Shown here one piece after another: positions 1 to 64,000 of a stretch of DNA of 64,000 nucleotides. The notes beneath the pieces were generated by a model. The model saw only the letters and a program-made list of their open reading frames with translations, had not been told where the DNA came from and searched no databases. The stretch lies in NCBI GenBank assembly GCA_965235115.1, contig OZ249444.1:5394001-5458000 (forward strand), in the 5' to 3' direction. How positions within the stretch are numbered: the first letter of the stretch is position 1; each line of letters opens with the position of its first letter. This DNA comes from Laetmonice hystrix (Eukaryota). Both the position numbers and the translations under genes were made by a program.

Positions 1-466
1 AACCTGGTTGGCATTTTGTCGGTACTATCGCCACCCTCTTTGTTAGAACCCTGTTGGAACATCCATGTTGGGCCAACGTTGGTATTTAGTCAACACCTTC
101 GCCACCCTCTTTGTTGGGACCCGGCTGGAACACATCACGTTGGCCCAATGTTGGGATTTAGTCAGTAGGCCCCTACTATTGCCACCATCTTTGTTGGAAC
201 CCGGGTGGAACACCCATGTTGGCCCAACGTTGGAATTTAGTCAACACTGTCGCCACCCTCTTTGTTGGAACCCGGTTATAACATCCATGTTATCCCAATG
301 TTGGTATTCAGCACTGTCGCCAGCTTTGGAGTTGGGACCCGGTTGGAACACACACGTTGATCCAATGTTTGCATTAGTCAGTACTATTGCCACCCTCTTT
401 GTTGGAACCCGGTTGGAACATCCATGTTAGCCCAATGTTGGCATACTATTGCCACCCTCTGTGTTG
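1..466. repeat. Degenerate ~70 bp tandem repeat (about 7 copies, may continue left of the window)
   Basis: The motif GCCACCCTCTTTGTT recurs at about 30, 101, 181, 252, 389 and 451. Units share GTTGGAACCCGGTTGGAACATCCATGTTGGCCCAACGTTGG. Confidence 0.9.
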
Positions 467-704
467 GACCCAGAACGGAATGCCGGAATCGTCATTTATT
501 TCAATATTTCATTTAGAATCTAATGGCACCAATTTAACCCCAACGGGTCGAACCCTACAATTACATAATTAAATTTCTGACTCTATCCCCTAGGCCCACA
601 CAAAAAGTCTAGATCTACTGCAAACCATACATACAATTTCTAAATCTCATTTCCTGATTAATTCAAGGACTGTTCTAACAATGTAGCCTAGACGTCGTGA
701 AGAC
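467..704 (+). repeat. Direct repeat copy 1 (paired with 6621-6893)
   Basis: GACCCAGAACGGAA...GGAATCGTCAT...AAAAAGTCTAGATCTA...TAAATCTCATTTCC.GATTAATTCAAGGACTGTTCTAAC.ATGTAGC is present in both copies with small indels. Confidence 0.9.
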
Positions 705-1322
705 CAAGAAAGGTGCCTGGCGCATGGGAATTTACAATATCTATCATGGCGTTTTCATCAGGCCTAAGACTGGCTCTCCGTTTGACCTTTGACCTTAGGA
801 AGAACTGGGTCTTAGGTCGTAAACTGGTTAAATCACCACTCCTTCCTCATTTTTGGGGGGTAAAATTTGACAATTTTGGGCAGGACTCTCCAACAAGAGC
901 TTCTTAAAAGTTATTTAAGGGATAATCGAATTGACCTATTTTCACGTGACATTGAAGTTGTGAACAGTGCCCAGTTTATACCTCTCGAAAATTCTTGTCA
1001 TAAAGGGCCATGTTTACTATTGTACACAAATTGGAAGTGATACTCTTTCGTTTGGCACCATTATTAGGTCATTAATACGTCAAATCCTTAAAAGGATTTG
1101 ACCTATTTTTGCTGAACCACGTGACCTGCAAGTTTTAAAGTGAGGTCATTTGGAAGATTCCCAGCTGTAACTCTTGAAAGATGGCATAAGGCCAAAAGGC
1201 CTATACACTGCTATGTTATAAGATACAAGTATCGTCAGCCTAGGTGTCGGCAGGTCAATCATGGCCGTAGAGTCCGGCAGGCACTATGGAGCGCAACAAT
1301 CCGACCCTTTCTTCATTCTTTC

Positions 1323-4300
1323 TTATTTTAAAAGTATGCTTAATTGTTTACCTACAACGTTCACTACCTTAAGATTTGTGATTTCGCTGAGATATAGTTT
1401 AATACCGTGATCAACCCCTGTGCTGTGTCTGTCACATCTGTTCTGTGGTACCCGACCAACAGGGTGTGTATATAAAGCAATTAGTACACTGCACAACTGT
1501 CTAGGAAAGGCGACACTCGGGTCTCCACGTTCGGTCGTAGTCTGGAAACAGACGCTGTTGAAAACCTGACAGTACGAAGAGGTCGGCTCGGTTGGTGTCC
1601 ACGAGGGAGAGGTGAGGGTGAAACTCGAAGATCCGTGGACAACTCTTGTAAAGGGTTCTATAAATAGAACCCGTACCCCGTCAGTGTGCTCAATCTGCGG
1701 CAAGGTTCCAAACCAAATGACTCTCAATGGGCTATCGTGGGTCTCCAGACGCCAGATACGAACGTTATAACATAGACTTGGACCCTGAAGAGTCAGACCA
1801 ATCCCTGATTTTTTTAGTTGTTCGATGTTAACGATGTTTCCAAATGTTCCAGTTTTTTCTTCTTGTTTCAGCGATGTATTAAAATGGATATTCCAAGGCT
1901 GAGCGAGACCGGCAGTTTACATCTAGCTGATATTTGCGGACATATCAATTTCTCCGGACACATCTAGGTCCTGTTTGCGGACATATCTCCTGTCGGACAT
2001 AACTAGACGTTCGGACATATCTAGTTGGAAGAGGGCGCCAATATCTTTGTACAGTATTTCCGCGTTATTTGTCAATGAGCTATAGTTAGGCCTACTATTA
2101 AACTAATTACTAATAGGACGTCATACATGCTCTTTCATTTGATAATAAGATTTATGACGTAGCCTGACCTATGACATCAAAAAGACTAAGACCAGATAAC
2201 TGCCCTCAGACAATAACCCCCCCCCCCTACCATTGCCACCCTAGAAAACTGCCACCTTAGTCAATGGCATCTATGGTAGTCATAACTACCTCCACACACA
2301 CCTTTTATTATTATTATTATTTTTTTTTATTAATTTATTTATCCAGGCAATACAGTGTTCATCCTACAGGGGTTGATCTTCCACAGCAGCCTGCTGAGTA
2401 GTTTTCATCGTACACATAATCATATACAGTATAATCAAAATTACGTAAGTCAATCAAAAAAAAAAAAAAAAAAAAAAACAAAGACACACATATAGTACAC
2501 ATAACACAAGGGACAGAAGTTACATATCTTCAATCTCTTGTCGCTGAAACACGGCACAGATTCGGTTGACGAATCCCGTCCCGTCTTCACTTCCTGCTTG
2601 GACAGGTCCGAACTGCGCACTGTCACTAAAACCCCTCCACCAGTCACTGCCTGCCGGTAACGTTCCAGGATTCCTCACTGTTCGGTCCGTCTTTAGTTTA
2701 TACGATTTTCCTCCAGTCACACGGACACAACATGGCCAAGATGAAGACTTGTTGTTTTTCCATGGACCTTCATGGTACGAGTTATCCAAGACGAACCCTT
2801 TATTACTTGTTGGCAGGAGGTTGAAGTTCATTGTATTACTCAAGACTTTACGTTTGTTTTGCTTTGATTGTTACATGCGATTTTCGATTTGTTGGTGGAA
2901 TTTCACCCAGTAATTTTTCCTGGTTGGCCTTCCCTGTTTCTTGAAATAGGTTCCATCCTTTAATATCAAAATCACAGTAAAATATATTCTAGGAATCAAG
3001 TCTCAGTGACACAAATATATGAAAGTTTGTTGAACGAGGCTACTATCCATGTAACTCATCCAGCTTCTCGATATTTTTATTTTTTAGCGAGCGGGCATTT
3101 ACATTAACCACCACGGGTTATGTCCTAACGAGTCTGTGCGTTCCACAACTTGTCGTTAGGTTATCGTAAACAGCAATGTATTTTCAATGGGGATTTTTAC
3201 GCACGACAGGGTTATACGATTGTTGTGAAATGCACCAGATGGTTACGATTCTCGGCTGTGTGATGCGGCCGACGGACATGCATGTATGATAAATGTGATA
3301 TCGACGTATTTCATGGTTATCTTAACATAATGTTAGGTTACTCTTGTCAACTATTCAGGAACAGTTGAGGTAGCGATGAAATAAACATGACATTAATCGC
3401 TCAGATGGTTCCTGTGTACATACTATAGGCTGACTGCTTCTATTATAGTACGTAATTCATCCCAGCATGCCATGAGCTTCTATTCCTAAGGACCAACCCC
3501 AAATATTTAGGAATGATCCATAATTGATCAAACCCCGAGAGAGAATCAATACACTAAGGCCAGGAACCTTAGGCATATATCAAGACTGGTATCTGGGATC
3601 CGAATCCGAACAGACGTCACCGACCAGGGCGGTAGTTGGTATGAATTTAGCGGTCCTTGCCCCACACGCCGTATCTTCACGGCTTGGTCTCTTCTTACTG
3701 TTGATGGACACGCTCATGTCTGTAGATACGTCTGTACGATCCGCCAGGTACCACAAGATGCGTACGGTTCCTGGCTGTCTGTGGTGCCCGACGAAAACGT
3801 ACGGAGTCTCTTCCCGAGCCGAGTGCCTCCTCCAAAGGAATGACGGGATATTTCCGATTATCGTCGGGTCTAACAAAGTCAGCAAGACTTGTGAGCACTG
3901 TGAGCTCACGCAGCCACTCAGGACGACGTTTCCTAAGACATCCCTGGAGGACGGCTTGGCGTATTATATCGAAACACCTACTAAAGGTAAAGAGCTCTTA
4001 GAAGAAGGTCATAGTTACTTTAGGTATTCACGTATACGGGTCCAGAGTAGACACATACCGTGACGTGTATGTAGGCCTAGACACCCTTTATACCCGCTGG
4101 GATCTGAGAGGTGGCCCCTCTACTTTACAAAGTTCTAATCCCCCCTTGGGGAACAGAGGAACGCTTCATCCTAAACTCTCCTGGCTGTTCGTAAGAGGCG
4201 ACAAATAGGGTGAGGGCTGGTGTGGCTGCTATCATCTGGGCACGTGGCACAGAGTGATCTGGCACCTGCAGTAGCCTCCCATTTTCTTTCACTGGTCCTC

Positions 4301-4397
4301 CCCAGGGCTCTGCAACTGGACCATGGGCCTGTGTCCACCCGTCTCCGAAAATAGTGTACGATAGTCTTCCTGAACTACAGACCCCCATCCCCAACCC
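1323..4397 (-). pseudogene. Possible decayed multi-exon gene, unidentified (fragments at about 4126-4397, 3580-3980, 2524-2940 and 1323-1790)
   Basis: Four protein-like minus-strand reading frames with plausible splice sites nearby (e.g. LSYTIFGDGWTQAHGPV..., TPYVFVGHHRQPGTVRILWY..., GFVLDNSYHEGPWKNN...). They carry in-frame stops and the phases do not join cleanly. I recognise no family. Confidence 0.3.
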
Positions 4398-4625
4398 CTA
4401 AAAATCCTTTGTTCGTCACATGATACGAAAAAAAAACCCTTAAAATGTAAACGGGGTTATCGAAAAGGCCAACGTACCCTATCGTATGATTTAGTAACCA
4501 CGTTTTTTCTAGTTTTCCCGGGAAGAATGCTCCAGACCCCCCACCCCCACCTTGCAGGAAGCTCAGTTTTTCTTGGCCCCTAAGGGATGGGACATATAGG
4601 AGGTCAGGGGCACTGGAGTAGAACC

Positions 4626-5786
4626 ATGACAAAAAAGCTGCCTGGTATACTATTAGGTCTATCAATGTATCTGGCTCATCGTCATGCTCATTCACGGGCA
4701 GCATTGACCACGTATAGGCCTGCAGGTAGAGACCTGACGAGGGGTTGCAATGCTTTGTGCTTTGCATTTCTTTTTGCGACAGACACTACAAGTGGAAAAG
4801 TCGGGCCTATGCGCCGTTTTTACGATTTGCGGCAATTTACTTTTTGACATGGACCAACCAGCGTGAAACAGCTGAGCTTCGTCATTTTTTTTTACGTTTT
4901 GCGAGAACTTCTTTTTACGTTTTGAGTATTTTCTCATAAGAAAAAAATATTAAGAATCGTATTTTTGGCGTGATTCTTTTACTTTTCGCGAATATTTTAC
5001 GGTATGCGGGCCTACAGCAACAGCAATGTTATGAACCCCTAAGAATTAGGTCGGTAAGCCTAATTACTAGGTTTGTGATGAGGCGTACTTGCTTTCAGTT
5101 CCTGACAATAATCACTGTGCACATATATTTCAGAGGTGTCCATCAAATACTCCATGGACACGATCAACGGTGGCCCGGTGGCTGGGACCCAGATCGCAAG
5201 AACGGCCCACAACTCGCCAAAGGTCGTCCCTGGCGTCTCCGACCAGGCAATCTCCTTCGACGGAGACAACGATTGGCTCGACCTGGGAAATCACAGGGCA
5301 AACTGCTTCGGCAACCCCGACCGCTGCCACGACAGCTTCACCCTCGCGCTCTGGTTGAAACTCGGAACTAAAGTCCCTAACGTTGGGATCTATTACGTGT
5401 CGTCTGGGGCACAGACGTCGTCGAGTTATGGCTTCACTCTGCACCAGAAGGTCAAAAATACTTTGACCTGGGGCGTCAGCACTCGCACTATATCCTGGGA
5501 GTTTGTGTCAGCCAAGGTCTCCACCGAAATTTGGTATCACGTGGTGGGAACCTGGCATCATACGCAAGGGGTAAAGTTATTTGTAAACGGATGTTTGGCA
5601 GCGACACGTAACAGCTGGAGCGCGAGGTCACTTAATAACCCTAAGCACGACAGAATAACAGTGGGAAGACCCAACAACAACTTTGGCGGTTACCATGGAG
5701 AAGCCGCCATTGACGATATAAGTTTCTGGAGCAGTCAGTTGTCCTCTAAGGAGGTTGCGGCCTTGTATAGTTCATACCTCGGGTAG
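4626..5786 (+). CDS. Putative secreted LamG-like jellyroll (concanavalin A/pentraxin-like, Laminin_G_3) protein; exons 4626-4725 and 5134-5786, about 250 aa
   Basis: Exon 2 has typical LamG_3 motifs (AISFDGDNDWLDLG, FTLALWLK, WYHVVGTW, KLFVNG, IDDISFWSSQLS) after the acceptor TATTTCAG. Exon 1 (MTKKLPGILLGLSMYLA...) resembles a signal peptide and ends CAG|GTAGAG in phase 1, matching exon 2. Exon 1 is less certain than exon 2. Confidence 0.8.
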
Positions 5787-6620
5787 AATGCAAGGGACCT
5801 GAATATGGGTGAACTACATTTTGTATTAGGTCTAGGCGTACCTAGGCCGAGGCCTAACTAGTTGAAGAGGAATTGACTCTATACCACCGGATAGATAGGG
5901 GGCTACACTTCTATATTTCTGTAGACGTCATTGTTGCATGCCGACACATTAAGGATTAACCCAAGTCGTATTTTCTCTCACTTATAGATTCTACCAGTTA
6001 CTGCTTCTGATCTCTCTTATCCATGGCTTGAGATCAGGGAAATTACTTTGCGTGCAAGCGATTTAATTCGTTCGCTTATATTTTAAGCACTACCGTCGCT
6101 GTTTCAGTAGTCGGGCCTAGTGACGTAGAGTAGGCCTACGTGTTTTGTTAGACGTGTCTATAGGCTATAGCATGTTTATCTAATAAAAGATCGTTTCACA
6201 TGCTAGACATCGCTCTAAAATAAACCTCATACATTCATTTAGTGAATAAAGCTGGAGTTTGTTTCTCATTGTAGGCCTAATCCTATGTTTCATGGATGTA
6301 TTCTAGGCCCTAAATCTAGGGGGAAAAACTTTTAAGAAAACACATTTATTAGGCTAAATGAATCCCCTATAGGCCTCCGGCGTTAATCTTTATTTAAGCA
6401 TAAATGCGTTTTTATTATAGGTACACTAGGCCCGATGCCTACGGTTTTTTGACATTGGGGGGGGGGGGGGGGGTCTAGCCTGCAGAGGCATAAAGAAATG
6501 GGTAGATCGCCTGCGATAACTATAAAACCCAACGAAATTAGCTTGAAAGTAAAGAGCCATAGCCCTGGCCTTATACCCTGACCTCTAACGTTCCATCATT
6601 ACCACACAGAGCAGGCAGCA

Positions 6621-6893
6621 GACCCAGAACGGAAGGAATATCTAATGTCGGAATCGTCATTATATTTCAACTATTTCATTTAGAAATCTAATCGCACCAA
6701 TTTTAACCGCAACGGGTTGAACCCTACAATAATTGCATAGGCCCTAGGCCTAGTCTAATTAAATTTCTAACTCTAACCCCTAGCCTAGCCTAGGCCCATA
6801 CAAAAAGTCTAGATCTATTGATACAATTTCTAAATCTCATTTCCGGATTAATTCAAGGACTGTTCTAACCATGTAGCTTAGAGGTCATGAAGA
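6621..6893 (+). repeat. Direct repeat copy 2 (paired with 467-704)
   Basis: Aligns along its length with 467-704, with insertions of TAGGCCTAG-type short motifs. Confidence 0.9.
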
Positions 6894-7140
6894 TGGCCGA
6901 AAGGACTCGAATGTGTGTGTAGGGGGGGCCCGGGGGCCTACCAAAAATTAAAATCAAACCTGTGCCGTGGCGCCACTTATGTCCGTCGCAACGTGGCGCC
7001 ACTGTCGTGGTTAGTGTCGACGCCTCTCGCAAGAGGGCGCACTGTACGCTTCCGTCCTTGACATTGTCCGACACCAAACATGGCCGCCGGAGCCGCGTAC
7101 ATCGTGCAAATGTAGTGAAATTGGCTGAAAGTGGGTAAGT
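6885..7140 (+). promoter_or_regulatory. CpG-rich promoter and probable non-coding first exon of ZC3H13
   Basis: YY1-type motifs AAGATGGCCG (about 6890) and AACATGGCCGCC (7077-7088), a CTCF-like CGCAAGAGGGCGC (about 7028-7040), and a consensus donor GTGG|GTAAGT at 7135. A second candidate 5' exon ends GATAG|GTAAAT at 8611. Confidence 0.5.
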
Positions 7141-7384
7141 ATGACGGTCTGTTAGGTGTTACTCGTGGATAGATCCTGCAGCAATGGCAATAAGGGGAGA
7201 ACACTGACTGATTTAGCGTGCGTTGGTTAAATTAGGTGCTGTAATGCTTGTGTGATCACGCGACACACGGTCACGGTGTCGGCGTGCACTGGCACTGGCC
7301 TGCAGTGCCACACAAATACAATAGAAAGATGCCCAGCCCCAGGCATAGCGTGGGATTGGAGTTGGACTGTTGACAGGTAAAGCG

Positions 7385-9107
7385 CCAACTCTAGCTTCCG
7401 CCATACTGTACATTCCGCTCGGCCACCTACCCGGCTTGTCGCCATCACTGGCCGGGACTTGGACGCACCAAGTCCCGTCAGCAAGCAGTTGACCTGTCTG
7501 TCGCCAGGGTCGGTGACCTGCCGCGATATATACAGTCGCACACTGAACGAATACACGACATGTCCGCCAGTCGCCATGTCCGCCCGGTCATGTCTGCCCC
7601 CTCGGTAGACTCTATGCCCTCCCGCCCGCCTTGCCACTGTGATAGACACCTCGGGCTCAGTCAACCGCCCGCCCTGCCGCCCTATTCTCGTTTCCGAGGT
7701 CAGTTCTTCCGGTCCTGAGTAGCCTGACGACCGGTGAAAACAAGGGTATCAAGAAGCGTTGCCCCCCGTGACAGTTTAATTATAGGACAGTGTGATGACC
7801 AAACCCAAGCCAGTAACACCAATACTTAGTTCCGTTACGTTGCTAGGCTTTTGTTTTCACCGGCTCTGGCCAGAGAAGATAGCAGCACCACCTAGAAATG
7901 CCCGGATTATCGGAAACGAGAATGGTCCCGGGAAAAGCCGTCAAAGTGACTCGGACGAGGAGTCTACTGAGTTAGGAGTGCATCAACAACCCTAGATCAA
8001 ATATTGGTCCAGTGCCCAACAAAATGAGTGCCACCTCGTACGTGACGTGTCCCTTGCCGGGCGCCTCACGAGCGGAGCGGAGCAGTGACGGCAGGACATG
8101 ATAAGGGGGACATGACCGGGGGTGGGGGCGGACATGACCGGGCGGACATGTCGTGTTACCCACTGAACTAGGCTTCTTTAACTGTCATAAATCCAGCTAG
8201 TTTGACCGCAGTTTTTAATTTTGGACACAGATAACGTGGGCCTTATACTCAGGCCTACAAATGTTTAGGTTGGGTTTGATAAAATACAATTTAAATAGGT
8301 ACACAATCGTTGAAAAGTATGATTGCTTGGCGCTCGACAAGACCGGCTGCCCACCTGCACTCTCGCAGTTATTGGTGCGTGCAAGTCCATTCAGTGACAG
8401 CTCCCAGCCGGGAAGGTGCCCGAGCAGAATGTACAGTACGGCGAAAGCTACAGTACGCCACACCTGTCTGCAATCTCCGCGTGCATGGTTTCCTATTGTT
8501 TAGAGGCCGATCATGCGCATGTCGCAGTTTGGGCTCGCACCTCCGGTCGTCTGTTAGCTGATGGGAGGTGGAGTTTTCTTCCAAACAATATTAAACGACA
8601 GCCTGGATAGGTAAATTGTGGGCCAAAACTCGCGGAGGAGAAAACAGTTATTATGCGAGACTCAATCCTGACCTGATATTTCGGAGAGTTTAACAAGAAC
8701 TATACAAATGCACACGACTCTGCAGCCACCGTCCCGGAGATCTGAGACCACGGAGAAAACAGACTGCGACACCGGCTCGTTTCAGAGAAGGCATGTTAAT
8801 TTTGCTCGGCCACATGTTGTGTATTCGACAGCAAGCAGTTAACCTGTCACTGTTCTGCCACTATATAGCCGTGTGCTGAGCAAGGCTTCTTTAAACTGGC
8901 ATAAATCCAGCTAGTTTAACTGCAGTTTTCAATTTTGGACACAGAAAAAGTAGGCCCTATACTTAGTACGACAAGTCACAGCCAGAGAAACCGGCTGCCC
9001 AACTGCACTCTCACGGCTAGCGACACATGTAAGTCCCGGTCAGTGACAGCTCCAAGCCGAGAAGGTGCCTGAGCGAAATGTACAGTAAGCTACAGTGCGC
9101 CACACCG
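7385..9107. repeat. Three copies of a local module: 7385-7470 (inverted), about 8170-8465 and about 8884-9107 (direct)
   Basis: Shared core AAGTCC..CAGTGA..GC..C.AGCCG.G.AGGTG.C.GAGC..AATGTACAGTA...AAGCTA.AG. The two direct copies also share GGCTTCTTTA..CATAAATCCAGCTAGTTT...AATTTTGGACACAGA. Confidence 0.85.
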
Positions 9108-9788
9108 GGTGGCAGTCATAAGTAGACGCTTCAGAATTGTTGTCGATAATAATCCTTTTGTACCCCAACTTTGCACGAGTTGCACATGGGGCAGCCTACA
9201 GACAGGACAGTGTATGTAAAAGTTTTCAGGGACATCAAACAAAATGTCTGATGTTAAAAAGCCCTACAGCAGACATTTGGATTGTACGTCAGGCATTTTC
9301 TACAGTGCCTCTCCTGGTGAAAAATAGCAGGGCGCGGCACCCAGCCTTTACAACCACCGGCCTTGCCCTTTTGAAAAGCGCCCTGTCAGACAGCGCCTTG
9401 CCTCTGTTAGCGGCACCCTGCCACACCTCAAAGAAGCAGTTCAGTCATTATATACATATACATGTATATAAAACCATTCATAACTGATCAATCTATAGCA
9501 TCCCTATCAGGAAAAAAAGAAAGTAAACTTTAATTTCCCTTTCTAAAAATGTTTCGGGGGGGGGGGGAGGCGGGTTATAACCCAGATCCCTCTCGATAAC
9601 TTTTAAGATTATGAACATGATTGGGTTACATATGAACAGAATCAACACAGTATACACAAAATGCGGGAAAGTTACAATAAAGGGGCACAAAATGATTTCT
9701 AAAACCACGGTATATTTGATAAAAGAGTCCTGTGAATATAGTTTTCATATCAGCTTGTGTTATGTCTGGTTTAGGTTTATAGATCGGA

Positions 9789-12700
9789 ATGAGCGGGAAG
9801 CCTCGACGCCGAGTCACGGTGGAGAGCACCAAGCCGCTGGCCGAGGGCTCTGAGACCAAGAGAAAACCAAGTGTTTTTGAACGGCTAGGACCTGGGGCAC
9901 CCCCCAGGAACTTTGACCAGCCTGCCCAGTCTTCTTCTTCCAGTGGGGCAGATGTAAGTTTGAGTTACACAAGCTCTCTTTCTTAATTCTCATGAATTGT
10001 TCATTTATGTTACAATGTATTTTAAACATCCATGGATTTTCCTTTGAAGTCAATAATATGTCCACTATTTGCCATATTACAGCGTTATGATAGATGTCGG
10101 AACTGGATAAAGACTGGTAGTTGTCCATATGGTTCAAAGTGTCGCTACGATCATCCACGAAGGTAGGCCACATGCATGGACCAAATGCATTATAATTCAT
10201 TCAGGTATAAGGTTGGTAAGGATGATGCAGCAAGAAATAAGTCATTCATTCAAGATTGGGACTTGTCAAGTAATGATTGGTTAATGATGCTGTGATGCCC
10301 CTTTTAAACAATTTGTTGTTGTTATAAATTACGATTAGACGATTATGATTACAAACAGTTGTTTAGAAAAGGCGATTACGATTACACAAAATTGGGAAAT
10401 TATGATTACAGTACAACTACAGTATTACGATTACAAGCTATATATTATGATTATGATTACAGTCATGATTACAACTTTAGGTTTACAACTGTAACAACAG
10501 GAAAATTAGCTATCAAAATTAGCTATCAAAAGCAACTTGACCCTGGAACTTTGGCCGTTGCATGATTTCAGGTTAATAATCATTCCACTTGATTTTAGTG
10601 GATATAATGAGAAAAAAATAATTTGCATGTTTGAAAAAGTAATTTGCAATAACATTTACATGAATTTTTCAGGGACCATTACGATTACACAGAATTTGGA
10701 ATGGACGATTAAGATTACCCAAAATATGGAAATTACGATTACAGTAATCACTGTTATCGATTACAAATGATTATGATTAAAATCGTAATCAGCCCCATGC
10801 CTGGCTGTGGTGCCGTCATAAATCAGAAACTATCCAAGGCATCAACTGCTACCTTTTACAGAACTTTACTCTCAGTGGTCATTGTTTACAGAGACCGTAG
10901 CCCAGAGGATTTACGGCACAAAGTGTCACGTCGGCACGACACTGGACGGAGTGATGACTCGCCGGATGATAGCGACTCAGATTCAGACAGGGTTAGTTAT
11001 CCTACTATTGACTTTTCTATTTGAAGGTACATGGTAGACATGTCGTGTATTGAAAGGAATTTGTTAAAGCCAAGCTTTCATGGTTTAATAAATAAAACTA
11101 CCAGTATAATATTAACCAACTCCTTTTTCTCTAAAGAGAAATGTAAGCCCATATTAGCAGTTGATGGTGTCTCGGTTAGATATTCAAATTTCTTTTGAAC
11201 AGAGAGAGCCAATTCGATCAGGATCTGGTCGCGACAAGGAGAGCAAAATCAAATCAACAGTTGTAATAACAAAGAAAAATACGCTGGACGTCACAGATAG
11301 TGATACGGACCAATGGGAGAACACTGGCAAGTTGGTTTGAAGTAGTGGTGCAGTAAAGAACTGCAAATATTAGAATTAAATAATTGTGGTTTTTGTATAT
11401 ATTATTATTTTATCATTATTATTATAACTAACTTGTAAGTGAGATTAAAGTTGATTTTTGTGGTCACAGAATAAAAGGAAAATTAACAGCCAAATTTCTA
11501 ATTTTGGTTATGCTTGGACAAATGTGCAGAACATAGAATTGGACAAATGTAAAACTTCAGTCGGAATGTGGCTTGTAATGTCTGAAAAATCCACATGGCA
11601 GGGTAAAAATTACTTTAAGCTGTCTAAAACCGAATTTTGAAACTGTTTGAAAGTACTAAAACCTTGTTAAAGTAAGAGTCTGCTATCATTTGTCTTGTCA
11701 GGGTAGCCGTATACATGAGTCTCATTGCTGTTTAAATAGGGGATGAGTTTGCGGACCGTGACTTTGAGACTGAACTTGAACTGGAGAAACGTAGACAGCA
11801 GCTTCAGCGAGAACTTAGCCAACTAGAAGACTCACAGGGAGCAGATACACATCGTGAAAATATGATCATCGAGCGGGTACGAGAGGTGGGTAACAAAGTT
11901 ACTGGTGAGGTTGCCGTTATGGATGCAGCTGCATTAGATCTTAAGCATGCGAGAAGATTTGCGGAATTCTGTTGTTGAGCATGTACATGTATTATTAATG
12001 CATGGAAAAATGAAATAAACTTTAGTGATCAATTATATTATTTTGGCATATCAAATAGTAGAAATTGTATATTGCTTCATTGTTGCTCCATGAATTGCGC
12101 GTTGACAAATACCTACTTGTTGACTTGTCTTGTTCCATTGAAAACAATGTTTGATTTTTTAATGCATTGTCTTCTTTTTCCAATGTGAACAATTCCATTA
12201 GAAGTTGAACCCAAGCCAGGTTAAATGATTTCACTTTTTTCACATTTATTTTTTACTGGGTATTTAGTAAAGTATTTCTGAATGGGCTGGGCTGTTACCA
12301 ATGGGCAGGATTTGATTTCTTCCTATAAAATACCAACGTAAAAAATAATGGGAGGTTCTCTACCAAGGTAAGGTAAGGGAACATACACCAGTCATCAGGA
12401 CACTATGGGAGTATTCTGGTCTAAGTTAATATGGTTGGAATGGACTTGGTGGAAACAACCAGGAACAGCTTGACTGGGGAAGGAGTAAATACTACAGCCA
12501 GGAGAGGAAAGTTGAGGTTCTAATGGGGGAGTTCACATTTCTTCCACTAGGTGTCCTCGGACAGTGAGAGTGATGCTTCAACACCCCCGAAAAACAAGGA
12601 GAAACGGGGTGGAAGCCGTGCTACCCACTCGGGTGAAGATTCCCACAAGTAAGTGTTCGCAAAGATGCAAAACAGTTCCACTTTTCAACACCCAAATATT

Positions 12701-15700
12701 AGAAAATGTAAGTTCTTTTTGGTTCAAAAATTGTATTGTTGGGCAGAGAGTTTGACATCAAGCCACATTTTGTACTGGGAAGAAATACTTCCTGATTACA
12801 AATGCTGTGAATCCATGGCAGTCGCTGGAATCAGACATTTTTAGAGACTTTTGCCTAAGTACCTTATTTTTTCTCTCTGTTTTTTTCTAAAACTGGTTGC
12901 TTAAATGGGGTTATTTTAAATAGGGCCCTCTCAAATAAGGTTTATGTGTTATGATGAAAGGAGGAAGTTGGGAATGAAGGATAAAAAGAAGAAGGTCCGT
13001 CAGCCAGTCTCAAAGTTGCGACCTGCCCGCAGTCCCAGCTCACCAGAGAGGGATGATCGTGACCGAGATCGTGGCAGAAAGTAAGTCAGACTAATATTGT
13101 AAATGTATTGTAAACTTTTATTTATATCTAAGCTGCTCAGGTCCATATTTGCAAGTGTGGATAACAGGCCTGTGGACCTAAAATTTCTTAATTGTTGTAA
13201 AAAAAAAAATCTGTAAATGTCTTTATGTGAGATGAGGCAAAAGTTATCCTAATCACCTAAGGATGCAAAAAAATTAGAAGATGCATTTAGAAAATCTATA
13301 ATTCATTCTATAAAGGTAATTTCCTATACCATTTGTATTTTCTGTTTGGTTTACAGAAAGAGCACAGAAGGCCACAGTAAACGTCGCACCCGGGAACCGT
13401 CTTCTGAAGAAAGGCCTGACCGCTCTCCGGAGCAGCGCACTGAGCGGGAACGCCGCCATCGCTCCGTCAGTGAACAGCGATCACACAAACGATCACGTTC
13501 ATCAAGCGATGAACGCAGTCACAAGTCTCCCCCTGCTGAAAGACGCAGAAAGTCCCCACAAGAACATCGCAAAAGGTCGCCCCAGGAGCGCAGGCGGAAA
13601 CCTTCCCAACCCGTGAAACAGCCACCAGAACGGGACAGGGATCGGGAGAGGGAAAGAGATAAAGAAAAGGACAGGGATAGAGATAGACAGCGAGTTGAAA
13701 AGGAAAGAGAACAAGAGGAAGTAAAAGATAGAGGCAGGAGTCGAGAGAAACTGCGAGAGAAAGACAAAGGGCGGGAAAGAGACCGTCAGGAAACTTCAAG
13801 GCCAGGTCCCAAAAAATCACCAGTGGCTGAAAAACAGCGCTCAGGCCGGAGAGCCGCAACCCCAGAGCTCTCCCCTCGACCTGAAAAAAGGAGACAACAG
13901 ACTCCAGATTATGAGCGACCCAAACAGCGCTCTTCAAAAAGGTCACTAAGCCCTGATGAACGGACGTCCCAGACCCGTGAGCGGCGGCCTGCGACAGACC
14001 CAGAGCCACGCTTGAAGAGGTCATTGTCCCCGAAAGAGACATTGGTGAAGCCCCGGAGACAAGTGTCGCCCGGGGACTACCACAGGTCTCGGACTCCAGA
14101 CGACCACCACAAAGGTGGAAAGTCTCCAGATCCGCCCCCAAAGGGTCGGAAGGGAGCTCTGAGGGAAGGGGCTCGGGCCAAGAGACAGATTTCTCCAGCT
14201 GACAGCCACAAGTCAGGCTCGCGACATGACAGTCCTGACTCTCGAAACCACAGACATGTGACCCCTGAGGTTCGTAATCGGAAGGAGCAAAGGGACCAAA
14301 GAGAGGGAAGGGAGTTAAGAGAGCAGACGAGAGAGGGGAAAGAGCAAAGGGAAGGTAGGGATCAGAGAGAGCCCAAAGAACGGGAAGGAAGGGACCAGCG
14401 TGAGCTGAGAGACCAGAGAGAACCAAAGGAAGGAAGGGAAGTGAGAGACCGAGAGAGTAGAGAGCCAAGGGAAGCAAGGGAAAGGGACACTAGAGAACAA
14501 AGAGAAGGAAGAGAGCATTTACAGGAGCCAAGGGAATCTAGGGAAAGCCGAGAAACTAGGGAACCAAGGGAGTTGAGAGAGCCAAAAGAAGGGAGAGAGC
14601 CAAGAGAAGGGAGAGAGCCAAGGGAGGGGAGAGAGCCAAGGGAGGGGAGAGAACCCAGGGAGGGGAGAGAACCCAGGGATGGAAAAGAATCTAGAGAGGG
14701 TCGAGGGGCAAGGGAGGGGAGAGAGAGAGAGGGGAGGGAACCAAGGGAGGTGCGAGGGGAACGTGAGGGGAGAGAGCTGAGAGAAGTTAGGGAGCCAGTA
14801 GAAGGGAGAGAACAAAGAGAGGGGAGAGACCATAGAGAGCCCAGAGAGCAAAGAGACGGTAGAGATCAAAGAGATCTTAGACCCCAGAGGGAAGGACGGG
14901 AACCAAGGGAGATGCGAGAACGAGAAACTCGTGATCAGAGGGACGGTCGGGAGCACCGTGATGGTGGAGACCGAGACACCAAAGAAGGTCGAGAGAAAGA
15001 TTCCCGAGAACCCCGGGAAAGCCAGCGAGACCAGAGGGACAGAAATGTCAGAGAGGGAAGAGATACACGCCAGAAAGAAGGTAAAGATAGTCGGAACAAG
15101 GAAGCCAGGGACTGGGAGCCTCAAGAGAGAGGCCCCCGGGAGGTAAGGGAACGAGACTCCCGGGAAGTAAAAGAGGGTAGAGACTCAAAATCAGCTAAGG
15201 AGGGGCGAGACCAGAGAGAGCCCAGAGAACGCAATGGTAGGGCACCCCGGGAACGAGACGGTCGGGAGTCAAGGGACACATACCCTGAAGCCCGGGAAGA
15301 GCACCACAGCACACCTGATGTCAACAAGAGGCTCGCTCAATTAGCTCAGCAATCTGAGGACGTTCATCTGTCCAGTGGGAGACAGATATCCCCAGAGCCG
15401 ACACTGCCCATCGAGAAAATTAGGCGTCGCAGTGGAGGAGGAGGCTCTGGTTCTGCTGGGGAAGGGCGCTCACGTCAAGATGAGCGTGATCGTGATCGTT
15501 CAGGAACACGGGGGCCACGACAAGGCTCCCCAGAAGTTGAAAGACCCTCAAAGCGAGGACAGACCACTCCACCATCAAGGGGTGGACGAAAGGTCGACAT
15601 GTCGCCAGAGTCTCGGTCCTCTGTACGTAACCAGTCGCCAGCAGACCAGCAGCGTAGAGGGAACAAAGACCGCAGGGGCACTGCCTCAGAACGTGGGGCT

Positions 15701-18700
15701 GGGGAGAAGCGCCGCGGGGGAGTCTCTCCTGCTCCTTTGAGGGACAGGGAAGGTAGAGAGAAAGACAGAGAGCCAAGAGAGCTTAGAGACAATAGATCGG
15801 AGAGGGACATGCGAGATGTGAGAGACCAAAGAGAGAGGGAACCTCGAGAAGGTCGGGAAAGTCGGGACAGGGACCGACAAGACCGTGGTGGAGACCGCGA
15901 CAGGGGCATGTCCCCTGTACCATCCAGAGGATACGACAAGTCTCGCTCTCCTGGGCCCAGCCCCAGGGGCAAAGGTCACTCTCCTGTTGAGCCCAGGAGA
16001 CGTCTTATGTCTCCAGGGGACACTCGGGGCCGCCAGGAGAGGTCGCCATTCCGAGATGACTTCGACATGCCCATCCCGCTGGGACATCCAGACCGATTGA
16101 GGGGTCCCGAACTTTTGGAAGACTTTATTCCAGTGCCACGGTTGATGGACCGCAGTGATGATCGATTTGATCGAATCCCTGGGGCGCGGGACCGCTTTGA
16201 CAGAGGAATGGATCGACCAGACAGGGGAGACCGTTTTGAACGCCCTCCAGTAGATGATCGACGTGACAGGTTCAGAGGAAGAGATCAGTTTGAACCGGAG
16301 CTTGGCTTCCCAGGAGACAGGCAAATGATTGGTACTTTGACTGTTCTTTTACAAAGTCTTTGGAAGTATGAAATTGCCTTGGATAATTAAAATGAACGAT
16401 TAGAAAATTTTCTAAGTAGGATTATGGAGTTTAGACTTACTTGTATAAACCTGACAAATTGAATTAAAATCCCTCTGTAGCCAATATTGCCCCCATAACC
16501 CTCAGTGTCATATCTGTCCCAGTCCCATTGCAATTTCATAGCTATTGTGTATTAATGTTACCGTTTGTTGAAGATGATGACCTGATGCACGAAGGCCCTG
16601 ACTTCTGGCCTGAGGACCAGTGGGGTAACTTGGGCCGCCCTGAACGTGTACCCCACCACCAGGGTCGTGGGCGTGGCCGGCAGGGCTATAGAGATGGTAA
16701 ATACAGGGTTAATGATTTGGCACAGAATATCGATGTAAGCAATTGCAGTAGAATTTGAAAAAACATACGTTATTGAACTGGAGCTTATATACAATATAAA
16801 TTATAATTATGAATGTTGCAGGATTATCAGTTCTATCTGATCAGGGAATGAGTGTTACTAACATATTACCATGATGTGCGAGGTTTACATTTAAAATGAT
16901 GTGTTTTCATCAGAGCCAGGGCCGAGACGTGGTCGTGGTCGAGGAGGTGACAAACGACATGTTGACCACTTCAGGTTTGGTACGTACCCAAACCAAGGAC
17001 TGGATATTTCATGTTTTATTCTGACATTCAAGCATTTTAAATGCTAACAGCGAGTTTAATACCATGGCAATGCTAAGTTTCTTTTGGTCTTTGAAAGTAT
17101 GTGTTATTTACCAATCTCTCCTTACCTAGACGTATCACTCCCACACCATAGCGTTGCGAAAACGGAAGTCCTTCCACCGCACTATTCGGCAGCCTACTGA
17201 CTTGTGCCACCCATACCATAATTCCAGATTATATGATAAATGTATTTTCAGACGAACCGTTCTTGGATGAGCCACCAATATTACCCGATCACCCGAGGTG
17301 GCAGCAGTGGGATGAAAGAAGGTTAGACGATCACCGACCTGATAATCGGCGTGGCGGTAACCGTCGCATGGATCGTCGGCCTGACGATCGACACCTGCCA
17401 GACATGGATCGACGTGGCGGAAGGATGATTGGAGATCATCCCCCACTCCCAGATGATCGACCCAGCAGGTAATCATATCAGAACATAGGTAGTCCAGGCC
17501 TGATGATGAACATGATAGACATTAAGTTCATGTTAGTATAGCACTGAAGGTCCTAGACCACAGGTGCTGGGGTTTTCAAAGTAATGTTAGAGTGGTGTGT
17601 TTTTATCCTAAATGGTGTCTTAAACTGTAAGTGAAAATTTGGGTTTTTCTGTTACTTTCTATAAGAGATAGATTTCTAAGAAGACTTTATTTATACTGAC
17701 AGGAAGCGTGGCTTTGATGATGACCGTTCCCGCTCGCCGCCACCACCTAAACGTCGGGAGGCCTCGCCTGCCAGCTCCCAACACAGCACTGGGCGGATAT
17801 CAAATCGAGATGTACGTGAAGGGAGAGATATGCGAGAGGGGTGCGAGATGAGAGACTTGCGAGAGCCCCGGGACATTCGAGATGTCGTCCCAAGAGACAT
17901 CGGAATGCCAGTTCACCCAACAGACCTCCGTGAACCAAGAGAGATGCGCGAGCCTCGAGAGAGAAATAGAGCTCGTGACCCTGGAGGTCGTGACTGGGGG
18001 TCTGGAGGGGACGAGTTCCAGCCACGAGAACGACGGGAGAAACGAGTAAGCAAACACAAATACTCATCAATCTTATGCCAAAGATAACAATTCAACTATC
18101 TCAGAATACTAATCAGTTTAAGAAGCCTAGACTAGGTTTAAAACTATTTTTCATCCCTATAATTTCTCTATGAAGGAATTGTAAGTGTAGTAAATGCCAT
18201 ATACCAGTTTGAAGTGGAAGGATCTGAAGATTGCTGCTCTCCCACATTGCAGCCGCCGCCTGGGTCCTCTGACCAGGACCTTGACCATCAAGAGCGCCCA
18301 CCGAGACAAGAGGGAAAGCGCACAAGGTCTTCCTCACCAACACCCTCCAAAAGTCGCAAGCGCCAGCGCGGTCCAGCCCTGGACCCCGAGGCAAAGGATC
18401 TCAGTAAGTCACTGTCCATGTAGATCGACAGGAAAAAAGTTTTTCCTTCTATCATTCAAAGAACATTACCATTTATTTGCCAATCCTTCGGGTGTTACTG
18501 TATTGTCTAGCTATGGGTCATGCTTAATTCTTGTTTGCATTGATATAGGTGTTGATCGTCGGAGTGACAAGGCATGGTTGGATGAAACCAGTGGCACTCC
18601 TCCGAGAGGCACCCCGACGCGAGACGAGCAAGGGACTGCAGAAGTTGTAAGGAATGCAGAAGGTCGAGCTCCAGGTCGGGCCGAGGGAAGAGAAGGAAGA

Positions 18701-21700
18701 GAAGGAAGGGAAGGAAGAGAGGGGCGAGGAACGCGGGAGAGACACAGACCAGGTAAAGGTAAAGAGATTTTAAACTTTGTAATGATGTTCTCTGTCGCTC
18801 ATCGGGATGACTATTGCACTGATATTTTGCTGTAAGGATTTACGTTTGAAGTTGACAAGGATGATGTTCTCTGCCGCTCATCGGGATGACTATTGCACTG
18901 ATATTTTGCTGTGATGATTTACGTTTGAAGTTGACAAGGATGATGTTCTCTGTTGCTCATCGGGACGATTATTGCACTGATATTTTGCTGTGATGATTTA
19001 CATTTGAAGTTGACAAGGATGATGTTCTCTGTCGCTCATCGGGATGACTATTACACTGATATTTTACTGTGATGATTTATGTTTGAAGTTGACAAGGATG
19101 GGTCAGACAGTCGTGGTGGGCCTGACGAGGGAGAGTTCAGTGAGTGGTCTGATGATGATCAAGACGAGGAGTTGTTAGATCGGCAAGAGGAAACATTACG
19201 AGTGAGTCTCCAGGAAAAACATGCATACAAAATTTATGTTATGAGAGAACCAATCGACATTTACAGAACTAAATGTTACCCAAAATACAAGACACTTGGA
19301 AGGAAGGTTAAACATGATAATTTGCGGAAAGTGGTGAAAAATAGTTCTACCTCTTACATGACGAACTGGGTTATAGGGTGTGCAAAGTGGGTCAAGGAAA
19401 TATGCCCAAAAGGAAGTAATTAATGGCAGCATTCTATGTGTTTTAAGAAAGTGTTTTAAGAAAGTAGATTTCAGAATTTTTGTCAGATTATTTATCAGAC
19501 TGCTGCCGTAGTTTACATTGAGTGACAGAGGATTTTGTGGTTTGTTTATTTTAGAATGTCGAGGAGGCGCCAGACAACTTTAAGTCATACGTAGACACAG
19601 ACCGCAGCCACAGGAGCCCATCACGGAGTAGCCTTGGGAGTAGGCACAGTCATCGGGAGGAACGCTCCGGTTTCCGAGGAACCGCTGCTGCAGGAGCAGG
19701 TGGAGGCAGCGCTGGCGATGACTTCATCCATGACCGGGAGCCTGGGTGGACAGATGAGATCGGGGGTGGTGAGTGGGGGCGCGACCGTCCAGGGGCCCTT
19801 CCCCACAGAGGGGGCGGGTCTGTTCCCCCGCCACAACACCAAGCAGCACCCCTGTCCCCGATGGAAGCATCGACACCGCCGTGGGAACGCCCCGGCAGGC
19901 ACAGGTGTGTGACAATGGCTCTCGCACAACATAAAACTAACTTTCTTTCATTAAAAAAAAGCTCAATTTTGGTCTGGTAACACTACTAAACCTTGCACAT
20001 CGTTACTTGTTACAGACCTCGTGCACCTGTCACTGGTGGGGAGATTGGAGAACGTCGCAACCCAGCTGGCCCCATGGGGGGTCTCTGCCCAGGAGGGCCT
20101 GGTGGGCCGCCAAGTCTGATGGGTCAGTTCCAAGATCTCGATAACGTTCCACGGCCAGTTGAAGTGTCCCCAGCTGCTGATCAGGAACCGGCCACACCTT
20201 CACTTGAGCCAGTCGGAGATGGTCAGTTTCTTGCTCAAATCGATCTATTTTATATTTGTAAAGAAACAGTTATCAGCACACTCTCTCAACCCAGATAGTA
20301 ATGTAATCTACAACATTGTTTTTCCAATGTTTGTCATTCATCCAGAGTCCTCAATGGATGGCGACAACAATATATACGATGATATCTCTGATGATGACCT
20401 TGATGACCTCATAGAGAACGCTGAGGCGGATGAAGAGGTCAAGGTGAAAAAGACAGGTACGGTGAATCATGAAGGTCATTCGATAGGAAGGCCCTGAATG
20501 AATCTTATGGCCAAAAAATACTTTGCAAACGTGTTACCTCTGCTTGTGTACTGCCGTGAAATGACAAAAGGAAGCAAGTCCAAAAGTTCAAGTTTCGAGA
20601 AATGGACATAAACAAGTTGTCTCCACAGTGCAGTTGGATGGGCATGCTTCCTTCTGTCATGTGACTGATAGCTTCATAGAAGGATGTTTAGCAGAAATAC
20701 ACCCATTGATAGATAGGACTTACTTCCCTGAATCCAAATTTACACTTAAGTCGATTTTGATGAAAGATGGACTTGCTTCCTTTTGTCATTTCACGGCGGT
20801 GTACACCATTGTTACTAAACTTGTTATCAAAGTTCGTTGACCCTCTATGGTAGTCGTGCAGGGGTTGTGGGTATGTTTTGGTTCTCAATGTGAGCGCTCC
20901 CATTGTCAGGTGTGGTTGATTCGCTGGACATCGACTGGTCGAGCCTGGTCAAGGACACGAGGTTGAAGCCAGCTGTGGCGGGGTCAGCACTCAAGTCATT
21001 CACACCGGCGTACATCTTCTCCAAGATCGGCGTGTCTCGGTCGTACGCTGGTGAGGCACTCGTCATGCGACTCAAACACGTCTGTCAGAAACAGTTGGAT
21101 AAGGAAGCCAGGCAGCAAGCAGGTAAACGTTTGAACTTCATTTGCATTGTAGGGAGCGTAAGTCTCGCGACCGAAAACGATGTTCGGTCTGACCTAGTTA
21201 GGGTGCTGGCGACATGCAACTTCCGTTACTTCACAATTCTCCACTTGTTTAACATAGGGCGAGTGTACACCTCTCTGAACATCGGCCTTTCTTTTGACAA
21301 TTAAATATTTCTTAAGCATGAAGTGTATTTTTACTAACATAAGAGATATTGCTTCTGATGTATACATGTAGTAAGTTTGGACTTGTGGAGGTCACCTAAC
21401 TACTAACTAGACAAAATATTTAACATAAGAAATGGTTAGCATTTTCTTATGTAAGGATACATATTCAGACTTTAGTATTTGCTGATAAATAAAATGTTGA
21501 ATGTAGAGTATGTGGTGTGGAGTTCAGGGGCGCTGGCAAAAATTAAATCTCAGATTTTTACCCCAATCCCAATTTTCAGAGGAGTTCCCAGAGGAGGAGA
21601 CCGTGGTAAGGCCGATCCAATTTGAGTTGTTGAATGACGTGGCAGCGCTACACGCGACAGAGATGAAGCGCAGGAAGGAGCGGTCGTCGATCCTGCAGCA

Positions 21701-22216
21701 GATCGGTCCGTACCGGCGTGCCTTGTGTGCACGCCGAGACCTCCTCATACGGAGACACCTGTGTAGGCTGGACCAGGTGAGCCATGCTCTGGACAGGTAG
21801 ACAGATATCATGGTGCAGTTGTGTCAACCATCCCCCATTCAGGTAAATGAGAAGGTAAAGGCACTAACCAGGCAAAATTGAAAAAATCCCAGTCTTTCAT
21901 TTATTCTAACCCTTTTTAGCGTCGAACCTAGATGAGAAAAAGTCACTGAAGATGAGGGATATTATGAAAACTTTAGTGCGACACCATCAAATATAATGCG
22001 TAGACTCTTAGAAATGTTCAGACAATGCAAGTACCGAAATGTTACTGTGACCTAAGCCGGTGTTATCTGTGACAGGAGAGCGACATGACTGGACTCTTTG
22101 CGGCGCCCATGGTAGACAGCGACCTCTATCGACAAAGTCTTCAGTTCCTACGGCAAGCCTCCTCGGAACGCAAGATCTCGGCATCTCTCCCGGACACAGA
22201 GCCGATCTCCGCATGA
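9789..22216 (+). CDS. ZC3H13: Zinc finger CCCH domain-containing protein 13 (m6A methyltransferase-associated complex scaffold; Flacc/Xio orthologue), 21 coding exons, 2092 aa
   Basis: The N-terminus (MSGKPRRRVTVE...KPSVFERLGP), CCCH finger, coiled coil (ELELEKRRQQLQRELSQLE) and C-terminal domain (LDIDWSSL...FTPAYIFSKIGVS...IGPYRRALCARRD...APMVDSDLYRQSL) all match known ZC3H13. Exons: 9789-9953, 10083-10162, 10892-10991, 11203-11326, 11740-11876, 12551-12648, 12961-13080, 13357-16331, 16574-16696, 16914-16979, 17252-17468, 17703-18045, 18208-18403, 18549-18752, 19089-19201, 19555-19904, 20016-20221, 20346-20456, 20910-21122, 21580-21776, 22076-22216. Total 6279 nt; all phases are consistent. 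Confidence 0.95.
10083..10162 (+). CDS. ZC3H13: ZC3H13 exon encoding the CCCH zinc finger (RYDRCRNWIKTGSCPYGSKCRYDHPR)
   Basis: C-x8-C-x5-C-x3-H spacing; bounded by the acceptor TTACAG and the donor AG|GTAGGC. Confidence 0.93.
10325..10803. repeat. Intronic (GATTAC)n-rich repeat, probable MITE remnant
   Basis: Many CGATTA/TGATTAC units, ending GTAATCAGCCCCATGCCTG; the left end is eroded. Confidence 0.55.
13357..16331 (+). CDS. ZC3H13: ZC3H13 giant internal exon (2975 nt): R/S-rich and RE/RD mixed-charge low-complexity region with tandem EGREPR repeats
   Basis: Core of the 1014-aa ORF; acceptor TTTACAG at 13356 and donor G|GTACTT at 16332; phases fit the flanking exons. Confidence 0.93.
18783..19098 (+). 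repeat. 79-bp tandem repeat x4 covering the branch point, 3' splice site and first 10 nt of ZC3H13 exon 15
   Basis: Units start at 18783, 18862, 18941 and 19020; each ends TTTGAAG|TTGACAAGGA. Confidence 0.95.
20910..22216 (+). CDS. ZC3H13: ZC3H13 conserved C-terminal domain exons (20910-21122, 21580-21776, 22076-22216)
   Basis: Recognisable homology to the vertebrate ZC3H13 C-terminus; stop TGA at 22214-22216, followed by AATAAA at about 22219. Confidence 0.92.
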
Positions 22217-22541
22217 AAAATAAAAATCCTGCAACTCCAACGTCCTTTTAAAACTGTAAACGGTCATGGGAAGAATTGCGGGTACACAGGAGGGTGTAGG
22301 GAGAGGGTCTGGTGTAAAACGGTAGTGGTCTTCTCTGTACGGACAATATGGACTCCGATCCCACCTCCTCTGTGTTGGATGGATGCTTTTTACTACAAGA
22401 ACGGGAAATGTATTGGTAGTAATTTGGTTTTAGGTTCCCGAAATCTGAAGAAAACAGGAACAAACAGTAAACCAGTCACAGACTAAATCTGGCAGTAAAT
22501 GACTTTGACATGAGGCGGGAGGTATTGGATTCATTTATTCA

Positions 22542-22554
22542 CCACTAGGGGGCG
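22542..22554 (+). promoter_or_regulatory. CTCF-like motif CCACTAGGGGGCG downstream of ZC3H13
   Basis: Close match to the CTCF core consensus; motif evidence only. Confidence 0.4.
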
Positions 22555-22809
22555 TGACGTAGAAGAGCATGCCACCTGTGTTGACAATTGCTGATGTACG
22601 CATAAGATTGTGGATGACAGTACACTATATGTATTTATCATTCTGTATGTAAATTGTCATGTAGTTTAAAAAAGTCGATTCCAGTATTCAGAAATCTCAA
22701 CAAAAATGTTCCGTTGTTTTTATTTTTCTTCAGTGCCTATGTAAGTAGGTGCTTGTAATGTTCTTTTCCTGTGAATGGACACTGTTAAGTACGAGACCGC
22801 TAACCTAAC

Positions 22810-23095
22810 CAGGCGCGCGAGGATCGGGGGGGGGGGGGGGGTCGTGCCCCCCCCCCTGCTCGGCGATTTTATAATGACAGGTGGAAATTTTCATCAATTT
22901 AATTTTGACCAAAAGGTCGGCACCGAAAGCTCTTCAGTTGAATGCTGAGAAGCCGGGAAATAGCGTCTGTGGCCTTTTATATTCCCCAAAATTTTCAGTC
23001 AGAGCCCCCCCCCCCCTCTTGGCGCGGGCGCCTTCTAACCCCAACCCCAACCCCCCAACCCCTCCCCCTGCCCAAAAATCCTGGATCCGCCGCTG
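22810..23095. mobile_element. Short non-autonomous element with G/C-run interior ending GGATCCGCCGCTG (family also at about 33930-34019, 44343-44477 and 63333-63494)
   Basis: Recurrent CAG(T/G)GGCGGAT(C/T)...GGATCCG(C/G)C.CTG termini; no coding capacity. Confidence 0.55.
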
Positions 23096-23165
23096 CTAAC
23101 AGATCTGACTGCAAGAGCCACAACTGTCATGCACGATCGGTTTCATCTTAACGACCCCGTGACCT

Positions 23166-23341
23166 GGGCCCGGTTTCACAAAGGTTAGCATGATCTTAAC
23201 TTAAGCTCTGCTTAGCCTTTTAGGACCCCTGATTGGCTGGTCCTCTGCTGCTCAGCTTCAACCAGCCAATCAGGGGTCCTACCCTAAAAGGCTAAGCAGA
23301 GCTTAAGTTAAGATCATGCTAACCTTTCTGAAACCGGGCCC
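23166..23341. mobile_element. Near-perfect palindromic MITE (PIF/Harbinger-like ends GGGCCCGGTTTCA)
   Basis: About 59-bp arms with one mismatch, then inverted CCCCTGATTGGCTGGT. Diverged relatives at about 39600-39740, 50710-50845, 53640-53765 and 55745-55895. Confidence 0.85.
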
Positions 23342-23589
23342 CGACCTAATTTGAGTTAGGCTGGATATCCTCTACGTTTCTCCCATTATCCTACGCATCC
23401 AGTAGCATCTTAGTAACTAAATTGGCCCAAATCATATAAAAAAGGAACTTTCACTGTCTCGGTCAAATTTCTGTCATGAGGGAATCCAAGAGATTGAAAG
23501 GTTCCCGCTCACGCCGCTTGGTGGCAGCACGCGTGGCGTTCTCTGATCGTTGACCGACAAGGAGAGACCCCTATGAGCGGGATTGGGAA

Positions 23590-23642
23590 TTAGAGTTAGG
23601 AGCCAAAATGGCGGTCGTCATTGCTGCTGTCATCCGGTAAGT
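23590..23642 (+). promoter_or_regulatory. Putative first exon of an unresolved + strand gene (ATG at 23608, MAVVIAAVIR, donor at 23637)
   Basis: CpG-rich context; CAAAATGGCGG (YY1 motif overlapping an ATG) followed by the consensus donor CCG|GTAAGT. No downstream exon could be assigned. Confidence 0.4.
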
Positions 23643-23901
23643 AAATAATTGATTGACCTTGCGGTGTCGTGAAAATTGGTATAGTACCGTAGTCACTGAG
23701 TAGGCCTACTATAGGCCAACATCTATTTTTAGTCCTGTCCGTTTGCTGTCTGGCCTGGCCCTAACGCGCGGAAGACGTCACCAACTCTAACGAGGTTATT
23801 AGACACCTGCAATTTCAGGTCTGACTCAGCTGGTTTTCAATCTTGCAAATTCGGGCCCTGAGAAAGCAGTTTTACGTCTGGTGTAGGCCCCAGACCTATT
23901 A

Positions 23902-24260
23902 TTAGGCCACTTAAAATTAATAAATTGTTTTAGGCCTACATGGCCGGCCGCCTCAACTTTTTGGCGCCGCCTCGATTTTTTTTATATTTTATATTTTTCA
24001 AAAAGTCCGTTTTTTTCATCCCCAAAACCGTCTCCCACAGTTCTGTCAGGGTGTTACAGTTAAAGTGACCCTCAAGGTATAGAAGGGCTGTACAAAATGT
24101 TGAGATATTGAGAAATTAAAAGTATTTTTCCAGTATTGGTGATCTCTACTGTCCTTCTTGTCGAGGAAAAATATAAAATATAAAATATAAAATGCCCTAC
24201 TCACCAACATTTCAGAAGTTGGAGTCATGTAAAACAATTTATTAATTTTAAGTGGCCTTA
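23902..24260. mobile_element. MITE with ~28-bp terminal inverted repeats
   Basis: TAGGCCACTTAAAATTAATAAATTGTTT at 23903 and AAACAATTTATTAATTTTAAGTGGCCTTA ending at 24260. Confidence 0.8.
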
Positions 24261-24429
24261 TGTGAATTCGGTCCTATTAGTGGTGGATCCAACTGCTAGC
24301 TTAGGTCAGGCAAGGCAGTTTCACAAATGGTTCTCAATCAATGAGCACATGATCAAAACAATTCCGTATCTAGGCCCAAATAGGCTACACCGAGTACATG
24401 CAGTATTAGATCTCTACACTTTTTTAATA

Positions 24430-25068
24430 CAGGGGCGTAGGAAGCTGGGGGCAGGGGGGCTGCTGCCCCCCCCCCCCCCAATATTTATAAAATGACCGCA
24501 TGGCTCAATGCAAACGATAGGCGTAAGTCATTGTGACGTCACTTCTGCCCCCCCCCCCTAATCTGTTTTTCCTTTGTAGGCCTACACTAGTAAAGATCTG
24601 TATTATGAAGGTTACGGAAACCGGCAGGCATAATGTGACCCCTTAACCGACAGGTGGCGGTTCTGGTTGGCCCATTGACTGCCACTGAACGATGCTTTTA
24701 AAGTCGTTAAAACAATAGTAGGTATGAAGTGATAATTTAAAACCTTCGATGGTTCTAACGTAGGCTATATTTCTCAATGCTACGTGTAGGCTAACTTGTA
24801 AGCGATGTTAGCACAAATCTGGTGGTCCGGATTTTTGAGGGGGCTAGACAAACAGAATTTGAGTTTCTTATTTTCTTAGTGTAGTATAGCTTACTTGGTG
24901 CAGTAGTGTAGGAAGGAAAAGAATATTGGGGGGGGGGGGGGCAGAAGTGACGTCACAATGACTTACGCCTATGCTTTTGCATTGAACCATGAGGCCATTT
25001 TTATAAATAGGCCTATGTGGGGGGGGGGGGGCAGCAGCCCCCTCTGCCCCCAGCTTCCTACGCCCCTG
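24430..25068. mobile_element. Two copies of a ~160-bp CAGGGGCGTAGGAAG-type MITE in inverted orientation (24430-24590 and 24901-25068)
   Basis: The copies are reverse complements and share GGCGTAAGTCATTGTGACGTCACTTCTGCCCCCC. Confidence 0.8.
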
Positions 25069-25729
25069 CCCCAGAGGTATTACGACCCCTGGATGAGACA
25101 ATTTGGTAGCCTACATCCCCCATGGTAGGTAGACCTATCCCCCACGAAATTTGGTTGGAAATGGCCGCTCCCTATCCATACCCCTGACTTCATCTCTACC
25201 CCCTAACTCTAGTCCCTAGACCTCCGAAAATCATCCCTATCCCTGGCCTTAACCAAAACCCCTACCCAATGGGGAAATTACCAACGATAGTTTCGCCTGT
25301 GTCTGAGCATAACGATACCGGACATAAGCTGGTGGCGCCCTCTGTTGCTATACGTACGTTCCCTATTGCCACCTAGCGAGGAATGAAATAGTAAAGCCGA
25401 TTGTGTCTACACCTAGTGGCACAGGGCCTAAACTTCTTACGTTTCTATTTTCAGGGTATTTGTTTGGGTTTTGGTTTTTTATCCCCAAATCTGAAGGAGC
25501 AGGGCTTCTAAATTTGACTTCCGTACATCCGCCTATACGTCCGTGGACCCCTGCGGTTTGTCAGAACTGGTTGGATCAACTTGCGTGAAACTTTACACAA
25601 TGATTAGGGACGGCCTACGTCAAATATAGATTTCTAATATCATTCAAAATGACCCTTGGCAGCCAGATTTGATACGTTTTAATCAATAACTGAGAGGAAA
25701 CGATTTCGATTTCTTGCAAACTTGGAGAG

Positions 25730-26048
25730 TGAGTAGTTGGTGTTTAACGCCCAGTCAGCAGTATTTCAGCTATTTCAGGGTGAGAACAAGGTAACTAACT
25801 CAGTCGGTGAAATCCATTGGTGATAATGATGAGATGATAGGAGGAAACCTGGCATCGGGGCGAACCCCTACTCTTATCGATAGATGCCAAGGGATCTTTA
25901 ACGTGCCCCTCCACACAGACGCATCGTGCCTTTGATAAAGCAGCCGGCAGTACTGCTATGCAGAAAAGTCCGGCCGCGGTTGGAACCCAGAACCTTTGGA
26001 GGTCCCGTGCTCCAACCACTGCGCCACCCCGGACCCCCCCCCCCCTCC
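25730..26048 (-). mobile_element. tRNA-derived SINE with a Deu/Nin-type conserved central domain
   Basis: On the minus strand: A-box TGGCGCAGTGG, B-box-like GGTTCCAACC, and core GGCACGTTAAAGATCCCTTGGCATCTATCGATAAGAGTAGGGGTTCGCCCCG. Flanked by an 11-bp near-TSD AACTT(G/T)GAGAG (25719-25729 and 26049-26059). Confidence 0.8.
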
Positions 26049-28799
26049 AACTTTGAGAGAAGAAGCAGGGGCAATTTGTGAGCTAATGTGTTATCAATCC
26101 CGAAAAAGTGGCGACACGGCGGCCATATTGTTTTGACCCCCAAAATAACTGTGTTTGAGCTCATATCACAATTTGATGGACAAATCACCCCCTCCACCAA
26201 CTCGGTGCTGCAATGTGCCAACAGCGCAATGAGGCGGTGCCCCGGTCTAGTCTCCCACCCCACCCCACACCTACTGCAAAATTTTAGACCTGTTCCTGGG
26301 CACCTAGTATGATGAGGCCAATAATTGTGGCCAATATCGGAGTACATAATGTCACTTCAACCTTCTGCTTGATCTGACTTTCAATTTTCATGGCGGTGTC
26401 TGGATTAAGGAATACAATATAAGAAAACCAGTTTCCATTTGACGTCTTAGACAGCGATGGATCTGGGAGAAAGAGGATAAGGAGGAACGCCTGTTTTTTG
26501 ACGTACAATGTACATTTACATATCTTTGGGTACAATACCCGGCAGTCTACCCGTCCACTTCTATAGGGGCCCTGTCTCTGCCCCTACCCTACGCTGAACG
26601 CTCAATACTATCTCCACGACAGAATTTAATTATTTTAAGGAAGCCTCCAACCGTAAAATTACCAGATGCTAAGATGGCTCTCGTCTTGGTGAAACAGGCG
26701 AGGCTTATCTGTTGCCCTGGCAACGGGGCGCCCTGTTCCCGACGCCCTGCGCCCGGTGAGCATCTTCGACTGGTTGGGTGACGGGTCGTCTGAAATCGAC
26801 TGGGCTTGCGGGCAGCGGTATCCAAGCTCCGAGTCTGTTTCTTCGGTCAATCTGGCAGAAAAAGGCGTTGTGGAGCTCTGTCGGCTTGCCCACTGATTGA
26901 TCCAGTATACTTACAGATATTTCACTCAGTAGATGGGCCTGCTTGAGAGTGGCCGAGATGTGATATGTTTTAGTAGCAGGCCAATAGGGTCGTTCTCTAT
27001 AGAGTATTGTCCGACTCTTGTTTGACAGGTTAATCGAATTCTGCGCAACCCTCGATATTTCTTCTTCTTGTATTCTGAAAGAAAGACCTAAGGCAATATT
27101 GTGTTCGGGCATGTTCTTTCGCAGGGGCAAATAGCAGAGCAGGCAGCCACCTGACGCCCTTTAGGACTGTTTTAGAGGGAGCAGAGCTCCAAATCAACGG
27201 AGCTCTGGTCGCTGAGTGATTGAATAGGCGGTATTCTGCCCTTTTGACAGAATTCCAGCCATATTCGGGGCGAGATGAATACATTTTTCACATGTTGAGT
27301 CTGTGTTTTTTTTCGGCTGCTAAGAATATATCTGCACTTTGACCAAATATATCCAGATCTAAACCTCCAGTTGAACCTATATACTCATTTGTATTTTTAA
27401 GAAATGAAGCTTTAGAATATCTGAGTAGAGGGATCACTTTTGTGCAGGAAAGTGTTATAAAATAAACTTGGGCGAGTTGTATAACAAGCACGTCAGCTCG
27501 GATACCAATTGTAAATTTCATACCTGTTATGTATAAATTTCATACCTGTTATGTATAAATTTAATACCTGTTATGTATAAATGTGCAATGGTCACTGCTC
27601 GGTTCAATGTTTAAAAAAACCCTACATCAGACAGATGTTGGTTCTAAATCCATATACCTACCGCCATAACCGGCCGTATACATAGGACTTTTTGTCTTTG
27701 CTATATTTCTTATGTAACGTTAATGCACAACCAGGCTTATAGAAAATTAATGTATATTTCTGGCAGTTTTCCGTGCGCTCCTGTCTCAAGATATTAATTA
27801 GTCTCCTGTCGATGCGCTGACCACGGCGTTCGATGGCCGTGTCGTCCTTGGCGTCTCTCATTACCACTGCACGTGGTCAGGTTCCATGACTGAGTCGTGT
27901 CATTTAATTAGCATCCTTTCCTGGCGTGTAGGGCGAGGTAGCATACGATACCACTTCTTTGTCGAATGGCATCGCTCACACGTTCCCATTCAGCCTCTTT
28001 GGCCAGCCGATGCCTTTCAGTAAAGGGACAGACTAATTTGTCAACATCTCAGCATTGTCTTAGGTCTCCCCGCACATGGTGATGAGTTATAAAAAAAACC
28101 TTATGAATATTCGTAATGTCTTAATGGCCACAAAACGTCAAGAAAATATTGCTGGGTAAAAGACGTGAGATGGGAAATGGGGGAAATGGGGAAAAAGGAG
28201 GCGAAGATAGTGATTAGTAATCGAATGTTGTTGTGAAGGTGCACGCTATATTTTTTTGACACATAATTTCTTTTGTAATAAAGTAAGTCTGCCATCCAGT
28301 CAGAAAGGGAGGCAGACAGTTTATTTGTTCCAAAGAGCCTCCATGCACAAATTTCTTGGAAATATTCCTCCAATAGTAATAATATTAGGGTTTAGAAGTT
28401 TTATCTTTACCAGGGATGCCCCATCATGTGTCTGATAAAAAATGTCTAATGATGTGTCTCATTAGACATTAAAGACACACGTAGCAGCACGGGGAGACTC
28501 CGGAGTCTTATGTGTATCATAAATTGTCGTCATGATGTGCCCCATGCATTATTGCTGAATTATACATGAAATATACACTCTTTTCGCGCACCTCTCTCCT
28601 TATGACATATTGGGGGGGGGGGGGGGGGATATGGGGTGCGGAGTTAGGGGTTCTGTGATTGCACGGCAGGAAGATTTCAATGAACGTACGAGATCAACGT
28701 CATGTAGAACCTCAGAGTACTCATATATGATCACACCATACAACAATGATCCTCCTCAATGTCAGTCGACTGTCCGCCCTCTGACAAGGAAAGCCAGAC

Positions 28800-30500
28800 C
28801 GGTGTAACACCCTCAAATCACTACCCCGCTCAAACCACTACCGTAGTGTTTTGAGCGTAGGCTCAAACTACTACCGTAGTGGTTTGGGGATACGCCCAAA
28901 GCACTACTGTCACGTTCAAAGCACTACCCCTAGAAATCTCAAAACACTACCCACGCTCAAAACACTACCCCACCCAGGGGCGCCAATTCCTTTTGAAAGG
29001 GGGGATTCTGAAAGTGGAGTGGGGGGGGGGGGGTCCTGAAACTTGTCTGACTTTTATTTTAATGTTTGCAGCGGGTGTTTGTGACAGAGGAATCAGGCAA
29101 AGTTAGGGGCTCTGACGCATAGTTCAGAAAAAGATTTTAGGACTACACTAGACTAGACTAGATCTGTTGCACTTTGAGTGCAATTGTGAAGGTCAAAAAT
29201 TACACTTCATGTCAAATAACAGAAACAAACTTTTTCTTTGGTGAAAAAGGGGGATCCCCCCCGGCCGTGTGCGGGGGGAGGGGGGGGGGTGTCTGTAATC
29301 CCCCATTCACAAAAATTCTTGAAAATTATCACTTTTGACATGTCATATCAGACCTTATTTTGTGCTCTAAGAGTCGAGCGGGGCGAGACGCCCCTTTCGG
29401 AGAAGACGCCCCCCCCCCTGTGGGTGGGGCAAGACGCATCCAGGGGGCCCCTTTGCAATTGTATTCGAAATATTTCATTTTTTAATGTTGTAAAAAGGAT
29501 ACAACCAAAGCTTACTAGCAATGAGTAGCTAAAATATGTAGGCCTATGTTTCTTTCCACACAAAAACTATACTCATTCTGATAACACGGGACGGCCTGGT
29601 AATGCTTTGACCCTTAAAGGGGGCGTCTCGCCAAATAAATTAAATTTCAAAATTTTCCAGAGGGAGCATGCCCCCAGCATGGCTTCGTGCCGTTGGTGCT
29701 CACCCAGTTCCACGGCCTAAGTGTAAAAGTGTAAACACCCCCCCCCCCCCCGGCTAAAAAAATCCTGCGCATGGCACTGGCCCCCCCCCCCCCCCCCCAT
29801 AATTATTAGGCCGATACGCGTTTGGTTAGCCGCGACGAGGGATTCCCACTTTCGGCCTACATGAATATGAACTAAAGACCGAAATCACTCCAGACAAATA
29901 CCGAAATCTAATCTAAATACCGAAATCACCGTTCAGAATTAGGCTGGATTTCGGTATTATCAATTGTCTAGAAGAGTCAGGAAGAAGAAGAAGGAAGAAG
30001 AAGAAGGAAGAACAAGAACAAGAAGAAAAAGGAGGAGGAGAGAAAAGAGAAGTAGAAGGAGAAGAAGAAGGCTTTTGAACGAATCCTGGAAGTTGTAGCT
30101 AAATTAAGCGAGGGTAGTGCTTTGGGAGTGGGTAGAGTGTTCTGAGCATAACAGTATAGTGTAACACCCTCAAATCACCACCCCACTCAAGAAGAAGGAG
30201 GAGGAGGACGAAGAGGAGGAGGGGGAGGAGAAGGAGAAGAAGGAGAAGGAGAAGAAGGTTTTTGAACGAATCCTGGGAGTTGTTGCTAAATTAAGCGAGG
30301 GTAGTGTTTTGGGAGTGGATAGAGTGTTCTGAGCATGACAGTAGTGATGTGGGCGTGGGCAGGGTAGTCATCTGAGCGTAGGCTGACTTACGCTCAAACC
30401 ACTCTATAGTAGTCTGAGTGTACGCCCAAAGCACTCTAGAGTAGTTTGGGCGTACGCTCAAACTACTACCATAGTGCTTTGAGGGTAGAGTGGTTTGGGC
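28800..30500. repeat. Repeat cluster: short palindromic CGCTCAAACCACTAC-type sub-repeats (28800-28975, 30100-30500), GAA/GGA microsatellites (29975-30075, 30190-30260) and G/C-run MITE fragments
   Basis: Visible internal sub-repeats; duplicated block GAACGAATCCTGG.AGTTGT.GCTAAATTAAGCGAGGGTAGTG at about 30078 and 30264. Confidence 0.7.
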
Positions 30501-30590
30501 TTAGTACACCTGCCCGGATGTCTGCCTATAATACGCCACTATTGGGCTCAAATATATGTCTGAATGGAGGAGTTGAGTGATCAAGATGTC

Positions 30591-30720
30591 NNNNNNNNNN
30601 NNNNNNNNNNNNNNNNNNNNNNNNNNNNNNNNNNNNNNNNNNNNNNNNNNNNNNNNNNNNNNNNNNNNNNNNNNNNNNNNNNNNNNNNNNNNNNNNNNNN
30701 NNNNNNNNNNNNNNNNNNNN
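30591..30720. other. Assembly gap (130 N) adjoining a (GACA)n microsatellite
   Basis: Run of N. Confidence 1.
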
Positions 30721-30732
30721 GACAGACATACC

Positions 30733-30766
<34 letters not shown>

Positions 30767-32949
30767 AACGGACAATCAGAGAGAGATTAATACCAAATTT
30801 GCCCAAGGGCTTGGCTCTTGTCGCCTTGGTCGTGTTACTCTTTGGACATTGTCTCATGTAAATCTTCATAATGAAAATAATTAAAACAGTTACTTTTTTA
30901 CGTATAAACTTATGAAGGTAGAGTAAAGCCATTAAAAGAACAACCCCCACGCATATAAAATTAAATACTCTTTATTTCATTGTAGGTATTTTTAATTGGT
31001 CCACAAGTTTGATCACCCGATTTGTAGTTTGGTCCGCGAAACAGGCAAGATGTACGATTGTTTCATATACATGGGTTATATCACCATACTCTACATACAA
31101 TATTCTTAACAGCAAGTAAATCGTTACAAACATTTGAATAGAAGCTCCAGTAGAAAAGGGGATAGGCGAATTACAAGTAACACGTTCACCACTTAAGAAA
31201 GTCTGGTAGCAGGACCCCAACAAGGGGAAGAAATTACCGAGTCAGAACCACAGGTCTCTTGACAGAAGATCCAAAATTGTAATTCCGGTCAGGAATTAGC
31301 AGAGCGGCGGCAATAAAAGGCTATAGGTGGCCGACGTTACATTGTTGACAGTAGAGTTGTGTGGGCGAGTTTATCAACATGCCCACATTTTGTTCACATG
31401 GTACATTACGAAGCCACATTCTAACCAATCTCGACTGCGCTCATCGTCTGCTCAAGAACTTTCCAACCAACTTCCGCCGCCATCTTTAACTGCGTACTTG
31501 ACACACAGGGTTGCAATTTTACTGCTGGGTAAAGCAAGCAAACTGGGGCCATCATTTTAAAGATACGCTCACTGGCTTTTAAATAAATCTATAGACAACA
31601 AACCGTTCATTATACGGCATAGGGGAACCTATGTTTTCTGTACAGGAGACATCTAATTCCGGTTCTTGAGAGGCCACATCCGCGCATGCGCCGACGTGTT
31701 TCCCGATTCTGGGACCTAAGAAAAGACAAGAATTGGCTACATGAACGTAAAGCGATCAACCAAAACGGATTTTCCATTCAGGAAATATAAACTTCCGTTA
31801 TTACAAAAGGAAACACCAAACCTTTTGCTAGATTTATCAGAAGTAGGAAAGGGATTGGGGTTCTTGTGCACATAGCGGAGGCGAACAATATAGACTAGGA
31901 ACATGCATCAGTTCCCATTGATTATGGAGGCCACGACATACAAAGAAGAGCAATATTGTCGTAGATTGCCGACATAATACATGATCATAAATTGTGATTG
32001 TGACTGATGAGGATACGCTATGAAGAAATCTCAGCGTTTGAATGGGTGTAGTCACCCGGATGTATATTCATATCACAACATTGTATTTCAACATTTCTTA
32101 CGTGAATAATTAGCGACTGAATGCAACTCACTAATGGTTCACAATTAATATACTCTTGCCATTTGACGAACATATGTTGTTGGAAAATGTAAAGAAATCA
32201 ATAAACAGCTAATAGGCTTTTCATGTTGCTAGGCAACGTTAAATTTTTAGTTGGGAAGAATGATAATGTATACGTGTATTTTCATTCATCTGTCATGTTC
32301 ACTCAGCAGTTTTGGAGGTTGTCCTTCCGCTTTAAGAGCATGCGCACAATGAATATCATTAGCGTTGTTTGACGGTTGAGCGGTGACGGCGAGAACTGCC
32401 TGCGAGGGTGACGTGACCCGTGAGGGAGAAGTCGCCTATCGCCGGAAGGACAGGTGCTGCCACCCCGTGGCCCTGCCAGACGCGTCTCTGTGGGCCGTTC
32501 GGGGCATGACGTTAGTCACGTCATTGTTGATCGGAAACGAGGCACGGCGCGTAACGTATACCACCTCGGCTAGCGTTATCATCAGTAAGCAGGAGACATG
32601 GACGACTACAGTGCAATTACTCCTAGCAACGATGGGAGTTTATAATCATTATACAACGCCAATTTATAAAGAGAAACGTTTCCAACCCATGGGGCATTAT
32701 ACTCAGTCCATGTTCTGTATAAGGTTAGATCGTTCCCTAAGCAGTGTTTTAATTGCTGCACAACCACATTGGAGGAACTGAGAAGGCGAATTTAAACTAC
32801 ACTCACGTAGAGTCCAGTTTGGAGAACTGTGTTACAATCATTAATTCAATTTTCTGTACACTAATTAAGGCGTCTTGAAAGTATCTGTGTACGGAAGTCA
32901 AGGTTCTTTTACTGCTGGAAATATGGCGTCTAAAGTCATGGCACCACCT

Positions 32950-33140
32950 GCCTGCCAGAATCTTGACGGAGCTGAAGCGTAACAATCTGACAGCCCGCCG
33001 AACTTCTCTCGGCAGGGGTTTCGTTGGGCGATCACTCCTGTTTAATTTTTCATAGTTACCAGTTTGTTGGTACCCGTTAACGGCAGCAGTGCAGACGTCT
33101 GACTGTATCCTGTACCGACACACCTTCCTCTGCCAGAGAA
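32950..33140 (-). mobile_element. Possible degraded Tc1/mariner transposase N-terminal (HTH) fragment
   Basis: AAVNGYQQTGNYEKLNRSDRPTKPLPREVRRAVRLLR resembles the Tc1 pattern I..Y.ETG...DRPRSGRP.K..PRE.R..VRL. No DDE domain or TIRs were found. Confidence 0.35.
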
Positions 33141-36100
33141 ATGAGCACATGACGTTCAGCAATTCTAAGTCCCCGTACCTTCGGCGTGGTATAGGAGCAA
33201 AATGAAAACGGATCTGGTCAACGTTTTTCTTTATATACGATCAAATCGGAATGAAAGACCGTCTCGCCTGTTACTGTGAAATGCTAGTCAGAGCATGTTG
33301 TAATACTTCTGACTTTGAGTTGGGGGACACAGCCGCAAATAATGGTAGCGAGACTAGTCGCCCTCCCCACCTTTCCCCACTCACTAAGTCTAGTCAGGAA
33401 ATAACGATCAATTCTGTCGTAACTACAGCACAGAAACAGCCATGGAGTTTCTAGCATTGTCCTTCACTGCTTAAGTCTTCAATAAAGAGGAGCATGACGG
33501 ATGACCGTTACGTGCGGTACTGACTATTTCCTAGACGAGCCATCAGGGCTTCATGACGCATGGTTTCCTCCACTGTTTGCGTGGATGCGTCCTCCCCGAA
33601 CGCGTAACGCGACCCGGGGTATATTCATGGGCGGAATGGATCCATCCCTGTCTGAACACGTGAGGTGATTGTTGTAAAACCTCCCTGCTTCCCTGCCCTA
33701 ACGATTCACCCATCCATCCATCCATTCACCCTATCCTCACACTCCAATCTCATCCATCAAGCTAGGTTCCGACTTACAACTGCTATATATACAATCTTAG
33801 AAAGAAAGGAAGGAAGAAAGAAAGAAAGAAAGAAAGAAACTTTTTAAAATCGCACATCACATGTTTCTAGCTGGCAGGAAACCTCAAGCTAGCTTCTGCA
33901 TAGAATTTGCTAAGGGAGGGGAGTTCAGCATGGTCAATTAAGAAAGTTCTAGGGAGGCATTGGTTGCCAAGGTGGGGAAGTTCGACTCCCTGAAGCCCTC
34001 CTCCCTGGATCCGCCACTGAGACCTATACTTCTTACTCAACCTTGGTGGACGTTGCATTACGACGCGACCTCAAGACGGGTATGCCGTGATAATATGCAC
34101 GAGCCGTAGCCGAGGGCAAATATAGCGCCGTCATGCTGTTTAGCACACTTTGACACTAGAGCTGAATTTCCTGTATTACTTGTTATATGACGAATTTTAA
34201 ATGGACGATGTTCTGAGATGTTACTGGCTGCTAATCATTGGCTTGCCAGGAACAGGAATAATTGCTTGCAAGCAAATGAAGTTTACACCACTTTAGCCTT
34301 CTGTGGGCCACGTCCGAGCGAATGAATCGGCGCCTCCCCCGCCCCACGTATTCTCAATTCTTAACGGTGCCCTTGATAACCAAAGCAACACATCTGATCA
34401 AAGGACAAGTTAAAGCTGGCGCATTCCTTCTAGTGATGCTACTTCCCATGGGAATGAAGCTATTAACAGAATATAAGACTCGAAATAAAGCTGCGAACCC
34501 GCCATTGGTACGCACCGTAAGGCTGAGGCTGAGCCAGGAAAAACCTACCCGGTTCTAATAAAATTGGAATTGAACTGGGCCGGGGCAACACGGATCATCA
34601 TTCTTTCGTCGCGGGCATGCAGGTCTCATTTTGTGCATACCGTCTCGAGGGTCTCGAGCCGACACAAAGGCAGTGGACGTAAAGGCACGGGCCGTAGGCA
34701 GGCATGCCCCTTTCATCTATCATAAACCAGCAATGCTCGCCGACACGGACAGAAGACTGCGAATTCCTCTTGCGCAGTGCGCTCTCTGACCCGACATCAG
34801 TCAGCCAAGCCCGATGGAGCTTTACAGCACGTAAATTGTCTTCATGGGCCTGTGTCGCATAGCATTTTGAATTACATCCAAGCAATAAACTCCATTAAGG
34901 CAAAACAGTGGTGGTATTTCCCCGCGAAACACACGTATTACGCGCGTTAAACCCTCTTCTAAAGGAATGGATGACAATTAAAGGCAGCTGGAATGAGTGT
35001 CTGGAATTTCTATTACAAGGGGAAATTGATATTTGAGCCGTACGTGGCTCGCTGCTGTGCCAGCGCATAGTCTTGATGTTCCAGACCGTATCACTGTGCG
35101 AACCTAGCTAGATAAATCTGTGATCGATGCAGGCCCAAATCCTCCGCTGAGTGTTAGATTTATGGAGTTCACATTTTGGCTCAGCATCGGGCTTCGAAGA
35201 ACCGTTTCTAGTTTCTGCTTTAAAACGTTCCATAAATCACTCGTTATTTTAGACAAGGATGACACCTCTATGGTTTCATGTCAATGGCGCTTGCAGGCTC
35301 TGCGCATGAGCGAGATGGGGGAAAATTGTTAAAGTGTGTTCGGAACGCACGCTTTATAGTCCTTTTCTTACCACTCCGATTTGTCCCGCCTGCTGTTCGT
35401 GGTGAAACTGTTTCTGATCCCAAATTTCGAATTCGCATTTTATAGGGACGAAATCAACCGGAAGTGTTTCCATCATTGTCTCCGTTGTCAGCGTCTCGGA
35501 AAACGTACGGCTCACTGCACACGTTCTATCCCAGGAGGACGCGTTCTAATCGACCATGAAGGAACTATGTCGGTTGGCTGAGTGAAGATAGAAATCCAAC
35601 CGGCTTCCTGTTTTACACTGAGCTACTTGCTGCTTCTTCGGACAAATGGAAAACAAGATCCTCTATTCGGTAAGCTAGGATTATGTTTTTTAACGACTTC
35701 AGTATTAGCTTTAATCTTACGTATCGAATATTTTCACAAAATGTGTTTCTAGACTGGCTCTGTCCTTTTGATTAAGAATCGCTGTTGCCAAAGGTGACAT
35801 CAAGGTCAGATATGACGGGAATATTCAACAAGATGTTTTAAAGGAGCTCGTAGATGCCAAGTTCGCTTTAAAGCGATCTACATCTGTTTGAGACGGATAC
35901 TACAAGGGCCGTACTTTTGAAGGCGCGGGTCGTAGAATGTAGCAGGGGCCTGGGAAGCCGCCAGAAAATTTTTGCTATACAATTCTTTTTATTTTGAAAA
36001 TTTAGCCAAGGCAGCTACCTCGGCTGCCTCAATGCAATTTACCGCCCTGACTACATAACGAGAAGGAACCCTCGTGATTTGACCGCGTTTGATGGAAATG

Positions 36101-36772
36101 TGCGTCGACAAGTTTGAACGAACATACCCCCCTTCCCATCCCTTTTCACAAATGTTTCCATTGACCGTGGTTTCCGGTCCCACTAATGTGATTGGTGGGG
36201 CTCACGACAGTTCCGGAACTGAAATGACGTCGTGAGCATGCGCAGTTTTCCCCCCTGCTTCCTCCCCTGGGGTCAAGCGTTCGTGTGCAAGTCAACCCTA
36301 ATCTAGTTCAAAGGGAGTTCGTTAGTGGGAACCATGTTTATCTCAATGAACACTTATATAGGGTTGTTCTGTTGATCTCGGGTTTATCTCCGGCAGTTTA
36401 TCATTTACAATTATGATTTAAATTACCCGTGATTAATAATTATAATCAGTATAGACGTGTGGAAGACACTGTCAAATGTTTGTTTAAACTATATGTGACG
36501 GGTGCACGACCTTGACACACCAAAAACGGTTTTGTTCAATGCGCTTCGATGTGCATTGAATCCACACATGGATGTGGTTTGGGTTCAATGCGATTCAATG
36601 CGCATTGAGAACCGTGTTGGGTGTGTCACGAACCGTATCAATGCGATTTGAAGCGATTTGAAGCGCATTGGAGCGTCGGTGTGTCAACGGTATTAATAGT
36701 AGAGAAAAGCTCAAGGGGGACTTTTAAAGTCATTGTCGCACATTTACACTCAGATTTAGATAAGCATCGCAG

Positions 36773-38121
36773 GTAACCAATGGTCTACGAGCAAAGAGTT
36801 TATGGCGGGGTTTAGGACTGTGATGTAACCAATGGTCTACGAGCAAAGAATTTATGGCGGAGTTTAGGACTGTGATGTAACCAATGGTCTACGAGCAAAG
36901 AATTTATGGCGGAGTTTAGGACTGTGATGTAACCAATGGTCTACGAGCAAAGAGTTTATGGCGGAGTTTAGGATTGTGATGTAACCAATGGTCTACGAGC
37001 AAAGAGTTTATGGCGGAGTTTAGGATTGTGATGTAACCAATGGTCTACGAGCAAAGAGTTTATGGCGGAGTTTAGGATTGTGATGTAACCAATGGTCTAC
37101 GAGCAAAGAGTTTATGGCGGAGTTTAGGATTGTGATGTAACCAATGGTCTACGAGCAAAGAGTTTATGGCGGAGTTTAGGATTGTGATGTAACCAATGGT
37201 CTACGAGCAAAGAGTTTATGGCGGAGTTTAGGATTGTGATGTAACCAATGGTCTACGAGCAAAGAGTTTATGGCGGAGTTTAGGATTGTGATGTAACCAA
37301 TGGTCTACGAGCAAAGAGTTTATGGCGGAGTTTAGGATTGTGATGTAACCAATGGTCTACGAGCACAGAATTTATGGCGGAGTTTAGGATTGTGATGTAA
37401 CCAATGGTCTACGAGCAAAGAGTTTATGGAGGAGTTTAGGATTGTGATGTAACCAATGGTCTACGAGCAAAGAATTTATGGAGGAGTTTAAGATTGTGAT
37501 GTAACCAATGGTCTACGAGCAAAGAATTTATGGAGGAGTTTAGGATTGTGATGTAACCAATGGTCTACGAGCAAAGAATTTATGGCGGAGTTTAGGATTG
37601 TGATGTAACCAATGGTCTACGAGCACAGAATTTATGGCGGAGTTTAGGATTGTGATGTAACCAATGGTCTACGAGCAAAGAATTTATGGAGGAGTTTAGG
37701 ATTGTGATGTAACCAATGGTCTACGAGCAAAGAGTTTATGGCGGAGTTTAGGATTGTGATGTAACCAATGGTCTACGAGCACAGAATTTATGGCGGAGTT
37801 TAGGATTGTGATGTAACCAATGGTCTACGAGCACAGAATTTATGGCGGAGTTTAGGATTGTGATGTAACCAATGGTCTACGAGCAAAGAATTTATGGAGG
37901 AGTTTAGGATTGTGATGTAACCAATGGTCTACGAGCAAAGAATTTATGGAGGAGTTTAGGATTGTGATGTAACCAATGGTCTACGAGCACAGAATTTATG
38001 GAGGAGTTTAGGATTGTGATGTAACCAATGGTCTACGAGCAAAGAATTTATGGAGGAGTTTAGGATTGTGATGTAACCAATGGTCTACGAGCAAAGAGTT
38101 TATGGAGGAGTTTAGGATTGT
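36773..38121. repeat. 52-bp minisatellite/satellite array, 26 copies
   Basis: Unit GTAACCAATGGTCTACGAGCAAAGAGTTTATGGCGGAGTTTAGGATTGTGAT; first unit at 36773 and last at 38073 (exact 52-bp period, no spacers). Confidence 0.98.
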
Positions 38122-38489
38122 GTAGAGCTCTTCCGGGTTTCCGTTTTATGAGTAAAACTTGGTTCATTAAAAATATAGCGTTGCCGATTCACCTTGAGAT
38201 AACTAACAGAAACTGGTTATAGAAACACCATTATGTAAAGGGACAGGGAGATTGAAAGAGAGATGCAAAACAACCAGGTTGAGCAATCGAGCTTATGACT
38301 GTCAATTCAAAGGATTATTAGACTATTAGACTATTGTCAAACTTAATTTATTAAAAAGGGAATCTAATATGCAATGTGCTTTCGTACTTCTTACTTTCCA
38401 TTGGCTTTCACCAATATCGAAACCCGTTCAAGTTACGATGGGTTTGAACTAAAACCAGGAAAGGAATGATTATTTATAATAAACCTACC

Positions 38490-38592
38490 TCAGTAATAGT
38501 TGCAGATGTCGAAGCAGTCACTGTAGGACTTGCGCTCCTCGTACATACACAGTCCAGTGCAGAAGGCAGAGGCTCGCTCCTGGTAGTCAGTG
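38490..38592 (-). CDS. Last coding exon of the proneuropeptide: TDYQERASAFCTGLCMYEERKSYSDCFDICNYY*
   Basis: Branch-like CTGAC with acceptor GTTTTCCCACAG; strongly C/G-ending codons; C-x3-C-x10-C-x3-C; TGA followed 1 nt later by the donor G|GTAGGT. Confidence 0.85.
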
Positions 38593-41500
38593 CTGTGGGA
38601 AAACGTCAGCCGTGTCAGAACATTTTAGGCTACCTTATGACCATTCGTGTTAGGGTGACGGAATGGGATAGCAAGACACACCAATTTCAATGTTCAGTGA
38701 TGGATTGATCAAATGGAGATTCATCTTCAAGTTTGACCTGCTTCTGATTTTATCAGAACGTATTATTCAATCGGTTTTATGAAATTGACAATCCTGTTTG
38801 AAATTTACATACATCTGAAATTGTGTCTTACCTTCCCGTTTGTTTCTGAGAATTGTAAGATGGTCTAATAATGAAGGTCTACATTTACATAGTGAGGCAT
38901 TGCTTTCTAAACAAGCCAGACGCCATAGTATCAGAACACACGCGAAAATAATAATAAGAAGATAGAAAATAAAAGGGCAGATAGACTATAGAGATCTACA
39001 GATACAGATATTTCTGTAAACCGCGTTAAAAGATAAAGTCTAACAATTCCCTGTGTATTACCTGTGGATCTTCTATAATTTGACTTTTAGCCAATATTAT
39101 TTTCAATTATAATCCCTATAATATGTCAGAAATCGATCAAAATGAATCGAATATAGAAGACAGAAGTAGACGTGTCTGTCTTCTCTTTCGATTGTCCCAG
39201 ATTAGGTTGATAGTACTTGAAGCATTGTCTTCACGTTTTGACTGATTTTCTTGTTGAGCGATAAAAAAACTACTGAACCCTACAATTATGGCTGCCTTTA
39301 GCAATATAATTATTGCTATGACGCAATTGCTATGTCAGAAGTAGAAAAGCTTTTAACTGGGATGAAAACATAAATGTTTGTACTTCCTTCTTTAAACCCC
39401 AAACAACATAAAATCCTGTGTTTTGACACTAGAGGGCGTGAAGAAAATAGTGACGTTAGAGAAAAGCAACAGACGGTTACAACCGTTACGACGTCGACAT
39501 AGACACAAGTCTACCGTATACAGGACAGTCGTTCCTAACCCCTATGTTACGGCGAGAAATTTTAACCACCAAGCCATGTTGTGGGCCTTATCAAAGATCA
39601 GGCCCCGGGATTTCAAAACTTAATCTGTTACTTAAGCTTAAAGGTTTAACGCTCCTGAATGGCTGGACTAAGCAGACCAGCTAATCGGAAGCGTTAAGCT
39701 AAAGCTTGAGTAACAACTTAGGGTTTCAATATCAGGCCTCCTAGATTTTTCTCATTCATTTAATCGCTTACAATAAATAAATTTGAGTCGCCGCGGCAAA
39801 AGGTTAAAAACCACTGGGATATAACCATAACACTGAAATGAGCAGACTAAGAATTGTCGACATCCATCCGAATAAAGACAGCCAGGGTTGCTCCCTGTCC
39901 AATCATTTGGTCTCAGAACTGAAACGATGATATCCACATCACTGAATCAATAAACAGGGAAGAATTAGACAACGGTAGACAGCACGAAATGAAGGATCTC
40001 CCGCGATTCCCTAACATTACAGACATTCCTTACTCCAGTAAATTATCGTCGATTAAAAGTACCAACAAACAGTGTCCCGCACTTAGAAATAAATACAGTG
40101 GGTTCCTATTCAGTGAATGACAGGAGACAAAATCTATTCAGATGGAGTTTTTACAACCCGACTGTGCAAGTAACTATAGTTCTCTGTAGAAAGAGAACCA
40201 GTGTGGCTGAAATTAGGGCTAACATGAAACTGGCCTTAACCTAGCTTTAAGAAGGCCCTACACACCCTATGGCTAACACCAATCGATTTGTCTCTGCTCT
40301 TCGAACCCTGCACATCTTCACCAAGCAAAATTGAAACACATCGATTTTTTTCATGCCACTATAAGACATATATATATAGAGAGAATCTGACGTCCATGTT
40401 ATCATTTGTGGCCCCTATAGGGGGTTTGTATGACGTGTTGGTTCGAATGGTGACGTAAGAACTCGAATGCTACGTGATAACCTTGTGATCACGGAAGTAG
40501 CGTGACGTCATAGATTTGGCTTGGACGCAATGCGGGTTTTCTGTCCGACTAGCCCCTAAGAGACCAGTAATCAGAACCCCTAAAGGGGCCTCAATGATCA
40601 TGTGAAGAAAATTAAAGGGTAATCAAAATTAACTTACAAACTCCCGCTATGAGGCAGATTAAGGTGAAAAGTAATTAGTCGAAAGCAGTATTCGAAAGTC
40701 TAAAGAGAGAGAGAACTACGACACAGTATTTGACATACCTCCTCCTTTTACGTCTATCGGGATTTGGAATATAGTAACGAGTGTGTGTGAGCCAATTAAA
40801 TCCATGCCTCGCAAGACCAAAAAATGGCGGTTCTCAATCAGCACATTTGGTGTAACATTGAGGCTAAAACATTGTTATAATCTTTAGTGACGCTTCATGA
40901 GCAAACATTCAACCGTCCTAAAAGTACTTGGGTAAATTTACTTTGACTAGAGCCTGAAGTAATGATAGAACAATCCGTAACAAAAGATAATTCATTGCGG
41001 CACACCATTGATTAAATTATAAAACATAATCCGAATGGTATCGTATACTTTAGATAGGAACGCACATGATGTATCCGTTCAACAGCGTCTCTAAGGACAG
41101 CTGCTATAGTTTACGGATAGTTTGAATTATGTGCAGCTGCTATAGTTTACGGATAGTTTGTGCAGATGGATACTACATTAGGATGATTAGTATCCTGTTA
41201 TTTAATGGTATCAGAAGAGAAACAGCAGTGGATGTATTTTGTTGATGATTTACATAGCACGCATTGTCTGGAGTTCTATCTAATAATGCCGAGACGAAGC
41301 GCAAGTTATTTTTCATCATAGTCATGATCAGCAGGCAAGTTGCATGAAGGTTTAAAAAAAATCATGTTTTACTGCGCAATAAGGTATCATTAAATGACAT
41401 GACGGCTAAATCAGTTTGGGTTATTCCTTTGACGGTGAATGATATTATGTACATGGAGTTATCTACGCCGACTATCTGTGTGCCGACTTTGGGACCAAAC

Positions 41501-44500
41501 CTGCCTTTTCTATAGACTGCCTTGTGGCCTACAGATGGTTAAAACATGCAACACCCGAGTGCAACTTACAAGCTTCCGTTGCAAGGCGGGGACGAATGGA
41601 AACAATTGAAACAGGTTAGGATGTGGAATTGAAGAACTGAACGATGAAATGACTAGCAGGAATTTTTTGTGAGGAGCTCCTACAATTTGGAGAACAGCCG
41701 ATGGCATAAAGTACTAACTGTTTCAAAACTGTTTCATCAGGAGATGAAGAGTTTCAGATTGGAGTTTGGAGCTAAATATAATCAAATCAAAATTTGTAAA
41801 AATAATCGGGCCAAAGTTAACGTTGCTATCGTATATTGAGTAAAAATTGTTGATCCTAAATGAATCCTAAATATATGACAACTAGACATGTGAACAAGCC
41901 TAAGTGAAGTGTTAACAGAAATTTTTTTAAAGTGGACATAAAAATTATAGTTATGTGAATTATTTAAATTCTTAGAACATGTCTACAAGACCGACTATAA
42001 CAACAATGCACTTCACCTAAAGGAAACACACTTAAACGAACACTAATTCGATTAAAAACATATTCACACTCAAAAAATTCAACCCTTTATAAATGCGTAT
42101 TCAATGAACGAACGGCCTCATCTACGTCTAAAAGGGAACGCGCGCGACTCTAATACCAATACGAATATTGAGGGTGGGAGGGTGTTCATCACATGCATGC
42201 CTAGTAGAGTTACCTCTAACCTATATACCAGACCTATTCCAACTAACTGATGGTCTGGCTGTAGACTCGGTATAACCATTTGGTCATAAGAAACACATAG
42301 TCATAATGGGTATATTATGTGAATTGAATATTTCTCGACCTTGCTGTTTTGGATATGGTTGTTTCTGTCCCCTGATCAAGAAGTTTTCAGTCCGGAGTTG
42401 TTGTTTTTTTTGGTGGGGGGGGGGGGGGGGTTCCTCTCAAAGTGACCCTGACCTAAAATCAGCATGATAATTTCCTGACATTGTGGAAAGTCCAGCGAAG
42501 TTAGTGGCTTCTGGTATTGTTGGTTTGTCCGAGTCATAGTGTTGATCACAATTGGTATTCTCGGCACTGCCGGACCTTTTCCGTGTGACTGCTCGCCTTA
42601 CATAGTTAGCCCCTCAAGCCATACTTCCCGGCCTAATGCGATCGTTCTCATGTGAATAGACAGGAACTTCCGTTGAAACCGAATGAGGGAAGCGGTGATA
42701 TTGAGTTACGGTTCCCTGGACGCCAGGTATAGGTTAGACTTCCGGTTTGTCTAAACAACAGTTCGGGTAAAGACATCAGCCTTTTAGAGGTCCCGGAAGT
42801 GATAATGTTTGATATACGGTGTTTTGACGTTATGACGAGGGGCGAACAATAAAGGCTGCGCACGCGCAAATGAAGGAGAAATGCGGGCACTTCCCGTCGA
42901 TCAGGTTTTGATGTCCTTTTGGAATTAAGCTTCGTGATGTACTAAGGTTGGGCCTGGCGCTGGGCCCATATTGTGTCTCTACAACAGGAAATGTGCTGTT
43001 CTTCTTGGTCATTACACTGTATAAAGGGGAAGGTTGTTCACCACAATAGAAACACGTGATTTTCAATTAACGATGTTCATTAATTAAAACGATTTCCCTT
43101 ATCGTTCGTACCGCTCACTAATTGTTTCATTTCTGATTTAAATGTCCAGCGATGTCTGCCATCGGTTCTTTTTATGTGAATCGCACAGTACTCGGAAAAA
43201 GCAGATATTTTTAATTCAGAATTGAGGTAATTGAGGAAGGAAATAGTTCATTCAATCTCGTGGACCACAAAAGGGTGGTATCGATTGGGAGGATACCGGA
43301 TACAGGTTGTAAGGATTGGGGCTGTCTTACAAAGTGACTTAAATGACACCTTATTATAATAACAAGATTGCCCTAGAGACTAAAGGTCAACTTCTGTAAC
43401 CTAGAGGGGCTTCATAATTCATACTTTGCGGGGGCAGGCGGGTATGAGTGGCAGGCCACTGAATACCAAAACCTTAATTGTGGGCCAGGGTCGACTCATA
43501 CTCGTCTATAGGAGCGCAATCTACCTTTTAACGTCTTGTAATGTTTTGAAAGTACATTGTCTGCTTTTCGAAACTGTCGTTGGTGTTTTTCGGGACCGCC
43601 GTGATATGACCCTGGCTGTTGCAAGGCGTAAAACACCAAATACCCACCCACCCATCCTTTTTCCGGAGGGAGAGCCATATTTTCATTATGAAAATAATGA
43701 CCAAAAATGTTGATATCTTTTCCATTTCTCAATAGCTGTTAGGTCTAAAGAATCCTTGATTCATGGACCTTGGAGTACCTTTAAAAGAAGAAGAATAGGA
43801 AGGAGGAAGAAGAAGATCCTAATGAGCCAGATCAAGCGGATTTATTGACTTGGCCCTCCAATTAGTTAACTGGATGGGTTGATTGTCGTGACCTTGCTGC
43901 AGTACGTGACTGCCGTGGACACGATACGGCAGGCCGGCGATTTTTTCCCAACGTGATGCAACCACAGCTCTGAGTAAGCCGCTTGCAGGTCCCCTCAGCA
44001 ACCATCGAGTCTTCTCATTAAACCGGACAGGAGTCGTTTGGTTAAGTACCCCCGGCGTCTCCTTCAATTTGATTAATGTATGGGAAGACGCCTTGGTGCT
44101 GTGGTGGTAGGGGCGTAAGGCTGGAACCGGCTGGTTTGGGGGCTTGGCCCAGGCTTGGCCCACGCAACGATCGAGTGTCTGCCTCTTCCATCCAAGCAAA
44201 GCCTCTGGAGCCTTCAAGTTGATCATTACGAGGAATCGGGCTCAATTAGGACATTGAGGTATTAGGTAAATACCCGAGTCTTCCTTGAAAACCCGAGGGA
44301 AATATTTAAGGATACTGAATTACCTATTCGAGGTAGGTTTTGCAGGGGCGGATCCACGAATTTGGAAGTGGGGTCGTTGGGTTAATTCAGAAAGCTCTAT
44401 GGGGGAAAGAGAAAAAAGAGAGATAAATTGACGCCAGAGGGGGGTCCGACCCCCTTGACCCCCAGGTTCCGCCACTGTTTTGTGTTTAAAAGTAAAGGAA

Positions 44501-47500
44501 TGTGGATTTTGAAAAGACTAAGCAATACACGCACATGCATGCCAAGGAGAATGAACGCCTTGAATCTAATTATACCTCCAATTTGTGTCGGGTCGCCTGC
44601 ACGTGCTGAACCTAATGTCGCCTAAGTCACGTCATGAAAATCGAAGTCTTAAAGAACTCCCCTATTACTGGACGGTAGAATATCACATAACACGATTGGA
44701 GGAATTTGTATGTGCTAGTCACGCCAGGCCCCACTTTCTGAATCAAATGTACCTGCAGCGTGGACGAGTTTATTATAGTAGGCTTTCATGGCTGTCTTTT
44801 CTAATGGGCGATAATAAGAGGGTTAGCGACTTCAAGCCAGAGGCCTGCTCTGTTATTTGAATCACTCTGCACCAGTGGGGACACTATGTCACCTGTGATT
44901 TTTGTTTGTTACCCTCATTTGTCATCCTAATCAGGAGAAGCACGTACAATGCTTGCCGTCTGAGGGCAATCTTGAGGGGCCTTTTAAGTTTGTGCAAGCA
45001 GAAATAGTGTGGCTATTGGAGTATTCTGCCCGCAATCCTTGCATGGATAAGTGTTAAATATTTGAGTGTGGATTGTTGGAAGAGTGTTTATGGGAACCTT
45101 GACCTGTACGGGGTTGTGGGAGGTCAAGGGGTCATGGCAGCTGTCTACTCTACTTAGAGAATCTAAGGTATGACCACAAACAGACCATTCACAGATAGTG
45201 CCTTCTTTTATCGTTTTTGTATTCGGTATGGCCACCCGCAACTTTACAAGCCAACATTAATTTTGTAAAACGTTGGATCAACAATCGAAACACCTACATT
45301 GTACTGACAGAGACACAAGTACACAACTGCGCCACATTCCTGTCCATGGGGCGTTCTGACACGATCTTCTATAGTTCTATACATGCTGATATTGGAAATT
45401 ATCCATGCCAGCTTTCCAGGCCGCTCACGAAGTTATGTTAATACTTTGTAATGACGATGGCCCAAAATCTACCCGTCTCTCTTAGTTTTTCCTCTCTCAC
45501 TCAGTCGCACCAGCGCGCAATATTTCGTGTAAACCTAATGAAGATATTGTACTGCAAACAAAGCATGCTACTAACTACACTGCCGTCGAATGTATTAGAC
45601 TAATCTAGGGAACACCGATTACAGGTCATTCGATCCCGAAGACGGAGGAATGGGGAAAATTGAGAATATCATGAAAATCTTATACTCACTATCTCTTCTG
45701 CCGAGAACCAGAAATGTCCGAATTCCTTTGGAGTGCCTGAAACGGTAGGGAAATAAGAAAATAATGGTCATGCAAGGCTAATATTATCCAAAAATAACTT
45801 TCCTACCACTATGGCTTTTTTTTGAGAAAGTCAGGAAGAAGTCTTTCTGACTTTATAGACTTATAGATTTCGGAAAAGTGGTTAACAAAGTGTGGGTGTG
45901 ACTCGCAGGTATTGCTAACTGTTCACTTCCAGAGACCTTTATCATGGAAGGTTTCAGAGAAACATTTTGATTGATGATTCAAAAGATCAAAAACGGAGGT
46001 GAACAGTTCACTTTGGAGCCCTGTGCCAGACCCGGCAGAGATGACAGGGCGTGCATGCCGGAGGAGTGTTTATGACATTGTCAAGCGTCGCAACAAGAAG
46101 ATTTCGCAAAAGTGTTATGGTTTATTGATCAGTATATCATTAAAATTTGCAAGCCTTCCTCGGGGCACAGACATTTTTGCAAATAACAAGGAAAGGCAGG
46201 AAATTGAATGAGGCTTTGAGGTGAAGGCCTTTGTGGGGAGGGCAAGCAAGCCTTTGGATTATCAAAAGCTCCACTTTGTTGCTGAGGGCCTTTCCCGGAG
46301 AACAATGTTGAGCGATTTTGTATTATAAAGCGATACTCGGGCACCGGTTGGGAATTATGTATGTATGAGGATTTTATCCGCTTGTAGCCAGTCATCCGCC
46401 GTTTGAATAGTGAACGAGTCGTCTGGAAACCGCTTCATGCAGAGGTACATCTTTCTGTAGCTCTACATGCATTATACAGTGAGTTGACTGCTGTGTGTGA
46501 CCTCACGGCTATATATGGACAGCCNNNNNNNNNNNNNNNNNNNNNNNNNNNNNNNNNNNNNNNNNNNNNNNNNNNNNNNNNNNNNNNNNNNNNNNNNNNN
46601 NNNNNNNNNNNNNNNNNNNNNNNNNNNNNNNNNNNNNNNNNNNNNNNNNNNNNNNNNNNNNNNNNNNNNNNNNNNNNNNNNNNNNNNNNNNNNNNNNNNN
46701 NNNNNNAATTGTCCATAGCTGCTGTGTATACCTAAAATATATATAGTAACGGCAGAGACCTGACAAACATGTCTGAGGGAGACTGAAGTAATTGGTATAC
46801 GATGGAAAGCAGCCGTAGGCACTAAGCTGGAAAATGGAGGAGCTGTATGTACTGAGATTGTCGCATACATAGGCGAGTCAGGCTGAAACACGATATGTGG
46901 AGAGAATAGAGGTACTACTTCCGCTGTCTGCTGGAAACTTATTAGGAACGCCCAATTAGATGTCTCTCCTCTGTAAGTATACATTCACACAACGTTTCTT
47001 AATGGACCCGACAAGTTAGGAAACAGTCCACTCTGTTGGAGAGACTTTCATAGATTGAGTCAATGCAGCAGGAGGATGGGAAAGGCATGTAACCAAACTG
47101 CTACTAACTACTTCTTGCAGGCAGTCACCCAGGAAACATTAAGACTAATCTATCATATTTTTTTTACCTTTTTAAAAGAAATAAATAACATAGAAAAAAA
47201 CTACGCTAGTTTCTAGGATCACGACATTGACTGCTCCCTTGTCGATTACTGCCTCCTCAACGTTCCAACCAAGTTTTATATCACCCGTAAAGTGCAATGT
47301 CGTGTCCGCCGTGTGGCGATGGAATTTGATCGTTTTGCGACAAGTATTGATATTCAGGTGGGTTCGTGCATATTGAAGACGCCAGAGCTTGTCAGCGTGG
47401 TGCATATACTTTGATCAATAATTGTAATACTGTTAGAAAACCCCGGTGATTTGAAGTACAATATCCCATATCTTCCGTATGTGTTAGGCATTGTTAGTTT

Positions 47501-50500
47501 CTGGCTATATGAGTAGTAGTGCTAATCTTCATAATTACAATTCATTATTTTTATTGACATTGTATCATTTACGTTATCTGATGGACGTGATCTACTTGCG
47601 TTGCGATGCTTCCAATTCACCCCTTGCGCGGTCTTTCGAGTTCTTCCGCGGAAAAAATTCCAAATCGGGAATGCATGAAAGCATTACGAGCGTTCACGAG
47701 TGTTCCGAGGGCTTCCGATGTCTTACGAGTGCCAGAGCGCTCTCGGTACCTCCTTACAATCAGATCAAAAATGTTAGATATTATCGGAAGAGTACAGAGT
47801 GCGTGGCTTCGCTTAAGATTTCGGAAGATGCATAAAGAGTTCGTAAGCCCTCGTAAGAGCGCAGAAGGTCTAAAGCGAACCCAAAAACTCTTCCATTTCT
47901 TGTTTCTCACCTTCGGCCAAAAAGGCGATGGTAAGGGCAATTAGTGACAATCGGAAGAGCTCTTAAGACCCTACAAGTGGATTATGCTCTTATTAGTGCT
48001 TACGCGGGTTACGCAAGCCTACCATTCTTTACGCGGCCTTACGAGTACTTTTACGTACTTCCGAAGCTTCCGAGACAGAAAGAATCATAGACGCGCGGAA
48101 GCCATCTCAACGCAAGTGGATCACGTCCATTAGACACTACACCAAGAATATTGGGATGGGTTCTTGACTAAACCTTGAGATAACCGACATTGTTTCTTCA
48201 CTAAATACTAAAGGGTCTGTGCGTATCCAAGCCTCATGCAAACCCTGCAACCTTCCTGTAGCCCATTACTCAACAACAATAATTACAACGGGTTTGGAAT
48301 GCGACAGTCACCCTGTGCAATCAGCGTAAATAACTGCTTTATTATCGTTTTTGAAACGCGCCCTTTTTCGGGAACTGCATCGGCCCTGATGTCTTTCGTC
48401 ACCGCTTTAATGAGACCATCATTGAATTTGTTGGCGAGCACAAGTCGAGTTAAATCAGTAATGACTCTTTCCCTGTATGGCTCTGTTTATACCGCGAAGT
48501 GTGGTGTCATAAGGACCTGGGCTAGGTAGAGGCGGACGAGCTACTAATAGGGATCAGATATGATCCTCCTTTAGGAATACATTAAGCCAAAAGTAAAGCA
48601 GTTAGAGATCGGCGCCAAGTTATGCAAGAATCTATGCAGTGATGGTTGAATCGCACAATAGGTCAGCTATAGAAGCTACAACTTGCTACAAAGTGCGTAC
48701 GCAGCATGATGAAAGTTGCGCAAACGTAACCTGGTAAAAAAAGGATATCATATCTAGTTCAGTAACAAGACGCATGCGCAAGGTGAAACCTGTCACGTGG
48801 TATACCATCGCCACTAACCTTTGATTGTAAGGCTTGCAGCGCCGTCTGGAGAGCATTGGACTTCTAAGGAAAACAATAGGCACAATAGGTTAAATGCAGA
48901 ATAACATATGACCCTATATCTGACTCATGCGCATTTGAAAAAAAGAGGATGGAGCGAAAATGAATCGTAAATTATGTTGCATCAAGGAATGTCGCTACCC
49001 TGCCTTTCTATGCCTGTTATTTGTATGTAAGACTGGAAGATTTAACAGACAGGGTAATCATTTAAAGGTTTCTTGTCGCGGACTACAACATGCATGGCTT
49101 CCCGAGCGATACACCTTAGACATAGCTACGTTTAATGTTGAAGTAATAAATGTGCACTTGATATTATGAGCCAATACATCGGTTGAAATGGTCCATTGTG
49201 GCACTTTTGAGCGTTATCTATGTTTACATCTGATTGCCAACCAAACAGAACAAGAAAAGTGCGCGCGGAGTTATTTCGTCATCCAACAGAAGTAATGTAA
49301 TCTTTGCTTTAATTGTGTTTCTCATGGTGGTATCAAAAGAGTCCTAACTCTAGCAACATATACAAATGTATTTAGAGTTGCGGGAAAGCATGCCTCTCTG
49401 CCTTGAGTTACAAGGACAAGACCATGTGAGCCCTTTTATTAAGCTACAGATAAATATGCAGTCCTTTGCGCTCTTGGGAGTTGTTATTGCTATCTGGAAA
49501 ATTGTGATAAGGCCACCTTGTTGGCAGCAGTATATTTGAGATGTATTTATCGACCTGTGAAGTGGGGAACTCTATTTTACGATATGCCATCAAGACGTTC
49601 GAGTTAAATACTTGAGATTGAATTTGTAAGCTTAGGCTGGCAGAATTTGAGTGACTGGTAGCGAGGGTAATTCGCCGATAGCGAAGGGTATTGGAATGCC
49701 TCTCAGTCTCGCAGTGACATTAATGATATTTAGACTGCCGGTATCACGCCCATTCAGATCGATCTGAAATCTCTCCTGGCAACAGGTTTCTGACGGACAC
49801 CCAAGGAGTTATTTTATGCAGGAACATCCTCCACATTTAGGTCTATCGCCTCTTGGGCTCTCCAGCGACATTTCCAACAGGAAAATAGAGTACATTATTG
49901 GGAATATCAGGCCTCTCCTTTCGATGTGAAGACCATAATTGGAGGGAACTTGAAGGGAGGACATCCGTCTGTGATTTATTCGTTTGTATTGGATCGTTTA
50001 CATGTCGGCCTGTTGGGACGCTTGGCCTGCATCCCGGAGTTCTATAATTGAATCATCAGTGTCCAGAACAAACCTACTGTACAATGGGGCCGCGCGGCCA
50101 TCGGCTTGGCGGCAGTATCTGATGGGGGCATTCAATCGGGTTTAAACTTGGGCAGGCACACTGCAAATAAGTCATGTGGAAATAGGGCTAACAACACACT
50201 GGGCAAACCCGGGTGGTCATATCGTACCGTGATTGCCTCTATCCCAACCCCGCTCCGAACTCCTACCCCCACCCCCACCAATCCCCTACTCCCACATCAT
50301 ACCCCCACCGCACCCCCACACTCCCTAACCCATGCACCGCGCTGGTATGGGCGCAAAGAGACAACAGAATCTTGTAACTAAAACGTCACGGTGCACAGAG
50401 ACACAGCCAAGTTTTGTCAGTCGATCGTACCCGTCCCTACATCACGTAGGGGTGATGTGTGGGTCACGACACCGGCGTTTTAATCAAAACAGAAAACTCC

Positions 50501-53500
50501 GGGGTGATTGCAGCCCAGAACGAGGGTAATCTCATGCGATTCATCCCTGCCCAACGAAATTTACACCCGGAGCACTGAAGTCGCCAGCCGGGCCTTTTTG
50601 AAGTGGCGTATAAAAGTAATGTTTATGTGCTTCTGCTGCTGTACTTGTGTAGCGATTAGCAAACAGGAAAAGGTTTTTAAAACAGAAACATAGAGGGCAA
50701 TGATATAGTACAGACCCCCGACTTTCTTTCAAACTTACGTTCTTGCTTACGCTTTGAAAAGTTAAACGCCCCTGATTGGCTGGTCGAAACATCAGAGGCG
50801 TTAAGCCTTAGCTTAAGCACGAACTTAAGATTTTGGGGCCTAGGATTTAGGGAGTATGTAGTTCAAGATGACGTGTCGAGGGCGGCAGGGAATGAGAACG
50901 TCAGCGGGCTCCGTCACGTGGTTCTGAATGGACCAACCATAGGGATGGAATAACGAGACAGCGGAGAATCATCATTTGGTGATCTGTTTGTCTGCCGGAT
51001 GGCTCTGTGTTGGCACATCGGTTGGAATTCCATTCCCGTTACAGGTCCCTTGTGGCTCACTACTGATTATGAGATGTATTGTCGACGCGTAGTAATCTGG
51101 GCTTTCCGTGCGGGGCTGAAGCCGCGCCGCCCGAGCACAAATCCAACGGACTACAGCGACCTCTTGCGGTGAGGACGTGGTTGCAGATTACCTGCGCAGA
51201 AATACACGCAGCTTCCGTTTCAGCCGCCAGGAAAAACAAGAATAAGATGTACATAAATAAAACGACTCTGATGTAGGCTAGCTAGATGACGGTGGTAAAA
51301 CAAACCGTATGGTCAAATTATTCTGCTTGCGTGAACACCAGTGCCTGTGTCTTTGTATGTTTATTATTTTTTGTGTTGTTTTTGGTGTGTGTGTGTTTTT
51401 TAAGGTTGTTGTCCGCCTATTGTGAGACCGACGTTGCTGTTGGGAGTGGTTGAGGACAATGATTAAGAGAGACAGATTGAGGGCAGTACCCGGCCGTATT
51501 GATGTGTGTGTTTTTTTAGGTTGTTGTCCACTTGTTGTGATACCGACGTGGGAAGAAGAGACTTAGGGTTGTTTTTGTCCTGGTGTTGGGAGTGGTTGAG
51601 GACAATGATAAAGAGAGACAGATTGAGGGCAGCGGCCGGCCGTATCGATGTGTTACATGGCCATCTCTGGTTACTCAAGGGGATCGGCTGTGATCAAAGT
51701 CATAATTAGTTTCACGGGATAAGAGACTATTTCTCGGACAATGCAGCGACTATCACATTCTACCAGTGCATGAAAAATTTTAAAAATTTAAAAATTACTG
51801 AATAAAATAAAATAAAGGGGGCGAAGTTGAAGACACCGAGAGGGGTGCCCCCCCTTTGGGTTTATAATTACGCAGCAATATAGCCCCGGGCAAAAGCTCG
51901 TTTATATATTTTTTTATATATGTATAGGATCGCTTTATGTCGCCGACCAGATCTGTCGCTGATGAAGGAAGACGCTCCACGCAGCCTTTACTAAATGATG
52001 CGTTCTCTGGTCGAGAATAATTTCTTTCTCCCCTGCCAGAAAGATAAAAATAAACCACAAAAAGTTTGGCTGAAACCAGGCACGACACGAGCGGAGTGGT
52101 TGCGGCAAGATAAAACGTTGAAAGCGGCCATGCATACCAACGTTCATTTTATTCTTCGGTCTTTTAAATGAATGAGTATTCAATCAGCACTCCTTCATTC
52201 TATGGGGATAAAAATACGGAAATAAGACTGCTGAGTTCTGTTCTTGCGGAAGGCCTGATTATATCTCGCCAAACAAAATACGATTTAACGTTTCCATAGC
52301 AATCATTCCGTCGTGAGATATTAGCTACGTATGGTTAGAAAAATATAACGTAAGACCAAGCGCGTTAGATCAATCATGAAACGTGATGTTAGCGGAATGG
52401 AATTATGATTTTTGTACGTCAGGATTATTATGTTTTAGAGATACAACATGATAGCCAGTCTGTCTTGTACATGTACCTGGTAATTCGGCAGTCTGGAAAT
52501 ATCCTACCCGAAGTTCTGGTAGGCCTACAGATGTATATAGTTTGGCATCCAGACGTTTCTCGAAAATATTTCAAGGCCTCAATAGGGGAAGTGGAGGCCC
52601 TGTAGGCCTAGGCCTAGGCCTAATTGTGATAGCTTGTTGTATAGCCTATAGTGTTCAAGTATGGTAGGCAGGATGTATCTCCTGGCTAATAGTGTTTAGA
52701 GGTTGTGTACTTATATGGTTTATTAACAATCCGGATGTCCCTCCTGCAGATTAATGAAATCTGACCTTTTGTAATTAACTGAGCACATAATGGGATTCAT
52801 ACTCCGTCATTCCGAGACTTTCCCCCGATCCTAATCGTAAACGTGTTTGGGTTCGTTATTAACTGAAAGCGGCTCTTGAGAGTGCAGACGCCTGGCGACG
52901 ACCGAACGAGGGGATTGATTGATCCAGGCCGATCTCCGGGATCGTTCGGGGTAAAGTGCTCACCCCAACGGGGCGTGACAGTCGGCGATCGCCCCCTCTG
53001 ACAATCCGGATCGGTGACGTCACAGCCTTTACTAACAGCCACCGCCTACGTCACAAACAACGCCCACGTCACGATATCCACCCACTCACCGCTCGGCTTC
53101 CAATTATTAGTCACGCTCAGCTTACCGCCTAAAGGCAAGCCCACTTTTTATAGACTGACCTTATACATGGAAGTAACATAAAACATAAAATAAAGGCATC
53201 AACGACCTCCCAGGGCCTACTGTATGCCAGGACAGGCCTCCTAGGGCCTACTCCGTATCGTGTAGGCCTATAACGATATAGCTTCATGATTAAAAAAAAG
53301 GAAATTAAAGCAAATGAAAAAGACCAGCGCGCTTCAGATTATAAGAACTCCTGAGGGCTGGGCCGTATGGCGTCTGAAGAGCTGTGTATCTTTGATAATT
53401 ATTCCCTCGAGGGATCCCGGAATGGAATGTTTATGAGGCACGTCTTGGTTTCACCTACGGGAATCGATGGCGGAGTCGTATGGTCTGTAACACAAACTCC

Positions 53501-56500
53501 TAATTTTACATTGATATTGTTTTAGTTCACCTGTCATAAAATGATAAATGCTGCTCGAAATTTGAGCTGCACAACAGATCGATTGTACAAAGATTGCGAC
53601 AAGATGCTAGTGAAAGTTACCTCGGAACGCTGTGTCGGTATCCCGGCAAAACTTTGATTCTTGCTTAAGTTTACGCTTAAGGCTTCCTGTTGGTTGTTCT
53701 GCTGAGACCCGCAAATAAGAACCCTCAACATTAAGCTTAAGCACGATCCAAACGGATTCCGGAGTCATGGCGGGGATGGTGCTTTCTAAAACTAACTAAA
53801 TCTGTCTCGAATTTAACCGACAACAAGAGGTAATAGGATCATTCCGACCAAGAATAATCTTTTCGCCCCGACGCCCAACAGACAGTTATCACATCTAATT
53901 TATTCCACCTTGCCTGTACTGCGTCATTGTTCATTCTCCAGAACGTTTCTGGATGGGTGGGTAGTTGAGGAGTGAGTGGATGGGTGGGTTTTAAGTGGGT
54001 GAGTGGGTGTTTGTTCCCAGCATTAAGCCGTAACTTGTTGAAGGAAGTTGCTTTATCTGACACTACACTTTTATCGATTTACTACTATAATCTTTCCATG
54101 ATGTTCATGTATGAGATATTTACTGAGAGTCCATCTCCTGACCTTTTCCCTTGTGTCTCTCCACGTCAGCTATTGTGTCATGTACCGACACTGGGTCTCT
54201 ACTCTCCTGTCCAATTCAGTAGTTTCTGACACAAGTCGTAAAGGTGTACAGGCCAGTCCATTGATAATGTAGAAACTGCAACTGTATACAAAAATGCCTA
54301 TCTTTGCTGTTACTAAGTAACTGTTACATATCGAAGTTGAAAAATGGTGCGAGTATAGGATCTTGCCACTTTTTTCTACCAGATTCATAATCTGTAGAGG
54401 CTCACGGCTTGTGAACCGTTAGAGTCGTTTTGTCTCCCGCCGGCTCTGGATATGAAATGGTCTGTGTTTGAACTCCCCCTCCGTTTACATGGAACCTTTT
54501 AAAGAAAACTTATCCCTCAAAGCTCCACACATTCCAGGTTATTAAATCTTGGCTTCCTGTTTCCGCAGTACGGAAGTGCCTGTAAAGGCATGCTGAAATA
54601 GTTCTGTCCCCTTTTTTAACTTAAAGCGATCCGAAACCGCCACTAGCAATAGGGCCCATGGATAACCATGGTATAGTGCCTTTTACCTGCCACCATCTAA
54701 TTCCCACAAAGTCTGTGTGTTAAAAGTAATCCCCGATAGAAACTGACAGTTGCCCGTTTGCTCACGGCGTCCATCTTGCCGAAATTCACTGCCGTGAGAC
54801 CTTAAAAAATGGCGTCCCTAGAGCCTACCCCATTCCCCCATCACTGTGTTGGTCAACCATCTTCACGGACACTATGTACAATAATGGTTACTGGTGAACT
54901 CGGACCATGGTTATCTCGGCCCATGTCGATTACATGACTTCATGTCCCATGCGTGCCCTGTCCCAGGCTCCATGCCTCACCCGACACCCGAGTCAGGTGG
55001 TCAAGAGTCTCAAGTCAACAACGGGTAGCACTCCCTTGCTCCCGGCGGGCGTGCACTGGTGGTTGGACGGGGCCAGACATGCCAATTTGGTCGATCGACA
55101 ACGTAGTGAAAAATCTCTTACCGGGCGCTTAAACGAACAGAAACTCGTCGCAATACCCTCCAACGCATGAAATGGTGGCTGAAAGCTATTATTTATACGG
55201 AGAATTGTCAACTAGAGAATGAAATGTACACTGGTTGGGTCATGGATGGAGTCTGACAGTAGTGACAGACTACGGCAGTCTACGGCCGGGGACATGGCGT
55301 GCACTGCCACTGTCAAAGCGTCGGGCTACCGTTCAGCTAGCACACCCAGGCATATCTTCACGAAGGATCAGCACCAAGTCAGTGGTGTGGTTAGACCTGC
55401 TGATCGGTCTCCTAGTACTATGACACGGATAATCTTACTCGCAGCTCTCAGTCTAGACTCTCTGACTACCTTGTATCCTCACCCGATCTGACAGCTGGTA
55501 GAAACTCGCGGCTCTGGCGACGTCACACTTCCGGGTGACCTGACTGTTTTTGATTGGCTGAATCAATCTCCCATGTGATAATGTGATGTAAAATGGCGCC
55601 GAGTTCATTTCTCGGCTAGAGGTACGGTACTCGTAGTTTAAGGTTGGCATTCTCGTTTATGTAAAACATATTGACCTGCATTTATTGCTGATGTTATTCT
55701 TTATTGTATAAGGCATATGGGAAGGTATAAGGTAGCTGGATTGTTGCATTTGGCTTTAAGATGTGGCTTAAGCTAAAGCTTAATGCTTATGATTGGGTGG
55801 TCTAAACCAGTCAAGTCCGTCAAGACAAGCCAGTCAGAGCATTTGACTTGGGCTTAAGCAGCAACTTAAGTGTTGAAGAAAAGAAACCCCAGTCATTCAG
55901 AAGCGCTAAGCTTGAAGAAGAACTTTAGTTTCCAAGCCCGTAAAACAGCGAGGGTGTCAGTCACCATCCGATGTTAACGAAATATATCTGTGGTGTTGTG
56001 CTAGTATAGAATTGGTGCCGATTTCACGGTCAAGGGTCACAGTCGTAGTCCAGAGAGGAATTCGTTATCATTCTCAGGTGGAATTGGTGCTCAACCATGT
56101 GTGTCTGGTTGTAGCGTTGTGCTCATTGGGCATTGCCCATGCGCAGATAATAAACACTGCCTTCCCGGCAAGCCGTGCGAGACGGCCGCAGTGACGGCAT
56201 CCCTCATCACTCATTGGTGGATTTCTTTGTGTACGCGTCTGCGCAGTGAGTCCCTGACGTGGCTTAGCGATGATCCCTGAGTGGTTTTACTTGTAGATTA
56301 CGGATTAGCATGGTGGCCAACACGTGGATCTTGGACTCTTCGCTTCCAGTGCAATGGGTGAGGGTAGGGGGTGGGGGCGGAGGCTTTCCATGCACGGGGA
56401 AGGGAGAGAGAAGTGCCACACATTTGCCACTTGATTTTCCTCGGTCGTTGCCTAAGCCATCCTTTTTTCTCCCAACCCCTAGTTTTGCGCCAATGCTTTG

Positions 56501-59500
56501 TTCCAAATTGAACTGTATCCTATTCATTTATAAATTCAAACGATTATGAGATTATCAACCGTATAACTTGAACATGTTATGAAGTCAGCCCAGAAGGTAG
56601 TTTGATTCATTTATTATGTTAATTTAATATCGATGAGTCGATCAGTATGCATGAAATGTAAATGACGGGGGTGCATGGGGTTGGGGTGGGGGTGGGGTGG
56701 TACATGGCGCTGATGAACACTACCAGAACCATCCAACATGGTGCTACGTTTTCAGGGTGACGTTCCCAATATTGCATCTGATAAAGAACTGCTAAAGGAA
56801 GTCAACTTAACAGAACGTCTTTTATCTCCCGCCATGTCGTTTGGCTGCTGCGGAACTGTTAGCATTTATCAAATTTAAAGGGGCTCATATGGAACATGGA
56901 ATATGGAACAGTACCATATGCCGATGTTCTTTCCTGAAAGGATAGAGGTACTGGAGAAAAAACAGTTCCATCTTTAAACTTGTGTCGATTTTACACCCCT
57001 TTTTTCAATTGGAAATGTTTACGTTTGCTTAATACATACCCAGTATAAACGTAACAATCATAGGCAGAATTGTCTTTTATTATCCTTTATAAATAATGTT
57101 CACAATGTGCCCCTTTAATGCCCAATATGCTAATCATGCCTCAGCTTGGTGATTAGTGGGCGTTCACGCGTGTCATACGTAAACTCTGACAGGCAGAATA
57201 CATCAGCCCCGCGGTTGAACGCAGTTGAATGGACCCTCAACCTCATAAAACAATGCCACAGGCGTCACACTCACGGAAAGCTTGGTCCAAGTATTAGCGC
57301 CAGGCTGACGTTATTGGTCGGTTTATAATCCAACTAACCAAATTTATCAGCCTCTTGGTGGCTTGTTTGAGGGTAACGTTTATGGATGGCGTGTTGTTCA
57401 AGCGACAACCGGATATAGTTTAGGGTCTTCCAAAAAAAAGGGAAAAAAGATGTAGTACTCCGTTGTTCCTCCTATATCTCTGCACATACCTGCTATGAGG
57501 AGAGCACTTTATTTTTACTGCTACGTGACATATTATAACAAGTATTTGTTGGGCTGACTTCCATCAAATACCATTGAAATTGAAACAATCCGATGACATA
57601 AATTGGGACCTCTAGTTTTTTTTGTTATTTTTATTAATTTTCGTCCTTTCTTGTCACTTTCTGGCCATGTATTTATCAAATATTACTAACTTTTTATTTT
57701 ACCCAGTTATCCGTTATTATGAGAAGGGGGGGTGTTTTCTTTAACCCCGTAGACAGGGACAGCAAGTCGATTCTTCAATAATCGCGCACACCCCCATATA
57801 CTGTCACATTCGATGAGTGCAGTGCATGTGCAGTGGTATCATTTCGTAACAGTTAGCTGTCTGATTCGAAAGGTCATAAGATAAATTAAAGAAATGTTCA
57901 TTAACACTGTTCAGGGACACCACGGTAAAATTATGGGGTCATACATAATATATCGTGATGATGTACTGGTATTTGTGAATAAAGGAGAAGTCTATACCAA
58001 ACATGCTTTATATTAATCTTTTTTAATTGGGCTACAAGACCAACAATGCCTCATGGTCATGACAGTCCACCATATATCAGCATTTCCAGGAAGCGGGCCT
58101 GGGTATAGACTTAATATATGACGCCGGTGTAAGATTGTTGAGGCTGGTGGCCAGGTGCAATGCATCACTTCTGTTCGATGAACTTGTAAGTAGTACAGTA
58201 AGAGTGAAATATGCAGTATATAGATTGGTATAAGTAGTATTACAAGAGTGACATTTTGTAACATGTAGACTTGCGGATGGACTTGTTAGTAGTATACCAA
58301 GAGTGGAGTGTGCAGCAGGATTCAAACAAAACGAATCAATAACTGACAGAAATGTCGAGCTGGCTCACTGGCGGGGACCGTTTTTTTCCTTTTCCTCAGA
58401 ATCCATCCTCACTATATCGATTTCATACTGAACGGCTTTATGAAAACGCAAATTTCACAGCAGGAACGTTCCCGTTATCATTGGAGAAAGCCGCTGGCTC
58501 ACATTTGATATGAAACATTCCATTAGCCTCTATTATTTCTGATCTGACCTTGATGGAAGCTGATAAACGTCTGCATTTTTGGAAGTCTGAAGGCAGGCCT
58601 GAGAACCGCCTGCAATGTGTTAGGTAGCGATAACATGGGTTGAGGTTCGGGTAGGGAGAGACCGAACATAAAGACCCTCTGGCCTCCAGCAAGGGGAAAA
58701 AATCCTTATCTCGCGAAGCTGTTTCTGCAAGGGCGGTCTTCGCTTTAAGATAGCGGCACACTTGATTTAAAGGCAGATTTGATTACTTTGAAGCGTACAG
58801 GATAGTTCATATTTCATTATTATTACTACGTAGAAATAATTGATTCTCCCTAACTGACGTAGCGTGAACACCATGAAATTGAGAGTTTGTTTTAAGTGTT
58901 ATTAATCAGTGTAAGAGATCAAACGCATCAGCCAGACAATGCGAACGTCCACATTTAGGCCATTAGCGAGGTACAGCCATTACCCTGTACGTGACGTTCA
59001 GGAGAGGATCATAATAATAAAAAGTGAAATATTATCCCAGTCTGCTCAGACATTAGTTGATGGATCTTTTTTCACTTGTGCAAGACAAGATTACTTTTCG
59101 CACCAGTGGTATATGGTGGTGTAAATTGAATTTCGGTCCAGTGGAAGAGTATAGTGACAGTGAGTATAGCTGTTATGTGGCATGGCTTACGTACGATGTG
59201 AGGTATAGTCAGATCTGTGATTTCTAAATTTTATTTTTGAGGTTGTCTTTGCTGCCACTTTCATTTATTCAGACACAGTGTTTACCCCCCCCCCCCACCC
59301 CACCCCCGCGGCCTTGGTTGTCCAAGTCGGAACCACTAGATGGGGAGGTGGTTCCGACAACAGGACGGGGGGACAAAGAGCTCACTGTGGCGGCTTAGCA
59401 TAGCGAGCGCCTAAAGCCACTCGCCCTCATCCCCCTCCCTTCTCCTGACTTTGAGGTGTTGAGGGTTTGAACATGCACGACATGGCTGATCGATTGGGCG

Positions 59501-61560
59501 TAACTCTTTACTAATCGTAGCGTTTTGTTATGTAGTCAAACGTGACACCACTGGGTCGAAATCTACTGACGCCACACGAAAACGAGACTTAGTAGTATAG
59601 CGAAATGGTCTGCGTAGGAGCATGTAATACTGACACTCTCTGGTCGCTCATACAGTGGGTATGATGTTACCCAAGCTCTAATGTACGAAAGCTTCATGAT
59701 TGTTATATTACAGGGCGTAGGAATGAAGCTTTACTTTCACACATTTCAAATAAGGAGGTTATTTCGGATAGTCTTTCAGGAAGATAGAATGGCATACCTT
59801 TACAATCAGGCCTATAATTTGTCAACAAATATGCGGGGGAAAGTATATGCTGAATCCTTTAACGACTTCGACAAAGCTTTGCAGTACTTTATCTTCCTGT
59901 ACTTCAGTTTATATAGTCTCACCACGAAATCTAGCTCTTTGCCAATCACGTAGCAAATCATCAAAAGGCCCTTTAATTAAAGTGGGGGAGCCAAAAGTCC
60001 CTTTAATTAAAGCGATTCTTAATCAGGTTAACAGATCGACAGTAATCAATGATCGCAAGAGGTCAATGCTGCTGACACGTATGGAGGACATTGACAGTAT
60101 TTATTCGGTGTACCGACCGGTACATAGTACTGACCAGTGTTAGGAACTCGGAAAACATTTATCTACAGCGCCAAATACCTGCTCCTGTGGCAACTGGAAT
60201 GTTTGGTGTTTAGGATTGGGCTGCCATTGGTGGCTAACGGCGAGTGTAATGTGAAGGTTCGATTCGAATACGGAAGGTCTCATATATCCTGCATGGAAAC
60301 CTCTGCAACAAGCCTTTTCCGTTTTTTGTTGGGCTTTCCATTTTTTTAGGGAAGGGGGATTTACGTCGAACCCGTCAAGTGGATATCCCGCTGTAGTTTA
60401 GCGTGTCGTAGAGCTACGCCCCGTCATGTATCTGAGGAGAGTGGGATTATAAAAAACCATTACATCGGTGTACCCTGGTTTCTGTAGATAAGGCTCTCTG
60501 CGCGGGACGTGGCCCACCCACTCCACCGCGCGCAGTTACACAGCTCGCAGCGCCATCAGGCGGGGCAAATAGGAACCAAGCCATCAGACTCCGCCTTTTG
60601 GAACAGATTGAAAACACATTCATCCGAATACGTCCACTATTCTCTTCGACAAGGCAGACTCCCCCCTGGCAGACCAGGGGAGCAGGATGACAATACTTGG
60701 CAGCCGTCTTTCCCTCATGGGTATTAAACGTGTACAGTTGCGGCGTTGTGGCAACGTTGCATCAGGACAAAAACGCCCAGCATGACTGCAGGAGCGTTAT
60801 CCAATAATGCCAACGCCAAAATGATTTGACAGGTTTCAATCAGCCTTCGTATACTTGGCTGCACCTTTTCCAGTCACATTATCTACGATACGGTTGAGTC
60901 ATATCTTTTGTCTTTTGTTACGACAAACGAGATTCATCATCACATTTTGCATCTGAGCAGGAAATATTTTATGACAGCGACGTAGGGTCAACCAGATTAT
61001 CAGCTGCATGAAGGGCATTTTTAGACATCGATAGGTGAAACTGGTATAGTGCATGCTTTGACAATAACGACATGTGGTATGACGCTCAACATGTCTGCCA
61101 AATTAGAACATGACGGCTTAACCCCCCCCCCCTTGAAAAAAAGGGATGTTCAAAAATGCGCGCCTATTTTTGGTAAGTGTGCGAAATGGTAGGAAGACCA
61201 TGATAGTTAAAATTATGCGGCAGTGGAGTCCAGCTGGATAATGAGAAGAAATGCTATAGGAAAACATAGAAATGTCACAAGTAGTGATGTCTTGTAAAAA
61301 CCGGGCGTTGTGCAACAAGTTATAGCCATCCATCGCCCGTCTCTGCGTCAAATGACAAGAGCTAAACGAAGAAAGTATACATCGGAATTCGTGACCTGCA
61401 ATTTGTCGAATCAAGAAAAGGAAACAAAAAGAGAACAAAATACAGATCGTATTGGTGGTCTAACCTTGTGGGGTAAGAAGGCTCCCTCGACCTGGAGCAA
61501 CGAAGTTGCCACATAGACGACGAAACAGGCTGCAAGAAAGTATCCACCTAACTTGTTCAT
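38490..61560 (-). CDS. Small secreted 4-Cys proneuropeptide gene (QERAS-like); exons 61465-61560, probable microexon 38832-38845, and 38490-38592; about 70 aa
   Basis: A signal-peptide exon and a mature-peptide exon on the same strand, joinable in frame via the 14-nt exon: MNKLGGYFLAACFVVYVATSLLQVEG/AFLPHKK-QTGSTDYQERASAFCTGLCMYEERKSYSDCFDICNYY*. Linking exons across about 22.6 kb is an inference. Confidence 0.65.
38832..38845 (-). CDS. Candidate 14-nt microexon (KQTG-S), or a 33-nt version 38832-38864
   Basis: Strong donor GAAG|GTAAGA and acceptor CAATTCTCAG; phase 0 to 2 is exactly what is needed to join the other two exons. Confidence 0.45.
46525..46706. other. Assembly gap (182 N)
   Basis: Run of N. 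Confidence 1.
47582..48129. mobile_element. Non-autonomous DNA transposon with ~32-bp imperfect TIRs (Harbinger-like)
   Basis: TGGACGTGATCTACTTGCGTTG.GATG.CTTCC and its reverse complement at 48097-48129; flanks TGA/TTA; internal CTTACGAG/TTCCGA sub-repeats. Confidence 0.8.
51380..51655. repeat. Local tandem duplication (about 125-bp unit, second copy with an insertion)
   Basis: TGTTGGGAGTGGTTGAGGACAATGAT.AAGAGAGACAGATTGAGGGCAG...CGGCCGTAT.GATGTG occurs twice. Confidence 0.85.
61465..61560 (-). CDS. First coding exon of the proneuropeptide: signal peptide MNKLGGYFLAACFVVYVATSLLQVEGAFLPHK
   Basis: ATG in ACAATG context; n/h/c regions with a V-E-G cleavage site; phase 0 donor AAG|GTTAGA; TATA box upstream. 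Confidence 0.75.
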
Positions 61561-61599
61561 TGTGACCTCGGCTCTGCACTCACACACGACTCGCTCAGT

Positions 61600-61660
61600 T
61601 ACTCCAAACCTTGGCTTTCCTTGTGCCTTTATAACAAAAGGTGGTTGTTGCGTCAGCGAT
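61600..61660 (-). promoter_or_regulatory. TATA box and CRE half-site promoter of the secreted-peptide gene
   Basis: Minus-strand TATAAA at 61628-61633, about 70 nt upstream of the ATG; CTGACGCA at 61649-61656. Confidence 0.6.
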
Positions 61661-64000
61661 GGTTGGCAATGGCGAGGCGGGCTGGCGGTGGGCGAAAGGC
61701 AATGGCGGTAGGCGTGCGCTGAATCGTCCTTGGTCCCTGACTGGACGTGAAGGAATGCCCGCCAACGGGACGGCGACAAGGCAGTCGGTCTCGACCAATC
61801 AGAATGCTCCTCTCACCGACCGCCGGGGGGGGGGGGTTGGGGTTAGTGGCGTGCGTCGACTTTACCTAATGTCAGAGCGCCGGTCATTTAGTGGCCAGTA
61901 AAAATGATCCCACTGATCACTGATAAAACACCACTGAGGCATTCTCATAGATTTGTGATAATATACTGCTAACAAGGATCGACAAACGTAAGAAGATATA
62001 CATGTGGATGTTCGTTAATAACATAATACATTAAGATGCCCTTTAGCATTTTGAAATATATGACCGTGATACAGTTTAGGTGGGGGATGTATTTCAATGC
62101 CGTCTTGGAAACATCTAGGATTTCATTGCTATGCTCTGCAACACAATGCCACTGTCCTTGTGAAACAATTCCCCGTTCAAATCCCCCGTATAGGTGGCGC
62201 TGTAATTGGACAAGGTGACTCTATACGGCCATAACTCGCAGCCCTGCCACCGGCTGGCCCTAACCAGCAGCGTCCCTATAGCAGACGCGCCGGGTGTCCC
62301 CTGCGTCCTTGGCCACCGCCTGTCCGTCCCGTTCCCAGTCTCCCCACTCAACCATCGATCGTCCCTACAGTCGTCCACTTCCGACACGTTGTCTTACATG
62401 CACCACTTATTGTGCGCTGCGTTCGTCCCGCTCAACCACCGGAAGTAGGCAACGGTTGCCTGCGTCCCTCGATAAGTCCTCGACCTTATCATGTAGGGCC
62501 CGGCGGAGGCTGTCAGAGCGAAGGACGCCTCGGTCTATAGGAGTCCCCCCCCCCCCCCACACTCCCCTCGAGTATACATCTGCCAGTCTCTGGGAACGTC
62601 CATTGGTTCGGCTGACTGTGTCCTAAGTCCGTCCCGCGGTGAATTTGATGGATGCAGACCAGAGGGCTATATGTGCAGACATATTGAAATGACAGTGAGA
62701 CGCAGAACTTGATCCTTTAGGCTGAGCCTCAGACTTTGCTTGAGGAATGTATAATCCTATATGTAATGAATGTTAGATCAGATTTGGTAGGGTAATGTTG
62801 GAAGAGTTGGAACGCTTCGGAAAAAAGGATGAACTCTGATTTATTCGAGAGGGTAATTAATTATATAGTACTGTAAAACACGCTGGTAATGAACACATCA
62901 TATGCAGCAAACCCTGGCTGATAATAATGGAGGATAGACTGATGATGTGATTTGGAATACTAAACTCACTACTGGATGGTATAGATACGGTCGTTTTATT
63001 GCCTATATTCAATTTTGAAAATAGGAGCCAGCATTTTTCTTACTCATGTTTAATCTAAAGCTACTATAGATTGTGATATAATCACGTGACTTGGAGTCAT
63101 GAAAGGTACGATGTAAATTAAATACAAGTGAGTAGAGGGAAAACAGTCGACCTGATTTTATCAACATTGTTCAAGGTCATGAAAACGACCTCGCTCATCC
63201 ATATATGTGACCACTTCCGACACGTTGTCTTACATGCACCACTTATTGTGCGCTGCGTCAGTGGATGTTAACGCTGAAATTTTCTTCCTTATGGATGATT
63301 TAAACAAAATAATAACAAAAGTATATTACTTTCAGTGGCGGATTTAGGGGGGCACGTTTTTTCAAAACAGGGTTCTGGTCCCCCTATACTGAGTGACCCT
63401 TGCCCATGTCAGGTAGCTATATGGATCCATTCATCCACCCATACACCTGTGCCCCCCCCCCCCCCCCCCGAATGAAATCCTGGATCCGGCCCTGACTTTC
63501 AAACTGCATATGATACCGATAGTTTATGGAAGTACCGTCCCCTGTTTATTACAGATTCTGGGGAAAGCACCATAGAAAGAATTCCTTATATATTTAATAA
63601 TAATTCAGTCTTTATTATGCCACGCACATCAGCCCCCATTTTGATGAAATCCACTTAAATTAGTCTCATTTCACAAACTTTTAAAACGCTTAATTAAGTT
63701 TCAAACACCTTTCACAAAAATGTTGGAATAACAATGCCGTCGAGCGATGCGTGCCTCAGCATAGTGCCACCCATTCTCAGCCTGATATTTATTGTCTCAG
63801 AAACCCAGTGTTATCACTTCATTATATGCAACCGCTGTCATCTTATGATGATGCCATGCGTCCCCATTTAAATTTGCAGATTAAACCGAACGGGAGCTCA
63901 TACCCGTAAATTAAACTAATTGCGCGGGAGATTTCACTAAAGCAGACGAAGAAGCGTAGCGCGGCGTATGTTCCTGTAGTGTAGCTCACCTTGGCTTCCC

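What the first reader, a model, noticed from the sequence alone, without database searches (positions are those of the whole stretch)
38490..61660. Hidden 23-kb gene for a tiny 4-cysteine secreted neuropeptide (QERAS-like), not represented in the ORF track
Seen: a TATA/CRE promoter and clean signal-peptide exon (61465-61560), a strongly codon-biased exon (38490-38592) encoding TDYQERASAFCTGLCMYEERKSYSDCFDICNYY*, and a 14-nt microexon (38832-38845) with exactly the phase needed to join them. Inferred product, 70 aa: signal peptide, AFLPH, a KK dibasic site, then a Gln-starting (pyroGlu-capable) peptide with C-x3-C-x10-C-x3-C, the spacing of disulfide-stapled helical hairpins. Known (from memory, needs checking): an orphan proneuropeptide named QERAS is catalogued in the Platynereis dumerilii neuropeptidome, and I know of no receptor or function for it. 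If this is not an annelid, the locus extends the range of an orphan signalling system. An intron also starts 1 nt after the stop codon.
Basis: partly seen in the sequence, partly recalled or inferred. Interest (0 to 1): 0.85.

Follow-up and report, generated by a model that had tools for sequence, protein, structure and literature searches.

The report
Annelid QERAS neuropeptide precursor gene

Summary
The signal-peptide exon (61560-61465, minus strand) and the peptide exon (38592-38490) are real and belong to one gene. The peptide exon is 31/33 identical to the Platynereis dumerilii QERAS proneuropeptide. The first exon matches the N-terminus of the QERAS precursor from the scale worm Sthenelais (both in PMC3890597).

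The 14-nt microexon is not supported. 63 such minimal AG/GT bridges lie in the intron. With it the product lacks the R-x-K-R-Tyr site that is invariant in the aligned precursors.

Homology to the Sthenelais cDNA reveals two missed exons: 48863 (or 48860, a tag|aag tandem acceptor) to 48819, and 45736 to 45690. The four exons give a 95 or 96 aa precursor, 82% identical to Sthenelais. It has a signal peptide, a propeptide, RQKR, then a 34-aa peptide that starts with Tyr, not Gln.

The assembly gap lies inside intron 2 and hides no coding residues.

The split Tyr codon (TA|C) is at the same position in Capitella and in another annelid contig. AlphaFold2 predicts a helical hairpin (pLDDT 90.8).

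No RNA run was available, so splicing rests on cDNA homology.

The family and its annelid range are already known. The receptor and function remain unknown. Earlier notes of this scan on other parts of this genome also called it an annelid.

The parts
61627..61655 (-). Putative core promoter: TGACG half-CRE (61655-61651) and TATAAAG (61633-61627), 67 nt upstream of the ATG
   Evidence: Read directly from the sequence. Function is inferred only; a 5-nt half-site is common by chance.
61465..61560 (-). Coding exon 1, 32 codons. It holds the signal peptide (about residues 1-26, predicted cleavage after VEG) and the start of the propeptide (AFLPHK); donor AAG|gttaga
   Evidence: The first 12 residues are identical to Sthenelais EST FR770837 as printed in PMC3890597 suppl. 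10.
48864..61464 (-). Intron 1 (12.6 kb)
   Evidence: Bounded by gt at 61464 and by tag|/aag| at 48866-48861.
48819..48863 (-). It has a tandem tag|aag| acceptor, so it starts at 48863 or 48860; donor AAG|gttagt; the length is a multiple of 3
   Evidence: tblastn with the Sthenelais mid-region, E 0.005 in the window. Sequence and splice sites. In-frame joined model.
45737..48818 (-). Intron 2 (about 3.1 kb), containing the assembly gap 46525-46706
   Evidence: The protein alignment is continuous across the exon 2/3 junction, so nothing coding is hidden in the gap.
45690..45736 (-).
   Evidence: tblastn 12/13 identical to Sthenelais, E 3e-4. Sequence. It is the only minus-strand match in the window to the pattern R-x-[KR]-R + T[AT] + GT[AG]. 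The exon end has the same form in Capitella.
38593..45689 (-). Intron 3 (7.1 kb). It contains the rejected microexon and a very high-copy repeat at 43422-43815
38490..38592 (-). Coding exon 4: the third base of the Tyr codon, 33 codons of the QERAS peptide, and the TGA stop (38492-38490)
   Evidence: 94% identity to Platynereis QERAS, E 3.6e-14 against 1.84 billion proteins. Synonymous codon changes outnumber non-synonymous ones against four other annelid sequences.
38832..38845 (-).
   Evidence: 63 equivalent 14-nt bridges lie in the interval. With it the product lacks the R-x-K-R-Y site that is invariant in the aligned precursors.
38347..38489 (-). Probable short 3' UTR, with a GTAGGT donor-like motif (38488-38483) and AATAAA (38352-38347)
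   Evidence: Read. Whether the donor is used is untested. Capitella has TG|GTAGGT at the equivalent place.

Best explanation
The locus is the orthologue, in an annelid genome closest to the scale worm Sthenelais, of the QERAS proneuropeptide gene.

The gene lies on the minus strand. It has four coding exons of 96, 45 or 42, 47 and 103 nt, separated by introns of 12.6, 3.1 and 7.1 kb.

The 95/96-aa prepropeptide enters the secretory pathway through a 26-residue signal peptide (inferred). A subtilisin-like proprotein convertase cuts it after RQKR (inferred from the R-x-K-R-Y site invariant in the aligned precursors). This releases the C-terminal 34-aa peptide, Tyr-Thr-Asp-Tyr-Gln-Glu-Arg-Ala-Ser...Cys-Asn-Tyr-Tyr.

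That peptide is predicted to fold as two antiparallel helices. The Cx3C pair of one helix would face the Cx3C pair of the other, which would let two disulfides staple the hairpin (fold predicted, bonds inferred).

It most likely acts as a secreted signalling peptide on a still unknown receptor. This rests on its listing as a proneuropeptide and its strong larval-to-adult expression in Platynereis. No function has been shown.
For: Sequence and frame of the four exons, all with ag/gt boundaries, join to an open 288/291-nt CDS.

The joined product is 82% identical end to end to the Sthenelais EST-derived precursor. It aligns with 17 further family members.

Platynereis QERAS is the top hit of an exhaustive search, at 94% identity. 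21 of the 22 hits at E up to 0.001 carry this peptide; the other is a low-complexity repeat protein. The four hits that carry names are annelid (Platynereis, Urechis, Capitella, Paralvinella).

R, K, R, Y before the peptide and 11 peptide positions including all four Cys are invariant.

The acceptor ag|C-ACN-GAY and the preceding exon end KR+TA|gt are at the same place in the Capitella genome. The acceptor is also the same in a second annelid contig.

There are 12-15 synonymous-only against 4-7 non-synonymous codon differences.

The AlphaFold2 model has mean pLDDT 90.8, with helices 2-19 and 23-30.

The gene is single-copy in the 627-Mb genome apart from one weak paralogue-like exon.

Platynereis QERAS RPKM rises to 213-299 at 4-10 days (PMC3890597 suppl. 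11).
Against: No transcript data exist for this species. Two run searches found only DNA runs, and the contigs laid on 38300-44200 show no joints. All splice junctions therefore rest on homology to cDNAs of other species.

The Sthenelais sequence was read from a machine-read supplement and may contain small errors.

The choice between the two tandem acceptors of exon 2 is open.

Signal-peptide cleavage, convertase cleavage, disulfide pairing and neuronal expression are inferred. I found no mass-spectrometric evidence for the QERAS peptide in the texts held, and no receptor is reported in any paper found.
Confidence: 0.88

Rival explanations
1. One reading: exon 1 joins a 14-nt microexon (38845-38832) and then the peptide exon. 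This gives a 70-aa precursor cut at KK and a Gln-initiated, pyroGlu-capable peptide, either as the main form or as an alternative isoform.
For: The segment has a ctcag| acceptor, a |gtaaga donor and the required phase. It is one of only four short bridges that pass a stricter splice filter.
Against: Chance supplies 63 such 14-nt bridges. The product would lack the R-x-K-R-Tyr site invariant in all 17 aligned precursors and the propeptide seen in Sthenelais. The true exons 2 and 3 explain that cDNA fully. One of the other three filter-passing bridges is merely the tail of exon 3.
Confidence: 0.03
2. The gene model is right, but the peptide is not a neuropeptide. It would be a secreted defence or structural peptide of the alpha-hairpinin type: disulfide-stapled helical hairpins, which in plants act as antimicrobials or protease inhibitors.
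For: The Cys pattern fits the alpha-hairpinin 4C motif CX3CX4-20CX3C (PMC11591084 Table 1). A helix-loop-helix is predicted. Weak structural rows include Luffin P1 and Ole e 6. The neuropeptide label rests on precursor architecture only.
Against: I count the mature peptide as net acidic (six Asp/Glu against three Arg/Lys), unlike typical cationic antimicrobial peptides. Its near-invariance across annelid orders suits a receptor ligand better than a fast-evolving defence peptide. There is no sequence similarity to any solved structure, and the fold matches are not significant (E about 10, Z below 5). The architecture of signal peptide, spacer, R-x-K-R site and a single conserved peptide is that of a prohormone.
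Confidence: 0.1
3. The locus is an unexpressed relic (pseudogene) whose exons only look intact.
For: No RNA evidence could be obtained.
Against: All four exons are open, all six splice sites are canonical, and the start, stop, TATA box and AATAAA are present. The peptide keeps all 11 family-invariant residues. It is the only full copy in the genome.
Confidence: 0.02

Closest known systems
QERAS proneuropeptide of Platynereis dumerilii (GenBank KF515937, UniProt V5TE09; Conzelmann et al. 2013, PMC3890597)
   Same: Signal peptide, propeptide, RQKR, then Tyr-Thr-Asp-Tyr-Gln-Glu-Arg-Ala-Ser... with C-x3-C-x10-C-x3-C. 31 of 33 residues of the last exon are identical. The precursor ends right after the peptide.
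   Different: The signal peptide and propeptide are unrelated in sequence. Platynereis has an internal KR site and a C-terminal Trp that this gene lacks; here TGA stands where Platynereis has Trp.
Sthenelais QERAS precursor (EST FR770837, aligned in PMC3890597 Additional file 10)
   Same: The closest relative found. It has the same MNKLGGYFLAAC start, the same AF[LI]PHK, SNALQ and LQRNSDISGSRQ blocks, and the same peptide. Identity is 82% over 92 aligned positions. It is the cDNA that links all four exons.
   Different: It is a different species. The cleavage site prints as RQRYF instead of RQKRY, there is one residue less at the exon 2/3 junction, and the sequence was read from a scanned alignment.
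Capitella teleta CAPTEDRAFT_221017 (ELU15039.1) and Urechis unicinctus QERAS (QUP52033.1)
   Same: Same peptide. In Capitella, the genome checked here, the split Tyr codon and intron position are the same (KR+TA|gt ... ag|C ACN GAY), and a candidate signal exon lies about 10 kb upstream.
   Different: Both carry long C-terminal tails. In Capitella the tail is added by a donor TG|GTAGGT inside the Trp codon. In this gene the stop codon precedes the equivalent GTAGGT, so no tail can be added.
Alpha-hairpinins (plant CX3C-Xn-CX3C helix-loop-helix peptides, e.g. Luffin P1, PDB 6o3s)
   Same: Same Cys motif class and the same predicted two-helix hairpin. This resembles it in architecture only.
   Different: There is no detectable sequence relationship and the Foldseek E is about 10. 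They come from plants, are usually basic, and are made from vicilin-like or modular precursors. I do not file QERAS in this family.

Membership tests
QERAS proneuropeptide family (annelids) | Conserved C-terminal peptide Y-T-D-[YF]-Q-E-R-A-S-A-F-C-T-G-x-C-M-[YF]...C-[FY]-D-x-C with four Cys spaced 3-10-3 | tested here: met
   All 11 invariant positions of a 20-sequence alignment are present. 94% identity to the Platynereis type member.
QERAS proneuropeptide family (annelids) | R-x-K-R convertase site directly followed by Tyr at the start of the peptide | tested here: met
QERAS proneuropeptide family (annelids) | N-terminal signal peptide followed by an aromatic/hydrophobic-Pro motif | tested here: met
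   The hydrophobic core and VEG|AFLP align with ADA|LYLP, VEG|FYLS and similar. No dedicated signal-peptide predictor was available, so the cleavage position is inferred.
QERAS proneuropeptide family (annelids) | Intron splitting the Tyr codon before the peptide exon (gene-structure synapomorphy seen here) | tested here: met
   Same position and phase in Capitella (L006) and in contigs L004/L005. Eight genome-derived read-through ORFs all show Ser, from ag|C, before Thr.
QERAS proneuropeptide family (annelids) | Transcription, and production of the peptide in neurons or neurosecretory cells | not testable with these tools
   No RNA run holds the locus. Only Platynereis whole-animal RPKM values exist.
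Alpha-hairpinins | 4C motif CX3CX4-20CX3C with a helix-loop-helix fold | tested here: met
   The motif fits (PMC11591084). The AlphaFold2 model has helices 2-19 and 23-30, pLDDT 90.8.
Alpha-hairpinins | Detectable sequence or significant structural relationship to known members | tested here: not met
   No hit in a profile search of PDB sequences at E up to 10. Luffin P1 appears only at Foldseek E 9.9. The best VIA Z is 4.6, on generic hairpins.

The most novel reading that the evidence does not exclude
QERAS may not be a single-gene orphan. The same chromosome carries, about 11 Mb away (G000:C10:16435403-16435489, plus strand), a divergent exon with three shared features: the same ag|C acceptor phase, the same C-x3-C-x10-C-x3-C spacing and 9 of the 11 invariant residues. 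The same G|GTAGGT motif follows it. If it is a working gene, annelids have an undescribed second family of stapled-hairpin peptides related to QERAS. The GTAGGT after the stop codon of the window gene would then be a conserved splice donor, a 3'-UTR intron here and a tail-adding intron in Capitella.
Probability: 0.3. Interest if true: 0.4.

Novelty: new member of a known kind. Interest (0 to 1): 0.25.

Why it matters
For annotation, this is a worked example of a gene that ORF-based and many automatic pipelines miss. Its 288 coding bases lie in exons of 42-103 nt over 23 kb, and the correct model came only from cDNA homology.

For biology it adds little that is new. QERAS and its annelid range were published in 2013, including a scale-worm sequence.

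Three details are useful. The cleavage-site Tyr codon is split by an intron at the same position in an errant annelid (this genome), in a sedentary one (Capitella) and in a second, unnamed annelid contig. The peptide is almost frozen in sequence, with 11 invariant positions. It is confidently predicted to be a two-helix hairpin.

Together these make QERAS a well-defined, easily synthesised candidate for receptor deorphanisation.

Tried and rejected
- **RNA evidence.** Two searches for sequencing runs (37700-38700 and 38345-38592) found only three runs of one sample, none on record as RNA. Laid on 38300-44200, their contigs run colinear through intron and exon with no joints, so they are DNA and say nothing on splicing. 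I avoided the gap region on purpose.
- **Database labels for the peptide.** Pfam gave no family. A profile search of PDB sequences gave nothing at E up to 10. The ESM Atlas gave no usable hit.
- **Fold matches.** Foldseek against PDB gave nothing below E 5. VIA-align wide gave only generic helical hairpins, Z 4.6 or less.
- **Spurious hit.** P0017, a 1474-aa hit of the exhaustive search, is a low-complexity repeat protein and was discarded.
- **Paralogue exon.** No R-x-K-R+TA|gt exon lies within 20 kb upstream, and the word-based protein search found no homologue. It stays unresolved.
- **Same-species protein.** Searches seeded with Platynereis QERAS or with the family profile returned no protein closer to this gene's leader than the Sthenelais EST.
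- I did not send the joined 95-aa product to the database tools, because it has no reference form. The joined model was built and aligned only inside scripts.
Full report
**Observation**

On the minus strand, 61560-61465 reads Met-Asn-Lys-Leu-Gly-Gly, then a hydrophobic stretch, ending AFLPHK directly before gttaga. TATAAAG lies at 61633-61627 and TGACG at 61655-61651.

At 38592-38490, after tttcccacag, one base (C) is followed by 33 codons reading TDYQERAS...CNYY and a TGA. These parts of the finding are exactly as described.

The 14-nt segment 38845-38832 also exists, with ctcag| and |gtaaga flanks.

**Is the microexon more than chance?**

No. I counted every AG...GT segment in the 22,872-nt interval that is open and would restore the frame between exon 1 and the peptide exon. 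There are 539 of 5-32 nt, and 63 of exactly 14 nt.

Four pass a stricter filter (at least 10 of 14 pyrimidines upstream and a GTRAG donor). One of these four is simply the tail of a real exon.

**What the gene is**

QERAS is a proneuropeptide catalogued in Platynereis dumerilii, with orthologues reported only in annelids (PMC3890597). It is also listed for Urechis (PMC7737342) and Eisenia (PMC5688751).

The supplement of PMC3890597 prints the Platynereis precursor and an alignment with Alvinella, Tubifex, Sthenelais and a leech.
- The window's peptide exon differs from Platynereis at two of 33 positions.
- The window's first exon starts with the same twelve residues as the Sthenelais EST FR770837.

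So both ends belong to one gene, and a cDNA from a related worm links them.

**The missed exons**

The Sthenelais precursor has about 29 residues between PHK and the peptide, and every family member has R-x-K-R-Tyr before Thr-Asp. The microexon model supplies neither.

A tblastn of the Sthenelais middle part against the window found two minus-strand matches, in the right order, between exon 1 and the peptide exon.
- **45733-45695:** LQRNSDISGSRQK, 12 of 13 identical, E 3e-4.
- **48869-48816:** KSNALQTALQALQSK, E 0.005.

Read in the sequence, they are clean exons.
- **Exon 2:** ttccttag|AAG TCC ... TCA AAG|gttagt.
- **Exon 3:** cgtttcag|GCA CTC ... CAG AAG AGA TA|gtgagt.

Exon 3 ends with TA, and the peptide exon begins with C, giving Tyr.

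Exon 2 has a tandem acceptor (tag|aag|). It therefore starts at 48863, giving Lys-Lys, or at 48860, giving one Lys as printed for Sthenelais.

Joined, the four exons are 288 or 291 nt and open throughout. They encode 95 or 96 residues, 82% identical to the Sthenelais precursor over 92 aligned positions, and they align along their whole length with 17 other precursors.

**The assembly gap**

The gap at 46525-46706 lies between exon 2 and exon 3, inside intron 2. The alignment to Sthenelais crosses that junction without any missing residue; the window even has one more. The gap therefore hides no coding sequence and affects only the stated intron length.

**Family evidence**

An exhaustive phmmer search with the 33-residue exon against 1.84 billion representatives gave 22 hits at E up to 0.001. 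Platynereis QERAS came first, at 3.6e-14 and 94% identity.

All the named hits are annelid:
- Platynereis;
- Urechis QERAS (QUP52033.1);
- Capitella teleta (ELU15039.1);
- Paralvinella palmiformis (KAK2146348.1).

One hit, P0017, is a low-complexity artefact. A profile search added more unnamed transcript-derived members.

In a 20-sequence alignment of the peptide, 11 positions are invariant, including all four Cys. In full-length precursors, R, K, R and Y before the peptide are invariant.

**Gene structure is conserved**

Eight genome-derived ORF predictions read Ser directly before Thr-Asp. This is what a read-through of ag|C gives.

In the Capitella genome the peptide exon is preceded by ttccag|C ACT GAT. 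A separate exon 1.26 kb upstream ends GAG AAG CGA TA|gtaagt, the same form as exon 3 here. A second annelid contig has gtag|C ACG GAC.

A candidate Capitella signal exon lies about 10 kb upstream, so long introns are normal for this gene.

**Selection**

Against four other annelid sequences the peptide exon shows 12-15 codons changed only synonymously, 4-7 changed non-synonymously, and 71-75% nucleotide identity. This is a coding exon under strong purifying selection.

**Fold**

AlphaFold2 with the family alignment gives mean pLDDT 90.8. It predicts a helix over residues 2-19, a three-residue turn, and a helix over residues 23-30.

The two Cx3C pairs fall one in each helix. This fits two inter-helix disulfides, though I could not measure distances in the model.

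No solved structure is related by sequence. Structural searches return only generic hairpins. Among the small disulfide-rich proteins are Luffin P1 at E 9.9 and Ole e 6 at Z 4.1.

The Cys pattern formally fits the alpha-hairpinin motif CX3CX4-20CX3C (PMC11591084). That is a likeness in architecture, not membership.

**Mechanism**

- *Shown here:* an intact four-exon gene, family membership, a conserved cleavage motif and a predicted hairpin.
- *Inferred:* signal-peptide removal after Val-Glu-Gly, convertase cleavage after RQKR, release of a 34-residue acidic peptide starting with Tyr (so no pyroGlu), two disulfides, secretion, and action on an unknown receptor.
- *Support from Platynereis:* whole-animal expression rises from 55 RPKM at 72 h to 213-299 at 4-10 days and stays above 100 in later stages up to male epitokes, falling to 21 in female epitokes.

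I found no functional or receptor data in the library. I found no mass-spectrometric evidence for the QERAS peptide in the supplement texts held.

**Transcript evidence**

None could be had. Both run searches returned three runs of one sample, not on record as RNA. Their contigs cover introns and exons alike with no joints, so they are genomic. All junctions therefore rest on homology.

**3' end**

GTAGGT begins one base after the stop codon (38488-38483). AATAAA lies 140 nt downstream of the stop (38352-38347), so an unspliced short 3' UTR is possible.

In Capitella the annotated model uses TG|GTAGGT inside the Trp codon to add a long C-terminal tail. The motif here may be that donor retained. 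Because the stop codon precedes it, it cannot change the protein. This is untested.

**Copy number**

A six-frame search of the 627-Mb genome finds the exon once. It also finds a weak second hit on the same chromosome, which looks like a divergent paralogue exon. I could not find its upstream exons or any homologue.

**Verdict**

This is a real gene of an already described annelid-specific family, in an annelid. Earlier notes of this scan on other pieces of this genome also call it an annelid. Interest is low to moderate.

Noticed in passing
G000:C10:16435403-16435489 (+), locus L008:1501-1587: A QERAS-like exon about 11 Mb from the window: tgtttcag|C then VTFQDRAQSICIGLCMYHDVRPYDKCLTRCRLG. 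It has the same acceptor phase, the same 3-10-3 Cys spacing and 9 of 11 family-invariant residues, and G|GTAGGTAAG follows it. No upstream R-x-K-R exon was found within 20 kb, and the word-based protein search found no homologue.
   Followed up: partly
window 36773-38122: A 52-nt tandem satellite, 26 copies, 98% matches, beginning about 370 nt downstream of the QERAS stop codon.
   Followed up: no
window 43422-43815: A very high-copy repeat inside intron 3. The summed contig depth is about 55,000-112,000 against about 50 around it, with many loose ends at 43591-43654. No tRNA was found in the window.
   Followed up: no
window 48861-48866: Tandem acceptor tag|aag| at exon 2. The two choices give Lys-Lys (a dibasic site) or a single Lys after AFLPH, so alternative splicing could decide whether a short N-terminal peptide is released.
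   Followed up: no
window 13346-16387 (+): A 1014-codon open frame in a purine-rich, G+C-rich stretch (AT skew 0.52). It has Arg/Ser/Lys-rich segments and no Pfam hit. It is probably a large exon of a low-complexity nuclear protein.
   Followed up: partly
window 5136-5783 (+): An open frame with a Laminin_G_3 / concanavalin-A-like lectin domain, E 4e-18, probably an exon of a neighbouring gene.
   Followed up: partly
locus L006 (Capitella teleta KB294061.1), about 11381: The annotated Capitella QERAS gene reads Asn-Trp then TAG if unspliced. The gene model instead splices at TG|GTAGGT to add a 170-residue tail. Short and long products from one gene seem possible.
   Followed up: partly
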